Part shown: piece by piece, positions 1 through 64,000 of the stretch | How the letters are laid out: each line of letters starts with the position of its first letter | How positions within the stretch are numbered: the first letter of the stretch is position 1 | Source: Oculina patagonica | Lineage: Eukaryota | DNA: 64,000 bases | Assembly (NCBI RefSeq): GCF_052425735.1 | Contig: NC_135758.1 | Location: 19,096,001 to 19,160,000, forward strand | Direction: 5' to 3' | The notes under the pieces: model-generated | Seen by the model: only the letters and a program-made list of their open reading frames with translations | Told to the model about the DNA's origin: nothing | Databases searched by the model: none | Made by a program: the position numbers and the translations under genes

Positions 1-1579
1 CGTGAATCGCAGACGTCTTTCTTCGTGTTTCGCTCTTCGTTGCGGGACGCGAATGAGAGGCGGCTGTATTCGCAGGCTAACGGAGATTGGGCGCAAAAGG
101 GCTATCCTCATCCCTCAGCCTCGTTCCCAGGGTCTCTCTCTCTCTTCTAGCCCCCAAGAGTAAGAGAAGTCGGACCTTGGGAATGAGGGGAGAGGGCGAA
201 AAGAGAGACACCCTGGTGCCGACGTTGGGCTGTCCTGCTTCTTCTGATGTGCTTGCCCACTCAACGCAGCCGTGATAAACAAGAGAGACAACCCAAAGTC
301 TTCCTCACTGTCTTCTGGACAAAAGATAGGAGGACTTGGCCAGAGGTTGACTGAAAGGTTCACCAAGTTTGGAAATTAATTTTGAGGAAAACCACCTCAA
401 ACTAAAAGTCTGGATTCTGCCTAGTTCTTGTTTGGCTTTCGGCCGGGTCTGCAAGGTCAAGCATCAAGTGAGCGATACAAAACGAATTGGCTGCACGACA
501 CAGTTTTTTGAAGCCTAGGAGCTATGTAGGTGTGGATTCAGATGATTCTTAGTGCACAAAAAGCCTAAAAGCGCTCATAAAAATATACAGGACTTGACAA
601 TGATTTTCGTAAAAAAGGCTTTCTTTGTACCTTCTGGCTGCGTTAAGATCGCAAGGTACTACTGTAGTAAAATCACGGTACAGTCGCCATCGTTTTTCTT
701 ACGGAGGATTTAAAGCATTGCCAAACTGGATAAACTTGCCAATTTTAATGTGACCTTTTCTGGAATATGGGTAATCACTTTGCCGTGAAACCTGGGCCCT
801 GACCACTTTTGGCAATTTAATTGGCTTTAGTTAGAGTAAGGTATGATCAGAACACCACAGTACAAAAGTAGAATTTGTAAGCCATTTTTTCTTCAGCCCA
901 ATCTGTTTTAATGCAGAAGACAATGGACTGTCAATGTGCATCTCCCAGTTCTTGTTTTCTTGAAGAGGGGGGGGGGGGGGGGGGGCATGGGTGTTGTCAT
1001 GGTGAAACAGTGGCTAAGCTTAAAACTGGTTTACAGGGCACCAAAGGGAGTGGTTGATGAGAATCCCTTGCAACTTGTTTGATGACATTTAGCATGAGCC
1101 TGAATAACACTGGGTTGCTGAATGATTTTCATAATTTTTGTGCTTGAACTGTCTTGGACATGTAAAATTTTTAACACAAGTAACTACGACAACAATATCA
1201 AATTCATTAACAGCATTGGCTGTTCAACAAAAAGCAGCACAAAACACTGTTGAATAACTGCCATGGGAATGACATTCAAACACTTTAAGTATTACATGTA
1301 AAGTGCGTAAACCTTCTTTTGCATTATATAAAATTATGTGCACTGTAGTTAATAGTTTATTTTTAAGTTATACCAACTATTTTGTTATTAAAACAAGCCT
1401 TTCATCATAACTTCAATGATAGAAATTATATTCTTAGTCTGCTATGTAGAACAGGTTCTATGCCAATCGGACTTGGACACCCTTCTGTCCAGGCAGCTGA
1501 CACCAGGAATGCATCACGCTTCCTACCATTGAATAGCTACACTTCAACTTGGATTTTCCATCACAACGCAAACAAGTGA

Positions 1580-4500
1580 TCATAGGGAGGACTTCGGGGT
1601 AGGATGATCAACGACACCATCCTTTATCAGTTCTTGAATTTCTGTTTGTGTATACCCAATCTCTTGTAAAACCTCTATGGAATGTTCCCCAACTTCAGGT
1701 TGAGCCTTGGACTTACAGGACCCTGGTGTTCTAGACAGTTTTGGTGCTGGGGATGGTTCGTATGTGCCATCATTCAAAATAAATGCTTTCCTTTCTTCAT
1801 TGTGCGTGTGGCGAGGTGCCTCATCTGTTGTTAGTACTGGTGTGACACAAGCATCAAGATCTTTGAATGTTTCACTCCATTCTGACTGAGTCTTTATTGC
1901 AAATACTCTGGCGATTTCCTCTTTAGCTTTGGGCCACTGTTCTACATCAAGCTGGGATGGAAGTTTTCCTTCCAACTGAAGCCCTGAAGAAACAAGGATA
2001 GTGACATTTTGAGTGTCAAATGAGCCTAAATTTTGACCTTTTTTAACCGAAAAACAGTGTTCTGCAGAGCATTCTTTGCTTTGACAACCTGAATGGAAGT
2101 CATCTTCAGAGGTGTTGTCAGCCAATGTTGTCATTGAGGCTGATTGGTCAGTTTTGCTGTGATTTTATTGGCTGTAAAACTTGTGTAGAGTCTGCAACTT
2201 TAGTGAGTTTCGATTTGTCTATTGTTAGTCAAGTTAAGTCATTCTGTTAGCAGTCTATTATTTTGTTGGTTTTGAGTATGTGAATAGGTCATTGGTAAGG
2301 TGCCAGAAGTTGTTGACATCTTTTGATAGGCATTTGTTTCAAGTTTGTGTACCAGCTTTCTAGAGTCAGTCACTGCCGGAAAAATATAGTTAGTACTGTA
2401 GGTTTAGCATTCAGCCGACTCTCATTAAATTTTGTGGTTAGTAAGTTGATGGTGTTCAGAAATGTAATTGCTGACATCACCATTTCTAGTTGCTTGTTTG
2501 TGTTCAGTCAGTCTTGTCTCTCAGTATAGTCGTAAGGTATTTGGACAGTTGGTACACATGATAAGAGACCCACAAAACAAGACTATAGCTCACATGGGTA
2601 TACTAAAAAAACCGCCGCCTGGTTAGCTCAATTGGTAGAGTGCGGGACTGCTGTGTGGGAGGTCGTGGGTTCGAACCCCAGACCAAACCAACACTCAGGG
2701 TCTTTAAATAACTGAGGAGAATGTGCTGCCTTACATCTGCAAATGGTTAGACATTCTAGTCTTCTCAGAAAAGGACGATAAACCCTAGGTCCCGTCTCCT
2801 GTATCTTCAGTCTCAAAACAGGGGGCGTTAAATAACCCACACACTATTCGCAATGAGTAGGGCACAAAGTTCCCGGTGTTGTGGTCTGGCCTTTACGATT
2901 GTAACTGAAATATATTACAGTATGTGTAAAGCGCATTTGAACGTATGGAAAATGCGCTAAAGAATGCATTATCATTTTTATCATTATCATTATTATCGTT
3001 ATACCAGGTTTGTGCAGTTTTGGTCGTACGTAAAGTTTCAGTCGGGATGAACTTCAGATATTCCTGGGTGCAAACCATTTGCTCTATTATAGACAAAATT
3101 TATAACAAAAACAAACCTTCAATAAACTTTTGATAAAACTTGGGCTCTAAAGCACCTACAGCCATGAATCTTCCATCAGATGTTTGATATGTATCATAAA
3201 ATGGTGCACCTGAATCCAGCAAGTTCCTGCCTCGCTCAGAGTGTTGCCATACAAATCCCATGCCAAGAGTCTTGTAAATGAACGAGCCTAAGTAAGCTGT
3301 GCCATCAACCTTTAACAAAGGGAAATTGAGTCAACAAAAACAAAACAAAATTACAACTGCTATTGCTACTGTTAAGGATTGTATTTGCTTGTTTTGGTGG
3401 GACTAATATCTATGACATTGTTCTCAGTAAAGAGAACAAGCAACAAGTTTTTAACGACGTTTATTTGATTTGGGTGAAAGAAGGGTACTTGTCACAGTTT
3501 TTTTTTGTAGTGATCCAATCTCGTCCCCAGAGGCCGCGATCCTTCTCGTCTGTACCAAGGATCGGGACCTCTGGGCTATTCTGAAAGCCCGCCACAAAGG
3601 TGTCTGATTCTGATTGGCTGTTGAAAACTTGTTCGTTTCACCACAATCTCCGGTGCACATGCACAATCAAACTGGAACCAAGATTTCCTGGTTCCGGTTT
3701 TGGATTCGTCTAGAGCCATTGAGTTTCTCAACTGCTGGTCAAGGGAAACGCAGGCTCTGCGGACGAGATAGTAGTGAGATAGTAGTGATCAAGTCTCCCA
3801 TTAACTAACGTGGACAATGCTATCCTCCAGATAAATTGCTTTCCAATGAACAAGTATTGACAAAAAAATGTACTATCCATTGTTTAGTGATTTATCCGGG
3901 GGATACCATTATCCATCATTTCAACAACCAGTGCCTGTTCACAATAATCATCGACTGCAGGTCTGGAGAGATGGAGCTATCTCTTTAAAAATGCACTAAA
4001 TGAGAGTAACTTCAGTCTAATGCAATAATTGCATAATTTATTTAAAAAAATTGATTTACTGAAACCTTTCACAAAAAATTTTTAAAGTTCAATCCTTTAT
4101 ATTTTATTTTCATAGAGTAATTTACCATTGAAGAATCAACAACTTGTCCTTTTCCAGACTTGGTTCTCTCAAACAAGGCTAGCAAAATTCCAAAAGCACA
4201 AGTAAGACCTCCACCAGCAAAGTCTGCCAACAGGTTGATTGGTGGTGTTGGCTTTTGATCCTTACGTCCAAGCTTTGACAGCAAGCCACTGAGGGAAACA
4301 TAGTTGATATCATGGCCTGCTTTCTTGGCATAACAACCTGTCTGGCCATATCCTTTTGAAAAAACATCAAACAACTATTTTTTACTGGTCATGACTGTGA
4401 TTGAATTAACTTGAATTAACTTCAGTTCATTCTGAAAGTCTTTGATTTCCTTGTTTTGACCAATGTAAACAGTGTGGTTAGTCTGAAGAAAATAGTTAAC

Positions 4501-7500
4501 TGTTCAAATAGAGTCCTAAAGCCGTGACGTCACGTTACCATGGCGCTCAAGAATTCAGTTCTAAACAAACGCGCGTAGCGTGACCGATCTCATACAAAAT
4601 GTCTGCCTTGTCGATTGCATCGCTGATTTCTTTCTTCGCAGACGAACAAAAGTCCGTTAAAAAGGGAGAAAATCATTACAAATCTGGCCATGTGGAATCA
4701 TTCACATATAATCAGGGTATTTTACGAGGAGGTGTCCACGCAAGCATGAAAAACATCGTCTACAAAGTCACGGTAAGTGCGAAGATCGAGATAAGCCATT
4801 ATAAGCTTAATAGATGACAGCTGCAGATAAACAAATGTGCGTCTTGTTGTGACTTACTTAAAGGTTTCCTGAATGATATTTAAGAATACATCGTCTGATT
4901 CTTTCTTGGATATAATTCAACTGTAAAAATGTCCGTGTAAATATCGCCGATCGTACGCGTACTCTTTGTTGTGGCACTTCGTTTATATTGATGCAGACTA
5001 AACTAAGCTTATACTGGGCACATACACTGAGGACTCCAGCTTAAAAGACGTCTTTAAAATTTGACCTTTATGTTCTTATGCTTTTTCTTTTAATCCTGAT
5101 TTGCTAGATTTACTTGGACAACGAGAATGAAATCAGATCAAGCGAATGTGAATGTCCAAGGGGAAAGTTCAAGTGCAGCCATGCGGCTGCACTTTTTATT
5201 CATGGAATACACAACCTCAGCCGGAGAGATGTTGAGTGCCAGTGGAAAAAACGCAAATCCACCACACCACTCTCTTGGCAAGCCGTTGAAGAGATGTTTC
5301 CACCAGCAAAAAAGTATTCATGCCTGTCAAGGACACCTACTCAATCTGACCGGTCTGCCCTTTACAGAGACTTGCTTGAGTATGGGAGGTTTACTGGCCT
5401 TTGCTGGCTTATGAGCCCTGAACCAGCTACTGTCAGTAAGCTTCCAGTACCAACGATTGAGGATATTATCTACTCAGAGGAATTTCTTCATACACAAGGG
5501 TTTCAGCAACAAATTGACTGCTTGATTCGAAAGGCCAAGATTCCAGAGGAGTACATTCCAAGGATTAGTGAAATTACACTTGGACAAAGAAACAATCCCA
5601 CCTGGCATTTAACCAGAAGGGGCAGATTAACAGCAAGTAACTTTGGTTGTGTTTTGAAGGCCAAACGAGTCACCCCGTCTCTTGTTAAGCGTCTCCTTGG
5701 AGAGTATGATCTTTCGAAAGTAAAGGCTGTCCAATGGGGTGTGAACAATGAACAAGAAGCACTAAATGCATTCAAAAGACTGACAGGGAAAAATGTCCAG
5801 GAAACTGGCATTTGGTTGGATTCCTCAGGAATCCTTGGTGCCTCGCCTGATGGAATTGTAGATGATGAAACTGTTCTGGAAGCTAAATGCTTGTACACTG
5901 AGCGCAACCTAACAATCGAAGAGGCTGTCGCTACTTCGAAATCATTTTGTTTGGAAAAAGCACAGGATGGAAATGGATTTGCTCTGAAAAAGGACCATGT
6001 TTACTGGGACCAGGTGCAGGGTGAAATGTTCTTTACGCAGAGGAAATTTTGCTATTTTGTTGTGTGGACAACAAAGGATTTAGCAGTTGTTAAAATTAAG
6101 CGAGATGAAACCTGGGATGCAAACATCCCAATCTTGACTGAATTTCATTTAAAACACATTTTTCCAAGAATAGTGGAAGGAGAATTGTAAAAAATTATTT
6201 TGTTTTCAAGATGAAAATTTTTGCTTCAACATTCATTGACCAAATTAATTTCAGTTACATTGTAAACTACATTATTAAGTGACTGTATTCTTACTGAACC
6301 ATATTTATGTGGACACTTTATTTATTAAATTGTACTCACAGTTTAGTTAGATAATAATTAAGTGAAACTTAAGCTTGTTTTCACCCCTCTTTATTTGTTA
6401 TTACATGTACATATTTAAAAACAAACCAATAAAACAATAACATTTTTGTTTATAACTCCTTCTGACTGGCAATTGGTCCCACATTTTATAAGTATAATTA
6501 AGGTATCATCAGTCTACTACTTAAATTACTCAAAATCTGTCCCTTCACACCCCTCCTTGATGAGTGGAAATTGTAAATTTACAAGTCCAGCACATAACTG
6601 AAAAATCACATCAGCATAACATCTTAAATATGACGGGATGAAAGTTAATATCCTAAAATCCTTCAATCTTGCATTTGCTCTTTCCACGTGGATCCTTGCT
6701 CTGGCAATAGATTTTGTTGCCTTAGCCTCACTTTCCGTAAAAACACCTTTGTTCAAAAAGGGCGGTATGTTCAGAGACACTTCACGGGGCAAAATATCCT
6801 GAATAAGAAAGCCCTTGTCTGCCAGAATCATGTCCCCTGCTACAAGATGGTTCAACAAGCCTGACTGTTGAACTATGGCCTTGTCAGAAATTGAACCAGG
6901 GTAAAGTTTGCTTACAAATGCTATCACTGTATTTGGGGCAACCCCAACAATAACTTTAAAGGAGTTCTTACCCCTATAGCTTGAATAGGTAGCATTCTGT
7001 TGACTCATTAACCCCGGGGCTGCAACCTCCACATCAGTGCAGTCAATGACAATTCTACAGGAAGTAAACTGTGAAAAAGAGGATGGTGCACATAACATAT
7101 TTTTATCTCTTGAAGGAATGGTTGTCATGATGTCTTTAAACAAAATGGAATGTAAAACATGAATAAAAGTAGTAACAATATTAGCTATGGTTGACACACT
7201 GCAGCTAAATAGCTGGGCAAGGTGCAGATTGGTGTAATTCTGCCTTAGTTTCATTAAAGTGATAAAAATTTGGTCTTCAAAAGTAATGGATTCTACTTTC
7301 CAACCAGAAAAATAAACAATAGCATCTTTGAATCTCAAGGCATGAAGAACTACAATATTAAACACTTCTTTCGTTGGGAGCCCAGTTTCCATTCTAATAA
7401 CTTCTGCACTCAGTTCTGAAACAGTGTAGTGTTTTCGTTTGTAGCTTTCTTTCTCTTGCATGTTCTTAAGTTCCTCCTTGGCTTGATTTAACTCTGCCCC

Positions 7501-10084
7501 CAGTATTATTTCTTGTGTTGTGATGTTTTCTTTTTGTGTGTTATGAGACTGCTGTTCTGCTCCTGTGATTGCCTTGGCCACCATTTCTTGAAGGGTCTCC
7601 CTTTTTGCTGTTACTTTTTTCTTTTTCTTTGGTGGTCCTCCTTCAGCAGGAAAAAGCTTGTCTTGATTTCTCACGTAAATCGTTGGTCCATACGATTTAT
7701 TTCCATCCTGGAAGTGACAACTGCATACTCTGGTATGTTTGCTGGGCTCTCTGTCTTTCCTCCTGTTACAGATAACAAATAAAAAATAATAATTGCTTAA
7801 ACTGACTTACAAATATTAAAATAGTTATAAAGTTAAGCTCATAATTTACAAATTTGAACTTCAGTTAGAAATAATTTCAAATAAAAACAAACAACATTGC
7901 AATAGACACGCACCAAAATTACACGATAAGGTAAGTTATATTACGTTTAGAAAGTCTTTGTTTGAAAGAGAACGAAATAAAACACACTGTTTTATTAGTA
8001 TAAGCAAAATCAAAACAGATAATCACTCGTTATCTTTCGAATGCCGGGCAAAGGCGACAGGTTGAACACGCTGTAGTGATAAATAAGCTTATGGTGATCT
8101 CGATCGGGAAGACGACAAATTCAAAGACAAGGCGTAGAAACGGTTGTATTTTACGCAAATTTTGAGACGCTAAGATAGTTAAAAAGAAATTTCACAAACC
8201 TCAACAATCGAACCCATCGCCTGTATTCGTCTTTCTTTTTCTCCTTGCTTGGGAAACCGAAGAACTTGCACGTATGGCTCTCGGAATGATGATCGCAGTC
8301 GGGCGCGAAGCAGTGAACCATTTCGACCTTCTCGACCTTTCTAGAGTCACGTAATCTCTTACGTGATCTCAGAGGGATATCTTTAAGCTTTGCAATCGAA
8401 CCGTGGCGTTCTTTTGTGCGATCAGGGCGATTTGTTTCACGAAATACAAGCGAACAGAGGGAAGGCGTCTTTGCTTTGTTCGATAATTGGCGATTGTTTA
8501 GAACTGAATTTTTGAGCGTCATGGCAACGTGACGTCACACTTTAGGACTCTATGACTGGTAACAAAAACAACGCAAGTGTGAATTTATTTAGAGAAGTCA
8601 ATCATGGAGCAGAGATTCTCTTTATCCAGGGCCATCGCCAAACTTTTAACATAGTTGAAGCAAGATCTTGCAGGGGGGGGGGGGGGTCTAGGGGCATGCC
8701 CCCGAAAAATTTTGAAATCTAGAACCACTGAAAGGGGTTTCAACATTGTGCAGTTCCAGAAAATATCCTTACCAACCCCATAAAAGGTCATTGGAAATTC
8801 TGAGGGGGAGGGGCTGAACTAGAATTCCCAGAGGGGAGGGGTATTCAAACTAAAATCTTTCTGTGAGAGGAGTATGGACATTTTCTGGAACAAAACATTT
8901 TTCAAAAGTTATTTCTTGAGAGAAGTGAATCTTGTTCAACTGGGAATTATTTTTCCAACTTAATGTATTTTTTTTTAATTTTTGGTCGAAATCTAGAAGA
9001 GGCAAGTCCCAGGGGGGTCCTCAAAAAAGTTTTTTACGGGGAGGCTCCGCCCCAAGTTCTAACCCCTTACCCTTTTATATACCATTTTTGACAGAAATTG
9101 TACCCTTTCGTAACCTTTAACCGGCAAAGGTACCCCTCTCATATACCTGAGAGACATGGCATGGACTTAAAATAGGACCTTTTCTTGTCATTTTTATGTA
9201 GCGCTTAATAAATTAAAATAATACAGCCATAAATTGCGTCTGTTCGAAATATTTTAATTAAAGGCCCTTTTAAATAGCCAAACGACAGATTTCCATACCC
9301 TTTCATATACTTAAACTTGTGAAATCCCTACCCTTTTATATACCTGAAGCCTGAAAAAGGTACCCCTTTCGGGCGGAGCCTCCCCGTATAGGCCATTATA
9401 GGGAGTACCCCCCCCCCCCCCCCGGAGGCAAGTGCCTCGTCTTGCCTCTTGCTAGCTCTGGCCCTGCCCCTCCCCTCCACAAACACCATACTATCCCCCA
9501 CCCACTCCCAATCCAAGTTCAAGGCAAGGTTAATTTTGAGCAGATTTTTGGAAAAATTATCTTTAAGTATAAAATTATAAATCCTTACAAGCCTTATTAC
9601 TATAATTTATCACTTATATTACACTTTTGTTTCATATACTTAATTTTTAATTTGCTTAATTATAATAGGTAACACCATCTACAGATCTGTAAAGATCTGG
9701 AAAGAACTTAAGCGTAAGCTAACTTAATAAATTTTGTTCGCTTTAATAGTAAATACCTGTTAATCGAGCATAAACTAATCTTGGATTCTCTTTCATTAGT
9801 ATTTCAGGTCCTAGGCCCAATTTTTCCATCACTCCTGGTCTGAAAGGCTCAATCAAAACATCGGACTTTGAACACAGTTTTCGGACGATGGCAACTCCCT
9901 GGGGATTATGTAAGTCGACAGCGATGGACCTTTTTCCACGACCAAGTGTATCGGTAACGAACATAGTCTTCACTTTGTCTATTCGGGTAACTGCTGCTCC
10001 GAAATCTGCCAGAATCATCCCGCAAAATGGTGCGGGAGCAAGTCCAGCAAGCTCAACCACTCGAACGCCCGCCAGAGCCGCCAT
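1580..10084 (-). CDS. AMACR: Alpha-methylacyl-CoA racemase, 4 exons: complement(join(1580..1983,3117..3309,4126..4352,9757..10084)), ~383 aa
   Basis: CoA-transferase III motifs: [98 protein letters not shown] junctions keep frame. C-terminal -KSSL resembles a PTS1. Confidence 0.95.
2613..2892 (+). mobile_element. tRNA-derived SINE
   Basis: 5' tRNA-like head with A box (TAGCTCAATTGG) and B box (GGTTCGAACCC), followed by ~200 bp of non-tRNA body. Lies in an AMACR intron. Confidence 0.7.
4599..6190 (+). CDS. Transposon SWIM zinc finger + YqaJ-like (lambda-exonuclease family) protein, join(4599..4772,5108..6190), ~418 aa
   Basis: SWIM motif [12 protein letters not shown]. YqaJ motifs [41 protein letters not shown]. 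Phase-0 GT-AG intron. Confidence 0.85.
6526..8321 (-). CDS. THAP-domain DDE_Tnp_4-like transposase, complement(join(6526..7762,8200..8321)), ~452 aa
   Basis: [13 protein letters not shown]...W...RVCSCHF is reconstituted across a phase-2 intron. HTH LMKLRQN..LAQLF. Catalytic [26 protein letters not shown]. Confidence 0.88.
9010..9423. mobile_element. MITE-like dispersed repeat; same family in opposite orientation at ~59940-60362
   Basis: Subterminal inverted motif TACGGGGAGGCTCCGCCC / GGGCGGAGCCTCCCCGTA with poly-G/poly-C ends. Near-identical reverse-complement copy at ~60 kb. Confidence 0.75.
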
Positions 10085-10695
10085 CTTGAAAACGACTCCG
10101 CTGACTAGATCAGAATGCTGGCGAATGGTGATAAAAATTTTCGATTTGACTGGGGAGGGGAGGGGAGGCCGGGTACTTTCTCCCACAAGCTAACGCACGG
10201 GGCAAAGGGTGTGTTTTGTGATCGAGCTGTTTTGGTCTGATTTTGACCATTTTGTTCAAAAAAGTATTTTAGACTGGGTTGTTGACATTTCCATTTTACA
10301 GTGGAATCCCGCGATCCTCGAAACTCCTCGTTCTGCAAAAGTTGTGTTCCTTGAATCTGCTCACTCAGCCCAACACTACAACTTTATCCACGATATCTCG
10401 GACCAATTTTCCTTTTCCCTGGAAGCTCGAGAAATCGAGATTTCACTGTGCTATAGCAGAATGTACGTTTTGGTAAACTTTGTCACTGAGGACACTGTGT
10501 GATGCCTATCAAAGAACGAGCATTCATTAGGCTAGCCCCAGCAGAAACTCATAAGGGTTGAAAAATGTAACGCGCGTTCACACATGGATAGTATGATTCA
10601 CAGCGTTTGAATATTCAGTTTTGCCAAGTACCATATTTGGAAACACAAAGAGTTTGTACGCGAATCTTTTACACGCGTAATGAGAGCGGGGGGCT

Positions 10696-10756
10696 GTAGG
10701 GAGGAGGGGGATTTACCCTCCTGTCCGACAGGAGGGTAAATCCCCCTCCTCCCTAC
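10696..10756. repeat. Perfect palindrome with 30-bp arms and a 1-nt loop, followed by CTCCCTCCTCCCTA repeats
   Basis: GTAGGGAGGAGGGGGATTTACCCTCCTGTC-C-GACAGGAGGGTAAATCCCCCTCCTCCCTAC. Confidence 0.9.
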
Positions 10757-12699
10757 TTTTTGAGCTAAAATTTCTCCCTCCTCCCTATTTTTTTAGCCAA
10801 AATTTTTCCCTCCTCCCTAATTTTTTTTGGCCATTTCTCCCTCCTCCCTATTCTGTACCTCCCCCCTCTTATGACACACTTTCGGTTTTGTGGTTAAGTT
10901 AGTTACTTGAATTCCGACCTATTAAAGCGGAATTATTTATTGGAGAAACTAAAGAAATATTCATTAATTTTATCCAAAAGAGGTTCTCCAGATGAATTTA
11001 ACCAAATTTAACTTTATTTAAGCAAGCTTGTTCAAAAACAAGATAACGCCATCGAGCCTGTGTAAGGATTTTGGAATAAACTACTAGTTTCATGATTATT
11101 ATTCAAACAGTTTTGGAGACATCTTTGAACACCCCGTGAGAAAAATCTCAGTTACCTCGCCCCAGTCCACGCACTAGCACTGATGTTTTGAAAGTTCTAA
11201 AATTTGCGGAAACTTGGTTTTAGAAGACGTCGGGAGCAAGAAATAATCATGAATTCCACGAGCAGTTTGCGCGATACGGATAGTTAAAACGCAGTGAGGT
11301 ATGGGGACAGATCAGTCCTTCAAGCCGGTCTCTATTTTCTCCGTTGAATATGTGGGCGAAAATCGAGAAAAAATTGAGAAAAAAAGTTTTTTTTCTCACG
11401 TTTCGCTTGCCGATTCACGAATCCGAGGCTGTGATTTATTATAGTTCAAGTATCTAGTGATGAGCACTGTACATTACCTCATACCTCTTGCTCATGCCCC
11501 GTCGGTGTCTGTAAGAAGTGCTTTCTATGCCATGGACACCCGTGGAGTCTCAGTGCGCACGAAAGCGTTCAGGCTGCGTTCGCCCATAGGTGTTAGAATA
11601 AACTAGAGACAAAACTAGCAGATGACATCATAAAAAGAGGATTTAAAGATTAACTCATGAGAAAACTCTAAGAAAGCCCGAAGCGTAGCAAAACTATGGC
11701 TTTCCTACCCTGCAAGCAGAGGGTGCTAGTAAAAAAGGGACTCTTTACTCTCTAATGTTCTTAAGAAGACTCTTGCAGGACTGGCAGGGTAAAAATCAAA
11801 GAAAAAAGGTGTTAGATAGAAAGAAGCTGTTGTGCTGCGTCGGGGGTTGATAATCGACTGGAAGTTTTTTTATTAAAGAAGAAGACGAAAAGAAAAAAAA
11901 TACAATATTGATAATACAAAGAAAAATTTACACAATTTCACTACATATAAGTACAAGTACAAAGTTGGTTTACAACATAATGTTCTAAATACAACTGGAA
12001 GTTGATAAAATGTGTTCAAATAGTTAAATTCTTTACTAGCCGGAGAAAATGCGTCCCTTGCAAGTGTTTGCTAGGTTTGCAGAAAGCTCATTATACAGTT
12101 TGGCCTGGGGGTATAAATTGGCGACTCCTGAAAACCTTTTTTTTTTGGCTTTCACCTATAAAAAAAAAAAATTCCGCCAGAAGTTCAGCGCAAAGAAAGC
12201 TCCCCCGTCCCTTTCTCTCCCCCCAGAGAAAAGTGTTTAGAGTTGTGGAGAGGGAGGTGGAAAGGAAAGTACAAGAGCGCGCGCTTTCTTTCCCCTCTCC
12301 CCAGCCTCCAAAGTGCCAGTGTCAAGGCAGCCTTTGCGAAGGAGAGAGTTCTCGGTCATTGTTTAGTGTAATATTATTTTCAGAATATTCGCTTTTTTAG
12401 AACCTTCGTTGTATTCAAAGTAATTCAGCCGTCGTTGTTACGACACCGGTGCTTGATAGTTTCGTTGTTTACTTCTCTTTTAGTTATCCTTTTATTTTAT
12501 TTTTTATCGCGATTTGTTTCTCGTGTTGTATCATTATTTATACCATGCCATAGAAAATACAGCCAATCAGAATACAGGAAAGCCGTTGTATATTCGACGG
12601 TATTCAACCCAACCTTCCCATCGTGCGCTGCGATTGTATTCTCGACGAAATTTAGTAAGTGTATTTTCTATGGCATGGTATAAAATAGTTACACAACAC

Positions 12700-12836
12700 T
12701 TTCTCGTGGTATACTATGGAATATCCCACTTGTCACTTGTATTTTCTCGGTATACACACTCGCCTAAAGGCTCGTGTGTATACCGAGAAAATACAAGTGA
12801 CTCGTGAGATATTCCATAGTATACCACTCGAAAGCG
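12700..12836. repeat. Long imperfect hairpin within a dispersed repeat
   Basis: GTGGTATACTATGGAATATC..GTCACTTGTATTTTCTCGGTATACAC / GTGTATACCGAGAAAATACAAGTGAC..GATATTCCATAGTATACCAC. Confidence 0.75.
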
Positions 12837-13049
12837 TTGCATAACTAGTATGTACTTGTCTATTACATTTTTGTTCTCAGCAAATCGCCAGCCATGATCT
12901 GGTGAAAGTGATTGCAAAAAGTGCTGGGTGCAGATACTTTCATATCTCGAGATATTGTTTCACAAGATAATTTTTCCCGAGATATCGTATCTCGTGATGT
13001 AGTTAGACCGAGCTTGCGCCAGACAACGTCTCTGCCCTTTTTGTCCGCA

Positions 13050-13445
13050 AAGACCCTAAACACACTCCGAGTTAGAAACAGTGATTCTGTCTTACCGCGT
13101 TTTGATACTAAACGCTACGGGAAACATTGTATCAGACATCTTGGACCATTTCTATGGTCAAAACTAAGCAAAGACCTGAAAAATTCGCCGACGGTAGCTA
13201 CTTTCAGGACAAAAATTAGAAAACTGAATCTATCGGATTATGTAGAAAATAATCTGCTGTAAGCTCTGTAGCGCTTGGAAGATAATGTAAATATTAGTTT
13301 TTAGTTTTTAGTTAAGTATTTTAAATAATTTAAGGCTTATTATTATTATTGTTTTGTTGGGTATTTTAATTGGTGTCCCCAATTAGCCCACAAGGGCTAA
13401 ACACATAGACACTGAAATAAAGTTTTTACTTACTTTACTTACTTT
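13050..13445 (+). mobile_element. 5'-truncated LINE (CR1/L2-like) 3' end
   Basis: ORF 12912..13262 ends LPRFDTKRYGKHCIRHLGPFLWSKL...FRTKIRK, typical of a CR1/L2 ORF2 C-terminus. It is followed by AATAAA and a (TTAC)n tail. Confidence 0.6.
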
Positions 13446-13484
13446 CTTGTGCGAGCAGTTTTCATAAGCGCCTACCTTAAGCAT

Positions 13485-13782
13485 GGGAGGCGCGGTGGCC
13501 TCATGGTTAGCGCGGGATCGAACGGCCCGGTTTCGATCCCTGGCCGGGGTCACTGTATTGTGTTCTTTGGCAAGACACTTAACTCTAACATTGTCTCTCT
13601 CCACCAAGATGTATAACGGAGAGGAGTAATGTCGAATTTAATGCTGGGGGTAACCCTGCGATGGACTAGCATCCCATCCAGGGGGAGTAGAAATAGTCCT
13701 AGTCGCTTCATGCTTCAGAAACCCGGATATGCGCCGGTCTGATGGGTCACTAGGCTCACTAGGCGTATGCACACTTTACCTA
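13485..13782 (+). mobile_element. tRNA-headed SINE; related copies at ~38650-38912 and a reversed fragment at ~49155-49270
   Basis: GGCGCGGTGGCCTCATGGTTAG head. The core AACCCTGCGATGGACTAG(C/A)ATCCCATCCAGGGG is shared between copies. Confidence 0.7.
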
Positions 13783-15395
13783 CCTGAAGTCTGTTTGTTA
13801 ATTAAACCCTAAACCTCTAGTATGTAGTCACTTGACACATGCCCTCGTTTTTCGTAGTCCATCGAGCGTGAAGCGAAAAAAGAGTGTTTTTTTTTTTCAG
13901 TTTAGCTTCACGCTCGGCAGACTGAAAAAGAGGAACTGCTCTTTGTCTATTTTTTATAAATACCCGATTCCATCACAGGGGACTTGGAGAATAAGACACC
14001 CAACATGCAACCCTGATATAGTTCTCCTTGGTCTCCTTGGGGGACCTCATATGAAATGGATGGCGTTGCTTGTCTTCTCCCTTAGGGTTGTAAACTTGTC
14101 CAAACAAAATCACAAGAAATAAAATATATCTGGAGAATAATGATATCACGAAAAGAAGTTATTTAATTATGATATAAAAAAAGCTTCTTAGATGATCCAA
14201 AACTAGTTTCGAGAAAGAAAAATATCGAGAAGCCATGACCCACTTAATTTCTCTGAACTGTCAATCTCTTAAAGTTCTTTCAGCCGTTTATTTAGCTTCA
14301 TTCCTGCCGCCTAACAATTTGTCTGAGAGCGGCAAGACAATCAGATCAAAGACTTTTTTCTTCGAATGTCAACGCAATCTTTGACCACTGTTGACTATTT
14401 ACACCTGGCTGTCAAGTTGTTTAAATCCCCAGATCAATGGCCTTTCAAAATCCCTCTCTTGTTTGTTTAGGTTTGTTTGGTAGTTAAAATCCGTGAGCAT
14501 TTTTGCCATAACTCAATCACTAACCGCCAAGGATTGCTCAATGATGAAACATGTGCAAACTTTGGATTTTCCCAGTTGATAAGTACTAAAAACTGATTGC
14601 TTACTTTAAAAAGTTAATATGTGGGCCTATCTATATATACTGCGATCATAGCAGATTTATATACTTGTGAAAACAATGTTGACAACGAATTGTTAACTTG
14701 TTCATGGGTCTTAAGTAGAAATTTAATTATTTTTTGCAAATATCAACCTTAATCAGGTAGTAATTTATGCGTTTATCGATATTAAACAAATAATAATTTC
14801 AGCAGAAGATTCAATGATTTCTATCACATCAATAAATCTAACATTCGTGTCTCTGACTGGTTTTGTTTTGTGTTTCAGTTCTTTTTTTCTTTTTTCGCTT
14901 TTTTTTGATGAGCATTAGTCACGGTCAACGACTTCTAGAGTGTGAAGCACCAACAGCTACTCAAGCGTGCGAAATCGGTTCTTTTGTTTTGGTTGCCGGT
15001 GAAGCGAGTCAATCAGCCAATGAGAGGACTCGAAATGATTTATTTATGTCTCACTGAACTTGACTGGCCTCACGAAATTACAAGAAAAAGAGCAGCTTAT
15101 CGGACCATCTCGTGGCTAAAATGAGGAAATGTAAAGCACATGTTGGATAGCTACCCCGATCAACACAACGTTTCCTCGGAGACCGAAAGCAGGATCAAGC
15201 ATTCGAGAATTTCTCACGTGTAATCGTGACGTAAGGGCAATCGCAAACATGGCAGACGGAGCGGTAGTAGAGTTCATAAAATCTTTAGTGGTCGCTAAGA
15301 AAATGGGCGCTTGGTGCTTACGATCGTAACGTATCAGGCTATCGATATATTAATTCATCTTCAAAGGACTGTGTGGCGATTTATTTTTATTCGCC

Positions 15396-18300
15396 ATGAA
15401 ACCTAGACACATGAGTATCCGTGGTGTTGTGACGATGTTCGGCGGGTTGATTTTTGGCTTCACTGTGGCTTTGTTCCTCAGGCAGAATCTTTTACCCGTA
15501 CAGACCCGGCGATGCCATATGAACTTCGTTAGAGACGTACGGCCGAGAACTATGGCTAAAGATCTCGGCTCTCGCCATCTGATCTTCATTGGTGTAATGA
15601 CTGCCGAGAAATTCCTCGACTCGCGAGCGAAAGCCGTGTACGATACTTGGGGTAGAAGTGTCCCGGGCAAGCTGGAATTTTTCTCCAGCGGCATGTCCCA
15701 AAAGAAGATGGAACTCCCAGTCGTGAGTCTACCAGGCGTGGATGATTCGTACCCTCCACAGAGGAAATCTATGATGATGTTGAAGTACATGCACGATAAC
15801 TACATCGAGCAGTTCGACTGGTTTATGCGATCTGATGATGATGTTTACATAAGAACTGAGAAACTCGCGAGCTTTCTTCACTCCTTGAACAGTTCTCAGG
15901 ACATTTATCTCGGCCAAGCAGGTACAGGAGCGAAAGACGAGAAAGGCTTGCTAGGCCTGGGCTGGGGGGATAATTTCTGTATGGGTGGCCCTGGAGTTAT
16001 TATGAGCCGAAGCGTATTGAAAAAGGTTGTACCTCACATTGAATATTGTCTGAAAAATCTGCTCACGTCCCATGAAGATGTCGAGGTTGGACGATGTATT
16101 AAACGTTTTGTGGGAATTCCGTGTACTTGGTCTTTTGAGGTAAGTTTTTGTCTTTTATTGTTCGTAATGATTGAATCATTTTTTATTCTGGTTTATGGCT
16201 TTTAATGTATGGTGATTATCATTTGGTGCGTAGGAGTCTGAATCAAACATCGCAATGTTATTAAATTTACTTTGGAGCTTATTGTTTTAATTGAGTGTTT
16301 CAGGATGATATTTTTGATGGAGCCTTCCCACTCATTGATTTGTTTAGGTTTTATCCCTTTATATTCAGGAAGTTCATGTCAAGTAAATTTGCATTTTCAA
16401 GATTAAAATTTCTATGACAGATTTAAAAATAATTATTTTTATCTTTTTTAAATCATATAATGTTTTGTACATAAGTATTTAATTTTTATTAGATCTAAAT
16501 TTCAGATAAGGAAATCAGATAAGATTTTAAGATAAGAAAACGTTGTATTGTATCCAATACAATTTTGTCTAATAAGTTTTTGCCCTACTGAATGAATAGC
16601 CTGATAATGCAAAAACATTGAATATGAAAATTGAACAGAAAAAGATATTTCTTATCTTATTGTTCAAGGGCTATTAAATTAAGCTGCAACATTCTCATTG
16701 ATGTATAAATTAAAAATTCAGGCCCTATTCAGTAAGCATTTGACTGCATGGCTTTAATATTTTTGGAAGTGCCACTCATGTATCCAGCCAGACTAATAAG
16801 TCAGCATTACACTGGTTCTGCTTTGGCAGAATTCTGAAAATTGGTCATAATTTATAACCTTTTTGTCCCGTCTCTGTACTGATTGCTACATAATTTTTAT
16901 TTTGCCACATCACTCACTTCCGCCTCTCCTGGTGGGGAATAGGGGTCAGAAATTCTGTTAAAAGCATGTTATTTAGAAATGGATCCAGACAGAGGTGCTT
17001 AAACAAGGGGAAAGGGGGCTGAAGTGAACGTCTTCCTTTTCTTGCTTAAAAAAGGGGGATGTGGGATGAAGGTGTGGGCCTTTCCTTGCTCTAATAACGG
17101 ATCTAAATCCACCACTGTTATTTTATATAAAAGTATATGTGAAGTATATGCAATTGCATATACTTTGTATATTTAACTTCCCTTTGTGAGAATAGAACTG
17201 TATTTTTGATGGCAAGTACTAAAACCTGAAACAACGAAACGAAACTACTGAAACGAAACGACTGAAACCACCGAAATGACCGAAACGAAGCCGCCGAAAC
17301 AACTGAAACGGCCGAAACAAGCAAAGTGATACAAATTCACCCAAACAAGACAAGCAAAACTTCAAGATTTTCGTCACTTACCGTTCTATACACTCCGTTT
17401 AGCCCACTATACACCCCGGTTAGCCTACTATACACTCCTGTTGGCCTACTACACACTCCTGTTAGCCTACTTTTCACTTAGGTTGGCCTACTTTGCACTC
17501 CGGTTAGCTCTCAATAATTGTAATGGTTTTGCTTGTTTCGGTGATTTTGTTTCGTTTCCCTCGTTTTGGTTGTTTTGGCGGTTTTGTTTTGGTCGTTTTG
17601 GTGGTTTCGCTCATTTCGGTTGTTTCGTTTCGGTGGTTTCGTTTCGTCGTTTCAGGTTTTAGTACGTGCTTTTTTGATAGCAAGCTGGTGGTAGTTGACA
17701 GTATGAAGGATGGGAAATAATGGGAAAATAATGCCTTATTTGGTATACAGTGGGACCTTGGTTTAACGAATGTCTATATAACAAAGTCTTCAGTATAGCA
17801 AACCATATTCTTTGTCCCAGTAATAGTGTAATATATGGAAAAGAGCACCAATATAATGAACCTTGTTAATTATTGCAAACATATTTTGCCAGTCCCTTGT
17901 CCCTTCATTAAATCCAGGTTCCACTGAACATGTTGCATTATTTGGGACCAACCCATCGGCATATGAAAATAGTAAGTCTTACTTAACATAACATTTTCTG
18001 CCACAGCGTGTCAAGCGCTTCAACTTTGTCAAATCACCCAATTCCATTTTAAGCTGTCACAAATCTCTGTACGATATCATGTGTCAGAGTTTACTCCGTT
18101 TGACCCTTAAAGTGGATTTCCACTGTCCCATAATTTTACGTACTTTAACAGGCCTAAATACTAACTGGCATTACATGTGTAAAATAAAACAAAAAATGAT
18201 GAATATAGCTTTCATCTGTGAAAAAAGTTGAGCCACATTTAAGGCGGCGAGATGTCCATCCTTTTTCTCTATATAATTTTTATTTTTCGCATGTAAAGCC

Positions 18301-21300
18301 AGTTTAATTCATGCCCGGTAATGTGCATAAGATTGCACAATAGTGGAAATCCATGCACTATTGATGTTAAGTAGCTGATTGTGAATACAGGGCAGCTGTG
18401 CTTGCACAGTGCTTTCCAAGTTGCCCTGGGCAACTAGTTTTTGTCTCCAGGCAACATAGTTGCAATTTTTGTACCTGACAGAAGTGATGTTTTCATTGCC
18501 ATAATACAGGCCAAATTTGAAATTCTTTTACCGGTAATACTCTATTGCACTTAATATACTAATATACTTGAAAATTTCTATGATTGGTTAAATTTACTGG
18601 TAAAAAACACCATTTTTAAGCAGATATTTGTTTTATTCAATTAAAAGGCTTATTGACAATTTGCAATTTTTGTAAGGGCTGGGCACAATTAACTTATCCG
18701 AGTTTATGTCTATTATGGATGTTAGAAAATGTCAAGCTGATGAAACTTTAGCCCAAAACAATATTAAAGCAAATCTATTTTTCTTTAAATGGCTTTTTAT
18801 CTTGGCAGAATATTTAATAGCTAGACTGTTTGTTTTTCCAGCTGTTCGCCTGCAACTTTTTCTCAATCGAATTGTTTATTTTTTGTCTTTTTAACATGTA
18901 TATCTGTGCTAATTGTGTAAATGTGGTAGTGTGAAGGTGAATCACAGGGAATGACAGAGTATTGTCATCTGTGTATAATTCACAGTGTGTTCCCATTAAA
19001 TGGAAACATAAAATTTTAATGGAAAGGCTGTCAGGAGGTGTTAATTACTATTATGATTTCTTTCTATCCAATTGAAACAAGGTGTTAAAATATCCAAAAT
19101 ACATCAAAAAGTTTTTTTGTTGGAGAAAGATAGTTATTTAGCTTTATAACATACTTTGGTTTAAGGATAATATATTTTAAAAAAATATTACATTGTGGCG
19201 ATTTTAGTGGTAAAAAAAATTAAGTTTAAGGGAGGCGGTCGAGGTTTCCAAGGCGAGGCTAATACTGTATTTAATACTGTATTTTAATTTTTGCCTTACT
19301 AATAATTAATATTGATTTATAACTATCGTAATAATCTTTTGGCTGGCTACATTTAATTTGGAACTATTTGTAACTTATTGAATCTTTAGCTGAATCCTTT
19401 GTATTACAATTGATTTAATGGACTAATTAAGAAACAATCAAACAAGGTTAAATTTGTAACCTTTATTTGTGAAATTTTGAAATAATTTTCAATTAATACG
19501 TGTAGTATAAATCTTTGAAGTAGTTGTTTGAAAATGCAGTCCATTGACTCTATGGAATGTTAAAACAATCTAATTAGCATAACTACAGTCAGTTCAGTTC
19601 TTTTGATTCAAGCTTGGTTCTATAAATCAGCAAGGACCTCTACTGGACAAACTCAAAGATTTAGGTGATTACAATAAAAAATCGCTATCAAACTGAACCT
19701 AGAAGGCAAACCTCCTCATGATCCTTTCGAAATTGATGTTTTCGGTTGTATCACGCACGAAGAATGCGTCCCTTTAACTTGTACAAAATAGCTAATAGAG
19801 AGCAAGCTTTTCTTACAAATGTGAACTAGTCAGGCCTTTCAGAGATTTTCAATTAAACAAAAACACTAAGTCCGCAGCGGATTCTATTTCTCAATTTACA
19901 ACTTGTAGTACGTGCTACAGCTAGGCTTCGTCTTCAGTTTTTGGCAACAGTTTCTCAATATCATCAGATGAGTGAACTTACTTTCAACAGCCACTTTATC
20001 CATTTGATCACCATATCACAATGCTTTCACCTGTTGCTTGTTGTAAGCCACAGTTATTACGTCCCTGAATTCGCGGAAACGTCGCGATTTGCGTATCTAT
20101 ATATTTGTAAACCCACTCCAGCTACTAAATTATTTGCTTCTTGACAGTTCTACTGCTTACTCACTAATTAATGTATACATGTTTTCATTTCCTGTTACGC
20201 ATGAACGGCAATATCAAGCATGGTTCTACCCATTCCCCCTAAGGTTTTCACCTTGTTCTTTCTTATTAACTCGAGAGCCGATTTCGCCATTTTACGGCTA
20301 GTAGACGTGAGAGTGGAAGAAAAAAAACTTTTCTTTATTGATGATTATTTGGAATACTGCTTTGTTGCAGAGTTTCCCTACGAAACTAGGATGTTTTTTT
20401 GTAGACGCATAAGATCATTCTCTCCTACCTTGTTGTTACTAATTTTCGCGGGACTTAATTTCGCGATTTTCCAAAAATCGCGAAATTTAAGACCCGCGAA
20501 AATTTATTTTTAACGTTTTTTATTGTATTTTTTATGTAAGTTATGTATTTTTTGGCCAAATCGCGAAAATTAAGTCCCGCGAAATATGCCTGTTCCATTT
20601 TAAATAAATAAAATTAGTAACAATAAGGTAGTAACAGTAAGGCGAAACGTTTGTTACATCTGAATGGTTCTTGAAATATTACGAGTCTCGACACATTTTA
20701 GCGAGGCTCGAAATCTCGGCTTCGCAAACTAGCAAATTGTGCTAGTTTGCTGTAATTCTGTAATTATTAGTTAGTTTAGTTAGGTGAATAGATCTTCATT
20801 TTATTTATTTTTTAATATTGTTTGCTGAAGATTTTTTTTAACCGTGTTTAATAATTTGATCTGATCTGAGTTGTCTGACGATCGAAACGTCGTATGCTGT
20901 TAGGGGTTTGGGGTGGGGGGGTTAGATCAGCTTAGCATGGAAACAAATCCTCGTGTTCTAACATATATTTGTTCTTTTTGTCGTAGATGCAAGCTCTATT
21001 CTACCACAATCAAAGTAAAACACAGGCGTTTCACGGTAATCTAGACACCAAGTCCGTCCGTAAAGCCATCACTCTGCACCCGGTAAAACAGCCTTCCTAT
21101 ATGTACCGCCTGCAGTCACATTTTATGACCATGCGCATTCAGGACCTTCAGCACCAAGCAATCAAACTGCAAAGAGTCCTCAAAAACATGGATCGACTGC
21201 TGAACGCCACGATAAGTTCGCTTTCAACTGAGGAGAAAACCAACCTTCAAGGCGCACGAGATTTCCATCATCAACTCAGCTCTAAATACTTTGAACCGTG

Positions 21301-22432
21301 GGACATGTTCAGCGCGCAGAAGTATTACTCCGAAGCCACGCTTCAACCGCCAGAAACGGGCATGCGGGACCCGTGGAAAGATGGACTAAATCACGTGCTT
21401 GGGCAGACAATGGGGTTGATAAACGAAGAGGCAAAGCGAGTGCTTCATCGCAGCCTCGAGTTCAAGAAACTCAATCATGGCTACATGCGAGTGCATCCCC
21501 TTTACGGCGCTCAGTACGTCATGGACATGCTCATGAAGTATCACCGGCACATTGGACACAACAGAAGGCGTATGACGGTGCACGTGCGTCATCACGCTTT
21601 CCTACAACTGCCCTTTGGTAACATGGTCTACCGAGCTGAGCCCCTTGTAAAAGAGGTCCCCACGGTCCATTTTATCCTTCCACTGACGGGTCGCATTGGC
21701 ACATTTCGTCGTTTCATGAAGAATTTCGAGGACGTTTGCCTTAAACGCCGTGAAAGTGTTAAACTTCTGGTGGTATATTTCCCTTCTGTCTCTCCTCCTC
21801 ACGAGCATAAAACTGTTATGAAGCACTATCAGACCAAATATCCGGAAGCGGATCTGTTGTGGCTTGAAGCTATTGGGGATTTTTCACGTGGCTTAGCTCT
21901 TTCTCTTGGAGCAAACCAGTTTGACAGGAAAGCTTTGCTGTTCTTTTGTGACGTCGATTTGGTATTTAACGCGCAATTCCTTTATCGTGCCCGTATGAAC
22001 ACAATCCTCGGTCAGCAAGTTTATTATCCCATGGTATTCAGTCAGTTCGATTCAGAGATAACATACCCCAACCATACGGAACCCCACACCCAGTTTACAG
22101 TGAACAAGGACGCTGGATTTTGGAGAGCTTATGCGTTTGGCATAGTGGCTGTTTATAACCACGATATCCGCGCTGTCGGAGGATTTGACACAACAATTCA
22201 AGGATGGGGTCTGGAAGATGTTGACTTGTATGAGAAGTTTGTTAAACAAGAGGAGATTAGTGTCTTCCGTGCGGCCGATCCTGGGCTCGTACATGTCTAT
22301 CACCCAGTAATCTGCGATCCAAAACTTGTAGATCGGCAATATGCAATGTGCCAAGGTTCAAAGGCCTCGGGCTTTGGCTCGGAGAAGTCGATAGTTCGTC
22401 ATATGTTATCCAAAGGGTATATAAAAAGATAA
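15396..22432 (+). CDS. CHSY1: Chondroitin sulfate synthase 1-like, join(15396..16139,20987..22432), ~729 aa
   Basis: Type II TM anchor. Motifs LIFIGVMTA, LPGVDDSYPPQRKS, FDWFMRSDDDVY, FCMGGPG, HEDVEVGRCI, CTWSFE|MQALFY, LFFCDVD, GGFDTTIQGWGLEDVDL. Confidence 0.93.
17213..17670. mobile_element. Foldback/MITE-like element with GAAAC-rich inverted arms and internal ~21-bp tandem repeats
   Basis: GTACTAAAACCTGAAAC.ACGAAACGAAAC at the left end is matched by GTTTCGTTTCGTCGTTTCAGGTTTTAGTAC at the right end. Internal repeats are TAGCCTACTATACACTCC. Confidence 0.7.
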
Positions 22433-24272
22433 TTATATTTTCCAGTCCTGGTTTAGTCCATGGATTGGTGCAAATTTTAGCTGCTGAGGTTAGAAAAACT
22501 TTAGCCTTTATTTAATTATTACTAGCTTTTAGCTCGTTTTTAGCTCTGGTTTGAATCTTGATGGTATATTGAAGCTTCAAAATTTTTTACGTGAGGTTTT
22601 TTAATCATTTTATTTATACGCTTCTGGCATGAACACAGGCCAATGAGTTGAGATTTTCCATATAGCTCTCTTTTCGCTTATAATTGCGTTTTGGTGCTAT
22701 TATCTGTTAGATTTGTGGTATAGAATTGTCTTTTAGATATTTATTACATTAATATTAAAAGTATCTATTTACACAGAGTAGTCTTCATTTTGCCACTCGA
22801 ACACCTTCCGTTCTTCTTTCGTACCCGTATCCCTTCCCGGGGGGAGGGGAAGCCCGTGGGGGAGGGGGAGGGAAGAGTAAGCCGAAAGTTGTTGTGTGGA
22901 ATTTGTCGTATTCCAGTCACACCACATTCCTGTATACCACCTGTTCAGGATTATTTTCCTTTTCCCGTTTTTCTATAAAAGAGTTTTGGTTTTGTAGAGT
23001 GAACCGGAAATTTGCCTCACCGGAAGTTAGGTTGCGCGCGCGCGGATTGATTGACATATTAAGTTTCAAATAAAAGTCCCCGGATATAGACGAGGACGCT
23101 TACGCCATAAAAAATCTCGTGATTGCCCCTTGTTTTGTGGTAGTTTTTTATCGAGACATTTGTCAACTGGAACTTCGGATTTTCGAACGGGAAAGTTAGT
23201 GGGAACATGAGGAGAAACAACACTCTCTCAATATATCACAGAGTATAGGTTACGTAAAAAACTGAAAGAGTAAAAATTTGCAAACTAGTTTCCCGACCTA
23301 GAAAAAGTATGGAAAGTAAATAGATTGTGGAAGTCCTGGCGAATGTCTGGAAAAATGCAAAAATTATGGGGTTGGCAATCTGCAACAAGTGCTTAATCAG
23401 GCTAATAGTGGAATCTTTGTTAGGTAGTCAATCGAATTTCATGTTCAATCGCAGATCGAATATTGAATGTTTGGGAAATATGTAACTTCGCACGGAGAGC
23501 CTCGCTTCCCGTAGTCGTTCTTTCCTTTATACTACGGGAAATGAAGTACTTCGCAGAAATCTTTGCTTTTTGGGATACGTGCCTCAAGTTGAATAGGTCA
23601 ACTTAACTGGGAGATATATGACATATCTAAAATAAGGTATAGGAATTTAACGAAGCATTTAACGAAGCATTTTAACAACGCGAACAAAATTTACGCGTAA
23701 TAAAATTAACGCGAATTTAAGAAAAGTTCTGGTTAAATCCTTATGGTAAAAAACATCAATAAAATTAACGCGAATTTTTGAAATTCGCGTTAATAATATG
23801 TATCGTTAATTTCCTATAATAAGGTATATAGAAGCACGAGCTAAAGGAAAGAAAGCCGTTCCCGTTCTTGTTTTTTTTTTTCATGACTCATATCGTCTAT
23901 AACTCGAGCTGAAGCTTTGAATTTATGCAAGTTTAGCTAAGTTTGCTCGTACTTATGCGCCAAACTCAGCAAAATAAACAGAAGTTTCTTAACAGACTTA
24001 CCTTTCTATTAGGTGAGCACCAGTATCGTGAAACTGAAATTTTAACGCTTTTCTTTGCTTCCACGTCGCCTATGATCGATGCCCGGCGAGTCGGCGACGG
24101 TTCAGTTCTGTCTCAAGCCACGGGCATCTCGCGTCAGAAAATGGCGCGAAAATAAAAGCGCGATCGAGCTTACTGTTTTTTGATTGGATGAGGGCTACTC
24201 ACGCTGAATCGGAATCAAGGGACGGGGATGTTGGTCGTCTCACTTACCTAGAGCTAGGGGAGTACCGTACAT

Positions 24273-24679
24273 CTACCGTAATGATTCGATTTAGCGCCCT
24301 CCTTTCAATAAGCGCCCCCTTCCGAATAAGCGCCCCCCTTCGAATGTGTTTTTGTTAATAAGCGCCCCTATTCCAATAAGCGCCCCCATTCTAATAAGCG
24401 CCCCCATTCTTATATGCGCCCCTATTCTGAAAAGCGCTCCTATTGTGGCTAACTGAAACTCATGAACATTCACCGTACCGCACATGCATATATTTACTGC
24501 TAAAATGAACAATTCTTGTAATTCAATTCGTTTAATATTTTAATATGTATTAAAGTTTTGTTTTTAACATGGGGTTGTTTCGCAAAAATTAAATAAGCGC
24601 CCTGTCTCGAATAAGCGCCCTCCCTTAAGGTGCCAAAAGTAAATAAGCGCCCCGGGCGCTAAATTGAATCATTACGGTA
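24273..24679. mobile_element. MITE with tandem ATAAGCGCCC motifs
   Basis: TIRs TACCGTAATGATTC.ATTTAGCGCCC / GGGCGCTAAAT.GAATCATTACGGTA and about a dozen ATAAGCGCCC-like motifs. Confidence 0.75.
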
Positions 24680-25043
24680 CGTACGGGTTTGGGTCTAACT
24701 TAGGGCCGGTTCAGGGGCCCGTTTCTCGAAGGTCCCGAAATAAAAGTTTTCGCACCCGAAAAGCCATAGCAAAATCTCAAACCTTATAATTACAGAACTG
24801 ATTAATTCCATGATATTTTTCATATGAACAGAGGTTTCCTTCATACAAAGAGGTCTACAAAGTTTCAGGCTTATACACTTCTCTGTTTTTTAAAAACAGA
24901 TAATTTAACATGGCTTTACGGGCCTCTGGACATAATATTTTATTTTCTTGTCTTGCACGTGAAGAAATAAATAACGCCATCAAAATGGTACCTTCTTGAG
25001 GTACACCGACACAAAGGCACCGACACTTTTTTCACATGTTACG

Positions 25044-25278
25044 TTAGGGACGGACCATTATTTTTTTGGAGGGGGGGATGAAAAATATTGAAAAAACTTG
25101 TTTGCAGGGCCTGGAAAGACAAAATAAATTGTTTGCAAACACGATATGTATGACAAAAAATAGTAAGAATTTCGAAAAAAAATGTTTGCAGAGGTGCATA
25201 AACTAAAAAAAAAAGTTTGCAGAGGAAAATTTTTCATCCCCCCCCCCCCCCTCCAAGAAAATAATGGTCCGTCCCTTA
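25044..25278. mobile_element. MITE; same family as the copy in the ATP-grasp intron
   Basis: TIR AGGGACGGACCATT / AATGGTCCGTCCCT. Confidence 0.7.
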
Positions 25279-25412
25279 CGTATCTATTTTTATCCCAAGA
25301 AAGCGCATTGCGTGAACGAAATCAGAGACATCATTTCCGGTTTTATTCAGACATATCGACAGTGACCAACTCCAAGTGATTCGACTCTGATTCGAGCAAT
25401 TTAAAATTGATC

Positions 25413-26264
25413 ATGAAACGTTATGACTACGGCCTGATCGCTGGTCTACCAGCTCTTGCAACAAGCTGTGTTCCCTTAATTGTTTTCGTAGCCATGAGCT
25501 TATGCTGCAGGGAGAAGGCTAAAGCTCTGCTCCACTGGATTGTCTCAAATGCTTTCTCCGCCATTATCACAAGGAAAATTGACAACGGTCTCACAAGATG
25601 GTATTTTAGAGACATCGAGCTTACGCGCTCGGAAGAACTTTTGGGCAAGGTTTTTTCTAGCCTTTTTGGGCTGTACTTTTTGTTGTTCACTATGGCTTCG
25701 TCTCTATTCTGGGAAACACTGCTGCTCAACATTAGCTACACTTGCAATCCGGACGACGGTTCTGTTTCCATGGAGTGTTTCGAGTACGATCTCAAAGAAA
25801 ATGTGGAGTTCTGGAAGGCGTTTTCGAAGCTTGGAGAAGGTCCGATCGATTGCAATAGTGCCAAGGTTCTAAACGGATCCGTAGGTGTGATCTGCTACCA
25901 GATGGTGTTCAACATCGGTGCAGCCTCCGGGGCTAGCTATGGTGGATTCAAGCTCTCCATGATCGCAGTTAATGCAGCTGCAAGCGCCATGCTGTTGCAC
26001 AAACGTTCAGCAAGCATAACCAGGACAAGAATTATCGTGGGATTACTGTTGACTGCAATTTATGCGGCGTTTTTGGCTTCTCAAGTTGTCGAAAGCGAGA
26101 AGGGGTCATCCAGCTTGATCGTAACCCTCGATTCGCACAGTTTGGCTATTTATTTGCAGATGGTTATGGGATTTTTGGCTGGATTTGCATTTGTGTTTTA
26201 TATCCCTTGGAAAGAGTTGGTTACCTTTCAAAATCATTTGTACCTTTATGATCCCATTGTTTAG
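25413..26264 (+). CDS. Single-exon multi-pass membrane protein of unknown function (~283 aa)
   Basis: Long ORF with ~5 hydrophobic segments and a Cys-containing loop (TCNP..ECFE..PIDCNS..VICY). No family recognised. Confidence 0.65.
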   Translation: MKRYDYGLIAGLPALATSCVPLIVFVAMSLCCREKAKALLHWIVSNAFSAIITRKIDNGLTRWYFRDIELTRSEELLGKVFSSLFGLYFLLFTMASSLFWETLLLNISYTCNPDDGSVSMECFEYDLKENVEFWKAFSKLGEGPIDCNSAKVLNGSVGVICYQMVFNIGAASGASYGGFKLSMIAVNAAASAMLLHKRSASITRTRIIVGLLLTAIYAAFLASQVVESEKGSSSLIVTLDSHSLAIYLQMVMGFLAGFAFVFYIPWKELVTFQNHLYLYDPIV

Positions 26265-28089
26265 TGGGTTTAAGACAACAATTGGAGAATCAAACTAAGG
26301 GGGATTTGTGTCGAGGGAGCGAGAGGCCTAGAGGAAGGGAAGTTTTTCTGGTATCCCTTACATCTCTTATTTGGCTTGTCACGCAATAATTTTATCTTAT
26401 CTATGTGGGCCTCTTATCAGTGTGTGTGTGTGTGTGTGGGGGGGGGGGGGCTAGGGGGTGCATAATAGCGGGAGAGGCTTATTTCTGTTTTAATGCTTCA
26501 AAACGCATGGACTTATTAGAAGGGGGACTTGATAGATAAGGAAAGAGAATTCTTTATTATCTCTCTGACTAACCCTTGTAGTAGACTCCTAAACCTTTTG
26601 GTCAGGTCAAAACCATTTACATTTTGTGTTATACAAAGGAAACTATAGTACAGTACTATATTTCAGGTTTTAGTGGTAAGTTTTTTATCAAAACTGTTAA
26701 TAAGAGCTCGATGTAACAGGTGGATTGGATTCAAAAACCGTGTTGCTAAAACAAAATTAAAATGTCATCAGGTCCCCAAAGAGAAAAGTTCTTGGATCCT
26801 AAGGCCTTAATCAGTCATTCTTGGAGTCCCGAGGCAGTGCAGTGCCTATTTTTTTTACAACCCGGGCCCGAAAGCCTTGCAGTTCCTAGTCTGGAGCCCT
26901 GAAACCCAAACCCCTTGGGAACCGTTAACCTATTTAATCCCACTGTGCACAGGAGAAAAGAGATCCTATCAAGGATCATAGGCACGCAATGTGTCCAGAG
27001 GGCCGAAGATATTATTATTCATGACCAGGAAACTGCATGTATTTACTATTACACTCGCTTCTAATGGAGAGTTGCAGTTTCTTCTGTTGTAGCTTTATAC
27101 TTTTATCAATGGAACAGATGAATACACTTGAAAGAGACAGTGACATACAAGTATGATTATTTTTTATTTCATTTCATTATTATTTCTCTAACATTATTAC
27201 AGTAAACATTGATTCTTTCTCACAATATATTAAGTAAATTTGTATTTTTAATAATATTATTGTCTTTTTCTTACAAAATGTGTGGTTCCAGGAAATATCC
27301 ACAACCACCCAAAGGAAAACCACTGGTGGTGTAGCATAGGAGGCTACTGGTGGTGGTTTTAAAAGCCAAATTCTTAAAGAAAAGTATGAAGCTAAAATGA
27401 ATTTCAAGAGGGTGGGGTACATACCAAAAAATGTCTGTAGGAGGGACTGGGTATAGATATTTTCTGCAACACAATGGAAAAAATCCAAGGCTCTGCTGTT
27501 GGAAAAAAAATTAGGAAAGCCAAAGGCTCCAAACTATGAACTTTTGGGGCCTTGCACTTTACATTTAGGCAAAAAAGTGATCATTTTGTCAAGTCAAAGT
27601 TTAGGTCAAGTACCTGGGAGTGTCACCCAGTAAGGATAAAAAATACGACATAACTTTAGTTCTATACAACTCCATAAATTAACTAATCAGGACAGATGAT
27701 CTGAGATAATTATATCCTCCTCTCAATGAACAGTGTATGCAACCTATTAAATATATTATATTTCAGTTCTTCAGGCTCTGTTACAATGCATAAAGCTAAA
27801 TTTACCATTCCAAACATGCACATGGCCATTTGAGTCATTGCAGTTTTATACATTTATGAGTTTATGCTTTGTATGGCCACAAAACTATTATTTCCTTACA
27901 AAAAATTAAATCTTACTTTTATAATAAATGAACACCAGCAAATAGATCTTTAACAATATTGTAATAACGATTTTTACTTTATTGTTGTCTTCATCTGTTC
28001 ACTGACATTTAGCCAGATGGGTGTCTGGGCATCTTTTGGACATCTACATTTTAGAGAATTCTGGATTGTGGATCTGCTGGCTTGAAAGT

Positions 28090-28286
28090 TAGGGGTGTCG
28101 AATGGTTAATGCGAGACTTTGCGAGACGACGAGACTGATATCTTTTCTGCGAGCCCAGGCCTTTTTAGCCTTGCAAAAGAAATGGAGACTTCAAGAAGGC
28201 ATCAAAGCAAAAAATTTGAGATGACGAGACCCCTGAAATTTGGCTAAAATTTTGCGAGGCACGTAAAGGACCATTCACCACCCCTA
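28090..28286. mobile_element. MITE-like repeat; second copy at ~29005-29208
   Basis: TAGGGGTGTCGAATGG...ATTCACCACCCCTA. Two highly similar copies ~900 bp apart. Confidence 0.7.
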
Positions 28287-28577
28287 AAGTTATTTGTTAA
28301 CAAATTTGAAAATCTTTCTGGGGATAACCACTTTTGAAATCTTAACTAAAAGCTTGCATCCAACCTAAATACTGTTTTGTCTTAATTTGACGAGGGTTCA
28401 TTGAGTACTCGTGACCCCACAGTTGTTCTGTTTGTTAAAAAAAGAAAACTTGCTAAGAGTCTCAACTGGCATGGGTGTGACCAGTTAGCTATATTTACAA
28501 TAAAGATTCAATCAACAGTAACAAAAATTGTAAATGGTTGAAGTACCATTTTGTATCAGTTACATACGAGCCATTGT

Positions 28578-29874
28578 TCAAGCAACTTCAGCGTCATCTT
28601 CATTAGTTAACAGTCCATACTTCTGTCGCATTGCATCAGTTTTGATTCTCCTTTCAGCCCTTCTCTCAGCATTTCGCCGTTGTGCCTCTTCGCGTCTTTT
28701 CTGCATCTTCCTGTCTTCCCTTTCGTAGCGTACCTGCTTGCGGTTTCGGCAGCAGAGGCAGTATACGCAACAACCAATAATCACAAGGACAACAAAAGCC
28801 ACACTTGGAATTATATAAATTAGGATGTGACCTGATAAAGAAAAAATGGGAAAAAGACATTACAGGGTGTAATAAGTACCCCCCTCCCCTTTCCGGGTGA
28901 ATGCCGGTCACCTCGCCACCAAGCAATCTCGCCACCAACCAACTCGCCACCAAGCAAAGTCACCTCGGCTGATGTTCCGGGTTAATATACATGTACATGC
29001 ACTTTTAGGGGTGTCGAATGGTAAATGCGAGACTTTGCGAGACGACGAGAGTGATATCTTTTCTGCGAGCCCGAGACCTTTTTAGCCTTGCAAAAGAAAT
29101 CGAGACTCCAAGAAGGTGTCAAAGAAAAATTCGAGATGACGAGACCCCTAAAATTTGGCTAACATTTTGCGAGACACGCATTTTTTGAAGGACAATTCAC
29201 CACCCCTACTTTTCTACAGAACAAGCTGGTGCTTGTTTTTGCTAGTGAAAACCAGCCTCTTCATGTATGGTCTGTATGAGTAAACCTTTTGCAATGTCAG
29301 TAGTGCTGGTTCATCATTTAGATACACTTTATTTAAGTAGTTATATTTCCCAAAATGACCGCATGGACGGTAAATAATCTACATATAAATTAACAGGTTA
29401 TCGATTTTAAGTCACTATAAAGACAACAAAAGTGGTTCACAAATGCCAAGCCAGATTTTACCTCGTACTATCAACGAAATATATAAGCTTAATATTTACA
29501 TGAACACGTTTAATACCTGCAGCAACACACTGCTTCCAAAACCACTTATTTTCTTTGCAATTCCGAGGAATAATCTTGCTTGCAAGGTATTTTCTACACG
29601 AATCGTCAGCTCCACACCAGAAGCATTTGATATCTTTCACACATTCGCCGCAAGAAGCGTTTCTTTGTGTACAGGTTACAGCTGTTGTAGTCGGTGTGAC
29701 AGTTGTTGGTATTCCACTACTTTTTGTGGTGACTGGAGCAGTAGTTGTATTTGGCGATGAGCTTTTTAAACTCGTCGAAGAAAGTGGAATCTTTGTTGTT
29801 GTGGTGGTGTCTTTCGCAAACACGCTACGCCATAAACAGATACAAAAGAAAACAGAAAGCCCAATGTTTCTCAT
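28578..29874 (-). CDS. PTTG1IP: PTTG1-interacting protein-like (PSI domain, type I membrane), complement(join(28578..28831,29517..29874)), ~203 aa
   Basis: Signal peptide, mucin-like Thr-rich stalk, PSI domain CTQRNASCGECVKDIKCFWC..C..C....FWKQC, TM segment, Cys cluster, and tail ERRIKTDAMRQKYGL. Confidence 0.85.
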
Positions 29875-30221
29875 GCTTATTGGCTTACAGTTTTAGCTTG
29901 CAAGGAACGGGAAAAGGAAATATAAGCGTATACAGCGACTTCCCTTCCAACTGTTGGGAAATTTTGAACTCGGAAAGTGAAACCTTCAAAACTTGATTGC
30001 GAAAAAAGTTGCGAAATGAATTATTTATGCGCGAGGCCTGGAACCACAAAGTGTCTTCTTGCGTGATCTCGCGTGAAATGCCGCGTGCAATCACGTGAAG
30101 TGAATTCTGGTCAGCGGTCGAAAGTTACAAAGAAAATGGCGGAAAAATTATTTTGAGGCGTTGATTCTTTGTTCTTCTTGTAAAATCTTCGTTTGTGTTG
30201 AGAAAAATACCCCGTTATACC
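29875..30221. promoter_or_regulatory. Probable bidirectional promoter of PTTG1IP/ARMC6
   Basis: Start codons are head-to-head 347 bp apart. The interval contains TCTCGCG, CACGTG and AAAATGGCGG (YY1-like) motifs. Confidence 0.55.
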
Positions 30222-33200
30222 ATGGCACAACCCAAACAGATTACGCAAGAAACATTCGATGCGGTTGTCCGCGAAAATATGGAAGAATTTGAAATGGATT
30301 TGCACGAGGCAGTTCAAGACGCTATAGATCAGTTCAAGACTCAAGGCGTTGACTTGTCGAACTTGATCACATCATATGTTAAAGATCCAGACACAGGTGA
30401 ACTAAAACACAGCAATCCCGTCAAAGGTGAGGCTTTTTAAAAAGATACTTTGTTATACTTTTGGTTGTCTAGTAGCAACTCCAATTTTTATGAAGTACCG
30501 GCTAAAGAAAACTTGAAGCCAAAATACTGCATGTGTTTACACTTTATGCGGGATCGACCGCTATGACAACCGAAAATCCATTTTTAGAGGAGTTTAGTGC
30601 GAGAGAGCGTCTCCCAGTTTTAAACATCCTCAGGGGCCCAGGGGGTATGGGTTAGTGCTATCTGTCACAAAATATTTAAAGATCTTTAACACTGCTGGTC
30701 CCTTTTCTAAGCGCCATGGAAACAGGTGGATAATATTTTATCCCTGGTGCTATGTTCACATAGGACTTGTTTGGAATCTTTACAGTGTGAGAGTGGACCA
30801 GACCAGCTCTGTTTCCTTGGCAGTGTACAGCTTCCTTCCAAATTTGTGGAGGGGGACAGGGGGCGGGTGCCTGAGAGAAAAGGGTCGGGAAGTGGTATTC
30901 CTTAGGTGGCGGGAACCAGAAGAAAACGAGTAAAACCTCGGAACATTTTGTTATATTGCACAATGAATATGGAATAAAGAGGAGAGAACCGCTACGGAAA
31001 GGAATGGGAGGCGGGAGTAAAAGGTATGGGAGCCGGGAGGTTCAGGTCCCCCTGTCCCCCTCCACAAATTTCTCTTGAGGAGAGTGGTTGGCTGTACACA
31101 GGCTACCTGGCACAGTTTCTTTTATGAGAGTCTGTTTACTCCAGCCCTGCTCAGATGTGGTCTGCTACCAATTCAATGTGATTAAATCAACTGTTTCTAC
31201 CAGGTGATCACTCCAGGTAAAGAATACAGCATCATTGACTGGACTTATTTAGAAAGGCCTGTGTGAACACAATGCAGCCGGTCCCAAAACGGACTGAGGT
31301 CTTCATATGGGAGCAGTCTAGACTACAACTGGAATGCTGCAGTTTGAGAACTGGTCCTGATTTTTTTGCAAGGCTAAGAATTGTCCAGATAGGTGTACAA
31401 AAATAGCAGGGAACAAAAGAGTTATCAAGTCTGATTATTGGACCAGATCCATTTGGAACCACTCTTGTGATAACACAGCCTAAACGTCTGGGATGAAATT
31501 CAGTCTTTTATAAAAAACCCCAAGACAACTTTGTGATGGGCCTTGAGGCAGCTTAATTTTGACTTGGGGGGTTTATACAAGTCATGCTACTCTTCTCAAG
31601 AAGTTTTTACAGTTGAGAGATAAGAAAAAAGAAGAAGCAAGAAGGGAGGGGGGGAGGTGGGAGGATAGAGGGGGAATGGGTTGCCTAGGGGTTTATGATT
31701 ATAAGCAAATGAGCGTTCAATCCGTAAGCAGTTGTTATTATTTTGGTTATTATATATTGTCCATGTTGTGAGAATCAGTAAGTTGAAATTAGTTAATATA
31801 TATATATTTTTTGGTTCTAAATATAGATGCCTTGGACAAGATAAGGGCATCGTTACAAGATGATGAAACGCAATCTCTACTGGAAGGATTGAGGGTTTTC
31901 TCTCTGAAGTGTGACAAAAGTGAAAGTAATAGAAAATTTGCAGCAAGCAAAGATGCCTTAATCTTGCTTTTCTCCAGCTGCAACCATTGTTACTTACTGA
32001 AAGACAAAAACAATCTTGCTGCCAGTCTTGATGCCCTGAGTTCATTTTTACATGGCCAAGGAGATCTGGCTGATGCTAAAATGATTGAATTTCTGTCAAA
32101 TTGCTTGAAAGAACTGAAAGAGGAGATTTTAGTTGAGAAAATTGTCAAAGCCATAAGAGTTGCTTGCATCAAGAGCGAGTCAAATCGACAAACTTTTGTT
32201 GCCAATGACGTTTTACCTTGCTTAGTTGCTACTTTAAAGGAATTCAGACAATCAGCAGGGATTGTTAAAGAAACATGCACAGCTCTACGTGTTTTTACAT
32301 TTGATGACGACATGAGCGTAGCCTTTGGAAAAGCCCATGAACACGCCAAGTTGATTGTTGCAGAGAATGCATTTGCTGTGATTTTGGAAATCATGGAAAC
32401 CTGCAAAGATGTTGAAATGGCCAGTGAGCTGTGTGTAACCCTAAGTCGTTTAGCAGTAAGAAATGAATATTGCAAGGATATAGTTGATCTTGGTGGGTTG
32501 AAAATGGTGCTGAATTTACTAAAAGACCACACTAGCAACCAGGTAAGTCTGCAATTTATTAGTCCCAGGGCTTGAGACTTATGGTGGCCACAGACCAGTA
32601 ACAATTTTGTTTTACATGTAGCTTGTAGGTTTCAGATTTTACTAGCTGTTTTGGCTAGTAAAAATTTCAGGTACAAAATTCTCTACATGTAAATGGAGAA
32701 GGAAACACTAAAACAGAAATCTAGAATGAGAAGTGAAAACTACATGTAGCATGTACATTGTACAACTATGTACACTGTTGACATTATATCATAGAATCTA
32801 AAACCTTAAAATTTAAGCAACATGCTGAAATAATCAAACACAAATGGATGATGATCAGGCCTTTTCCATAATGAAAGCAATGAATGACAGAAACTGCTGT
32901 CTGCCAATTGATAGTTACATACAAGTTAAACAGTTTTGGCTAGTAAAAACCTGTTTTGGCTTGTAAAATTTAAGCTGTCACTAGCCACTGGGCTAGTCAT
33001 CTAAAAAGTCAGTCTTCAGCCCTGCACTTATCTCAGTCTCTAAAGTTATGGAAGCTCCTTGATCAGGTGCTCCATGTAGCCCCTTGTAAGTTATGCCCAA
33101 TATCTTATAAGGTTGCCATTACAGTTCACCAGTACAAATTATTTTAACAACCCTCAAGGTCTTACCCAAGAATACAAAACAATGACCCCAACCAGTGCAC

Positions 33201-34436
33201 AAACCTGGAGTCCTGCACACTTATCATTAGGTCAAGAACAGGCCATTAGGTCAAGAACATTTTTCTGGGTATCCCAAACACCTCTTTTTGCTATCCACTT
33301 GCTGAATAGCTACGGTGTGTCACAGAAAATCACTAAGGGCCGGCTGCCAGCTAATTTAGGTGGCTGAAATAGAACTTAAATCCTGCTGAAATTTCACATG
33401 AAAACAAAGACTTAGGTAAATTTTAGAGCCCAGAAAAGTCAACTAGGCTTGTTACTGAGCCTGTTTGAAATTTTGACACAATTAACTCCTCAGTGATCCA
33501 AAAAATTGTTTTACTTAACAGATAATTATTACACAGCCTGACTATAATATGAAAAATTCTTTATTTCTCAAAATTCAGAACATTGCTAAGCAGGTGTGCA
33601 CTCTTCTAAGAGCTATAGCAGGAAATGATGATGTCAAGACTTCCATTGTTGATGCTGGAGGCCTGGGGCTTATTGTTGTTGCCATGACTACCCATGCCAA
33701 ACAGCCAATGGTAGCAGAGCAAGGCTGTGCAGCCCTCGGATCCATTGCATTAAGGAGCCCTGCAAACTGCACTGCTATTGTTGGTGCCGGAGGAGTAGAG
33801 GCCATCTTGAAGGCAATGCAAATTCATGCTGAGTCAGCTGGAGTTCAGGTACATTGAGAAAATATTAAAAGTGCATATATAAAATAAAGCATTTTTTTCT
33901 TTTTACTACAGATGTAGTATTTTCTGTTCCAATCGCCATTAGTCTGTTTAAATAATAGATAAAATCATATCTTTCTGTTTCTGCAATTTATAAATTTTTT
34001 AAACTTATTTACTGCATTTTATTTTTGTTGCTTTACTATTTGACAGTATTTTAGTTCGTATTGTAGGTCACGTGTGTTTAAAGCTAAGTTTTTTTGAATG
34101 CTTAAATGAAAGGTTTATAAAAAATAAATTCACACCTACATGTTTTCTTGCACTTCATTCTGGACTGGTTATGATTTAGGCAAGTTAAACTGTACTGCAT
34201 TATTTACTCAATCTTTCTAGAAACAAGCCTGTCTGGCCCTGCGTAATCTAGTTGCCCGTAACCCAGAACACTGTGAAATCATACTGGAAGCAGGAGCTGA
34301 GAGCCTGATCAGGAAAGCACATGGAAAGATGGATGATTGTGAAGATTTAGCCAAGGCAGCCCTGAGAGATCTTGGTTGTGATGTAGAACTTAAGGAACTC
34401 TGGACTGGTACTGGCCAAGGAAGAGTCCAGCGCTAA
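30222..34436 (+). CDS. ARMC6: Armadillo repeat-containing protein 6, join(30222..30426,31827..32542,33579..33848,34221..34436), ~468 aa
   Basis: N-terminus [67 protein letters not shown]-terminus [20 protein letters not shown]. Junctions are in frame. Confidence 0.93.
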
Positions 34437-35016
34437 AAGACCCTAAAACTATCAAGTTGTACTTTAACTTCTTTATCAGGTTAACAATTGGGCACAATCT
34501 AAGGAGTGTTTTATTGCCTGCTTGGAATGTTTCTATGTAGGCCAAGTGATTTTTCACCTACAAATATACAGTAAGTTTTAGGACCTCCTGAGAACTGTTG
34601 CACATTTGTAGAACAAAAGTACTGTTGCTATATTCTGTGTATCTAATATCACTGTGAGAATGCTTGCTACAACATCGTCTAACATATTTACTAAAGAAAA
34701 ACGTGTACAGTACACTTGCTTTGAAACTATAAATATTGAAACGTGTCCCAAAAATGAACCCAGAATAATTTTTGACAAAGTGAACCACTGTAATTAAGAT
34801 TATTAGATTTGGCAGCATTTGCATGAACCTGGAAATCTTTAGAAATGTCCTGAAACTCCAATACCGTATTGTTTACTGAATTGACCAAGCAGGAAACAGT
34901 GTAGGCTGCAAAACAGTCGTACTTCAAACGAGCGCGGTCTTCAAACGAGACCACTTTTGCGAAAAAACGTTCTGTTTTGCAGTCTAGGTACAGTGAAGTC
35001 CTAATGTGTTCATACT

Positions 35017-35261
35017 TACACCCGCTTTCAGTGTTACGCGCATAGCGGCTTTCTACTGACATCGATCTTTCGACAAGCTAAACAAACAAGACGGATCAAA
35101 ATCCGCCAATCACAGCCCACAAGCATGACTTTTTGAACTTGTGGGCTCATTTGCGTGAAATCAACATCAGTATGCATCGGTTTTGATTGGCTCATTTCAA
35201 ACAGCACTAAAAAGACGATGTCTGAAAGATAGCTATGCATGTAACACTGAAAGCGGGTGTA
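35017..35261. mobile_element. MITE
   Basis: TIR TTACACCCGCTTTCAGTGTTAC / GTAACACTGAAAGCGGGTGTAA. Confidence 0.7.
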
Positions 35262-36129
35262 ATTAGGTGCTTGGGTTTGGTTTTGGTTTGCAAAGTCCAG
35301 TAAATAAACTGTCCCACGTTTTGTCAGTTTAGACAGTTTTTCACTGAAAGTTAATCTTTTTAACTTGTGTATATATAATTTTATCAGTAAGTGTGTTTCG
35401 TTTTTTACTTATTTATCACACTGACTGGTATAAGTGTGACTGAGTTTTGAGTGAATTGTAAGAACTTGCATTAAAATGTATACAACAATGCATTTGTTCG
35501 TTTGAACTCTACCGAAGATTAAACGCGAGTAACTTCAGATTGTCCTCGCTTCTGCCTTTTTACATCATCGGGTCCGATGGGCGATGGTTTGAGTAAGCGA
35601 AATAGTGCGGAAAACCAATCAAAACTCGAAGCAACAACGTGTAACGCGGGAAAACTTGCGTAAGCCGAATAGTACAGTTAACCAATCAGAACTCCAAGAA
35701 AAAGCGGGAAAGCTAAAGCTCGGCAAGCGATTGTGTCTTGCATTTTATAGGTGCAGACGATTGCATCTTTGATCGATCGCTTTAGAAGGAGTTTTAGGAC
35801 AAACAGCGCAACAATGAAACTCGGGTTTCACGAGCTTGGTCGGTGCCGAAAATTTGGTTCGTAATATCCGATGTTCGTTTTGGACTTTACAGACTTTAGT
35901 TTATTTATTTTGTGGGTAAATGGCCAATGTTCGTTATCTGCGGAGGCTCCGACTCATATCTACCATGCAAGTTCGTACTGTATTGAAGCTTGATAAGGGC
36001 AAACCCAATGTGCATGGGAAAACACTCAACAAACAATCACAAATTACAAGAAGTGTCTCAGAGAGGCTTTTTAATTGTTTGTATATGACTAGTTTTATAA
36101 TCCTTTCTATAGTAGCGAAACTTAAGCTT

Positions 36130-39100
36130 TCAAAATTCAAAATGTTCTTTATTTAATACCCCATGTGGGTCATATTCCTTTTTTAGGGTTTTCAGCCTTT
36201 GTAAATTGCTCCTTCCGAAGTAATTTTCCAAGCGTTGTTGACTGGTTGCTTCTACGCAGTCAGCGTAATTCTGATATGAGCCGAGCGAGTGAGCCAGCAA
36301 TGACTGACCAGCTGCTTCTGCCCACTGTCTGCATGCATGCGCAGTGCCATTAGCCTCGTCTTGAGGTTTCCACACGGCTTGCACACTGTACAGAAAAAGA
36401 GCATCTCTGTGTACGTAGGCGCAGGAATCACGTGACTTTCGGTTGATTTCTCCTCCCAGGAGCTCCAGACCTATAGTGTGAGGACCAGAACCAACTGGGG
36501 CCGATTCTAGCTGGGTTATTATGATTTGAATGACCTGAAATAGCCAAGAGAAACATGAAACGTTAACCTTCTCTGAATTAGATTTTCTGTCAGGTTTTGA
36601 GTGAATAAACAAAACGAAAACAAGGATCAAACTTGTTCTGCAACCAAAACCGTTTTGATTTCCCATTACAGTTACGTGAAAGGAAGGCTAGGCATGGCCG
36701 TAACCAGACCTTTACCATAGACGAGGCAAGACCTTGCTAGGAGGTTCTGGGGGCATGCCCTCCAAAAAGCTTTTGAAGTCTAGAAGCTCTGTAACTCTTT
36801 CGAGACATTTTTCATGAGGCATTTCATCTTGTTCACCTGGAGATTATTTTCCCAACAAAACATATTTTGTTTTTAATTTTGGGTAAAAATCTAGACGAGG
36901 CAAGAGCCTCATCTTGCCTTTTGCTAGTTATGGCCCTAGGCTAAGGATACGTCAATCATACTAAGTCAATATGTGGCCTCATCGGTCAATGAGACCGTCA
37001 GCTTAAAGGAACTGTGTCACGCATTACCGTACCTTCAAGTCCCCCATTCCTTCACTACAACTTGTCCTATAAAATTGTGAATTTCTAACATACTGTGCTC
37101 AGAGCGCTTAGAACAAGAAGGGAGAAAGTTTTACCTCGGGAGTTAATTCTCTAAGAAAAGCGGACTTCCACATCTTGCCCATTTTCTCAGGTTCCGCTCC
37201 AAATCTCTGTTGATATTCCAGGTAAGAAGTGGTCTGTTCTTGCCACGTGCCGTCGATAGCAGAGGAGCTCTCCCCTGGGGAACCGAACTTCTCCGTAAGA
37301 CTACGGAGAAAGGGAAGGAGTTTTCTCTCCGCGTCACACGGGGGTCCATCGTAGAAGTAGTCGACTGCAACCCCAGGGATTTGTGTAATAAGGTAAATAT
37401 TAAAGGTTACTTCATCTTCTGCTTCTCTGCAGAACTCGTTCATAACGTGCAAGAATTCTCCAAGCTTCGTTGCTGTCATCGGAAGATAGCAAAACCGGCC
37501 TGTTAAATGTAACACAAAATAACATTTTAACTTCCGATTAATTGTTAGTGTACTTTATGCATCAAGCTACTAGTTCGTTGTAATCACTTGCTCCAAGCTA
37601 GCGTGTGTTGCGCAATTTTGAAAGGCTAAGGATGTGTTACATATGTACTAAACCGATGTTTGGCCTCGTTTCAAGTAAACCAAAAGCTATCTATAAGGTA
37701 AAGTCTACAATTTGTTCACCAGAACTTGTCCTAAAGAAGTTGAGAAAACGCCCCTTTAGTCAACGTTTTCACTCTAATGGAGGAAGAGAGAAGACTCTGC
37801 GAACGACATAAGTATAAAATACTTTAACCAAGCAGACTCATTTTCAGTTGCGACTTATTTTTCCGGCATAAACAATACACAAGTTTATTATTTTTTTTTT
37901 GGTAAAAAATATATATAACAAAATTTAAACTTGTCCCGCTCTGCTTTGCCTCAATTTTAACTACACCGAAAGGCCTGGTTCAGCACAACATAATTTACAT
38001 AGCTGGTACATAGGCATAACGACATAAGGAAAAAAACGAATCCTTCCTTTACGTTTTTATATCTATGTTGTTAGTCTATTGATATGTCGCTATAGTGTGA
38101 ACCAGGCTTAAGACACCTCGTAATCAAAGTGAAAGTTAGACCTTGATAAACAACAGTAATGTACCTCCGACATATTTCTCTTGTAACTTGTGCAATTTGA
38201 CCTGTGCCTTGGTAACCACGCCATATCCCACCTGCCCAGCTCCCCTCAGTGCCCAATATAGCTGCTCGTGCTCTTGCGGTGATGCTACAATCCGCTGGCC
38301 AGTCGCTGTGACAATTTCCATTTGAAGACAGTTGTCGACTGCCAGCCCTTGTGTCCTGCTAAGAAACCCGAACCCTCCACCCAGCGTGAAACCGATAACA
38401 CCCACATCACTACAGGAACCATTCACCGCAGCGAGACCCAAGGGGCACGTGACGTCATCAAGATCCTTCACGGTCACTCCTGCCTCGATCCAGGCTGACG
38501 CTAATTCGACGTCTATGTCTATGCCTTTCATTGCCGACATATCAAGAACAAGACCTTCGCGAATAATAGCCAGCCCTGAATATTAAAAGAGTCTATAAGT
38601 TATTAATTCATTTATAAATTTAAGTATTTATCATTGACAACTGAACTCTCGAGCGGTCCAGGTTTCAGCCCTAGCCGGGGTCATTGTTTTGTATTTTTGG
38701 GAAAGACTCTTAGTCTTTACTCTCATTGTGCCTCTCTCCACCCAGGTGTGTAAAAAAATGGGTACCGGCGAATTTAATAACCCTGCGATGGACTAGAATC
38801 CCATCCAGGGGAGAGGGGAGTAGAATAGTCCTAAAATAGTCGTTTCCTGCTACTGAAACTGGGATAGGCTCCGGCCTGATGAGCCACTAGGATCGAATGC
38901 AGACTTAACCTTACCTTATCATTCATAACAACGTCTTTTATCAACGACACCGCAAACCCCACTAAGTAAGTTCCCATTGCCATGTTTTCTGACCAACTTG
39001 TGTCATGGGCATTGCACACTGCCTAATGCACAACTATTGGTTTAACTTGTTGGCGTTCAGGACACGGGGAAAGCCTGACTTATGACAAATGGTGCACGAA

Positions 39101-39466
39101 ACCAATCCAAATCCGTACTAACTAAAAACGCCGCGGGCGGCCGGGAAAGCGCGGAAAAAGTCGCGTTACTTACTTGGCGGGAAAACGGAAAAGTCACTGC
39201 GCATGCTGCTTACCTTTAGGGTCGTGCCCTCCACCAAGTACTGATACTCGGAGCTGATTGGCTGAGGCGTACTGCAGCACGTGACATACTTCGTCCGCAG
39301 TCTTGGGTTTGATGACTGCTTTAGGTTTGTTGGAAGGACTTCCATTGAACAATCTTTTCACAGATTTTTTATACTCTTTCTGTCCCTCTACAAAAGCAAG
39401 CAGGTTCGATTTTTCGCACAGGGTCTTGATGACTGGGTCACGTGTGCTTTCTTCAGGACTGCTCAT
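36130..39466 (-). CDS. FAD-linked oxidase, VAO/berberine-bridge-enzyme-like (FAD_binding_4 + BBE), complement(join(36130..36534,37135..37499,38165..38575,39214..39466)), ~477 aa
   Basis: PKAVIKPKTADEV, VLGGGHD (candidate covalent-FAD His), GLVLDMSAM, VGVIGFTLGGGFG, LYWALRGAG..YGVVT, BBE tail YQNY...YFG.NLQRLKTLKKEYDPHGVL. All junctions are GT-AG and in frame. Confidence 0.88.
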
Positions 39467-40614
39467 GATTCAGTTGAAAAGAATGTTCTGCAAAGGAAAA
39501 CACCAATGAACTTATCTTTAAAAAGTCTAGCTTATCTTTAATACATTATAAAATCATGTTATAACGATTTAACAGTGCCTAATGTTTTGATTTCTTGGTT
39601 TAATAACTTAAATATGAAAAGCAAACAGCCTTGCTACAGTAAAAGTTTTAAAAATGGAGTGTTTTGGCAAAATTTTTTAGGTTTTATTATGATTATTTTA
39701 CGACTGCCGTCGATATGGACGTGGTCCGTGACGTAGAAATAATATTTTACATTTTTCATTATGAAACATTTGTATCTGGTATCCCAGGAGTATGAAAAAG
39801 AAGTCAGATAGCGAATACTTCCATCTCCGGCGGTGGTTCCCAGAACAGCATTGTACGCTGTGTTCCAGTTGATGACGTGTTTCATTGCCTGCCCAACCAG
39901 AGCATAGGGTAGTTGTAAGCTCAGCCAATCAGTAGCTATTATTTAGTTGCAGAACCTAACCGCCAACCATTCAACTTTTTCCCCCGCTTTTCGATGTAAC
40001 TTTTATTTACCACGAATATTTAAGATAAAAGGACACTTTTATCCCAGTCTTTGTTTAAGTGAGGCATAACTGAAAACAGTTAAAACTGGGACGAAAAAAA
40101 TTAATGGGAAACAAAATAACGCTCCGACAGCAGGCTTGAGTAAATGCCTTTAAACTGTAATTTTCATGTGGAAGAAAATTTGCGACGACAGCCGTTAACA
40201 GCGGGGGTCGGCAGGGGGTTCAAAACCTGTTTCAAAGAAAGCACAATATTCACATGACTAGACGATCGATCCTTCAATTTGATATGTCGTGTTGTAAATA
40301 ATTAAAAGCAGGACCGCATCTGTATTGGCAAAGAGTCTTTGAATTTTTTTATGACCCTCCATCAATATTAATTCTCCCAGAAATTTTAGTGCACACGGGA
40401 GTTTCAGAACTTTCAGTGTTCTAAAGAGTAAAATTTTTAATAGAACAAGAATCTGGGTGTTTGATTGAATTATTTATTATTCTAAGAAAAAAAGGAAATT
40501 TCCCTTTTTATTACAGACATGCAAATTGTGTTTTGACATTGTTCTTCCGAAAATGAATCTCCAATGAGGTTTTGTCCAGTCACCATGATGCTGGCTGACA
40601 TGTCGCTTGTGACG

Positions 40615-43484
40615 TTAAGAGTCAATATCACCAAAGGAATTAACATTTACTCCTGTGTAAGTGTTGGTCGGCGGCATCTGCTTACCAGGCTTCATCGGCT
40701 CAGCCAAATAGAACGCAGCTGGTAAGGCCCGCATCTCGGCAGCACAGGACAGCGGAACTGAAAATAAACAATATAGAGATATGTATACTTAACAATTATT
40801 CTATAAGCCCGCGTTGGATACGAGGTGGTAAATAGCCAACGAGGCGCGAAGCGCCGAGTTGGCTATAACGACTCGTATCCAACAAGGGCGAATAGAATAA
40901 TTGTTTTATTAAATTCTTCTTTAAGTTTAAATCGACTGGACATTTCATTTTGATGTAAACGAAGTGATAGTATGAGGAGGCGGGAAAATTTGTGGTGCGG
41001 TGTTCACTTTTTGAGTTGAATGAAACACGAGAGGAAAGCGAGCGAAGCCGGAGTTTTCTTCCCAAGATTTTTATCTAACAATCTTCTCTAAAGTCTTCTT
41101 TATATCTTGGAAATTGTGACAACAGTTAAGATTTACGGGATGATCCGAAGCAAAAGCGTTTCTGGAAACTACACTTCTTGTGCAAGTCGAACGAAGCAAG
41201 TGTTTACATTGTACGGCTGTCATCAAGACTGCTATATTATTTGAAGCGAAATTGAACTCAAAGCGGAACAGATTTATTGAAGTTTAAAAGGACAAGACCA
41301 AGATTGAAAGGTAATAAACTTTACAGAAGTGCTGAGCCTAATTTTAAGACGAACACTAAAAGGAACTGTCATTTTGCCGTTATTTCGTAAATTATTTTCT
41401 GCTTTTCTACTTTATTCACTCGCTCTTGTTGTTCGTTTACAAGTTTATTAATTAAATTTTTCTCATCAATCCTTTTGTTTTGCGTAATTAAATTTTACTA
41501 TGGCATTTCTGTGGTTTTTGTAGGCACCGCTGATTTTTTCTTGTTCACAAAGCTCGCCAAATTTGCTGTTTTCAACCATTTTTTCTGATGGAAGTGTCGC
41601 TTCCCGCAGAAAAATTTTACGCTGAGCGGCACTTGCCGCACTCATTTCCCATATAAGGTCAAACATAGGTATACGAGCTGGTAACCGGGATTCAGTGAAC
41701 CAATCAGAAAGCTAGAAATGCAATATCCGAGGTTGAGAATTTAATATAGCTATTATTAAATTTTCAGCCACGGATATTGCATTTCTAGCATTCTGATTGG
41801 TTCACTCAATCCCGGTTGTCAGCTCGTATACCTTAGTTTGACCTTATTTGGAAAATGATTGCGTTACTGTTGCCAAACTAAAATTTTTCTGCGGGAAGCG
41901 ACAGTTCCATCAAAATGGTTTTGAACAGCAAATTTGGCGAGCTTTATGAACAAGAAATAATTAGCGGTGCCTACAAAAACCAAAGAAATGCCATAGTAAA
42001 TTAAACTACGCAAAACAAAAGGATAGATGCGAAAAGTGTAATTAATAATACTTTTAAACTGAACGCACAGCAAGAGCGAGTGAATAAAGTATAAAAGCAG
42101 CAAATAATTTACGAAAGAACGGCAAACTGACACAGTTTCATTCAGTGTACGTCATAAAACTAGGCTCAGCACTTCAGTAAAGTTTGTTACCTTTCAATCT
42201 TGGTTTTGTCCTTTCATACTTTAGTAAACCTGTTCCACTTTGAGCTCAATTTCGCTTCAAATAATATAGCAGTCTTGATGACAGCCGTGGAGCCGTAAAG
42301 AAGTACAAATTAAACACTTGCCTCGTTCGACTTGCACAAGACTTGTAGTTTCCAGAAAAGGTTTTGCTTCGGATCTTCTCGTAAATAATAATAATAATAA
42401 TTTGCTAATTTATATAGCGCATATTTTCATGTTCTGATCAATCAAATCTTAACTGTTGTCACAATTTCCATGATATTTAGACGACTTTAGAGGGGATTGT
42501 TTGAGGAAAATCTTCTGAAGAAAACTCTCTTGCTCGCTTTCCTCGTATGTTTCATTCAACTCAAGAAGTGAACACCGCGCCAGAAATTTTCGCGCCTCCT
42601 CATACTATCACTTCGTTTACATCAAAATGAAATGTCCATTCGATTTTCAAGTTCAGTGAACTTGAGAAGAATTTAATAAAACAATTATTCCATTCGCCCT
42701 TGTTGGATACGAGTCGTTATAGCCAACTCGGCGCTTCGCGCCTCGTTGGCTATTTACCACCTCGTATCCAACGCGGACTCATGGAATAATTGTTAAATAG
42801 AGAGAGCTGGATTGACTGGTTCGACTAGCTATAACAGCCAAACCAAATTGTCCATGAAATAGCCAAATCGCTCTCGAGCAAAACGTAGCTTGAACCATAG
42901 TTAGTAGTAACTATTGCTTGAACCGAACCATAAACTCGCGCACATGAACAAACAATAAATTTTCAGTTCAGTACGAGAAATTAGACAGTTATAGCAGCCA
43001 TAGCTAAAGGCGAGAGAGCTTGGTCAAGGACTCGGTCGTTTCTTTTCCAAATGCTATTTTACATATCGAAATCGCTATAAATCTCCCAGCGGGAGAGTCT
43101 GCTTACTCAAGTATGTTTTGGAGAATCTGCTCACCGAAGCATCTTTTAGAAAACTTGCTTACTGAAACTGACTGAAAGGGGGACATATTAAATCCAATAA
43201 AACATTGGCAAAAAATATAACGTATTGCAGAGGTTTCTCTGTTCGTGAGTTTCAGAGCTCACTCCTGTAAACAAAATAGCTATTTCAAAAGTTCAACGAA
43301 TTGGCACGTTTAGTTCTAGGAAGGCACATCGTTGTTTTGGATTGATCGTGCATAAGATCTCTCCAAAATACTGCATTCAGTGTGCTGTGTTAAAGAATTC
43401 AGAGGACATAATGAGTTTTCTGATACCTGAAGGTTTCTCCTTTGGACCATCGCGTTTCTCAGGGACAGACTTGATAGCTTCCAT
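40615..43484 (-). CDS. Putative graspetide-like precursor A, complement(join(40615..40757,43427..43484)): MEAIKSVPEKRDGPKEKPSVPLSCAAEMRALPAAFYLAEPMKPGKQMPPTNTYTGVNVNSFGDIDS (66 aa)
   Basis: 58-nt ATG exon, phase-1 GT-AG intron, terminal exon. Same structure in four paralogs. Not in the ORF track. Confidence 0.8.
40790..42796. repeat. ~2-kb imperfect palindrome (two ~1-kb inverted copies of a repeat) inserted in the precursor A intron
   Basis: Arms match from TTAACAATTATT..CGCGTTGGATACGAGGTGGTAAATAGCC to a centre near 41750. The flanks are contiguous in paralog D (~62095-62130). Confidence 0.85.
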
Positions 43485-43784
43485 CTACCAAACAAAATGC
43501 CCTCGTTAATTTGCATTAACGCAGTATTTTCACCTAAATAACGACGGAAAACATACAACAGAAGTAACATTGGCAATAAAACTGGCAAAAATAGATTACG
43601 TACCTCGCTGGATGCAGACAATTTCGCAGTCGCGGCGTGTAGTGAAATTACTTCGATCTTCCTCTTACGAAGTTTCAAAAGATTTTGTAGCGGTATGGCC
43701 TCTTTCAGAATATTTAACTGGAAAGTGTTGACGCATGCATTAACGGGACTGTTTCTTAGTAACTGACGGATTTTAGGGCCGGGC

Positions 43785-44030
43785 TTACTCTGGGGTCTAC
43801 CCCATCCATTGTGATCGATAATGTTGCTGCTCTGAGTAACTGGCAGAATTTTGGCGGTTTACACAGGAATTTCAGTACCCCATCCAATGTGATCGATAAT
43901 GTTGCTTCTACGTAACTGGTACACTTTGGCGGCATCCATTGTAATCGACGAGATTGTTACGGCTGAGTAACTGACAGATTTTATGGGGTTTACCCCGAGG
44001 TTTACCGCATACATTGTGATAGGACATTAT
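43785..44030 (+). repeat. Degenerate ~60-80 bp tandem repeats
   Basis: Recurrent CATCCA(T/A)TGTGATCGATAATGTTG...GTAACTG(G/A)CA units. Confidence 0.6.
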
Positions 44031-45243
44031 TGATTTGGTGGACCCGGCGTTTTTATTTATTATTTCTGAAAAACAGATATCGTAACGCTACAACTAATTA
44101 ATAAAGCTTGCCTTAACCTCAAATAAATGCTTGAGGGGCTTATTTGCAACATCACCTTAGAAACTCGGCGTTTATTCGAGACCAGCAATCGAGAAAATAC
44201 GGTGCCCTTGGGCTATACTCCATCTATTATGAAGTCAGTACGTGTCACACAACTAAAAAAGTGAAAGGAAAATGCGTGCTACTCTTGATCGACTCACAGT
44301 GAGCGATTGTTTTACCCTTCTACTTCATTGTTAAGCTTTTTAGGATAATTTCTTTCTTAGTAAACGTATAAAACAACTGTTAAAGTAGGCTTTACCAAGA
44401 TAACATTTCTTACCTCAAGCTTTTTTAACACCGCTTGGTAAACGCAGCTGAAACGTATGCACCAGTTGTATAAAGACCTATCTAAGTTTCTTGCCCTTTG
44501 TATTAAGAAATGCTAATATCTAACCCGAGGGCTTTCATTTTCGCGGAGATGATATCAACATCGCCTTTTGAAAGACAATTCGTGATGTGTGACTTTTCGT
44601 GTTTTGTTTGAGAATAGTGTCGTGGGTCTGTATCGAATCATCGTGGCATCGATTTTCATTTTCCCAGAATTTGATTGTTTATACGTTCTTGTTTTTTAGC
44701 CAGAAAAGTACGATTATTTTTTTAACGATTCTAAGAATTTTGGGAAATTTCCCTCACAATCAGGAGATATGGAAGATATTAATTTACATTTGTTAGAAGG
44801 ATATTTTCATCTTTTGAAAATTGCCTCTATTGTTGAATTGACGCTGGATTGTTTTTGGACTTTTCTTTAATTGACTTTCATTTTTGTAATTTCAAGAAGA
44901 CACCGATCTTATCAGCATGCGATACTATTCGCTTTAGATAACGAGAGAAAATAGAAAGATTAAAATCATTCTATTTACAACACAGCGGACAAATTTCCAT
45001 TGCAAATTACCATTTAAATAAGGCCGTGACATAATGTAACGTAATTATCGAGACCCGTTTCAAAGGGATTATATTCTATTCGTTTTCGTCAGCAGTAATA
45101 GCCCACGCTGGTCGCGTCAAGTTTCCAAGAAATTCCGGATGCAAAGAATATTTCCCTGTTTTCCTTTCACTTTTCAATCGTGTGACACTGATTTCACAAT
45201 TTTTAACCTGAACGCTTAGCGGCGAAAACCTGCTGTATCAACG

Positions 45244-46661
45244 ATGGCTAACACAATTCTGTGTATTGGCAGCGCGGAAGACCCGCATATTCAAGAGGTC
45301 GATAAACATGTGAAAGCAATAGACAGCAAGGCAAGAGTTGTGCTATTCAACCCTCTTTGTGGAAGCCATTTCATCGAAATCACCGCCGGAAATCTCTCAG
45401 AGCAAGGTCCTAGCTGTACTATTGTTGTGGATGACGAACGCATCAGTGCCGAATCGATCAGGTCTGTGTGGTATCGCTGGAAACCGGCCGTTCTTTCAGC
45501 AAATGAAGATCTCCAAGGTCTCATTGCCAAAGACTTCGCCTTAAAGGAGTGGAAATCGGTGATTCGTTCACTCGCGTCGTATCTGCCTCACGCGAGGTGG
45601 TTGAACCCGCTGGGGGCCTCGGAGCTGATAAACTGTAAACCGCATCAACTGAAGCTCGCGCAACAAGTTGGGCTGACTGTGCCACAGACCACCATCACAA
45701 ACAACCCAACAGCCGTGGAAAAAATCTTCCAGCAAGTGGATCACGGACGAGTGATATTCAAAAGCCTAACGCCTCTATTTGTGCCGCCAGATAAACTGCT
45801 ATACACAACAGAGATCACAAAAGAATTTCCATCCGTGTCCCGGGCAAGTGTAACACAGTGTCCAGCTATCTACCAGGAGCTGGTGGAAAGGAAATCAGAT
45901 TTGCGTATCACCGTCGTTGGTCGAGCAGTGTTTGTTGCCTGCATTGCTTCGCAGATACTTGATGAGAAGAAAGATCGCTTGGATTGGAGACGATGCCAGG
46001 AAAAGGACGAGATGTACAGTATAGCACAGGTATAATCATCTTATCACGGTTATAACACAGCATGTAGCTTTTAGGGACGGACCATTGAATTTTGAAAGGG
46101 GGGGGATTGGGCAATTACGAAAAAATTCTCGAACAAGGAAAGTAGGAGTAAAAAATCATGCAGAAGTAAGCACGGATTACAATTCAACCAAGTCCCTCTT
46201 TGTTAACATAGAGTTGGTAAAAGACTGAAATTCTTGCAAATATCAATGATCAAAAAAATCTTACTCCGGAGAAATTGGGCAACAACTCTACCCCAAAAAT
46301 CAAATGGTCCGTCCTTTACGGAGCTTTTAGGATCTATTGTTCCGTTGCTTATAGATGTTTAGCTGTTCGATTCCCCAGTCCCCACGAATTTGACTTCCTC
46401 GCATTTATTTCTTTCATTTTTTAACAGGTAACTGAGTCATTTAAAGAGCGCTTGCTAGAGTTCCACGAGAAAGCAGGCTTGGTTTTTGGCGCTTACGACT
46501 TCTTAGAGCGCGGTGATGACGTCATATTCCTCGAATGTAATCCCGGAGGAGCCTGGCTCTGGTTAGAAAACAGTCTTGGTCTTAAAGTGTGCGAACACGT
46601 TGCGCGATACCTTCTGGGTAAAGATGAAGCAAACTCTTCCAGAGCCACAAGCAGTGAATAA
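45244..46661 (+). CDS. ATP-grasp peptide ligase, RimK-superfamily MvdC/MvdD (graspetide synthetase)-like, join(45244..46029,46428..46661), ~339 aa
   Basis: Motifs [91 protein letters not shown]. Phase-0 intron CAG|gtataa...aacag|GTA joins ORFs 45244 and 46452 in frame. Confidence 0.9.
46073..46316. mobile_element. MITE in the ATP-grasp intron
   Basis: TIR AGGGACGGACCATT / AATGGTCCGTCCTT. Same family as 25044-25278. Confidence 0.7.
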
Positions 46662-47255
46662 ATGAATGAACTTAAGAGATCCAAATTTAAGACTGACATT
46701 ATTAGTTTCGGTTGTATAAAATAAACGAAAACAATTTATACGCGGGACTTCTGGTATGTAGACCACACTGTTATGACCCACATTTGAACATTTGACGTTC
46801 TTTATCTTTTTGTGAAATTTTGATTAAATCATTGTGATGTAGAGGTTTTATTTGAAACCGGTTTAAATGTGCGGAATAGTTTTAAGTAGCAAGACCTTGC
46901 TATCCCATCTCTGTAGAAGAACAACATGTTGCCAAAAGCAAAAGACAAAATAATAAAAAAACAGAAGATAGAGAAAAATGTTTGCAACTTAATTGCAACC
47001 TGTAGTATGTAGTTAAGTTACAGATCTTAATCGGTTAAACCTGAATAAACCTGTTTTTGCCGGCAGCTTTTGGTGAGTCAAAATGTGATTGGGCACGAAT
47101 TCTCGTCTGATGCAATCCCACAGTGATCTCTTTGTGAAAATGAACCAGAGATGAGTTTATACTTGTTGCACATGTGACACACATTTTTATTGGTTTATAA
47201 ACCTTTAACTGAACAGTAAGTGAGCGTTGGAGCGATTTTCCGTTCGCGAGTTCGC

Positions 47256-48335
47256 TTAAGCATCAACTTCTGAACAATGGGGTCCTTCTTCTGTACATCC
47301 GATCACTCCTGGAACAGTCATGGGCTCCACCAATGAGAAGGCAGCAGGGTATGTACGCACCTCGGCTGCGCATGTCATCGGCACTAAACAAATATCACAG
47401 CATGAGTAAATTATGACTGAACCCAATATCATATGCAGTGGATGGCTGCAATATTTAAATCAACTTTTCACCTTTTTAGTAACGGTGAACTAAAATTAAA
47501 AAAACTCACTGAAATGCAGTTAAAAGGGTTTAGGACAGTCAAAAACAACAAAAACAACTGATGACTCAAATTGCACACTTTTTCAAACAAACAAATGCCA
47601 TTGTTACAAGTTTAGCCGCGTCTTTGCATTCTTTGAGGAAAAAGTCCACAATGAGCCATAATCTAACTCTATAACTCCTGTTATTCCCTTGTTCACCTGT
47701 ACACCAGAAGAGAGCCAAAATGACTTGAATTGGTGTTCATTGTCATTTTTATTCGCTGTCTATACTGGCCGTAAAAAACCTTACAAATCCTTACATTTGT
47801 TGGCAAGATTTCCGCACAGGACCCTACATTAGTTATGCATACAATTTTCTGACTGATTCGTTCTTTTCATGATTGCTGTTTATGCATAGTGATAGTATGA
47901 AATAGTTGCATACATAATTAATGTAGGGTCCTGTGCGGAAATCTTTCCCATTTGTTCATTGTGGGCTTGGGGAACCTGTGCTTACATCAAGCGAAGCGAA
48001 ATAAACACTCGAAGTGGGAATATAATTTGTGACGTGATGCTGCAGTATGTAGAGTTTAAAACTAGAAAATAAACAACTATTAAACGAACATGTAACACAT
48101 ATGAATTGATCCATGTTTTATGTATAACTACGATGAATATTACCTTTGGTATTTTCTTTTGGATGTTTCTTCGTCTGAAGCGCTTTCTCTGCATTTTGGA
48201 GTACAATCTGCGAGAAGGAACACACCAGTGCGTAATGAACTCCACAGAAACAGCAATCCGTTAACTAAGCAAAAGTAACCTCGACAAAAATACAACAAAG
48301 CAAAAGTATTCACCTACCTCGCCTGAGGCAGACAT
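47256..48335 (-). CDS. Divergent putative precursor F, complement(join(47256..47383,48144..48207,48318..48335)): MSASGEIVLQNAEKALQTKKHPKENTKVPMTCAAEVRTYPAAFSLVEPMTVPGVIGCTEEGPHCSEVDA (69 aa)
   Basis: The terminal exon aligns with the other leaders (VPMTCAAEVRTYPAAFSLVEP vs VPLSCAAEMRALPAAFSLAEP) with the same phase-1 intron. The upstream exons splice in frame. Confidence 0.7.
47810..47941. repeat. Short inverted-repeat element in the precursor F intron
   Basis: TTCCGCACAGGACCCTACATTA / TAATGTAGGGTCCTGTGCGGAA. Confidence 0.7.
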
Positions 48336-50136
48336 TTTCGCAGTTGCAGCAAAACTTAACTCAGTTGCGGACACCAACAGAATATTTACTAAATGGTTCA
48401 TTAACTTTGGGTGAGTTCAGATATTTCATGCAAATGATATTACATGGTATTGTGACCAATCACATGCGAGCTATTGTTGTTGTGTCCGTCCTTGTTCTTT
48501 TCCATTTGAGTACCCCAAGAGACAGAGTTTATGGAGCAAAAAAGTTCAACAAACAAAATTGGAAAAAAAAATTGGAATTTTGATAGTATCAGTACAAAAC
48601 GCGCGAAATTAAAGTGAATCGTGATCAATAAATATTATATGTAAATTCAGTTTAAATTCAGTGTAACAACGTTGTCGGTATCTTTAGAATTTTCTTTTAA
48701 TTACGAGTGTTTGGCTTCGCATCGGAAAAAGTAATTGCATTCTTCTTGCGTTTGGAGTGACCAATTACATTCTAACTTATCAATAACACGTTAGTCTACT
48801 TTGTACGGGTTGTTTATTCAATACAGTGATCTTCAGTATCGTATTTCAGTAAGGTTTTCTAAAATATTTCGACTGCTAGAACTTTTTTTGTTATTTCAAA
48901 ATATGCCTTTTTCGAAGCGAAGCCATAACAAACTTTATTAAGTTTCTTTTAATTTCGTTTGATTTGAAAAGAATGTACATTGACATTTACAAAAGTAATT
49001 GTTATTTTATCTTGAGTATTGTAGAGTTGTACAATACGATTTGGAATTTATTTGCACAGCAGGTATTGCTGGTGACACCTTTGGTTTGGCCCGAAACTCG
49101 TAAACAACTTAGTATTAATATGTGGATGTGGGCGGAATAATGTTAAGCTAGGGTACAGTCTGTGTCCGAGCCAAGTGGCCCATACAGCCGGAGCTTATCC
49201 CGGTTTCTGTAGCATTAAGCGACTAGGAGTATTGCTATTCCCCCCTGGATGAGATGCTAGTCCATCGCATCGTCTCTTTAAAAATGCGCGTGCAAGATTT
49301 TAATAGCATTCAGAGAAGAGTTGTAATACCAGTGCTTTAATTTAGTAAACTTGTAGCTGAGGAGTAAACATATAAAAAAGAAAGCTGATTCCGTTGTTGC
49401 AGTGGGACTGCTTATCCCCGCTACAAACTGATCGACTGACAATAAACATCTCCTAGGATAATGGAAAACAATGACTGGTTTTCTCACAAAATAAGTCTTG
49501 AGGAACATGCGAAAAGTTTGTGGAAATGACTTCTTAACGGTCTTCTTTTCGGAAAAAAGCACTGGGGACTTGATTCCACCTAATGAAAGCTAGCGAAGTC
49601 CACCTCTTATAAAAGGGCCTTTTTTAAACACTGTTTTAAGGTGGCTCGATCGCGGGTTTTTGAGTGACGATGCCTTTCAACTTTGAGAAACATGTATGCC
49701 ACCGTAAACAAAACAACTGAAAATCGATAAATACAGCTGTACTAAGAAAGATGAAAGCTTCAAATGAGGTACGTTTAATTGAAATCGGAGTTACCATAGC
49801 AACATTATAACGTCACCACCCATTTTTACAATAGACCGATTTTCTTGCTATACAGGGAAACTTTTGTAAAAGGTCTATCTTGATCTTTGACTGGAGATGG
49901 TTTTTTCGAGGTTTGCAAAATTAGAAGAATTTCTATACGAGCGTTTTTAAAAAAATTTCGAATGAAGTTTTGAGCCACCTTTACTAGCTTTTTAAGCCGA
50001 ACAATTGATTGTTAAAGAGATAAATAGTCATTCGGGTTTACGCTTTAACAGTTTTATTTCATCGATTATAACGCCATTACATCTCATGGAATCACGATTA
50101 ATCAAGTTGATGCTGGCAAACATCTCGCTGGTCAAG

Positions 50137-51293
50137 TTAAGCGTCCCAATCACTGTAGGAATTGAGATTCATCCCCATGGTGTAAGAGGCTGTTGGCATT
50201 TGATTGCCGGGGTCCTTTATCGGCTCAGCCAATGAGAAGGCAGCTGGTAAGGCCCGCATCTCGGCAGCACAGGACAGCGGAACTGAAAATAAACAATGCG
50301 AAAAATACGTGGATAAGAACATCCAATTTCCATATATGGGGAGATTAAGGGCTGGATCGAATGACCTTTATAACAGAAAAAAACCAAACTGGCCAGCCAA
50401 AGCAAAACGCAAAAATACAATGTAAACGCTTAAACAGAAATATAAATTTTTAGGTACGTGGAAAAGACAGCTTAAATGCTAAAGGCGAGAGCTTGATCAA
50501 GGAAACTTTTTGTTGACAAATGCTATTTTACATATCCAAATCACTACTAACAATCTTCTAGCTCTTAGCGACATAAACTGTTTTCAAAAGGATCTTTTCA
50601 GAGAAAGCCAAAGTTGAAACAGCGACGTTTCTAAAATGAAGGATCATATGCGTGACTCAATTGCACTCTTTTAATTCTATAAGAATTTATTTTACAAGAA
50701 TATCGAGGCTGAAATTTGCGAAATTTAAAGAACATTTTAAGAATAAACCCGAGGCTAAGATTTTGAAAAGAATATAATTTTGTGTGTTGAAAATTTGTAA
50801 GAGAATATAAATATATATGTTTTTTCTAATACCTATAGAATTCGTCCTTTTTCAAAACGGCAAAACTAGACAAATGCTGATGCTATTGACAGCTCGATGA
50901 ACGATACATGTATAACATATGTATGGCATACAGCACAAGCAAAAAATGTTATACGCTATAATCTAAGAATATTCACAAGAATATTCAGCTTGGGTCGGGA
51001 GAAACAATATTCTTATACAAAAAGAGTGTAGTTTTTTTTAACTCACAATTGAAAACACAATATAGCTAATTTTTCAAAGAATTGGCATGTTCACTTTTAG
51101 GAGACTTGTTGTTCTTATAAAACATTTTATCTTCAGGGACTATTCTGGTTTAATCGTGCTAGAAATCTCTCCAAAGTGCTGCATTAAGTTTGCTGTGTTA
51201 GAAAATTAGAACAAAATAATGAGTTTTTTTGATACCTGAAGGTTTTTCTTTTGGACCATCGCGTTTCTCAGGGACAGACTTGATAGCTTCCAT
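50137..51293 (-). CDS. Putative precursor B, complement(join(50137..50282,51236..51293)): MEAIKSVPEKRDGPKEKPSVPLSCAAEMRALPAAFSLAEPIKDPGNQMPTASYTMGMNLNSYSDWDA (67 aa)
   Basis: Same two-coding-exon structure as A. Canonical splice sites. Upstream non-coding exon donor at ~51390. Confidence 0.82.
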
Positions 51294-51516
51294 CTACCAA
51301 ACGAAATGCTCTCGTTAATTTGCATTAATCCAGCATTTTTACCTAAATAACGGCGGAAAACATACAAAACAGAGATAAAGCCTCACTTACCTCGATTTTA
51401 CTTGATTTTTTCCTTCGGAGACTTCGGGGGTACAAGTATCCTTTTCATCTCGCCAGAATATTACACACCCAAATTGTTGAAAGCGTTATAGTTATCTCAT
51501 TAAGTCGTGGGAATCT

Positions 51517-51550
51517 CTGATTGGCCGAAAGTTGTCCTCGTGACAGGAAA
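51517..51550 (-). promoter_or_regulatory. Conserved CCAAT + GTCACGAG composite upstream of precursor genes (also 57031-57063 and 63066-63098)
   Basis: CTGATTGG and CTCGTGACAGGAA occur at an identical 20-bp offset in B, C and D, although the spacer sequence has diverged. Confidence 0.55.
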
Positions 51551-52722
51551 CTTGTAATTAATATCATATATATTGTTGTTGTTGTGATTTTATCTAGATA
51601 TGTTTTCAAAGTCGCCACAAATCCTTGATTTTTTGATACATTGCGCTTGCGTGTTACAGTGTTGACAATTTTCGCTGTGACTGCAACGCATCATCATCAT
51701 GATCATCATCATCGCTATTATATAACGGTCATTGAACATCCAATTCAACGAAAGGAGTTTTATTATTCCACTATTGGGCCATTTTACCATATTTGGGTAA
51801 AAGAACGCGCAACATATGCCACGTTATTACACTGCAGGGCAAAAATACGGACGGACAAACTTACCCAATACGGACCCAAACTTAGTGGAAAAAATAGTGG
51901 AATAATTAATCCCTTATTTAAAGGGACATTTTGTTAATTTGTCAAATTTAAAAATACGAATTCATTGCTCGTCTAATAAAATACTACGCAACTCGCAAAA
52001 TATCCGCGCGTATTCTATGTTAAACCATTGAATAAGCTGTATGAATTATTGATTAAATTACACGTCACGGGGGTAGTTCCAGCATTGATGCGGGTTAGTT
52101 CCAGCATGAATATTCAGAGAGCAATAAAACACTCAGAAATCTTTGCAAATACTGACAACAGAAAACATTAAGCAGTATATATACGAGGGGAAAACAGCGG
52201 CCCCATTATTTTCGCTTTTCGGAATTTTCTTCGAAGAATAGGATGCAAGAATAGTCATTATCAAAAAACCCTCTTGGGCATCGAAATTTCTTACAAATTA
52301 CCTCATTTGTTATTTCAGCCTTGTTGATGTTGTTGTTAGTATAAGTTTTCGAGGCTCCTTCTTGTTGTCAGAGTTATGCAAACTGAAGGAGTTGCTTTTT
52401 GTTGCTCACTGGAGATGATTTGCAATTGATATTTCTACCGACACTTAGATTCTGATATTCAACTGAGAAGTAAATTCCAAACACAGATAACACTTAAACA
52501 CAAATGTCGCATGTTACCCGTGCCTTTCATACAAAGCCGGATCTCATTTTACTTAGAAAAAAGGGAAAATATTAATTCTATATTATTCAACTCGTGACAT
52601 TTGATTGGCAGGCGACTTAGTGGTAAGATAATTTACAGTTTCGAACAAGAAGTGTAAATTTTATTTGTGGTGTCTTGATTCAAAGCAATTATTCACAGTT
52701 TCTGCGCGAAAACGTTGCCGCA

Positions 52723-52888
52723 ATGATCTCAGTGGTTTCGTCTTGAATTTGCCTGCTAGCCCTGTGTATTTTAATAGTCATCTTCGTTTTATTTTACACA
52801 AAAATATGGAAAATGCTAATCCGCTGGCCGCTCAACAGATGAATTGATCTTTTCTACCACCGAATAATAAGCGATAAAGGTCGACCCG
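52723..52888 (+). pseudogene. Pseudogenised exon 1 of the beta-hydroxylase paralog
   Basis: 166-nt copy of 58951..59116 with two in-frame TGA codons (TCT TGA; AGA TGA). The intron is interrupted by a TE and no exon 2 is seen downstream. Confidence 0.85.
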
Positions 52889-52949
52889 GTAAGTTTTAAT
52901 GTTCGTTTTATTTTGTGGATATTTTGTGAGCGGCAGTCGGAGTCTTTAA

Positions 52950-53871
52950 GGACGGTGCCTACTAATAACAAAGTATTTTTGCCCGGCCGATGACTATACA
53001 AGAAATGTAGATGTTACCAAGGGCTACTAAAATTCAAAAAGAAAATTGGGGGTAGCCACGCAAATTTTCGAGATAATTAGGTTTGAAATCTGGAAAAAAG
53101 TGCTGACGTGGCATTTTAAAATAAAGTAGAACTAAATACAATTTTCTTGCAAATTCCATTTGAAATTGGTTTTTCATGAACAAAATCAACATTAAATATA
53201 ACAATCTTTACAATAACTAACAAATAATGTCTTCGGAACTGCGTGATCCACGTTTTTATTAACAAAATAATTGCGTTTGCGCCATCATGGCCATTTTGTT
53301 TCTAGCACCTCTCACTTGCACGGCCAGAAAATCGGCCTAAATTTTTTTTTTCACTTAATGAAAAATTAAACATGTGCTCTATAGACTTACCACTTACATT
53401 TTATAAAATAAAAAGTAGGGGTCACCACGCGTTTTTAAAAGTTATACCAGTTGTTTTCAGGTTGTGTTTCAGGTTCGCTTTTGGGGTCTGTTACATTTTT
53501 CCTATCCCCTCCCTAGCGAGTTAAATACTGCATCTCGCGCGTGCACTACGTCATTTGTCACGGTTAGCAGTTTGCGGGTAACGTTTTAGCGCTTAGCGAT
53601 TTGTTTTTAACTGTTAATGTGAGCCATTTTCAGTGGTTAGCGGTCAATGGTTACTGATATGTTGCTTTTCCGCTGTTCCTGGCTTAGAATATGTCCATAA
53701 ACTGGATTTCGTCGCAGAGAAAACTTTCTTGATTTTTAGTCGCGCGCTTGTTCGCGTAGTTGAATTCGTCATTTTGAGCGAGCAAATTAATTAAAAGCGC
53801 GCGCGCCCAGTGTGATCGATGCATTCGTGATGCGCAGAACAAGTGCGCAGTAGCAATAGGAGGCACCGTCC
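52950..53871. mobile_element. Non-autonomous DNA transposon with TTAA target duplication (Kolobok-like)
   Basis: TTAA-GGACGGTGCCT...AGGCACCGTCC-TTAA. Absent from the paralogous intron at ~59170. Confidence 0.75.
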
Positions 53872-54165
53872 TTAAAAGCTTTGATAGTTACTTCGCTTAT
53901 CATCATTTCCTTTTCCCTACTGACTGAGAAATAGAGCCTTTAAGGCTGGTTTTCATCATAATATAATCGCCCCGATCGTTTCTATCGCCTTTGTCACTTT
54001 AAAAGGTTTTTTTGCGATCGGGGCAATTATTTGAGAACAATACACAGGCGATCACTGATGTCTGCAGCGATTGGGGTGATCACGATCGCTTGGATCGCCC
54101 TTGTGCTATCCTCCAATAGCTTCTCTTTCCCTTTTTTCGCCGTAAAACAGCAATAACTGAGAAGT

Positions 54166-54450
54166 TAGAGCGGTTTTCAATTGAGTGTCGTAAAACCAAA
54201 ACCAAAGTAATTACTCTGGTCAATCACAAAGGAAACAGACAATCCAGTGAACCAATTAAAACTCGAAGCAAATACATGTAGCTGGCACGAAGCGCGGGAA
54301 AACGTGCGCGAGCGAGTCACGATTGGTTTTGGTTTTAGTTCTGATTGGCTGAGAAAGTGGCGCGAGATTTTTAAGCCAATCACTGAGCGTAGTAATGCAA
54401 AACCAAAGCAAACGCAATTTACTTTCGACACTCAAGTGAAAACCGCTCTA
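54166..54450. mobile_element. MITE
   Basis: TIR TAGAGCGGTTTTCA.TTGAGTGTCG / CGACACTCAAGTGAAAACCGCTCTA. Confidence 0.75.
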
Positions 54451-55151
54451 GGAGGCCACGAGATTTGCTCTTTCATTGAAGGCTCCCACTGCGTTGGATC
54501 TAGGATTAAAATGATTGTTTTTCGTGGGTCTTCGCTCATACCAGGCGATCGGGACGATCATTTTTAGAACCCCCGATCGCTTCCATCAGTGCTTCGACCT
54601 CCTAGTCATCCATATTAACCATTGCAGTAGTTAACGGTCTGCCCCCTTAAGAAGAGCCTTTACGGTATTTATTTGTGATTCTGAGAAATCAGGAAAGTTT
54701 TCCTGGTCATCAAGACATGCGAATTACTGTTTTGACATTTATCCCCTGTTAAATAATTGCCATTGTTAAAATGGTTCCAGTTTTTGGATTTTCACAGTAA
54801 AACATTCTGTTTAATTTTAAACGTTCTAAAAATAACTTAAATAACCAACTAACCAAATAACCACAAATTTGAAAATAAGCGCGCTAGTAACGCTTGAATT
54901 TATACAACGACTTCTTAACAGGCTTTTTTTCGGAAAAAGGACTATTTTCTAGGGACTTGATAACGGAAAGAACATCTAATGTCCACCTCTTATTAGCGTT
55001 CTAAGCCGAAAAGTAGTATGAAAGACAGATGAAAAGTCATTCAGAATTACGATTTTACAAGTTTATTTCTTCGATTATAACGTCATTACATCGAATCACA
55101 GTTAAGTATTCGTTATAGTGTGTCCAGTTAAGGTGACGCTGGCCTGACTAG

Positions 55152-56809
55152 TTACCAGTCCCAATCACTGTAGGAAGTGGCATGCTTCCCAAAGGTGTAA
55201 GAGGCTGTTGGCATTTGATTGCCGGGGTCTTTCATCGGCTCAGCCAATGAGAAGGCAGCTGGTAAGGCCCGCATCTCGGCAGCGCAGGACAGCGGGACTG
55301 AAAATAAACAATGCGATGAAAAGATTGATAAGAACTTTCCAGATTTAGGGCTGGCTCGAATGACTCTCATAACAGCCAAACTAAACTGGCTACAAGCCAA
55401 ATCAAAACGCAAAAGCAAAGTCCAAACGCTTGAACAGAAAAAAGCTTCAGTTAGGAGGAAAAGACAGTTAGAAATCAAATGCAAGAACTTTATTTAATAA
55501 AATTTTCGTTGCCAAATGCTATTTTACATCTCCAAATCTCTGTAATTACCGGTAAGCGAGAGAAAGTCAAACTGCTTTCGAAAGCATCTTTTAGAGAACG
55601 CCAAAGCATAGTTAGTAGTCCCCTCTACTATGGCCATAGGCGTACGAGGCGGGAGGGGGGGGGGGGCTGCAGCCCCCCCAGCGCCAAAATTTTTCGGGCA
55701 AAATGCTCGGAATTCGGGCAACAAGCCTAGAGAAAAAATAGAAAATAAGCCGACAAATCTATGACGTTCAAAACGAATTACATCAACAGAAATATTTATT
55801 GGAAATATAACTTTGTAGTCTTGATTTCTCATGTATGTTTTCGTTTCCTCTCGCAAACTGCTTTAATCCCCTACGATTTTTCTCGCAATTTTTGTGTTAC
55901 CCCACAGTTTGATTCAGTTACAATCATTTTGAAGTAAGAAGGATATTGGCAAGGTTGGCCAGAAGTTAGGATTCTCCATAGCTTGATCGTTTGCGCGCGG
56001 TGAATCCAGCCCTTTGAAACAGACCTTGAAACAAAGCTGTTTTAAAGATGTGATAAAGCTAGTGCTTTGACTCAAAATAAATGCTTAGTCGTAAGGGCTA
56101 GCTCAAAACTTTCAACGAAATGTTTTAACCCATTTACCTGACACGCTTTATCATATCTTGAGTTAGGGAATGCAAATTGCTGCCCGAAAATACGTTAATT
56201 TTTGCTAAACTCAGAAGTGGATAATAATATATTTCAGAATAAAAAATATACAGTGCATTGACATCACAACGAGACCTTATAAAAAAGCTTTCGTTTCCTA
56301 AAAGCAAGCAGGAAAGTTGAGGTTTGTACACAACTATTTCAATGTACGTTTCGTTGCCCATTTTAAATGCCTTTTTATTCGGCTTTCAATGCATGTAATT
56401 TTTTTTCGGGCAATTTGGTCTCCGCCCCCCCAGGTCCAAAGGTGCCCGTACGCCTATGACTATGGCCAAAGTGGGAAATTAATCTGATAAAACAGCGACG
56501 TTTTTAAAATGAGGGATTAGATGTGTTACTCAATCAGTGGATTTTGAACTCACACCTGCAAAAACAATATAGCTAATTGCATTTCAAAGAATTCGCATGT
56601 TCACTTCTGGGAAGACATGTCGTTGTTCTGATAAAAAGATAGTATCTTTAGGCACTATTTTGGTTTGGTCGTGGTAAAAATCTGTCCAAAGTACTGCATT
56701 TAGTTTGCTGTGTTAAACAAATTAGAACAAAATAATGATTCTTTCTCATACCTGAAGGTTTTTCCTTCGGACCATCGCGTTTCTCAGGGACAGACTTGAT
56801 AGCTTCCAT
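55152..56809 (-). CDS. Putative precursor C, complement(join(55152..55297,56752..56809)): MEAIKSVPEKRDGPKEKPSVPLSCAAEMRALPAAFSLAEPMKDPGNQMPTASYTFGKHATSYSDWDW (67 aa)
   Basis: Same exon structure and splice phase as A, B and D. Confidence 0.82.
55635..56458. mobile_element. Non-autonomous hAT-like element in the precursor C intron
   Basis: TIR CATAGGCGTACG / CGTACGCCTATG with a perfect 8-bp TSD ACTATGGC (55627-55634, 56459-56466). Confidence 0.85.
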
Positions 56810-58950
56810 CTACCAAACAAAAATAATGCTCTCGTTAATATGCATAAACGAAGTATTTTTAAACCTAAATACCTGCGGAAAGCATACAAAACACAGCGAA
56901 CAGAGACAAAGCCTAACTTACCTTGTTTTTACTTGGTTTTTACTTCGGAGACTTCAGGGGTAAAAGTATTCCTTTTCACCTCGGTATTTCTCGTCAGAAT
57001 ATAAACACACCCACAGTTGTTCGTGGTTATCTGATTGGTCGATTTTTTCCCTCGTGACAGGAACTTGTAATTAATATCATATTTGTTCTTTGGGATTTTA
57101 CCCAGATATGCGGTTTTCATTTTCGCCTCAACTCCTCGTTTATTTGATACAATGCGCCTGTGTGTTACAGTGTTGACAATTTTCTCTGTGACTGCAACGC
57201 ATCATCGCTATAAAAACCCCGACCACTAAACATGCTAAACAGCCAGTAAAACGAAATGTGTCTAATTATTGATCAGATTACACGTGGTCGTTCCAGCATC
57301 GATACAGGTTTCGTTCCAGCCTGAATACTTTTAAAAACAACAAGAACTGCAAGCAGTTTATAATCGTGCGGGTAATGTTTGACCACCTGACCTCTTTCAG
57401 TGCTTTGGCTTAAAGGCATGGCGCCGCACAGTAAAATCATTAGAAAAGCAGTCACTTGAGAAACACACAAGTCGTGTTTGCGTTAGTCACGGAGTGAACG
57501 TGACATGAATTTCCTTTACCACATCATCTTTTGCTTTTTAAAACCACATGCCTAGCCGGAAAAATGCCTGCTTACGCATGCAAATATTTATTTTGTTCCG
57601 AATGTTCAATAAAATAAACCCAAACCAGTTCATTTAAAAGAAAGCCAAATCACGTCAAAATAAAGAGTAGACTAAGGCCATCCCATTGTGTTTCTCCGTT
57701 GAGCGTCTTTCGACAAGCTTTTGGTAATTCCCCTGGCGCGATGACGTGTATCCCGTGCTTTGACACATTCTTGCTGAGCTTGCAACTTACGTTTCGATTC
57801 TCAAAATACCGTAAACTCGATCAAAACAAAAATTGGGATATCCAGAAAATAAGTCGTCGTTTTGCAATATTTACACGTTCCGGGTAAATTGTACGACTTG
57901 TACTCGCTCCGAGCCAAACGCTTGAGTAACACAACAATAAATATTTCACACAAACAGAGCGCAGAGTATTCAAACAGAAAATAGGTGAATGATTATTTAT
58001 AGCTACAAGTGAGAGATCGCGTGACATGGGTCTGACGTAGTGGTAGTTTTAAATAGCTTGGACATGTCCAAGCGGTCTTTGTTTTCGCTATGTGATTATA
58101 TTCAACCCTCTCTTCTTGTAAAATATGGAATGGAACAAAATTATACATTTCAGAGAGCAGAGTGTTCATGTTAAACGCGAGTGATCGGCTGATTGCTATT
58201 AAATATTATATCTTGCGTGACTGTTACAGAAGAGCCGGCTGGGCCGCGTGGGTCTGGATCGATTTACCGACAAAACAAAAAAATCTGACACAGATTATGA
58301 ATCGGGACCAGGCCCCGCCCGATTAACAATAAAACACTCAGACATCGGACATTCTTGGAAATGACCTGCCACAACAAAAACATTAAGCAGTATACGAGGA
58401 AAAAACAGCACCCCATTATTTTTGCTTTCCTGACTTTTCTTCGAAGAAAAGGATGCAGAATAAGTATAAGATTTGATAATTATACTGGTATAATTGAGTG
58501 AGATAGTCATAATAGCTCGGGCATCTAAATTTCTTATAAATTACCTCAATTGTTATTTCAGCCTTGTTGATGTTGTTGCTAGGTAAAGTACCCGAGGCTC
58601 TGCTTGTTCAAACTGAACGGATTGCACCTTGTTAGTCACTGGAGATGATTTGTAATTTTTCTTTTCACCAAACACTCGGACTCTGATATTCTACTGAGAT
58701 AATTCCAAAGATAACACTCGTACACAGATCGAGATGTCACGTGTTACTTGCGTGACTTCCATAGAAAACCGGAAAACATTGTTCTCAGAAAAAGGGAAAT
58801 TTTCTATTCAATATAATTCAACTCGTGACGTGTGATTGGCATGCTTCTTAGTGAGTCAGATGATAATTTTCAGTTTCGATCTAGAATTGCAAAGCTTGTG
58901 AGTTATCTTGATTCAAAGCTGCACAGTTTTCAAGCGAAAGCGTGGACGCA

Positions 58951-59886
58951 ATGGTCTCACTGGTTTCATCATTCTTTTGCTTGTTAGCCCTGTGTATTTT
59001 ACTAGTCGTCGTCGTTTTATTTTACACAAAAACATGGAAAATGCTAATCAGCTGGCCGCTAAACAGATTAATTGATCTTTTCTACCACCGAATAACAAGC
59101 GATAAAGATCGACCCGGTAAGTTTTAATGTTCGTTTTATTTTGTGGACATTTTGTAGTCGGCAGTCGGAGTTTTAAAAAAGCGTTGCTAGTTACTTCGCT
59201 TATCATAATTTCCTTTTTACTACTGACTACTGGGAAATAGAGCCTTCATTTCGCTGATGAGCGTGGCTTATTTTTGTTAATTATTTTCAGCGGTGTTCCA
59301 GAACCATGTTCAATTGTTTCCATGGCTGAGCCAGCTGGAAGCTAACTGGGAAGCGATTCGAGATGAGTTGTTGTCCTTCGTTGAAAAAGGCACCGGACTG
59401 TGCAACGTCCATACTACAGGCGGAGGTGAGCTTAACAAAGAAAGCAAATGGAAGCTGGCGATGGTTTTTGGTTATGGCAAACCCATAGACGAAGTGAAAA
59501 GCTCGTTTCCCTTGACTCTGTCGATTTTGACAAAGCTTCCCGAAGTTCAAAACGCTGCATTCTCGCTTCTTAAAGCAGGTGGGTCCATTCCCCCGCATGT
59601 TGGCTCGACCGCGTCTATTCTCCGCTACCACCTGGCGCTAATTGTCCCGGATAATGGCAAGCACTCGTGGCTTACAGTGGCTGGCGTCAACATACCGTGG
59701 GGAGAGGGGAAAGGGATCTTGTTCGACGATACGTTTGAGCATTCTGCTCGAAATGGCGCAGAAAAAGATCGTGTTGTGTTGATTGTGGACATTTTCAGAC
59801 CCAATCTTGGACTAGTTGATGGATTGATTCAGAAAATGGAAGTGTGGAAACGTACGCAAGATTTTATTGCTGGCAGGCAAGGATAA
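58951..59886 (+). CDS. Aspartyl/asparaginyl beta-hydroxylase-domain 2OG-Fe(II) dioxygenase with N-terminal membrane anchor, join(58951..59116,59291..59886), ~253 aa
   Basis: FPWL..LEANWEAIRDEL, AAFSLLKAGGSIPPHVG, LRYHLAL, WGEGKGILFDDTFEHSARN, DRVVLIVDIFRP. Phase-1 intron CCC G|gtaag...ttcag|CG. Exon 1 is hydrophobic. Confidence 0.88.
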
Positions 59887-59939
59887 AGGACATGGTTGAA
59901 TTTTTCTGATCCGTCTACCCAGTGTTTTAAAGTTTTCTC

Positions 59940-60362
59940 CCGGGGGGGGGGGGGGTACTCCATATAACGGCCTATACGGGGAGGCTCCGCCCGAAAGGGG
60001 TACCTTTTTCAGGCTTCAGGTATATAAAAGGGTAGCGATTTCACAAGTTTAGGTATATGAAAGGGTATGAAAATCCGTCATTTAGGTTTTTTAAAAGGCC
60101 TGTAATTAAAATATTTCGAACAGGCCCACTTTATGGCTGTATTATTTTAATTTATTAAGCGCTTCAAAAAAATGACAAGAAAATGTCCTGTTCTAAGGCT
60201 ATGTCACGTCTTTTAGGTATATGAAAGGGGTACTTTTTTTCAATAAAAGGTATACGAAAGGGGTACAATTTCTGTCAAAATGGTATATAAAAGGGTAAGG
60301 GGTAAGAGCTTGGGGCGGAGCCTCCCCGTATAAAACTTTTTTGAGTGCCCCCCCCCCCCCGG
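59940..60362. mobile_element. MITE-like repeat, same family as 9010-9423
   Basis: Reverse-complement match including TACGGGGAGGCTCCGCCCGAAAGGGGTACCTTTTTCAGGCTTCAGG. Confidence 0.75.
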
Positions 60363-60899
60363 AGTTTTCTTTGCTTGTATTAAGTCAGTTGGGAAAATAA
60401 ACCATGTAAACGGAGAATATGCGTTCAGTTTTCAATCATTGATAGTTCTCAAGTTCGTAATGCATGAAGCTGTCTCGTTATATTGTTTCGTAAGAAGAGA
60501 ACTGATTGTTCAGATAAAGGAACTCTCGAAGACTATTCTCCGCTATCTGACTGACTTTGCTCTAGGTTTTTGTTTGAATTTATTTTTCTGTTTCTGTGTT
60601 AAATTTTAGGTTGAGGTGACGTAGCATAGTGCTCAGTTTTCTTTAATCACGTCTAGTAAGTAGTTCCTGTACCGAACTATCGCATTGTCATTTTTGGGGC
60701 GAGAGGGGTCATATAAAAAAATAGGATTTACAAAGGGGGGCAAGATAAAAATATCTGATGACGAAGGAGGGCAAATGCATTTTTCAGGCACCGTCGATCA
60801 AATTCCACCCCCATCCCATACAAAATAAACGGTCACTTTATTTAGGCAATAGGGAATAATGATAATCATATCTCCGCGCAACCATGTATTATCCTCTAT

Positions 60900-61520
60900 T
60901 TAGAAATTAAGGAGTACACGGCAGTTACAGAGCTTTCAATGTTCTAAAGAGCAAAATATTTAATAAAATAAAAATCCAGGTGTATAATTGAATTATTTAT
61001 AAACGATTCTAAGAAAAAAGGGAAGTTCCCTTTATTACAGTATCACATAAAACAGACACGCAAATGCGTGTCTTGACATTGATCTACCGAAAATTAATCT
61101 CCAATGATATTTTTGAATTTGTCTCAATCGTTTACTTTCATTTTCCACGGAAAAGAATATAAATAACTTACTTTTCCAATGATGAAACCAAACTAACCAG
61201 GGCCAATTTTATAATTATCCACCAGAAATTTAGGTGAACACGGCAGTTGCAGAGCTTTTGACGTTCTAAAGAGCAAAATATTTTATGGAACAAAGATCCG
61301 GGTGTAGGATTGAATTATTCATAAACGATTCTGAGAAAAAAGGGGACTTTCCTTTTTTTATCACAGACATGCAAATTCGTGTATTGATATTGATCTACCG
61401 AAAATTAATCTCCAATGTTGTTTTTGGATTTTTCTTAATCGTTCACTTTCATTTTCGACTGAAAAAATATTAATAACTAACTTGTCAATAAAAAAACCAA
61501 ACTAACCAGGGCCAATTTTA
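60900..61520. repeat. ~320-bp tandem duplication; also homologous to ~40380-40570 downstream of precursor A
   Basis: Units CACGGCAGTT.CAGAGCTTT..GTTCTAAAGAGCAAAATATT...AACCAAACTAACCAGGGCCAATTTTA repeated twice. Confidence 0.75.
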
Positions 61521-61893
61521 AAAAACCTTAAAAAGTCTAAACTAAATATATGGGTTACATTCCTCGAAAAAAGGTGAAAAAGTCATAAGATTATTTTCCG
61601 GGAGTTAATGGAGGGGATTTTTCTTTTTTAAACGGTCTGGCTTATGTTTGAAAATAATTTTTTTCTAAAAGAAGTTTAGGTATACCAAATGCCGCCCGAA
61701 ATGTTTCATTGTGGCTATTGCGACTAATCATGAAACTAAACGCGTGCAATTTTGCGGGCAACGAGAGGTGAAGAGACATTCACGTTTATGATTTAACTAT
61801 TTTATTGCATGGATTATAATGTCATTTCAGTACAGCTAACTCTTTTCAGTATCTCCAGTCACTATGATGCTAAGAGACATGTGGCTGGTGAAG

Positions 61894-62842
61894 TTATGCG
61901 TCCCGATCACCGAAGGAGTTGGCATGACATATATCTGTGTAAGTGTTCGTCGGAGGCATCTGTTTACCAAAGTCGATCGGCTCAGCCAAATAGAAGGCAG
62001 CTGGTAAGGCCCGCATCTCGGCAGCCAAATAGAAGGCAGCTGGTAAGGCCCGCATCTCGGCAGCACAGGACAGCGGAACTGCAAACAAACAATATAGAGA
62101 TATGTATACTGGCTAAATAGAAAGCTGGAATGAATGGTGCGACTAGTTATAACAGCCAAACGCTTCCCCAAAGAAGAATGGAACTTGAACCGACCCATAA
62201 ACACGCGCACATGAAGTCAGAACAAACAATAAACACGGGCCTTACGTGCACCCATGCACGAAGAGGAGTAAGTAAGTAAGTACATCAACAAATAATAAAG
62301 GCAGTTAGCAACTAAAGGTGACTTTATTTTTTCTTTACCAAATGCTATTTTACATATCTAAATCGCTATAACTGCTATAAATCTTGCAGCGAAAAAATCT
62401 GCTTACATGAGTATCTTTTGGAGAATCTGCTTACTGAAGCATCTTTTAGAAAACTTGATCACTGAAAATTCTCTTTGAGAATACCTAAACTGAACTGAAA
62501 GCCTTTAAGGGGAACATTAATACGACGAAACAGCGTCGTAAAATGTAAGATAAAATAGGTTTCTCTGTTCGTGAGTTTCAGAGCTCACTCCTGTAAACAA
62601 AATATCTAATTCGATTTCAAGGAATTGGCAGGTTTAGTTCTGGGAAAGGATGTCGTTGTTTTCATGAAATATGTTAAATTTTAGGCACTATTTTGGTTTG
62701 ATCGTGCAAAAGATCTCCCAAGAACACTGCAATGAATTTTCTGTGTTAAAGAATTCGAACAAAATAATGAGTTTTTTTTTATACCTGAAGGTTTTTCCTT
62801 TGGACCATCGCGTTTCTCAGGGACAGACTTGATAGCTTCCAT
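61894..62842 (-). CDS. Putative precursor D, complement(join(61894..62078,62785..62842)): MEAIKSVPEKRDGPKEKPSVPLSCAAEMRALPAAFYLAAEMRALPAAFYLAEPIDFGKQMPPTNTYTDICHANSFGDRDA (80 aa)
   Basis: Same structure as the other copies, with an in-frame 39-bp tandem duplication in the leader. Confidence 0.8.
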
Positions 62843-63893
62843 CTACGAAACAAAACGCGCCCGTTAAACAGATTAAGCATCTGCTATAAACGCAACATTT
62901 TTACTCTCACAACGACTAAAAAGAGATAAAACCTTCCCTTACCTTGCTCTTGGTCGATTTTTTCTTCGAAGACTTCTAAGCTTTTCGTTCAATTGTTTAC
63001 CGTGAAATTTCTCGTCAGTGCACGCCACCACCTCGGACTGCGTGATATCATCAAGTCGAAGGGCTCTGATTGGTCACAGTTTTACCTCGTGACAGGAACT
63101 TATCACAAACGTCACTATTGTTTCCCCTAATTGGGTTTTTACCCTAACCTGTTTTCGTTTTCGCCGCAAACCCTGAGTCATTGAATGCGCCCGCGCGTTA
63201 CATTGTTGACAATTTTCTCTGTGACATCGCTATTTTTAGACCGACCACTTCAGACCCATGCAGGCTACCATTAAATATGTTGAATTATTGTTTACAGCAT
63301 CAAAACAAGTTCGTTCCAGCCTGAATACTGAGAGAACAATAAAACACTCAGACATTCTTGGAAATACTTGCACAACAAAGAAACAAACAACTTTTGACTT
63401 TTATTAGAAATTAAGGATGCAGTGAAGGTCTAAGAGCCCATAATAAAAAGGTTGTGTGATGTGACCGATATATGAGTAAACTGATTGGTTATCTAAATTT
63501 TTCATAAATAACTGTACTATAAAATAAATATATGGCTTAAATTCCCAGAAAAAAAGCGAAAAAATGCTAAGATATTTTCTCCGGGTGCTTATGGTGGGGA
63601 GATTTTCGTTTTTGAATGGTCGGGCTTATATTTGGAAGGAATGTTTTCTAAAAGATGTTGAGGTGTAACAAATGTGGCGCGGAATACTTAAGTGTGGCTA
63701 TTGCGACTGATCATGAAACCAAACGCGCGCAATTTTGCAGGCTACGAGAGATGAAGAGACATTCACGTTTGCGATTAATATTTAACAATTTTATTTTATG
63801 GATTATCATGTCACGTCATTACAGTACAGCTATTTTTTTCAGTGTGCCCAGTCACAGTGAACAGCGATGCTGGCAGATATATCGCTGGTGAAG

Positions 63894-64000
63894 TTAATAG
63901 TCCCAATCACTGTAGGAAGTGGCATGCTTCCCAAAGGTGTAAGAGGCTGTTGGCATCTGATTACCAGGGTCCTTGATCGACTCAGCCAATGAGAAGGCAG
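63894..64000 (-). CDS. Putative precursor E, partial terminal exon: ...AFSLAESIKDPGNQMPTASYTFGKHATSYSDWDY*
   Basis: Open frame nearly identical to precursor C, truncated by the window edge. Confidence 0.78.
   Translation of the reverse strand, partial: AFSLAESIKDPGNQMPTASYTFGKHATSYSDWDY

Follow-up and report, generated by a model that had tools for sequence, protein, structure and literature searches.

The DNA analysed here (the window, 64,000 nt) is chromosomal DNA of the stony coral Oculina patagonica. It carries a ligase gene surrounded by five complete precursor genes (66-80 aa) and one cut precursor gene, all on the minus strand, with two candidate tailoring genes. The first-pass annotation had described an ATP-grasp ligase, at least six tandem spliced precursor genes, a 2OG-Fe(II) beta-hydroxylase and a BBE-like FAD oxidase, and all of these were recovered at or near the places it gave: the hydroxylase and the oxidase were recognised by their domains (PF05118; PF01565 and PF08031), and the precursor genes number six in the window and eight in the genome, with splicing shown for two (c47 and c50). 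The features are as follows, with the evidence in brackets:

39466-39194, 38540-38136, 37515-37108, 36666-36130, minus strand: BBE-like FAD-linked oxidase, at least four coding pieces (PF01565, PF08031)
43484-43427 (coding part of the leader exon), 40757-40615, minus strand: precursor c40, 66 aa, core end ...NSFGDIDS (sequence)
45244-46029 (exon 1), 46428-46661 (exon 2), plus strand: graspetide-type ATP-grasp ligase, 339 aa (splice sites; family, structure and fold matches)
48335-48318, 48207-48144, 47383-47256, minus strand: precursor c47, 69 aa, three coding exons (RNA-type contigs, translation)
51293-51236, 50282-50137, minus strand: precursor c50, 67 aa (RNA-type contigs, translation)
52694-52949, plus strand: relic of the hydroxylase first exon and upstream region (repeat families D5, D19)
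56809-56752, 55297-55152, minus strand: precursor c55, 67 aa (splice sites from sequence, homology with c50)
58951-59116, 59291-59886, plus strand: 2OG-Fe(II) Asp/Asn beta-hydroxylase, 253 aa (PF05118, E 5e-37)
62842-62785, 62078-61894, minus strand: precursor c62, 80 aa (sequence, repeat analysis)
about 63894-64000, minus strand: precursor c64, last exon cut by the window end (sequence)

The boundaries given for the oxidase are those of coding pieces and not exact splice sites. c40 corresponds to P0100, a hypothetical protein in the source genome's annotation, and c50, which probably has an upstream non-coding exon ending near 51407, is identical to the annotated O. patagonica protein P0090. 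c47 is a divergent precursor (core with Cys, end ...CSEVDA), and its 3' end converges with that of the ligase near 47060. The core of c55 contains Lys (...TFGKHATSYSDWDW), and the leader of c62 has a 13-residue duplication (39-nt tandem) that doubles the AEMRALPAAFYLA recognition motif. The last exon of c64 continues at window-equivalent positions 64001-64043, with its leader exon at 65699-65755, and two further precursor copies lie just past the window (window-equivalent ~68.3 kb and ~74.3 kb).

Whole-genome searches returned one ligase copy and eight precursor last exons in 529 Mb, with no last exon found elsewhere than around the ligase. Because the only ligase and all eight precursor genes share one 34-kb array (C1:19136621-19170486), their placement is more than chance.

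Splicing was assessed with sequencing-run contigs. Contigs from X1, X2 and X6 skip both c47 introns (47383^48144 and 48207^48318), and the c50 intron (50282^51236, minus-strand GT..AG ends) was skipped in RNA-type contigs; the intron-skipping contigs come from three RNA-type runs of three studies, and neither gene showed skipping in the DNA-type run X15. The RNA label of the runs is the tool's guess, and their RNA nature rests on the intron-skipping contigs themselves. The graspetide reading had been staked on transcribed and spliced precursors, and c47 and c50 are both. For the ligase, X2 and X6 each have a contig whose match to the window starts at 46424, near the predicted acceptor (46428), with 224 and 691 contig letters upstream, respectively; this boundary, in a stretch beginning past exon 1, would fit a spliced mRNA.

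The ATP-grasp ligase and its relatives

The ligase gene has a single intron (between 46029 and 46428, GT..AG ends), and no signal peptide was found in its product. Exon 1 matches PF21068 (E 2e-4), the MvdD-type pre-ATP-grasp domain shared with the microviridin/marinostatin enzymes (group 1 graspetides). When the full-length coral orthologue P0011 was compared with NCBIfam, the best models were MvdC (TIGR04185, 7e-50), TIGR04187 (SAV_5884, "ATP-grasp ribosomal peptide maturase", 1e-48) and MvdD (TIGR04184, 3e-44), so the plesiocin/thuringinin-like model TIGR04187 scored nearly as high as MvdC; the RimK model reached 3.5e-7, with 30 bits where MvdC scored 170. Exon 1 from the window itself matched the same three models at 6e-33, 1e-29 and 1e-27, respectively, and gave no RimK match in NCBIfam. 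Since every NCBIfam score falls far under the curated family cut-off (e.g. 170 bits against 425), the coral ligase is a divergent relative.

A sequence search of solved structures returned significant matches to graspetide cyclases only: 5ig8 was best (1e-35), followed by 7m4s, 5ig9, 9bou, 7mgv and 7drm, and the enzymes matched were MdnB, AMdnB, MdnC, PruB, CdnC and PsnB, at ~25-27% identity. The fold search was carried out with Foldseek and an AlphaFold2 model (pLDDT 81) of the orthologue P0005, which is 90% identical to the window's ligase: ranks 1-32 were taken by the same cyclases, with RimK first appearing at rank 33. MdnB, AMdnB and MdnC were the best matches in both structure and fold. 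DWRR and a 10-residue motif are conserved in the ligase and align with MdnB; the residue-level roles of its catalytic and Mg/ATP-binding motifs are assumed here from general ATP-grasp knowledge. In Actinia, a sister paralogue group has altered Mg-binding and DWRR motifs. RimK-family models are not its best match (30 against 170 bits on P0011, Foldseek rank 33 or lower). Grouping with RimK or glutathione synthetase had been named as an outcome that would count against the graspetide reading, and by NCBIfam, solved structures and Foldseek the ligase groups with graspetide synthetases.

Ligase orthologues were found in many corals and anemones, and the cnidarian ligases form one clade (SH-aLRT 99). 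The nearest non-cnidarian relatives of the ligase, and likewise those of the hydroxylase, are bacterial or lie in bacterial-type loci, and both of the two neighbours of the ligase clade that were checked lie in compact, bacterial-style loci. The closest prokaryote-type relatives keep precursors adjacent to the ligase; in bacterial loci L019 and L026 these are tandem, upstream and Thr/Asp-rich at their C-termini. Linkage of ligase and precursors recurs in three other assemblies, namely Porites lutea, a second coral (L004) and the anemone Actinostola, and it is kept between Scleractinia and Actiniaria while the other neighbours differ. The synteny check proposed with the first-pass annotation thus showed the arrangement to be kept in other corals and a sea anemone.

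The overall plan resembles that of plesiocin/thuringinin-like clusters, L019 and L026 included: one ligase, several tandem precursors and a shared leader. In bacterial multi-precursor clusters, however, the precursors stand directly upstream in an operon and the cores end in ...ETTDD-type repeats, whereas the coral precursors are spread along 34 kb of the strand opposite the ligase and have a different core motif. Microviridin pathways use two ligases (ester and amide), against one ligase match in the coral genome; the coral genes are nuclear, intron-bearing, separate transcription units, and unlike in microviridin clusters no acetyltransferase or ABC transporter lies near. No leader protease or exporter was visible in the cluster.

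Precursor peptides and the modelled leader complex

No signal peptide was found in the precursors, which in this match the ligase. Their leader carries the near-invariant motif ALPAAFSLAEP and their C-terminus presents Thr/Ser donors ahead of a terminal S-D-W-D, the pattern ...PTASYT[FM]G....S[YF]SDWD. being found in window copies and orthologues. Between paralogues the recognition segment averages 96% identity and the core 80%. The precursors had been read as a "small library" of variable-core peptides: there are indeed several, but the main core is strongly conserved between species and is not simply variable.

Graspetide nucleophiles are placed ahead of the acids (PMC7823629), and the same order is seen in the coral cores, where Thr/Ser nucleophiles stand before the Asp acceptors. 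Microviridin ends in S43-D44-W45-E46, with Ser43-Glu46 and Thr38-Asp44 bonds, and the coral S-D-W-D falls in the same register as this S-D-W-E (PMC7823629). The putative large ring would span ~11 residues in the coral, against 7 in microviridin, and in contrast to microviridin most core copies have two acidic residues only and no Lys. The microviridin leader motif PFFARFL and core motif TxKxPSD are both missing from the coral precursors, which have ALPAAFSLAEP in the leader instead. Judged from these sequences, the coral peptide would work like a microviridin precursor, yet is outside that subfamily by motif.

The ligase-leader complex was modelled with P0005 in place of the window's own spliced ligase (runs with at least 15% of contacts in agreement and partner pLDDT of at least 30), and the peptide fold is uncertain. 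The ipSAE was 0.62 (median of three runs, one of which gave 0.00) against 0.00 for the best control. In calibration, 51 of 78 solved complexes attained the mark used for this score, as did 2 of 108 mismatched pairs; the score could stem from the model having learned the solved MdnC-MdnA complex (5ig9). The modelled contacts join peptide residues M8 and A10-I21 (the ALPAAFSLAEPI motif) to ligase residues 174-210 in the central domain. The Pro-initiated coral motif is predicted on a central-domain hairpin, like the PFFARFL motif of microviridin (PMC7823629).

Candidate tailoring enzymes

The hydroxylase is encoded in two exons, the first of which (58951-59116) provides an N-terminal membrane anchor and the second (59291-59886) the catalytic domain; once spliced, the model can be aligned over its whole length with P0246, a full-length homologue (85% identity). 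An anemone and one or two other coral assemblies also show the gene linked to the ligase, and this synteny makes the hydroxylase a candidate peptide-tailoring enzyme. The relic at 52694-52949 matches the hydroxylase gene at 88% identity across 256 nt and has a broken frame. It is what remains of a tandem duplication in which a precursor gene and the hydroxylase were copied as one unit, and no second hydroxylase catalytic exon was found in the window by tblastn. The BBE-like oxidase, which has no signal peptide at its apparent N-terminus, occupies an identical position and orientation beside the ligase in one other coral only (L004), and is a possible tailoring enzyme with a weaker case than the hydroxylase. 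Around 61 bacterial relatives of the ligase, no homologue of either enzyme was found to a distance of 6 kb, so the role of both is not inferable from a donor cluster.

Pairing of an ATP-grasp ligase with a 2OG oxygenase is common to the coral locus, the Sma cluster (PMC12186529) and the corallotide cluster (CorB/CorC, PMC13097080); in the latter two, both enzymes act on the same peptide (PMC12186529, PMC13097080). SmaO is an Fe(II)/2OG Asp beta-hydroxylase of a bacterial graspetide cluster (PMC12186529) and hydroxylates two Asp spaced D-x-D, the spacing of the coral D-W-D. The coral hydroxylase is a membrane-anchored PF05118 protein, whereas CorC belongs to PF13640 and acts on Lys.

Proposed pathway and alternative readings

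As the tree suggests, a single bacterial graspetide synthetase gene would have entered the hexacoral ancestor and gained introns later. The small spliced genes would yield cytosolic precursors, the putative substrates, each with a variable N-terminus, a near-invariant PLSCAAEMRALPAAFSLAEP segment and a C-terminal core. The central-domain hairpin of the ligase may bind the recognition helix in the way that the PFFARFL helix of MdnA is held by MdnC, and ATP-driven activation of the two C-terminal Asp side chains would then lead to closure onto upstream Ser/Thr hydroxyls. Two rings are likeliest: one would join the Ser and Asp (i to i+3) of S-D-W-D, and the other would link the first Asp to an upstream Thr. 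Precursor variants with Lys may additionally form an amide. The membrane-anchored hydroxylase probably modifies Asp or Asn in the core, and the BBE-like oxidase may also act on the peptide. The mature product might serve as a protease inhibitor or as a signalling peptide.

Ligase and peptides might instead cooperate without side-chain macrocyclisation: by RimK-like tailing of the C-terminal Asp, by another single linkage, or through regulation of the ligase by the peptides. The sub-threshold scores against all graspetide models, the fold shared with RimK-type enzymes and the two-acid cores would suit such a reading, and the Actinia paralogues show that the family can drift. It was nonetheless judged rather improbable: the graspetide models have E-values over 40 orders of magnitude better than RimK, the ligase has the MvdD-type pre-ATP-grasp domain, the donor-before-acceptor order and the S-D-W-D register are as in microviridin (PMC7823629), and the predicted contact site is the MdnC leader site.

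Co-location by historical accident appears improbable; in that case the peptides would be small independent proteins, either cytosolic or secreted as signals by an unconventional route, and the ligase would act on another substrate. Tandem duplicates are not independent placements, and animal genomes hold conserved microsynteny without functional meaning; yet the ligase-precursor linkage persists from Scleractinia to Actiniaria through a turnover of other neighbours, no precursor copy lies elsewhere in 529 Mb, the closest prokaryote-type relatives have adjacent precursors, and the complex model would pick out exactly the invariant motif. The bacterial affinities of ligase and hydroxylase could also point to contamination or mis-assembly in the coral scaffold, a reading that is effectively refuted by spliceosomal introns (skipped in contigs for c47 and c50), a GC content of ~0.41 as in the surroundings, animal genes on both sides of the locus (CoA-transferase, chondroitin synthase, ARM-repeat; 49-Mb contig) and repetition of the arrangement in independent assemblies of other species.

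We consider it likely that the O. patagonica locus is an animal-encoded graspetide (omega-ester/omega-amide RiPP) pathway. The same proposal in the first-pass annotation is supported as far as sequence tools go, and every computable check that could have counted against it came out in its favour; in a literature search, no description of a graspetide pathway from an animal came up. The cnidarian mycosporine-like amino acid pathway, horizontally acquired and including an ATP-grasp enzyme of its own (PMC3640398, PMC9298759), is likewise a case of a bacterial-type biosynthetic enzyme fixed and clustered in anthozoan genomes, but that enzyme is of another ATP-grasp family with a small-molecule substrate, whereas the coral ligase matches peptide-maturase models only. 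Because anemones share the ligase-precursor arrangement of the coral, animals probably produce microviridin-like ring peptides themselves.

The ligase gene and its family

The ligase gene is encoded on the plus strand of the window in two exons (45244-46029 and 46428-46661). Exon 1 lies in a 263-aa ORF (45244-46035) with a GT donor at 46030, just before the ORF end, and exon 2, opened by an AG acceptor at 46427, continues in frame through a stop at 46661. The spliced product is 339 aa long and carries no signal sequence. In two sequencing runs taken as RNA-type (X2 and X6), contigs compared with a stretch without exon 1 began to match the window at 46424 and extended 224 and 691 letters further upstream, which fits a spliced ligase mRNA. 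The intron was read through by the DNA-type run X15.

The first-pass annotation had proposed an ATP-grasp ligase of the graspetide type, and this assignment was borne out by profile, solved-structure and fold comparisons. The only Pfam match was weak, to the MvdD pre-ATP-grasp domain. With NCBIfam, exon 1 and the full-length orthologues grouped with the MvdC, SAV_5884 and MvdD peptide-maturase models, every ligase score being below the curated cut-off; the orthologue from Acropora millepora (P0011) gave E-values of 7e-50, 1e-48 and 3e-44, respectively. An orthologue 90% identical to the window ligase (P0005) was searched by sequence against solved structures, and the significant matches were MdnB, AMdnB, MdnC, PruB, CdnC and PsnB. 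The same six occupied ranks 1-32 of a Foldseek search with the AlphaFold2 model of P0005 (pLDDT 81, pTM 0.82). The DWRR motif was retained in the ligase, plus a further 10-residue motif.

Grouping with RimK or glutathione synthetase had been named as the outcome that would count against this assignment; the graspetide models were far ahead of RimK. A RimK-like function was rejected: with P0011 the RimK model gave 3.5e-7 against 7e-50 for MvdC, and RimK structures appeared only from Foldseek rank 33. An ATP-grasp of the mycosporine pathway was considered and also rejected, as it belongs to a different ATP-grasp family and the ligase matches peptide-maturase models.

Precursor genes, peptides and predicted leader recognition

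Repeat analysis and alignment recovered a repeated minus-strand exon following a TTTTCAG acceptor. The proposed array of at least six tandem spliced genes for 66-80 aa precursors (c40, c47, c50, c55, c62 and c64) was upheld, and transcription and splicing were seen for two of them: the introns 47384-48143 and 48208-48317 (c47) and 50283-51235 (c50), all three with GT..AG ends on the minus strand, were skipped by contigs from three RNA-type runs, each of a different study, and were not skipped in X15. The ligase (plus strand) and c47 (minus strand) are transcribed towards each other, and their RNA-type contigs ended within ~10 bases of one another at 47055-47065, where the 3' ends of the two transcripts meet or slightly overlap. 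Very high-copy repeats lie between precursor genes at 49100-49300 and 50500-50900, where every run showed extreme contig depth, reaching ~220,000 in the DNA-type one.

The N-terminus of each precursor is hydrophilic, reading MEAIKSVPEKRDGPKEKPS in four of the window copies, and is followed by a recognition segment, VPLSCAAEMRALPAAFSLAEP, and a C-terminal core; no hydrophobic signal sequence was found in any precursor. The main core type is QMPTASYT[FM]G....SYSDWD plus one residue; other endings are ...NSFGD.D. (c40 and c62) and ...CSEVDA (c47). Pairwise identity over the five complete main-type copies, leaving out c40, averaged 0.84 in the N-terminus, 0.96 in the recognition segment and 0.80 in the core. 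The c50 product is identical to an Oculina patagonica protein annotated as hypothetical. In c62, a 39-nt tandem duplication (61983-62071) gives the leader recognition motif AEMRALPAAFYLA twice, a natural 'two-leader' precursor. In full-length spliced precursors of other species, the recognition segment and core were almost unchanged and the N-termini differed. The product is thus not simply the small variable library suggested at first pass, the main core being strongly conserved between species.

In microviridin biosynthesis, the PFFARFL leader helix docks onto a hairpin of the ligase central domain, with MdnC residues 182-195 involved (PMC7823629). P0005 was modelled in complex with the 47-residue last-exon peptide of c50 in three runs (shared contacts of at least 15%, partner pLDDT of at least 30). 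The complex score was 0.62 (median of 0.00, 0.63 and 0.62; best control 0.00) and passed its mark; in calibration, 51 of 78 solved complexes passed, as did 2 of 108 mismatched pairs. Since a solved complex of this kind exists (5ig9), the pass may partly reflect the model's memory of it. Confident contacts joined peptide residues 8 and 10-21 (exactly ALPAAFSLAEPI) to ligase residues 174-210, which a HMMER alignment places at about residues 171-212 of MdnB. The model supports a putative leader-guided recognition by the ligase.

The microviridin rings are formed by Thr38-Asp44 and Ser43-Glu46 esters and a Lys40-Glu47 amide, the nucleophiles always lying ahead of the acids (PMC7823629). Compared with microviridin, the coral core end S-D-W-D is in register with S43-D44-W45-E46, with Thr/Ser further upstream. 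By this analogy, the predicted rings would run from Ser to the Asp at i+3 and from a Thr further upstream to the first Asp.

Linkage in other cnidarians and candidate tailoring enzymes

GC content was even across the window (about 0.35-0.44), and ordinary animal genes lie upstream of the cluster: a CoA-transferase family III gene, a chondroitin N-acetylgalactosaminyltransferase and an ARM-repeat gene. A Harbinger/PIF-type transposon (5114-8522) is inserted in an intron of the first of these.

Features upstream of the cluster and the hydroxylase gene
1580-2134, 4069-4374 and 9743-10186, minus strand: exons of the CoA-transferase family III gene
5114-6190, plus strand: SWIM and YqaJ exonuclease ORF of the transposon
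6526-7674, minus strand: DDE_Tnp_4 transposase of the transposon
8151-8522, minus strand: THAP-like ORF of the transposon
58951-59116 and 59291-59886, plus strand: hydroxylase gene model (253 aa), alignable end to end with 246-255 aa homologues on short Logan and JGI contigs

Bacterial contamination was rejected on the basis of the spliced introns, the animal neighbour genes, the even GC and the matching arrangement in other species.

When the whole assembly (529 Mb) was searched, one ligase match and eight precursor last-exon matches were obtained, all within C1:19136621-19170486 on the contig of the window, two of the eight lying just past the window end. Tandem duplicates are not independent placements, so conservation between species is the stronger argument for clustering. 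The comparison with other cnidarians, which the first-pass annotation had called for, recovered ligase-precursor linkage in Actinostola, in a second coral locus (L004) and in Porites lutea. In Actinostola (L003), the gene after a three-exon ligase is a convergent precursor, which shares 78-79% identity with c50 and c55 in its last exon; the hydroxylase (80% identical) lies next to it. Two further precursor-like exons upstream of that ligase (L003:8863-8967 and 7175-7231), with a diverged leader ...EVLRTFPAAFSLVE... and unrelated cores, point to a small precursor family in the anemone too. The gene order of L004 is ARM-repeat gene, BBE oxidase, ligase, hydroxylase, precursor; Porites lutea has two precursors upstream of the ligase, with a common leader and differing cores.

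Both candidate tailoring genes noticed at first pass, for a 2OG-Fe(II) Asp/Asn beta-hydroxylase (PF05118) and a BBE-like FAD-linked oxidase (minus strand), are indeed present. The hydroxylase begins with a hydrophobic anchor followed by Lys/Arg residues, which by the positive-inside rule suggests a cytosolic catalytic domain. Its nearest non-cnidarian matches were bacterial (36-37% identity); the nearest-cluster taxa, taken as leads only, were bacterial for the hydroxylase and mixed bacterial and fungal for the BBE piece. Linkage of hydroxylase and ligase in the anemone and other corals argues for a shared function; the gene list of a further coral contig (P0004) also places a PF05118 gene downstream of the ligase, at a distance of 5.5 kb. 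Asp beta-hydroxylation within a graspetide cluster has a bacterial precedent in SmaO (PMC12186529). A broken copy of the first hydroxylase exon (52694-52949) indicates that precursor and hydroxylase were duplicated as one unit. The sole other PF05118-like match in the genome (G000:C3:24876651-24877049) lies on a different contig and is a distant paralogue of the cluster hydroxylase (36% identity). The BBE position next to the ligase is kept in one other coral only (L004), and involvement of this oxidase is possible.

Probable origin and significance of the proposed pathway

Sixteen cnidarian ligases and one anemone-like sequence formed one clade (SH-aLRT 99), set among other database representatives. 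Two of these representatives were checked: their loci are compact in the bacterial style, and a small ORF directly adjoins the start of the ligase; in the one with DNA available, this ORF ends in a Thr/Asp-rich tail. The bacterial relatives (n = 61, at most 35% identity, several with tandem upstream precursors) come from Proteobacteria, Acidobacteriota, Nitrospira, Actinomycetota, cyanobacteria and others. None of these 61 ligase loci carries a hydroxylase or BBE homologue within 6 kb, so co-transfer of either enzyme with the ligase is unsupported. The Actinia paralogue lacks introns, the Oculina and L004 ligases have one each, and those of Porites lutea and Actinostola have two, the extra one near residue 92 (L002, L003 and L004 compared with 45244-46661); this variation is compatible with introns having been gained gradually following a single transfer.

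In the intronless Actinia-type sister paralogues (L001:10001-11023; P0066, P0068 and P0101), FLDCD replaces the Mg-binding FLECN and DWRR is lost, so their function may have changed; they may be a neofunctionalised or inactive branch. No recognisable precursor was found within 10 kb at the Actinia tenebrosa locus (L001), which has an assembly gap, by tblastn or leader-motif scan. The Acropora muricata paralogue is known from a 1.3-kb transcript contig alone.

The proposal of an animal graspetide pathway was supported by every computational test available, its ring chemistry being predicted. We consider endogenous graspetide production by hexacorals fairly probable. On this reading, corals and anemones would have inherited a bacterial graspetide synthetase captured before they diverged, and this enzyme would then have recruited a family of intron-containing genes for cytosolic precursors, along with an Asp/Asn beta-hydroxylase anchored in the membrane; the present-day product would be a strongly conserved bicyclic peptide (core ...TASYTFG....SYSDWD.) plus lineage-specific variants.

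Graspetides are bacterial products throughout the literature searched, and a large phylogenomic survey does not mention eukaryotic ones (PMC8939145). In agreement with the first-pass annotation, the searchable full texts, mostly from outside subscription journals, contained no account of a graspetide pathway in a cnidarian or any other animal; prior publication is possible.

If the reading holds, this would be the first case of an animal genome encoding a graspetide pathway, whose product may be an endogenous protease inhibitor or signalling molecule. A bacterial RiPP class would be extended to animals through a conserved, expressed, intron-bearing pathway of reef-building corals and anemones, adding another 'microbial-looking' product made by a marine invertebrate itself and not by its microbes. 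The locus is a small candidate source of new protease inhibitors or signalling peptides in ecologically valuable organisms. For evolution, it would illustrate how a gene cluster can arise in an animal from one transferred enzyme, as introns are gained, precursor genes are born and lost, and a tailoring enzyme is recruited.

Follow-up and report, generated by a model that had tools for sequence, protein, structure and literature searches.

A candidate nuclear-encoded graspetide pathway in the stony coral Oculina patagonica

The putative precursor array and its neighbouring enzymes

The locus is situated in a 64,000-nucleotide stretch of Oculina patagonica DNA (the window). Eight small genes are arranged on its minus strand, all on that one strand and within a span of 34 kb: seven two-exon copies (A-E, G and H) and a three-exon relative, F. 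Copies A-E lie in the window or across its end, and G and H lie just past it. The introns of all eight genes are of the GT..AG type. The array encloses an ATP-grasp ligase gene and is accompanied by hydroxylase-like and oxidase-like genes (Table 1).

A six-frame search located the 58-nt exon 1 (MEAIKSVPEKRDGPKEKPS) and exon 2 (VPLSCAAEMRALPAAF...) of A-D at the starts given in Table 1, which on the minus strand are the higher coordinates. The fifth copy, E, is partial at the window end and is completed past it by its own exon 1. It is followed by G and H, whose exon 1 (MEALKSVPEKRNDSKEKPT) has five residues unlike that of A-E. The junctions of A-E uniformly read TCAG/GT....AG/TTCC, in phase 1. 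The exons of these five copies are 97-100% identical, whereas identity falls to about 80-88% in the intron ends next to them, and the similarity of the exons is not due to chance. The sequence-only reading, made earlier from the letters of this DNA, had described an ATG exon that encodes the same peptide in A-D, diverged introns and differing cores. All of this was borne out: the only exon 1 differences among A-E are the synonymous CCA/CCG, AAG/AAA and GAG/GAA that it had named, the introns range from 161 to 2669 nt, and all five cores read exactly as listed then. Intron A is filled by a palindrome of roughly 2 kb. In copy D the leader motif is duplicated in tandem (13 residues), and the linker between leader and core is variable among the copies. 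The NCBI model P0100 (73 aa, ACROYT_G001671, Oculina patagonica) starts seven residues upstream of the 66-aa A reading and contains it whole from residue 8, so that the A intron is annotated by NCBI too. An Rfam scan of the 40-64 kb region found nothing.

Table 1. Coordinates of precursor exons and enzyme genes, numbered from the first nucleotide of the window
Feature	Position	Strand	Remarks
Precursor A exon 1	43427..43484	-	ATG at 43484, 58 nt; within NCBI model P0100
Precursor A exon 2 with stop	40615..40757	-	leader motif, linker, core PPTNTYTGVNVNSFGDIDS
Precursor B exon 1	51236..51293	-	RNA joint to 50282; spliced product is NCBI P0090
Precursor B exon 2 with stop	50137..50282	-	core PTASYTMGMNLNSYSDWDA
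Precursor C exon 1	56752..56809	-	sequence search
Precursor C exon 2 with stop	55152..55297	-	core PTASYTFGKHATSYSDWDW
Precursor D exon 1	62785..62842	-	sequence search
Precursor D exon 2 with stop	61894..62078	-	leader motif duplicated; core PPTNTYTDICHANSFGDRDA
Precursor E exon 2	63894..64000, runs to 64039	-	cut by window end
Precursor E exon 1	65698-65755 (window-extended coordinates)	-	beyond window
Precursor F exon 1, coding part (MSASGE)	48318..48335	-	RNA joints
Precursor F exon 2	48144..48207	-	RNA joints on both sides
Precursor F exon 3 with stop	47256..47383	-	VPMTCAAEVRTYPAAFSLVEP and core MTVPGVIGCTEEGPHCSEVDA
ATP-grasp ligase exon 1 (262 codons)	45244..46029	+	NCBIfam TIGR04185 6e-33; PDB MdnB 5ig8 8e-22
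ATP-grasp ligase exon 2 with stop	46428..46661	+	C-terminal match TIGR04187/04185
Asp/Asn beta-hydroxylase-like gene exon 1	58951..59116	+	N-terminal membrane anchor
Asp/Asn beta-hydroxylase-like gene exon 2 with stop	59291..59886	+	2OG oxygenase domain, Pfam PF05118 5e-37
Truncated hydroxylase 5' duplicate, lacking the catalytic exon	52273..52949	+	79% nucleotide identity to 58516-59176
BBE-like FAD-linked oxidase, several exons	36133..39469	-	Pfam FAD_binding_4 3.5e-19, BBE 8e-8 on ORF pieces

Spliced forms of B, F and the ligase are present in public RNA assemblies, and those of B and F also in poly-A reads. The F joints (47383 to 48144 and 48207 to 48318) were found in three runs and in 19 and 7 poly-A raw reads, and the B joint in three runs and one raw read. 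These two precursors provide the direct evidence of splicing; A, C, D and E are assigned by sequence, together with the P0100 model in the case of A. The ligase intron (46030-46427, GT..AG) is removed in RNA contigs of three runs. Contig depth is about 220-10,000 over the B exons, as against 10-46 over the ligase exons.

Aligned to human ASPH, the hydroxylase-like protein retains the PH.G and FEH motifs. Because the protein is anchored in a membrane, its catalytic domain may point away from the cytosol. A second intact hydroxylase was not found in the array: the duplicate (tblastn 75% over exon 1) is a 5' remnant only, and the idea of a precursor/hydroxylase module therefore holds only partly. 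The BBE-like oxidase is possibly a further member of the cluster. No protease or exporter was found near the array.

Leader and core

The sequence C-A-x-E-x-R-x-x-P-A-A-F-x-L is common to every copy and to the homologues in other corals, and P-A-A-F-x-L is invariant in all 12 sequences compared. The conserved sequence agrees with 'Phhx(1,2)h', the leader rule given for graspetides in the literature (PMC8939145). The pN of the leader is 0.023, about one tenth of that of the core (0.237). With a pS of 0.09 the exon 2 part of the leader is nearly invariant at synonymous sites too, and gene conversion may therefore add to the apparent constraint.

All seven two-exon copies keep Y-T, a Ser and, at the C-terminus of the core, D-x-D; the core pattern is ...YT(x6-7)S[YF]xDxD and that of the leader LPAAF[SY]L. 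In the cores of F and of Porites lutea, Thr/Ser is followed by Glu/Asp. The cores keep Thr/Ser N-terminal to two Asp, in line with the graspetide order of Ser/Thr/Lys donors ahead of Asp/Glu acceptors. The canonical core, PTASYTFGKD(A/V)NSYSDWD, is conserved across several corals.

A constrained leader followed by a diversified core had been proposed from the DNA letters. This stands for the part of the leader in exon 2 but not for exon 1, which varies between species and in G and H and is the variable part of the peptide, not the constrained recognition element. Nor is the core simply hypervariable; its diversification is a feature of the Oculina tandem array.

The ligase and its modelled complex with the leader

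The ligase is of the graspetide type (MvdC/MvdD, MdnB/MdnC) and is present as a single copy in the genome. Its PDB sequence matches include, besides MdnB, MdnC (9e-21). It scores 161 and 127 bits, far below the NCBIfam MvdC/MvdD equivalog cut-offs of 425 and 475, and is therefore a distant member of the family. A full-length homologue from another coral (P0005), 88% identical to the window ligase, is matched by the NCBIfam MvdC, SAV_5884 and MvdD RiPP maturase models at 4e-47 to 9e-37. The top 32 PDB matches of the predicted ligase fold (pLDDT 89) are all graspetide macrocyclases, with TM 0.70-0.85 for the top ten. Fourteen cnidarian ligases form one clade (SH-aLRT 98), nested among graspetide macrocyclase sequences at 30-43% identity. 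Three of these surrounding sequences were checked for origin, and all three are bacterial.

The complex model places the leader motif on the middle subdomain of the ligase, with an ipSAE of 0.64 compared with 0.03 for the best control; 51 of 78 solved complexes and two of 108 mismatched pairs reach this mark. The modelled interface is formed by the peptide ALPAAFSLAEPIK and ligase residues 174-210. Three runs share at least 48% of contacts, and the pLDDT of the partner is about 50. The ligase used was P0005, not the spliced protein of the window. Engagement of the leader by the ligase is supported in silico only; since structures of ligase-leader complexes have already been solved, the high score may be due to likeness alone.

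A proposed graspetide pathway

We hold with good confidence that these small nuclear genes of a stony coral encode graspetide-type RiPP precursors. The RiPP precursor reading proposed from sequence has gained the ligase in the array, the splicing, the pN contrast, the modelled interface and a recurring linkage. None of the outcomes named beforehand as counting against that reading was observed, these being a lack of spliced transcripts, a leader dN/dS near 1 and homologues never linked to the ligase.

Alternatively, the genes could code for small cytosolic or signalling peptides that are specific to the lineage and have nothing to do with the ligase, tandem duplication having placed them beside it by coincidence. 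None of the five precursor peptides scanned matched a Pfam or NCBIfam family, and modification of the peptides is a prediction from genes and models. However, precursors adjoin the ligase, or the hydroxylase and BBE-type oxidase, in three other hexacoral assemblies. In Porites lutea precursor-like exons lie beside the ligase, and in an assembly labelled Actinostola the order is F-like precursor, ligase, precursor and hydroxylase. In Porites lobata the canonical precursor is more than 10 kb from any ligase, which would suit unrelated peptides; it is situated between a hydroxylase and a BBE oxidase (a FAD_binding_4 and BBE gene about 6.4 kb downstream), so that the hydroxylase neighbour recurs in two other assemblies. 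Within 10 kb of the Actinia tenebrosa ligase, which is of a type lacking catalytic motifs, no peptide bearing this leader was found. The invariant motif coincides with the modelled interface as well as following the graspetide leader rule, Thr/Ser precede Asp in the cores, and the peptides lack the signal peptide that a secreted neuropeptide needs. Unrelated peptides are thus an unlikely explanation.

It is decidedly improbable that the ligase has been domesticated for a different function (for example RimK-like addition of amino acids to a protein) or is catalytically dead, with the peptides binding it as mere regulators or not at all. RimK is the next-best fold match after the graspetide macrocyclases, the Actinostola-labelled assembly carries a ligase copy interrupted by an in-frame stop, and anemone-type paralogues lack DWR and ExN and therefore may do something else. 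Coral-type ligases, however, are 74-92% conserved among corals and keep all the motifs invariant in bacterial RiPP maturases (K, QE, R, DWR and ExN). The columns invariant in bacteria and corals are K175, Q213, R223, D249-W-R and E300-x-N302 (P0005 numbering), and the catalytic and ATP/Mg-binding residues of P0005 are also read in the two ligase exons of the window. Their match to RiPP maturase models is better than that to RimK by some 26 orders of magnitude. Contamination by bacteria or an artefact of assembly, to which the bacterial origin of the nearest non-cnidarian relatives of the ligase might point, can be dismissed for practical purposes: spliceosomal introns are removed in RNA, and spliced transcripts already refute contamination; the GC content of the cluster matches that of the host; animal genes and transposons flank the array on a 49-Mb contig; and orthologues occur in several independent coral assemblies.

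In the proposed graspetide pathway, each gene would give an abundant mRNA and a peptide of 66-80 residues without a signal sequence. In this peptide the variable N-terminus, contributed by exon 1, would be followed by the recognition segment CAAEMRALPAAF[S/Y]LAEP, then by a short linker and finally by a core of 19 residues. The single ligase of the array, probably an ancient acquisition from bacteria that has since gained an intron, would bind the P-A-A-F-x-L segment with its middle subdomain. Using ATP, it would form macrolactone rings between conserved Thr/Ser side chains and those of the two C-terminal Asp, likewise conserved, and possibly a Lys lactam in the canonical core. The product would be tailored by the Asp/Asn beta-hydroxylase-like enzyme with its membrane anchor and perhaps by the BBE-like oxidase, and it would be freed of its leader and exported. 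By analogy with microviridins, it may inhibit proteases.

Marinostatin is a bacterial bicyclic omega-ester protease inhibitor in which one Thr and one Ser are esterified to two Asp; its ending, ...S-D-x-D, resembles the coral S-D-W-D, and both cores are short, although the rings of marinostatin are smaller. The microviridins of cyanobacteria (MdnA; macrocyclases MdnB/MdnC) share ligase family and fold with the coral system, and in both the cores close with S-D-W-(D/E) and have their acidic acceptors downstream of Thr/Ser donors. The microviridin core motif is TxKxPSDx(E/D)(E/D); the coral cores lack it and the coral leaders lack PFFARFL, the leader motif of this graspetide group (group 1). Unlike microviridins, the coral precursors are nuclear animal genes with introns, one precursor per gene; the genome has one ligase instead of an ester-forming and an amide-forming one, and neither an acetyltransferase nor an ABC transporter lies near the array. 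The microviridin leader motif PFFARFL (PMC8939145) and the coral LPAAFSL both combine Pro with hydrophobic residues contacting the middle subdomain of the ligase, a contact that in the coral is modelled.

Bacterial graspetide clusters contain 2OG oxygenases, including Asp beta-hydroxylase, as in corallotide (CorC) and group 18 (SmaO/SmaX), where SmaO hydroxylates Asp (PMC13097080). The coral cluster likewise combines a graspetide ligase with a 2OG/Fe(II) oxygenase, for which its Pfam family predicts Asp hydroxylation; it differs in the membrane anchor and intron of this enzyme and in the BBE-type oxidase as an additional conserved neighbour. Bacterial-type biosynthesis is also encoded in anthozoan genomes by the mycosporine-like amino-acid cluster, whose cyanobacterial-type pathway genes are found among metazoans only in anthozoans (PMC3640398). 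The ATP-grasp enzyme of that cluster attaches amino acids to the core of a small molecule, has no precursor peptides and is not a peptide macrocyclase. This identity was rejected for the coral ligase, since each of its best matches, by family or by structure, is a peptide macrocyclase. The stryphnines of sponges are likewise ribosomal animal peptides and carry an omega-ester (Ser-Glu, between side chains), but they are secreted, cysteine-rich knottins; their authors, who detected no grasp enzyme in the transcriptome of the sponge, describe graspetides as bacterial and archaeal (PMC13418204), as do the other papers searched, up to 2026. No report of graspetide-type peptide cyclisation in cnidarians, animals or eukaryotes was found in that literature, most subscription journals being outside the search.

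On the whole we favour, as reasonably probable, a wider proposal: that hexacorals, meaning stony corals together with some sea anemones, themselves produce cyclic depsipeptides resembling microviridins or marinostatin. The ligase responsible, acquired horizontally long ago and now bearing an intron, would have stayed for hundreds of millions of years in a conserved animal gene cluster with precursors, hydroxylase and BBE oxidase. The array would have diversified in Oculina, and this would be the first graspetide pathway encoded by a eukaryote. If true, a new class would be added to the short list of animal RiPPs, and the bacterial-style logic of a leader-guided macrocyclase, a precursor array and tailoring enzymes would have been rebuilt in eukaryotic gene architecture. 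Natural-product chemists would gain new ring scaffolds that come as a ready-made library, since at least three types of core seem to be served by one ligase. Coral biology would gain a set of abundant small peptides whose role could be tested, for example as protease inhibitors in defence or in the control of symbionts and microbes.

Probable precursor genes and their transcripts

A six-frame search of the window reveals four complete two-exon micro-genes and a fifth, copy E, that is cut by the window end, all on the minus strand. Exon 1 is 58 nt long and runs from the ATG through ..TCAG/GT; exon 2 is entered after ..AG/TTCC in phase 1 and reads to the stop. The array was traced beyond the window over the next 28 kb. 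Copy E becomes complete once the sequence 3' of the window end is added, and two further copies, G and H, lie past it, their first exons set apart from those of the other copies by five residues. With the three-exon relative, precursor F, the array amounts to eight genes on one strand over about 34 kb, with GT..AG introns of 110-2669 nt. The core sequences listed in the sequence-only reading match exactly in all five copies, and the variation in exon 1 of copies A to E consists solely of the three synonymous changes that it named. Splicing of copy B gives a peptide with an exact NCBI counterpart, "hypothetical protein ACROYT_G001674 [Oculina patagonica]"; the annotation of this species already lists the micro-genes as hypothetical proteins.

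Features of the window and its precursor array (window coordinates)
Feature	Position	Strand	Description
YqaJ-exonuclease/SWIM ORF, DDE_Tnp_4 transposase ORF, chondroitin N-acetylgalactosaminyltransferase gene	5114-7674, 15396-22432		upstream; ordinary host and transposon material
BBE-like FAD-linked oxidase gene	36133-39469	-	FAD_binding_4 and BBE on separate ORF pieces; directly downstream of precursor A
Palindrome, about 2 kb	40777-42808		makes up the bulk of intron A (2669 nt); arms of about 1 kb, 87-94% complementary
ATP-grasp ligase	45244-46029, 46428-46661	+	339 codons; one GT..AG intron
Precursor F	47256-48335	-	three exons; N-terminus and core differ, central motif the same
Short dispersed repeat	49150-49270		RNA-contig depth 4,000-26,000; many differing flanks; no Rfam match
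Truncated hydroxylase duplicate	52273-52949, also 53874-53940	+	promoter and first exon, 79% identical; no catalytic exon
Asp/Asn beta-hydroxylase-like gene	58951-59116, 59291-59886	+	253 residues; PF05118 5e-37
Copy D exon 2	61894-62078	-	putative recognition motif AAEMRALPAAFYL doubled in tandem, 13 residues

Pairwise comparison among the copies of the array gives a pN of 0.058 (pN/pS about 0.28) for exon 1, 0.023 (about 0.24) for the VPLSC..LAEP segment, 0.116 (about 0.16) for the linker and 0.237 (0.65) for the core. At the leader-coding start of exon 2, which encodes VPLSC..LAEP (50220-50282 in copy B), pS in seven copies is 0.09, as opposed to 0.36-0.73 downstream. This low value suggests gene conversion or constraint at the nucleotide level. 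Because the segment is nearly invariant even synonymously, gene conversion may add to its apparent constraint.

More informative than the comparison within the array is an alignment of 12 sequences, comprising the Oculina paralogues together with homologues from transcriptomes, from an assembly labelled Actinostola sp., and from Porites lobata and Porites lutea; its invariant columns are C-A-x-E-x-R-x-x-P-A-A-F-x-L. The N-terminus coded by exon 1 is free to vary among species, and this pattern points to the middle segment, not exon 1, as the recognition element. The leader that had been read as constrained is thus constrained in its middle segment but not in exon 1. The core, read as variable, is diversified inside the Oculina array, but its canonical form, PTASYTFGKD(A/V)NSYSDWD, is ancient and kept in several corals. 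Each of the seven two-exon copies has Y-T and a Ser ahead of a D-x-D at the C-terminus, which is the donor-before-acceptor order expected for graspetides.

RNA evidence covered positions 45300-51299, as contigs from three public runs and poly-A raw reads from a fourth. The ligase intron (46030-46427) is spliced out in three runs, the intron of copy B (50283-51235) in three runs and one raw read, and both introns of precursor F in three runs and in 19 and 7 raw reads from the minus strand. As an intron-less copy is absent from the genome, the spliced joints stem from RNA, and the splicing that had been predicted for the micro-genes is borne out by transcripts of B and F. Contig depth, a rough measure in which close paralogues are summed, is about 220-10,000 over the exons of B versus 10-46 over those of the ligase. 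This contrast fits a plentiful substrate and a scarce enzyme.

The ATP-grasp ligase and its predicted contact with the leader

The ligase exons match the NCBIfam models of ATP-grasp ribosomal-peptide maturases (MvdC, 6e-33 and 7e-10). P0005, a full-length homologue from another coral that is 88% identical, scores between 4e-47 and 9e-37 against MvdC, SAV_5884 and MvdD and only 2e-4 against RimK; all these scores fall under the equivalog cut-offs, so the ligase belongs to the family only distantly. The closest solved structures by sequence are MdnB (8e-22) and MdnC (9e-21). For a predicted structure (pLDDT 89), PDB matches 1-32 are graspetide macrocyclases, namely AMdnB, CdnC, MdnC, PruB, MdnB and PsnB, and RimK ranks after them. 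The DWR, ExN and other residues invariant in bacterial and coral sequences are kept in the ligase, which is the sole gene of its kind in the 529-Mb genome.

The general graspetide leader motif opens with a Pro and a hydrophobic pair and closes, after a spacer of one or two positions, with a third hydrophobic residue; it is considered equivalent in role to the microviridin PFFARFL, which contacts the middle subdomain of the ligase (PMC8939145). The coral P-A-A-F-S-L matches this motif. A complex predicted in three runs from the peptide of exon 2 in copy B and the ligase of another coral, P0005, scores 0.64 against 0.03 for the best control, a pass that indicates likeness and not proof of binding, since solved ligase-leader complexes exist. 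Among solved complexes, 51 of 78 attain that mark; among mismatched pairs, 2 of 108 do. Contact agreement among the three runs is at least 48%, and the partner pLDDT is about 50. In the confident part of the predicted interface, M8 and A10-K22 of the peptide (ALPAAFSLAEPIK) face ligase residues 174-210 and 252-253.

Neighbouring enzymes and linkage in other hexacorals

The hydroxylase-like protein has a hydrophobic anchor at its N-terminus, followed by an Asp/Asn beta-hydroxylase domain, and its metal-binding motifs line up with those of human ASPH. The top matches are orthologues with 74-96% identity, followed by short bacterial-type enzymes at about 36%. The truncated copy is a relic of a duplicated module.

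In Porites lobata (locus L018), a divergently oriented hydroxylase, a canonical precursor and, about 6.4 kb downstream of the precursor, an FAD_binding_4+BBE gene have the same relative orientations as in Oculina. The Actinostola-labelled assembly has an F-like precursor, ligase, precursor and hydroxylase, all inside 6 kb. Upstream of its ligase, Porites lutea has two precursor-like exons that share the leader and carry a short core (..SRIYTSFSDE). Precursor and ligase are therefore linked in both of the latter genomes, contrary to an arrangement in which homologues would never accompany the ligase. Within 10 kb of the Actinia tenebrosa ligase locus, a precursor with an Oculina-type leader was not found.

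The Actinostola-labelled ligase (L017 10593-11108) has an in-frame stop within the conserved LRITVVG motif. It shares 74-85% identity with the coral P0005, more than would be expected of a sea anemone. The Actinia-type ligase paralogues (P0066, P0068, P0101) are devoid of DWR and ExN, and are intron-less in A. tenebrosa (L014 10001-11023).

Origin of the ligase and proposed pathway

Named homologues of the ligase above 40% identity are all hexacoral (Acropora, Porites, Actinostola, Actinia). An exhaustive search returned thousands of relatives at 30-43% identity; the three that were checked are all bacterial. One is from Desulfocurvus, and each of the other two sits on a gene-dense contig, a small ORF directly preceding the ligase. 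In a maximum-likelihood tree with provisional rooting, 14 cnidarian ligases form a single clade (SH-aLRT 98) nested in this radiation, and the simplest reading is one ancient transfer from bacteria. Bacterial contamination is ruled out by the introns, the spliced RNA, a GC content like that of the host and the animal genes in the flanks.

In the family of the ligase, Asp is activated by ATP and then esterified to Thr or Ser. The coral enzyme, acting in the cytosol, would bind the P-A-A-F-x-L segment of the precursor and, with ATP, would activate the two C-terminal Asp carboxylates of the core, which would then be esterified to the conserved Thr and Ser. The hydroxylase, and perhaps also the BBE oxidase, may subsequently tailor the product. 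Bacterial graspetide clusters with 2OG oxygenases are on record, one of these being an Asp beta-hydroxylase (PMC13097080). A protease-inhibitor role of the coral peptides is only an analogy with microviridins.

A 2026 paper describes graspetides as bacterial and archaeal, and a sponge transcriptome yielded no grasp enzyme (PMC13418204). In the literature searched, with subscription journals mostly outside its coverage, neither graspetides nor their ligases are reported from cnidarians or from other eukaryotes, and discussion of ATP-grasp transfer in corals concerns solely the mycosporine pathway, which is unrelated. The known part of this system is the graspetide logic; what appears to be new is its probable presence in an animal genome, the split genes, the class of leader and core, and a conserved eukaryotic cluster.

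Follow-up and report, generated by a model that had tools for sequence, protein, structure and literature searches.

A spliced graspetide-type ATP-grasp ligase gene of probable bacterial origin, linked to precursor-like genes, in the genome of the coral Oculina patagonica

The window, by which we mean the whole 64 kb stretch of Oculina patagonica DNA analysed here, holds one copy of an ATP-grasp ligase gene whose two spliced exons translate into a product of 339 amino acids. The first exon (45244-46029, plus strand; 262 codons), defined by its open reading frame, profile matches and motifs, encodes the pre-ATP-grasp domain together with the bulk of the ATP-grasp domain, and the second (46428-46661, plus strand; 77 codons and a TAA stop), defined by a TIGR04185 match and its translation, supplies the C-terminal remainder of the latter. 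Between them lies a 398 nt phase-0 GT-AG spliceosomal intron (46030-46427, plus strand), placed by splice signals and RNA joints, with GT at 46030-46031 and AG at 46426-46427; the original prediction of a two-exon gene with such an intron and a 339-residue product was exact in its coordinates. The 46029/46428 joint, which skips precisely the predicted 398 nt, is present in contigs of runs X1, X6 and X8, where the runs behind the joints carry the guessed type label 'RNA?' and where intergenic stretches are without coverage. A related species shows the same joint in one of its transcript contigs (L086), which aligns from 45120. The intron site itself is common to five coral genomes (the Oculina window, L087, L090, L091 and Porites lutea L002), and the spliceosomal intron proposed from the letters is therefore real. 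RNA-derived contigs, through which ligase expression is visible in several runs, begin at 45036-45051 in X8 and X2 and set the minimum extent of the 5' UTR at 45036-45243 (plus strand), while the 3' UTR (46662-47065, plus strand) carries AATAAA at 47044-47049 and ends where spliced X1 and X6 contigs end, at 47063-47065. The protein has no signal peptide. A ligase paralog of Acropora muricata was found as a transcript contig only.

Several features of the gene and its surroundings are those of a host locus. Within the ligase intron sits a MITE-like element of about 242 bp (46074-46315, no strand assigned) with 13-bp terminal inverted repeats and a TTA target-site duplication, and a second copy of the same family, with identical 13-bp repeats and TTA flanks, lies at 25047-25275 (no strand assigned), where the original prediction had placed it at 25 kb. 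The terminal repeat GGGACGGACCATT has four matches in these two elements (46074/46315 and 25047/25275) against 0.03 expected; the corresponding introns and loci of the other corals (L087, L090, L091 and L002) lack it. Third-position GC content of the ligase (GC3 = 0.50) is inside the range of host exons, and dN/dS of 0.09-0.14 (about 0.1) indicates purifying selection, which together with the complete set of catalytic motifs led us to reject a pseudogene. The contiguity with ARMC6 and CHSY1 that had been claimed is borne out by Pfam, which identifies Arm repeats and a CHGN chondroitin synthase nearby, and by synteny in other corals. Between ARMC6 and the ligase, Pfam places the exons of a FAD_binding_4/BBE-type oxidase (36130-38540, minus strand), possibly part of the cluster, which adjoins the ligase in L090 and L091 as well. 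Downstream, an open reading frame for a 197-residue protein of the Asp/Arg beta-hydroxylase family (59293-59886, plus strand; PF05118, 5e-37) encodes a candidate tailoring enzyme, and its synteny with the ligase extends to L087, L090 and L091. Three other coral assemblies preserve, in whole or in part, the order ARMC6, FAD/BBE oxidase, ligase, Asp/Arg hydroxylase, and the syntenic contigs of other corals span 0.57-1.6 Mb. The shared intron site, the synteny in independent assemblies and the dN/dS of about 0.1 together exclude bacterial contamination and an assembly chimera. The wider reading, in which the gene is contamination, a chimera or a decaying relic, draws on the bacterial affinity of the protein alone and is extremely improbable, as it is opposed by the spliced intron, the host MITE, the poly(A) signal and the conserved synteny, as well as by an intact frame with all catalytic motifs, low dN/dS and expression in several runs, in line with the argument against contamination in the original prediction.

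The protein carries every motif that had been listed as typical of graspetide maturases, namely VWYR (residues 75-78), KPHQL...TITN (from 132), YQE (210-212), DLRITVVG (219-226), DWRR (247-250), GAYDF (283-287), FLECNPGG (296-303) and WLWLE (305-309). Profile searches gave matches to the MvdC/MvdD families. Exon 1 matches TIGR04185 (MvdC) at 6e-33 over profile positions 39-249 and exon 2 matches it at 7e-10 over positions 256-317, so that the match is colinear across the intron; exon 1 also matches TIGR04187 (SAV_5884) at 1e-29 and TIGR04184 (MvdD) at 1e-27. The scores are nevertheless far under the curated equivalog cutoffs: 114.2 + 38.6 bits (153 over the two exons) against 425 for TIGR04185, 97.3 + 29.2 bits (126 summed) against 475 for TIGR04184, and 103.8 + 39.1 bits against 350 for TIGR04187. 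We therefore rejected an MvdC or MvdD equivalog, and substrate specificity is not transferable from the characterised enzymes. A microviridin system proper was likewise rejected, given the leader LPAAFSLAEP, the core pattern ...TASYTFGK..NSYSDWD. and a single ligase in 64 kb. The description 'MvdC/MvdD-like' accordingly stands at the level of the superfamily and falls short at the equivalog cutoffs, the microviridin-type precursor and the two-ligase arrangement; as judged from its sequence, the ligase belongs to a distinct graspetide-synthetase subfamily. The RimK model TIGR00768 reached only E=0.042 (13.2 bits, where its cutoff is 143.4), and no PF08443 match was found on exon 1.

Comparisons with solved and predicted structures point in the same direction. 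The best solved-structure sequence match is MdnB (5IG8; phmmer 1e-35, with the 90%-identical ortholog P0005 as query), and the only strong PDB sequence matches are MdnB, AMdnB, MdnC, PruB, CdnC and PsnB, with MdnB, MdnC, AMdnB and CdnC also matched by exon 1. A family profile scores these macrocyclases at 1e-75 to 1e-33, with MdnB at 1e-75, against 6e-6 for RimK. The AF2 model is confident (pLDDT 93.5), and its top 32 Foldseek matches are all graspetide macrocyclases (TM 0.70-0.78), with RimK-class structures at rank 33 and below; RimK and RIMKLA/RIMKLB, which share the ATP-grasp fold, thus form the next-best structural class. A bacterial relative, P0093, also yields a confidently folded model (pLDDT 88.8). 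The profile, PDB and fold matches bear out the original view that the protein is not RIMKLA/B, synapsin or TTLL, and a RimK or RIMKLA/B identity was discarded. According to a preprint (10.1101/2021.03.09.434688), graspetide ligases are marked by a D(F/W)R loop on which activity depends (D233-F-R235 in PsnB) and by two conserved arginines that contact the core peptide and its acidic residue (Arg72 and Arg213 in PsnB). The coral ligase has its DWR loop at D247-W248-R249; across 42 aligned sequences the Asp of this loop (D249 in P0005 numbering) never varies, and W250 and R251 hardly do. Candidate core-binding arginines are R78 of VWYR and R221 of DLRITVVG, equated with Arg72 and Arg213 of PsnB by motif position rather than superposition, and the R221 column is nearly invariant. 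The putative ATP/Mg site comprises K173, Q211-E212, D286 and E298-C-N300, with the K, Q, D, E and N columns invariant or nearly so; exon 1 supplies R78, K173, Q211-E212, R221 and the DWR loop, and exon 2 supplies D286, E298 and N300 of the metal/ATP site together with WLWLE. By its sequence, predicted fold and catalytic motifs, the ligase is a graspetide-type ATP-grasp macrocyclase.

Around the ligase, the window contains about seven copies of a precursor-like gene of about 67 codons. The encoded proteins have no signal peptide and combine a conserved leader with a variable core of the form Ser/Thr/Lys...Asp in which the penultimate Asp is invariant. Upstream of the ligase, tblastn and translation locate one copy on the minus strand at 40618-43484, with exon 1 at 43428-43484, a last exon at 40618-40761 and a core ending ...NSFGDIDS; it matches P0242, an Oculina patagonica entry annotated as 'hypothetical protein'. 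A divergent precursor, 'F' (47259-48335, minus strand), is convergent with the ligase and comprises three exons encoding 69 amino acids with a Cys-containing core ending ...SEVDA, and all four runs show its minus-strand joints (GT..AG) at 47383/48144 and 48207/48318. A two-exon precursor of 67 amino acids (50140-51293, minus strand) carries LPAAFSLAEP in its leader and the core ...TASYTMGMNLNSYSDWDA; it is 100% identical to P0232, RNA loose ends link its exon 1 to 50282, and its contig depth is 800-8700, a figure that carries a tool caveat. Further minus-strand copies lie at 55158-56809 (core ...TASYTFGKHATSYSDWDW; repeat families D1-D3 and D5), at 61897-62842 (leader motif internally duplicated; core ...NSFGDRDA) and at 63900-64000, where a last exon encoding ...SYSDWDY is cut by the window end. 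The linkage of ligase and precursor recurs in four other coral genomes (Porites lutea L002, L087, L090 and L091) and holds across about 26% protein divergence.

The closest characterised systems are the microviridin macrocyclases of cyanobacteria, the omega-amide-forming MdnB/MvdC and the omega-ester-forming MdnC/MvdD (5IG8, 5IG9; AMdnB 7M4S), which provide the best sequence and fold matches and share with the coral ligase the fold, about 25% full-length identity, the DWR loop, the conserved Arg and the E-x-N metal site. The S-D-W-D ending of coral cores recalls the microviridin segment P-S-D-W-E-E. The two systems differ in that microviridin has an ester/amide ligase pair whereas the coral has one ligase, with no GNAT or ABC transporter seen, and in that the coral leader reads LPAAFSLAEP rather than PFFARFL and its core spacing departs from TxKxPSDx[DE][DE]. 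Unlike microviridin maturases, the coral ligase is the product of a nuclear animal gene that has an intron and is transcribed on its own. The uncharacterised bacterial synthetases closest to it in the tree, such as P0093, P0094 and P0097 and those of metagenome-assembled genomes of, among others, Bryobacteraceae (L006), Rhodobacterales (L007), Gammaproteobacteria (L008) and Roseomonas pecuniae (L011), are 35-43% identical to the coral protein and have FLECNPxGxWLWLE and WR.KP in common with it. At their loci a small precursor adjoins the only ligase, and its layout is analogous to that of the coral peptides: a hydrophobic leader motif with E as its last residue (PFGLRFxE), a Thr/Ser-rich stretch and a DxDxD or, more generally, DxD(xD) end. 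This precursor stands directly upstream on the same strand in operon style, in contrast to the independent two- and three-exon, opposite-strand genes of the coral with their roughly seven copies. Neither coral nor bacterial precursors are matched by any NCBIfam or Pfam model. In an hhalign comparison the leaders align (LPAAFSLAEP with IPFGFKFREK) at a non-significant E=0.17, and co-transfer of the precursors is for that reason a hypothesis only.

These comparisons also bear on whether the ligase, though functional, might act on some other substrate, as in RimK-like C-terminal amino-acid addition or small-molecule ligation, with the adjacency of small genes being coincidental in a duplication-prone region. 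Such a reading could appeal to precursors that fit no known family and whose likeness to bacterial precursors is not significant, and to the oxidase and hydroxylase of the cluster, which would also suit small-molecule chemistry. We nonetheless consider it unlikely, because the ligase-precursor linkage persists in five genomes over the protein divergence given above, the D(W)R loop and Arg residues specific to graspetide enzymes have been retained, RimK-type models barely match, and a leader followed by Ser/Thr/Lys donors and a terminal DxD is the layout used by graspetide enzymes. Graspetide clusters with an oxygenase or a partner protein have precedent in corallotide (group 15, CorB/CorC), rosaritide (group 21, MirB/MirC) and SmaO/SmaX (group 18, Asp beta-hydroxylation) (PMC13097080). 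These offer examples of 2OG/cupin-type oxygenases within a cluster and of Asp-x-Asp-x-Asp acceptors, and the coral cluster similarly keeps a hydroxylase in synteny; all three are bacterial, however, and the coral hydroxylase belongs to PF05118. The closest non-coral relatives of that hydroxylase are bacterial (36-37% identity). In the bacterial loci that were retrieved, no counterpart of it lies less than 3 kb from the ligase, which lends no support to transfer of the whole cluster from those lineages.

Phylogenetic analysis placed the 18 cnidarian ligase sequences, from stony corals and sea anemones, in one clade with full support (100/100). Their nearest relatives are bacterial, at the 35-43% identity noted above, and the matches that follow the cnidarian ones stand at 39-35%; the inspected contexts of the nearest outside relatives are dense bacterial gene neighbourhoods, and a query with a 5-sequence alignment matched GTDB genomes of Acidobacteriota, Pseudomonadota, Bacillota, Chloroflexota and Actinomycetota. 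In a tree rooted on E. coli RimK, a rooting that rests on a very long outgroup branch, the cnidarian clade falls inside an otherwise bacterial group, a 100/98 clade holding 43 bacterial rows. An AU test did not separate nesting within the nearest 38 bacterial rows from a sister position to them (p=0.32). The probable domesticated horizontal transfer that had been predicted is upheld by cnidarian monophyly and bacterial nearest relatives. The cnidarian clade sits on a long stem (0.83-0.84 substitutions per site), and the searches brought up no close donor. Taken together, the sequences point to one old transfer from a bacterium to Hexacorallia.

Vertical descent of an ancient eukaryotic ATP-grasp gene, lost nearly everywhere but in hexacorals, is permitted by the unrooted tree taken alone, where the root could lie on the cnidarian stem, and nesting within the nearest bacterial group is not demanded by the AU test. 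It is very unlikely all the same: massive parallel loss would be required, the RimK-rooted tree sets the cnidarians among bacterial rows, a single shallow cnidarian clade stands against 4853 mostly prokaryote-type representative clusters, and the gene is intronless in Actinia and carries one or two lineage-specific introns in corals. An indirect route, for instance by way of a viral, dinoflagellate or other eukaryotic carrier, or several separate acquisitions, would accommodate the long stem, the lack of a close donor and the many database entries, most of those matched, that bear no taxon name. It is opposed by the single, fully supported clade of all 18 cnidarian rows, by the bacterial contexts of the nearest outside relatives inspected and by the named eukaryotic matches, which are Acropora, Porites, Oculina (a precursor), Actinostola and Actinia only, with no non-cnidarian eukaryote among them; we regard this route as improbable.

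We consider it probable, with good though not full confidence, that the locus encodes a functional nuclear graspetide synthetase of the coral that arose by a single ancient bacterium-to-hexacoral transfer and has since been domesticated. In this model the gene would have gained an intron and a poly(A) signal, taken on a host-like base composition and received a host MITE. The cytosolic ligase would bind the conserved leader (...CAAE..LPAAFSL.EP) of the precursors that are encoded around it and lack signal peptides, and ATP would drive phosphorylation of C-terminal Asp side-chain carboxylates in the D-x-D segment. Upstream Thr/Ser (or Lys) side chains could then attack the acyl phosphate, closing omega-ester (or omega-amide) macrocycles, and the neighbouring Asp/Arg-hydroxylase-family protein may add a hydroxyl group. 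We infer the catalysis on neighbouring peptides, the ring topology and the biological role from this arrangement, and the microviridins suggest by analogy that a protease-inhibitor-like or defensive peptide is a plausible product. Since partner proteins are required by some graspetide synthetases of bacteria (PMC13097080), the ligase might be inactive by itself. A complete hexacoral pathway of bacterial type, in which the ligase is joined by tandemly amplified, very highly expressed and possibly co-transferred precursors and by the bacterial-type hydroxylase, is a fuller proposal toward which we lean only slightly.

The literature searched presents graspetides as bacterial and archaeal products. 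A 2026 paper calls them 'bacteria- and archaea-derived' (PMC13418204), a eukaryotic graspetide locus is not mentioned in a phylogenomic survey (PMC8939145) or in a RODEO survey of more than 20,000 biosynthetic gene clusters (PMC13097080), and our literature search on graspetides in cnidaria returned no record. A partial parallel is the shinorine (mycosporine-like amino acid) gene set, which, according to two papers (PMC3640398, PMC4083563), is bacterial in type, includes an ATP-grasp enzyme and occurs among metazoans only in anthozoans. Like the graspetide ligase, these are bacterial-type biosynthetic genes fixed in anthozoan nuclear genomes; in a comparison drawn from this literature alone, the shinorine pathway differs in making a small-molecule sunscreen with an ATP-grasp enzyme of another family.

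In summary, the coral locus would be the first graspetide-type pathway found encoded in an animal genome, and if our reading is true, hexacorals themselves make side-chain-macrocyclised ribosomal peptides, which would be the first animal-encoded graspetides. An animal with a fixed graspetide ligase would represent a rare move of RiPP-type chemistry into Metazoa, here with an enzyme that purifying selection has maintained in stony corals and sea anemones alike, amid amplified candidate substrate genes. The locus further points to abundant, unannotated coral peptides, whose precursors are filed only as 'hypothetical protein', and under the same reading these would form a new class, likely protease-inhibitory or holobiont-controlling. 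The locus also carries a lesson for annotation, in that bacterial-looking genes in coral genomes should not be discarded as contamination. Possible roles for the peptides encoded here lie in coral defence or in controlling symbionts or the microbiome, and they might also be of value as stable peptide scaffolds.

The ATP-grasp ligase of Oculina patagonica is encoded by a two-exon plus-strand gene whose first exon (45244-46029) runs as an open reading frame into a GT at 46030 and whose frame resumes, after a 398-nt phase-0 intron closed by an AG at 46426-27, in a second exon (46428-46661) ending with TAA at 46659-61. The joined exons supply 339 codons, in which every motif listed by the original prediction is found in the order given, and tblastn located a single copy within the 64-kb window. 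Contigs from four sequencing runs (X1, X2, X6 and X8) were placed on 44900-50850, and those of X1, X6 and X8 contain a joint that omits 398 nt with GT..AG ends, a cut equivalent to 46029/46428 (spliced contigs of 864 nt in X1 and 1354 nt in X6); splice ends and RNA-derived joints thus agree on the clean intron that had been predicted. These three runs, labelled merely 'RNA?', behave as RNA because intergenic stretches such as 48681-49078 have zero depth; the unspliced form is also present in X2. Spliced contigs stop at 47063-47065, 14-16 nt past an AATAAA (47044-47049), and a related species supplies a 1855-nt transcript contig (L086) that encodes an uninterrupted 337-aa ligase and aligns to the window in two blocks with the intron left out. 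The 3' end of the ligase mRNA (plus strand, about 47065) abuts or overlaps by about 10 nt, at 47055-47065, the 3' end of the convergent minus-strand transcript of the neighboring gene precursor F, whose contig extends to 47055. Further along, contig depth in each of the four runs reaches extreme values (4,600-26,000) over the short stretch 49079-49277, whose flanks vary widely; it is probably a SINE-like repeat present in numerous transcripts.

The intron site, after codon 262, is common to the window and four other coral genomes, with lengths of 351 nt in L087, about 170 nt in L090, about 1.2 kb in L091 and about 440 nt in Porites lutea (L002). Within the O. patagonica intron lies a 242-bp element whose ends form a 13-bp inverted repeat, GGGACGGACCATT, with TTA flanks, and a second element at 25047-25275 has identical ends and TTA flanks, as expected of the MITE family proposed for both sites; the pattern has 4 matches in the window against 0.03 expected. 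The repeat was not found at the orthologous ligase loci of L087, L090, L091 and L002, which makes the insertion a recent one. A minus-strand CoA-transferase III gene (1580-10186) contains a DDE_Tnp_4/HTH_Tnp_4 (PIF/Harbinger-type) transposase ORF (6526-7674, minus strand) and a YqaJ/SWIM ORF (5114-6190, plus strand); a transposase of this type agrees with the TTA flanks of both MITEs. The surroundings also include a CHGN chondroitin synthase (15396-22432) and an armadillo-repeat gene (31811-33857), matching the predicted contiguity with ARMC6/CHSY1. A multi-exon minus-strand FAD_binding_4/BBE-type oxidase (36130-38540) lies between ARMC6 and the ligase and is likewise placed in L090 and L091. 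The order ARMC6_N/Arm, BBE/FAD oxidase, ligase, Asp_Arg_Hydrox recurs on the 1.59-Mb coral contig L090, and parts of it in L091 and L087. Pairwise dN/dS among the window, L086, L087 and Porites lutea ligases is 0.09-0.14, and ligase GC3 (0.50) falls within the range of neighboring host exons (0.36-0.55). Splicing, the shared intron, the MITE, synteny in other coral assemblies, dN/dS and GC3 together exclude bacterial contamination, a chimeric assembly and pseudogene decay; the earlier argument against contamination holds, and the ligase is a real, expressed coral gene.

The family match is colinear across the intron, as exon 1 aligns to profile positions 39-249 of NCBIfam TIGR04185 (MvdC; 6e-33) and exon 2 to positions 252-317 of the same graspetide maturase models. 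Exon 1 also matches TIGR04187 (1e-29) and TIGR04184 (MvdD; 1e-27), and the RimK model reaches E=0.04 at best; Pfam returned nothing but a sub-threshold MvdD pre-ATP-grasp domain. Among solved structures the sole sequence matches are the RiPP macrocyclases MdnB, MdnC, AMdnB, CdnC, PruB and PsnB, which a profile of coral and nearest bacterial sequences matches at 1e-75 to 1e-33, as against 6e-6 for RimK. P0005, a full-length ortholog sharing 90% identity with the window protein, was modeled with AlphaFold2 (pLDDT 93.5, pTM 0.91), and the 32 best PDB matches that Foldseek gave for the model are all graspetide macrocyclases, with RimK ranking after them, in keeping with the original view that the protein is not RIMKLA/B. 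Work on PsnB gives three hallmarks of graspetide ligases, a D(F/W)R loop and two arginines, Arg72 and Arg213 (10.1101/2021.03.09.434688); their counterparts by motif position are DWR 247-249, R78 within VWYR and R221 within DLRITVVG, and K173, Q211-E212, D286 and E298-x-N300 are also present. The 'MvdC/MvdD-like' label stands at superfamily level but not for MvdC/MvdD proper: the MvdC, MvdD and SAV_5884 models all score far under their curated cutoffs, which led us to reject a microviridin maturase identity, and the ligase represents a distinct graspetide-synthetase subfamily. We regard the gene structure and family assignment as virtually certain.

A word-indexed search recovered about 75 close relatives, the named ones being those of Acropora millepora (81% identity), Porites lutea and Actinostola sp. 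(both 74%) and Actinia tenebrosa (41%), together with paralogs in Acropora muricata (56%) and A. cervicornis (52%); a gap follows, and then proteins at <=36%, Streptomyces RiPP maturases among them. Scanned exhaustively with HMMER, 1.84 billion representatives gave 4853 matches, the best past the cnidarian-like ones being 39-35% identical, and the inspected contigs of these are bacterial, with dense genes, sigma-70 and CHU_C neighbors and a small ORF directly upstream of the ligase. The nearest GTDB relatives belong to a Bryobacteraceae MAG, Rhodobacterales, Gamma- and Alphaproteobacteria, Roseomonas, Sporosarcina and Coxiellaceae, followed by Thermogemmatispora and many Streptomyces. In an 84-row IQ-TREE phylogeny (LG+C20 PMSF) a single clade (100/100, stem 0.84) unites the 18 cnidarian rows. 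Adding E. coli RimK as outgroup, on a very long branch, places the root among actinomycete and Chloroflexota lineages and the cnidarians within a 100/98 clade holding 43 bacterial rows; an AU test does not separate a position inside the nearest 38 bacterial rows from one sister to them (p=0.32). A horizontal origin, as first proposed, is thus very probable, and is most simply explained by a single bacterial-to-animal transfer that predates the split of stony corals and sea anemones, with later duplication giving at least four cnidarian subclades. An extra phase-1 GT-AG intron in Porites lutea (codon 92, 418 nt, L002:10275-10692), absent from the window gene, indicates that intron gain went on after transfer. 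The divergent, intronless Actinia-type subclade (L001:10001-11023 of Actinia tenebrosa and the sea-anemone proteins P0068, P0090 and P0091) has lost DWR and carries altered Asp and Glu-x-Asn sites (...VYNL..., FLDCDP), and has probably lost catalysis or taken on another role; a search for a precursor-like gene within 10 kb found none.

On both sides the ligase is accompanied by small minus-strand precursor-like genes, a tandem family of about seven with products of 67-69 aa, at 40618-43484, 50140-51293, 55158-56809, 61897-62842 (leader motif duplicated internally at 61897-62082) and 63900-64000, plus the divergent three-exon precursor F adjoining the ligase (47259-48335), both junctions of which are present in all four runs. 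The commonest form has two exons, the first being MEAIKSVPEKRDGPKEKPS, found at four sites, and the second starting with VPLSCAAEMRALPAAFSLAEP and continuing into a variable 20-25-residue tail (...TASYTMGMNLNSYSDWDA, ...TASYTFGKHATSYSDWDW, ...NTYTGVNVNSFGDIDS or ...NSFGDRDA); RNA loose ends support the splice of exon 1 to 50282. Contig depth is 800-8700 over the precursor exon and 16-45 over the ligase, a measure unsuited to ranking genes. The products have a hydrophilic N-terminus, and no signal peptide was found in them or in the ligase. Public annotation offers 'hypothetical protein' only (Oculina patagonica, Porites lobata), including a 100% match to the 67-aa product in O. patagonica, homologs of which in other corals retain the core QMPTASYTFGKD.NSYSDWD. 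Across copies and species the leader is conserved, the Ser/Thr/Lys...Asp core variable and the penultimate Asp invariant, and the ligase-precursor pairing recurs in Porites lutea, L087, L090 and L091. In the related coral L087 the ligase is tandemly duplicated, with a second exon-2 copy 10 kb upstream (L087:30-278 and 10001-11368) amid repeated ligase/precursor/hydroxylase modules. A comparable layout occurs in the bacterial relatives, where the ORF directly preceding the ligase closes with a PFGLRFxE motif followed by a Thr/Ser-rich stretch and DxDxD; hhalign paired LPAAFSLAEP of the coral precursors with IPFGFKFREK of the bacterial ones at a non-significant E=0.17.

This linkage, the leader/core pattern and the bacterial layout make leader-guided ring formation the best explanation, and we consider it likely that the ligase acts on the neighboring precursor-like peptides. 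It would catalyze ATP-dependent lactone or lactam formation, joining Thr/Ser/Lys to terminal Asp residues. An Asp/Arg beta-hydroxylase-family ORF (59293-59886, plus strand; PF05118 5e-37) is syntenic with the ligase in three other genomes, L087 (two copies), L090 and L091, and its closest non-coral relatives are bacterial (36-37% identity; Actinokineospora, Stellaceae, OlsC/LpxO-like names); this ORF is possibly another cluster gene of bacterial type. Among bacteria, graspetide clusters that include oxygenases have been described, and so have ligases that depend on partner proteins (PMC13097080). No eukaryotic graspetide ligase or cluster was found in the searchable literature, whose coverage excludes most subscription journals. 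The enzyme class is already known; the novelty lies in its setting, as an intron-bearing nuclear gene of an animal, with separate tandem-amplified precursor genes and conservation across Hexacorallia.

Follow-up and report, generated by a model that had tools for sequence, protein, structure and literature searches.

A divergent three-exon gene beside a coral ATP-grasp ligase represents a second, ancient class of candidate precursor

In the coral Oculina patagonica, a series of small precursor genes surrounds a single ATP-grasp ligase. One of them, here called F, departs from its paralogs in the core of the predicted peptide and carries two cysteines there. The question raised by this locus is whether F is a working gene, and whether it belongs to the same enzyme–substrate system as its neighbours. 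All coordinates refer to the window, the whole stretch of DNA analysed, which is 64,000 nt of contig NC_135758.1. Gene F occupies 47256-48335 on the minus strand, consists of three exons and encodes a 69-aa product. The exons, splice sites and frame proposed in the original prediction are all present in the sequence as described. The hand-built model also coincides with an independent annotation, as the NCBI hypothetical protein ACROYT_G001673 of O. patagonica is identical to the F product (100% across the full length). The coding part of exon 1 (48318..48335) reads ATG TCT GCC TCA GGC GAG, translated MSASGE, and is followed by the donor GTAGGT and a phase 0 intron of 110 nt (48208..48317, GT..AG). 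Exon 2 (48144..48207, 64 nt) lies between the acceptor CAG and the donor GTAATA, ends in phase 1 and codes for IVLQNAEKALQTKKHPKENTK, its last nucleotide opening a Val codon; this N-terminal portion of the leader is variable. Intron 2 (47384..48143, 760 nt, GT..AG) is in phase 1. It also holds a 43-nt inverted repeat, 47802-47844 and 47906-47948. Exon 3 (47256-47383, 128 nt), on the minus strand like the others, opens after the acceptor TAG with the conserved leader part (V)PMTCAAEVRTYPAAFSLVEP (47322..47383), continues into the 21-aa core MTVPGVIGCTEEGPHCSEVDA (47259..47321) and closes with the stop TAA (47256-47258). Stop codon and 3' UTR together span 47118..47258, with an AATAAA at 47186-47191. 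An alternative ATG within exon 2, in frame +1, was rejected, as it reaches a stop two codons into exon 3. Rfam found no RNA family in 46600-50200.

The product therefore runs from a variable N-terminus through the conserved leader segment PMTCAAEVRTYPAAFSLVEP to the core MTVPGVIGCTEEGPHCSEVDA. The core had been described as bearing two Cys, Thr/Ser residues and a terminal E-x-D-A, and all of these were found: Thr2, Cys9, Thr10, Cys16, Ser17, Glu18 and Asp20. Potential nucleophiles and acceptors follow the order Thr2, Thr10 and Ser17 upstream of Glu11, Glu12, Glu18 and Asp20.

Expression and splicing of F were assessed in four public RNA runs (X1, X2, X4 and X23) aligned over 45450-51440. X23 is on record as polyA RNA; X1 and X2 are labelled organism A and X4 organism B. 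The joint 47383->48144, which skips 760 nt (CT..AC, that is GT..AG on the minus strand), is carried by an X2 contig, an X4 contig and 19 raw polyA reads of X23 that begin at nine different positions. The joint 48207->48318, skipping 110 nt, occurs in an X4 contig and in seven raw X23 reads with three starts. Both predicted junctions, 48318/48207 and 48144/47383, are thus used exactly, the reads and contigs being the in silico counterpart of the RT-PCR suggested for them. This evidence spans three studies and two organism labels and includes sense-strand reads. X23 aligns to the minus strand over F and to the plus strand over the 3' UTR of the ligase, which is sense for both genes, and its spliced polyA reads are more numerous for F than for the ligase. 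F is a spliced and polyadenylated nuclear gene of the coral, and probably a functional one.

Loose read ends that open with a run of C lie at 48390, 48394 and 48412. Because such ends resemble template-switch additions, the 5' ends of F were placed there, 55-77 nt upstream of the ATG, and the 5' UTR extends to about 48390-48412. At the other end, the F contigs stop at 47165 (X4) and 47118 (X2), downstream of the AATAAA at 47186-47191. Ligase transcripts stop at about 47059-47064, so the two convergent transcripts end at least 54 nt apart and do not overlap. The X4 sequence is nearly identical to the window, and X1 and X2 differ at about 3% of ligase positions. Since the X2 and X4 contigs carry different organism labels, splicing of F is attested in no fewer than two closely related taxa. 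The differences listed include a single one within the coding sequence of F, 47318 T>A in X2, which changes Thr2 of the core to Ser; both X23 reads covering 47318 retain Thr2. Two further observations concern the RNA: in X1, F is found mainly in unspliced form, and in X4 the canonical copies are covered about two orders of magnitude more deeply than the F contig, depth being a poor measure of expression.

The ligase lies on the plus strand in two exons, 45244..46029 (262 codons) and 46428..46661 (77 codons and the stop), and its 398-nt intron is spliced out in X1, X2 and X4. Its stop at 46661 is 594 bp from that of F and the genes are convergent, tail to tail, in agreement with the claimed distance of about 600 bp. 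The product matches the profiles TIGR04185 (MvdC, 5e-33), TIGR04187 (6e-30) and TIGR04184 (MvdD, 1e-27), all below the equivalog cut-offs, and the PF21068 pre-ATP-grasp domain, below the Pfam cut-off. Because the best of these, at 5e-33, falls short of its equivalog cut-off, the enzyme is a distant member of the MvdC/MvdD type (TIGR04185). It is the sole ATP-grasp ligase of this type in the 529-Mb Oculina assembly. Homologs share 52-92% identity in Acropora, Porites and an Actinostola-labelled assembly, and 41% in Actinia, while bacterial relatives reach at most 36%. The other neighbours of F are further precursors and Asp/Arg-hydroxylase-like genes.

Seven canonical precursors accompany F, which is itself single-copy in the Oculina genome. 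Their third exons end near 40.7k, 50.1k, 55.2k, 61.9k, 64.0k, 68.4k and 74.4k in window coordinates, and all precursor genes, canonical and F, are on the minus strand. The nearest has its exon 3 at 50137..50282 (minus strand) with the core IKDPGNQMPTASYTMGMNLNSYSDWDA, and its joint 50282->51236 is present in RNA. Relatedness is clear from exon 3 of F against the 55.2k copy (blastn E = 5e-10, far above chance). F and the canonical copies have in common their strand, a phase-1 intron before exon 3, the leader core [LM][ST]CAAE.R..PAAF[SY]L.EP, a P-G after the leader and an end of the S-[DE]-x-D-A type. They differ in where translation starts. F uses an ATG in exon 1 (MSASGE) and the first codon of its exon 2 is ATT, whereas in the canonical copies the start ATG coincides with the beginning of exon 2 (MEAIKSVPEKRDGPKEKPS). 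A homologous exon 1 can be recognised in one canonical copy, at 43.6k; it reads TTG TCT GCA TCC AGC GAG and, with TTG in place of the start ATG, is untranslated. In the leader, the canonical M-R-A-L and L-A-E correspond to V-R-T-Y and L-V-E in F. The core of F measures 21 aa against 26-27 aa, has Thr rather than Lys at position 2 and is without the canonical QMPT.SYT block, carrying instead Cys9 and Cys16 around a Gly-Pro-His turn. The genes are also paired differently, F with the ligase and the canonical copies with a hydroxylase-like gene.

Across 20 exon-3 peptides from at least seven sources, the leader follows [LM][ST]CAA[EK]..R..P[AV]AF[SY]L.E and the cores then diverge. F had been expected to narrow down which leader residues are constrained, and its comparison with the canonical copies does yield this consensus. 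Of the leader motif first proposed, CAAE.R..PAAFSL.EP, the last P is not conserved, being T, S, K or V elsewhere. The PKE motif falls in a leader region that is weakly conserved in other species.

Relatives of F in other corals bear on whether its departures from the paralogs are recent or old. Genes of the same kind, which we call F-type, have in common an exon 1 that starts MSAS, the leader RT.PAAFSLVE and a core MTVP..C[TS]..GPH..C with an acidic tail. Desmophyllum pertusum, a coral of another genus in the NCBI naming, has an annotated 73-aa protein (P0003) that is 66% identical to F, and this is one of four F-type genes within 20.9 kb, all with intact frames. The four share an MSASSE exon 1, a FVPQNAEK exon 2 and PMTCAAE..T.PAAFSLVETMTVPRV.. 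in exon 3, and their cores are of the kind of MTVPRVTRCSVKGPHAYCLKDDDDEI. A coral-like metagenome scaffold from ENA (L002) holds an exon 3 whose core differs from that of F by P4Q and G5E only. The last 14 core codons (GCTEEGPHCSEVDA, 42 nt) are identical at every nucleotide, whereas the flanks, in the adjacent intron and the 3' UTR, are 78-83% identical and interrupted by indels. The Actinostola-labelled assembly has a canonical-type precursor 3' of the ligase and convergent with it, and upstream a paralog with an F-like leader (EVLRTFPAAFSLVE) and an MSASIK exon 1. In another coral, the transcript L017 (protein P0097) maps to genome L013 in three exons with a phase-1 second intron. It has the ATG and five further codons in exon 1 (MSLSGK) and an F-like leader, CAAEVRTLPAAFSLVET, followed by a canonical-like core. 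No other precursor was seen up to 10 kb from the ligase in that genome, and on this ground the F-like leader is the type paired with the ligase there.

Taken together, the Desmophyllum, L002, Actinostola-labelled and L017 data show that in F the gene architecture and the type of leader are ancestral, and that the canonical copies of Oculina are derived. The core pattern MTVP..C[TS]..GPH..C with its acidic tail is older than the split between Oculina and Desmophyllum. The proposal that F is an older paralog is borne out by F-type genes in D. pertusum and on the metagenome scaffold, and at the level of the leader in the Actinostola-labelled assembly; the search for orthologs in relatives, likewise, returned F-type genes with intact frames, the four Desmophyllum copies included. 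F is the sole Oculina copy of this second, ancient precursor class. A profile search of 1.84 billion representatives gave only three F-type entries and a few canonical-type precursors, a homolog search with the 40-aa exon-3 product gave nothing beyond P0001 and P0002, and the protein atlas offered just sub-threshold bacterial hypothetical clusters for F. A JGI metagenome contig, the single hit of a 20-nt F-type leader pattern, was discarded, since it neither contains a precursor motif nor resembles the window.

Conservation within the F-type cores falls on particular residues: Thr/Ser2, Cys9, Thr/Ser10, Gly13, His15, at least two C-terminal acids and usually a second Cys. The Desmophyllum cores keep T2, C9, [TS]10, G13, H15 and the acidic tail. 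Cys9 and Cys16 are both kept in L002 and in three of the four Desmophyllum copies, at a spacing of 6 or 8; the fourth is without the second Cys. For F-type genes dN/dS is about 0.33-0.39, computed on short stretches with 6-8 changes per class, a value that fits purifying selection. The annotated N-terminus of F (MSASGEIVLQNAEK...) is hydrophilic and by inspection has no signal peptide. An in-frame ATG at 48401, 11 nt from the longest 5' end, would add a hydrophobic extension of 22 aa. We rejected this extension as a signal peptide or main product because all but the longest 5' ends leave it out and Desmophyllum lacks an equivalent. Since there is no conserved signal peptide, a disulfide in F would need to form outside the reducing cytosol.

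What the F peptide is made for may be read from its company. Precursors adjoin the ligase, or remnants of it, in Oculina, two close relatives, Porites, the Actinostola-labelled assembly and Desmophyllum. This conserved association across several hexacorals is our main argument that the precursor family and the ligase form an enzyme–substrate system, and the shared leader and the cores with nucleophiles ahead of acids would support the same reading. F is probably a leader-guided substrate of the ligase, a functional second-class precursor that forms one family with the seven canonical ones. In the mechanism that we propose, the conserved leader segment (TCAAE.R..PAAFSL.E) would dock F on the ligase, which, using ATP, would activate the C-terminal acidic side chains of Glu18 and Asp20. 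The activated acids would then be joined to Thr/Ser2 and Thr/Ser10, giving two omega-ester rings. The change from Lys to Thr at core position 2 would keep the nucleophile site while turning the bond from an amide into an ester, and a nucleophile retained at this position (Lys, Thr or Ser) is what is expected if the ligase uses it. After exit from the cytosol, the Cys9/Cys16 pair, which flanks the Gly-Pro-His turn, could staple the same hairpin by a disulfide, and the leader would then be cut off by a putative protease.

Structure prediction of the complex lends this weak support. The ligase with F reached 0.52 (0.46-0.54 across runs), with a partner pLDDT of at least 43 and run agreement of at least 43%; the three controls stood at 0.00. 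In the calibration, 51 of 78 solved complexes attained this mark, as did 2 of 108 mismatched pairs. Scores no higher than 0.60 came from only 5 of the 78 solved complexes and from all four passing mismatches; a score in this range is mostly wrong unless the guess is already likely. The job also entered the ligase as two exon-product chains, which with F makes three chains, unlike the calibration.

Among known systems, the closest in layout are the bacterial graspetides, such as the microviridins with their MvdC/MvdD-type ligases MdnB and MdnC. Like F, these have a small precursor whose conserved leader precedes a variable core rich in Thr/Ser and Asp/Glu, an ATP-grasp gene adjoining the precursor, and several precursors per ligase. 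F differs in being a monocistronic, three-exon, polyadenylated gene in an animal nuclear genome and in having a conserved Cys pair in its core; its cross-links are putative. The microviridin leader motif is PFFARFL, from which the F leader, CAAE.R..PAAFSL.E, differs. Searched at E values up to 10, P0001, P0003 and P0097 gave no relevant match in Pfam or NCBIfam. In its type of enzyme and the layout of its precursor the F system appears to resemble a bacterial graspetide system, while standing outside the curated precursor families. In the literature searched we found no cnidarian graspetide pathway, graspetides being described from bacteria and archaea only. The coral ATP-grasp genes in that literature are those of mycosporine biosynthesis.

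The nearest animal precedent for a peptide with both Cys and an ester is found in the stryphnines, sponge knottins with disulfides and one Ser–Glu side-chain ester that is chemically proven (PMC13418204). The transcriptome of the sponge yielded no grasp enzyme, and autocatalysis was weighed (PMC13418204). Stryphnines and F are both ribosomal peptides of early-branching marine animals that combine Cys with a Ser/Thr-to-Glu/Asp ester, proven there and proposed here. F differs from them in having an enzyme gene adjacent; the sequences have no similarity, and F, with two core Cys, is not a knottin. We tentatively suggest, as a possibility still well short of likely, that the F-type peptides are a second ancient class of animal graspetide, made by the coral itself, in which a horizontally acquired ligase forms the ester rings and a Cys staple (disulfide or thioester) is added. 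The product would be a hybrid macrocycle of a sort that no described graspetide shows.

The state of the ligase in Desmophyllum leads to a different view of F, namely that F-type peptides are conserved and expressed yet not cyclised, acting as linear or disulfide-only peptides, or as leader-bearing competitors or regulators of the ligase. The four intact F-type genes there adjoin ligase sequence, with the convergence repeated, but the ligase fragments contain stop codons and an insertion and are missing the N-terminus. No intact ligase ORF was found in the 20.9 kb locus, and no Desmophyllum-named sequence is among the ligase homologs. If Desmophyllum truly had no ligase, its F-type peptides would have a ligase-independent role, and F-type peptides may indeed persist without a working ligase. 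However, the view of Desmophyllum covers 20.9 kb only, an intact copy may lie elsewhere in its genome, and the recurrence of the convergent arrangement argues for a link to the enzyme. A close relative of Oculina whose ligase is 92% identical has no F within 10 kb on either side of it and has a canonical precursor about 570 bp downstream instead, which would suit an uncyclised F, as would a core six residues shorter than the canonical one and without QMPT.SYT, and the weak complex prediction. Set against this, F shares the full conserved leader with the canonical copies, retains hydroxyls at core positions 2 and 10 and the acidic S-[DE]-x-D-A C-terminus, and its leader type is the sole one seen beside the ligase in the L013 coral. 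We consider it unlikely that F escapes cyclisation.

A second alternative keeps F as a modified peptide and assigns the cysteines another chemistry: instead of a disulfide, the ATP-grasp enzyme would form a thioester (thiolactone), or an unlinked enzyme would install a thioether. Cys9 stands just before Thr/Ser10 and Cys16 two residues ahead of Glu18, and Desmophyllum has the same C[TS]...GPH...C.(.)[DE] layout. F is apparently cytosolic, where disulfides are disfavoured. However, we know of no described graspetide linkage that is a thioester made by an ATP-grasp enzyme, and the one Desmophyllum copy without a second Cys also speaks against it. As to the thioether, bacterial graspetide precursors do combine Cys with ester-forming residues in their cores, as in F; these conserved Cys have been linked to co-encoded radical-SAM/SPASM enzymes and proposed as thioether sulfur donors (Makarova et al. 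2022, PMC8939145). F differs from those precursors in that no radical-SAM/SPASM or similar gene was seen among its neighbours. Reactive cysteines of either kind are highly improbable.

Least tenable of all, and largely refuted, is the notion that F is a decaying, transcribed but functionless relic of duplication: no other copy in the array is divergent, and F is missing at the syntenic site of the close relative, is mostly unspliced in X1 and has an X4 contig depth about two orders of magnitude under canonical, but its ORF, splice sites and start codon are intact, orthologs with intact frames exist in other corals (four in Desmophyllum), 42 core nt match L002 while the flanks diverged with indels, and its spliced polyA reads in X23 exceed those of the ligase, so that, given its expression and conservation, we rejected a pseudogene.

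The reading that we prefer, F as a leader-guided substrate of the neighbouring ligase, would, if true, make the array a complete enzyme-plus-substrate pathway within an animal genome. With F, this pathway would comprise two or more old substrate classes, all handled by one ligase. Set side by side, the two classes indicate the probable requirements of the enzyme, namely the TCAAE...PAAFSL.E leader, a nucleophile at position 2 and an acidic tail, as against the parts that vary freely. With only 21 residues, the F core is compact and suited to a direct test with the ligase. The ancestral architecture of F may help to reconstruct how a bacterial gene cluster became a set of intron-bearing animal genes.

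In the public RNA run X1, a 665-nt contig with a depth of 95 is unspliced and extends from the 3' UTR of F, the three-exon, Cys-bearing precursor gene, past the exon-3 acceptor and as far as ~47793 (window 47198-47949, minus strand). Beyond that point, the contig jumps over an inverted repeat in intron 2 of F. Exons 1 and 2 have zero cover in the same run, which, together with the unspliced contig, suggests either that intron 2 is strongly retained or that it houses an alternative start. Initiation at an in-frame ATG within this intron would yield a product beginning MILGSVIIYSCCDICLVPMTCAAE. The repeat itself has arms of 43 nt (window 47802-47844 and 47906-47948) that are 91% complementary and separated by a 61-nt loop, and it may be a small hairpin transposon. 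In X4, a run under a second organism label, the contig depth is elevated at the inverted repeat, as with a dispersed repeat. A further short element, at window 49157-49269, is a dispersed transcribed repeat, because its contig depth is 2,400-8,800 in all three Logan runs and its contigs carry many differing flanking sequences. Rfam returned zero matches for this element.

At the 5' end of F, an in-frame upstream ATG would extend the protein by MNHLVNILLVSATELSFAATAK (window 48336-48401, minus strand), which looks like a signal peptide. This ATG is contained in the longest 5' ends (48412) only, and the equivalent position in Desmophyllum has in-frame stops. The Desmophyllum pertusum locus (L001, MU825415.1) holds four intact F-type precursor genes, interspersed with three broken ligase-derived fragments (7860-8319, 11478-12145 and 18418-18537) that are disrupted by stop codons, by frameshifts and by an insertion. 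At ~7740 of the same locus there is a canonical-type exon 3 interrupted by a stop.

An assembly labelled Actinostola sp. (L015) encodes a canonical-type core, LKDPNTQMPTASYTFGMGVNAFSDWDW, at 12040-12183 that shares ~79% identity with the canonical copies of Oculina, a value that would be unexpectedly high if the assembly truly comes from a sea anemone. The second paralog in this assembly, at 8893-9491, begins with MSASIK, carries an F-like leader and is located upstream of the ligase. Within the Oculina array, the leader segment of the 62.0k canonical copy (window 61900-62090, minus strand) is internally duplicated, with two occurrences of AEMRALPAAFYLA, and the core of this copy contains a Cys-His.

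Oculina patagonica has one ligase copy, whereas a close Oculina relative (L012) has at least two (1-281 and 10001-11390), arranged as tandem modules that also hold canonical precursors and Asp/Arg-hydroxylase-like genes. Among bacterial-type homologs, the metagenomic protein P0081 is nearest to the coral ligase, at 33% identity. Two genes upstream of it, an 80-aa ORF (L018 3139-3381, plus strand) ends in a C-terminal YDTKDQYTDDSDTV and contains a RAP.hydrophobic.IAQ segment of loose similarity; it is a plausible graspetide precursor.
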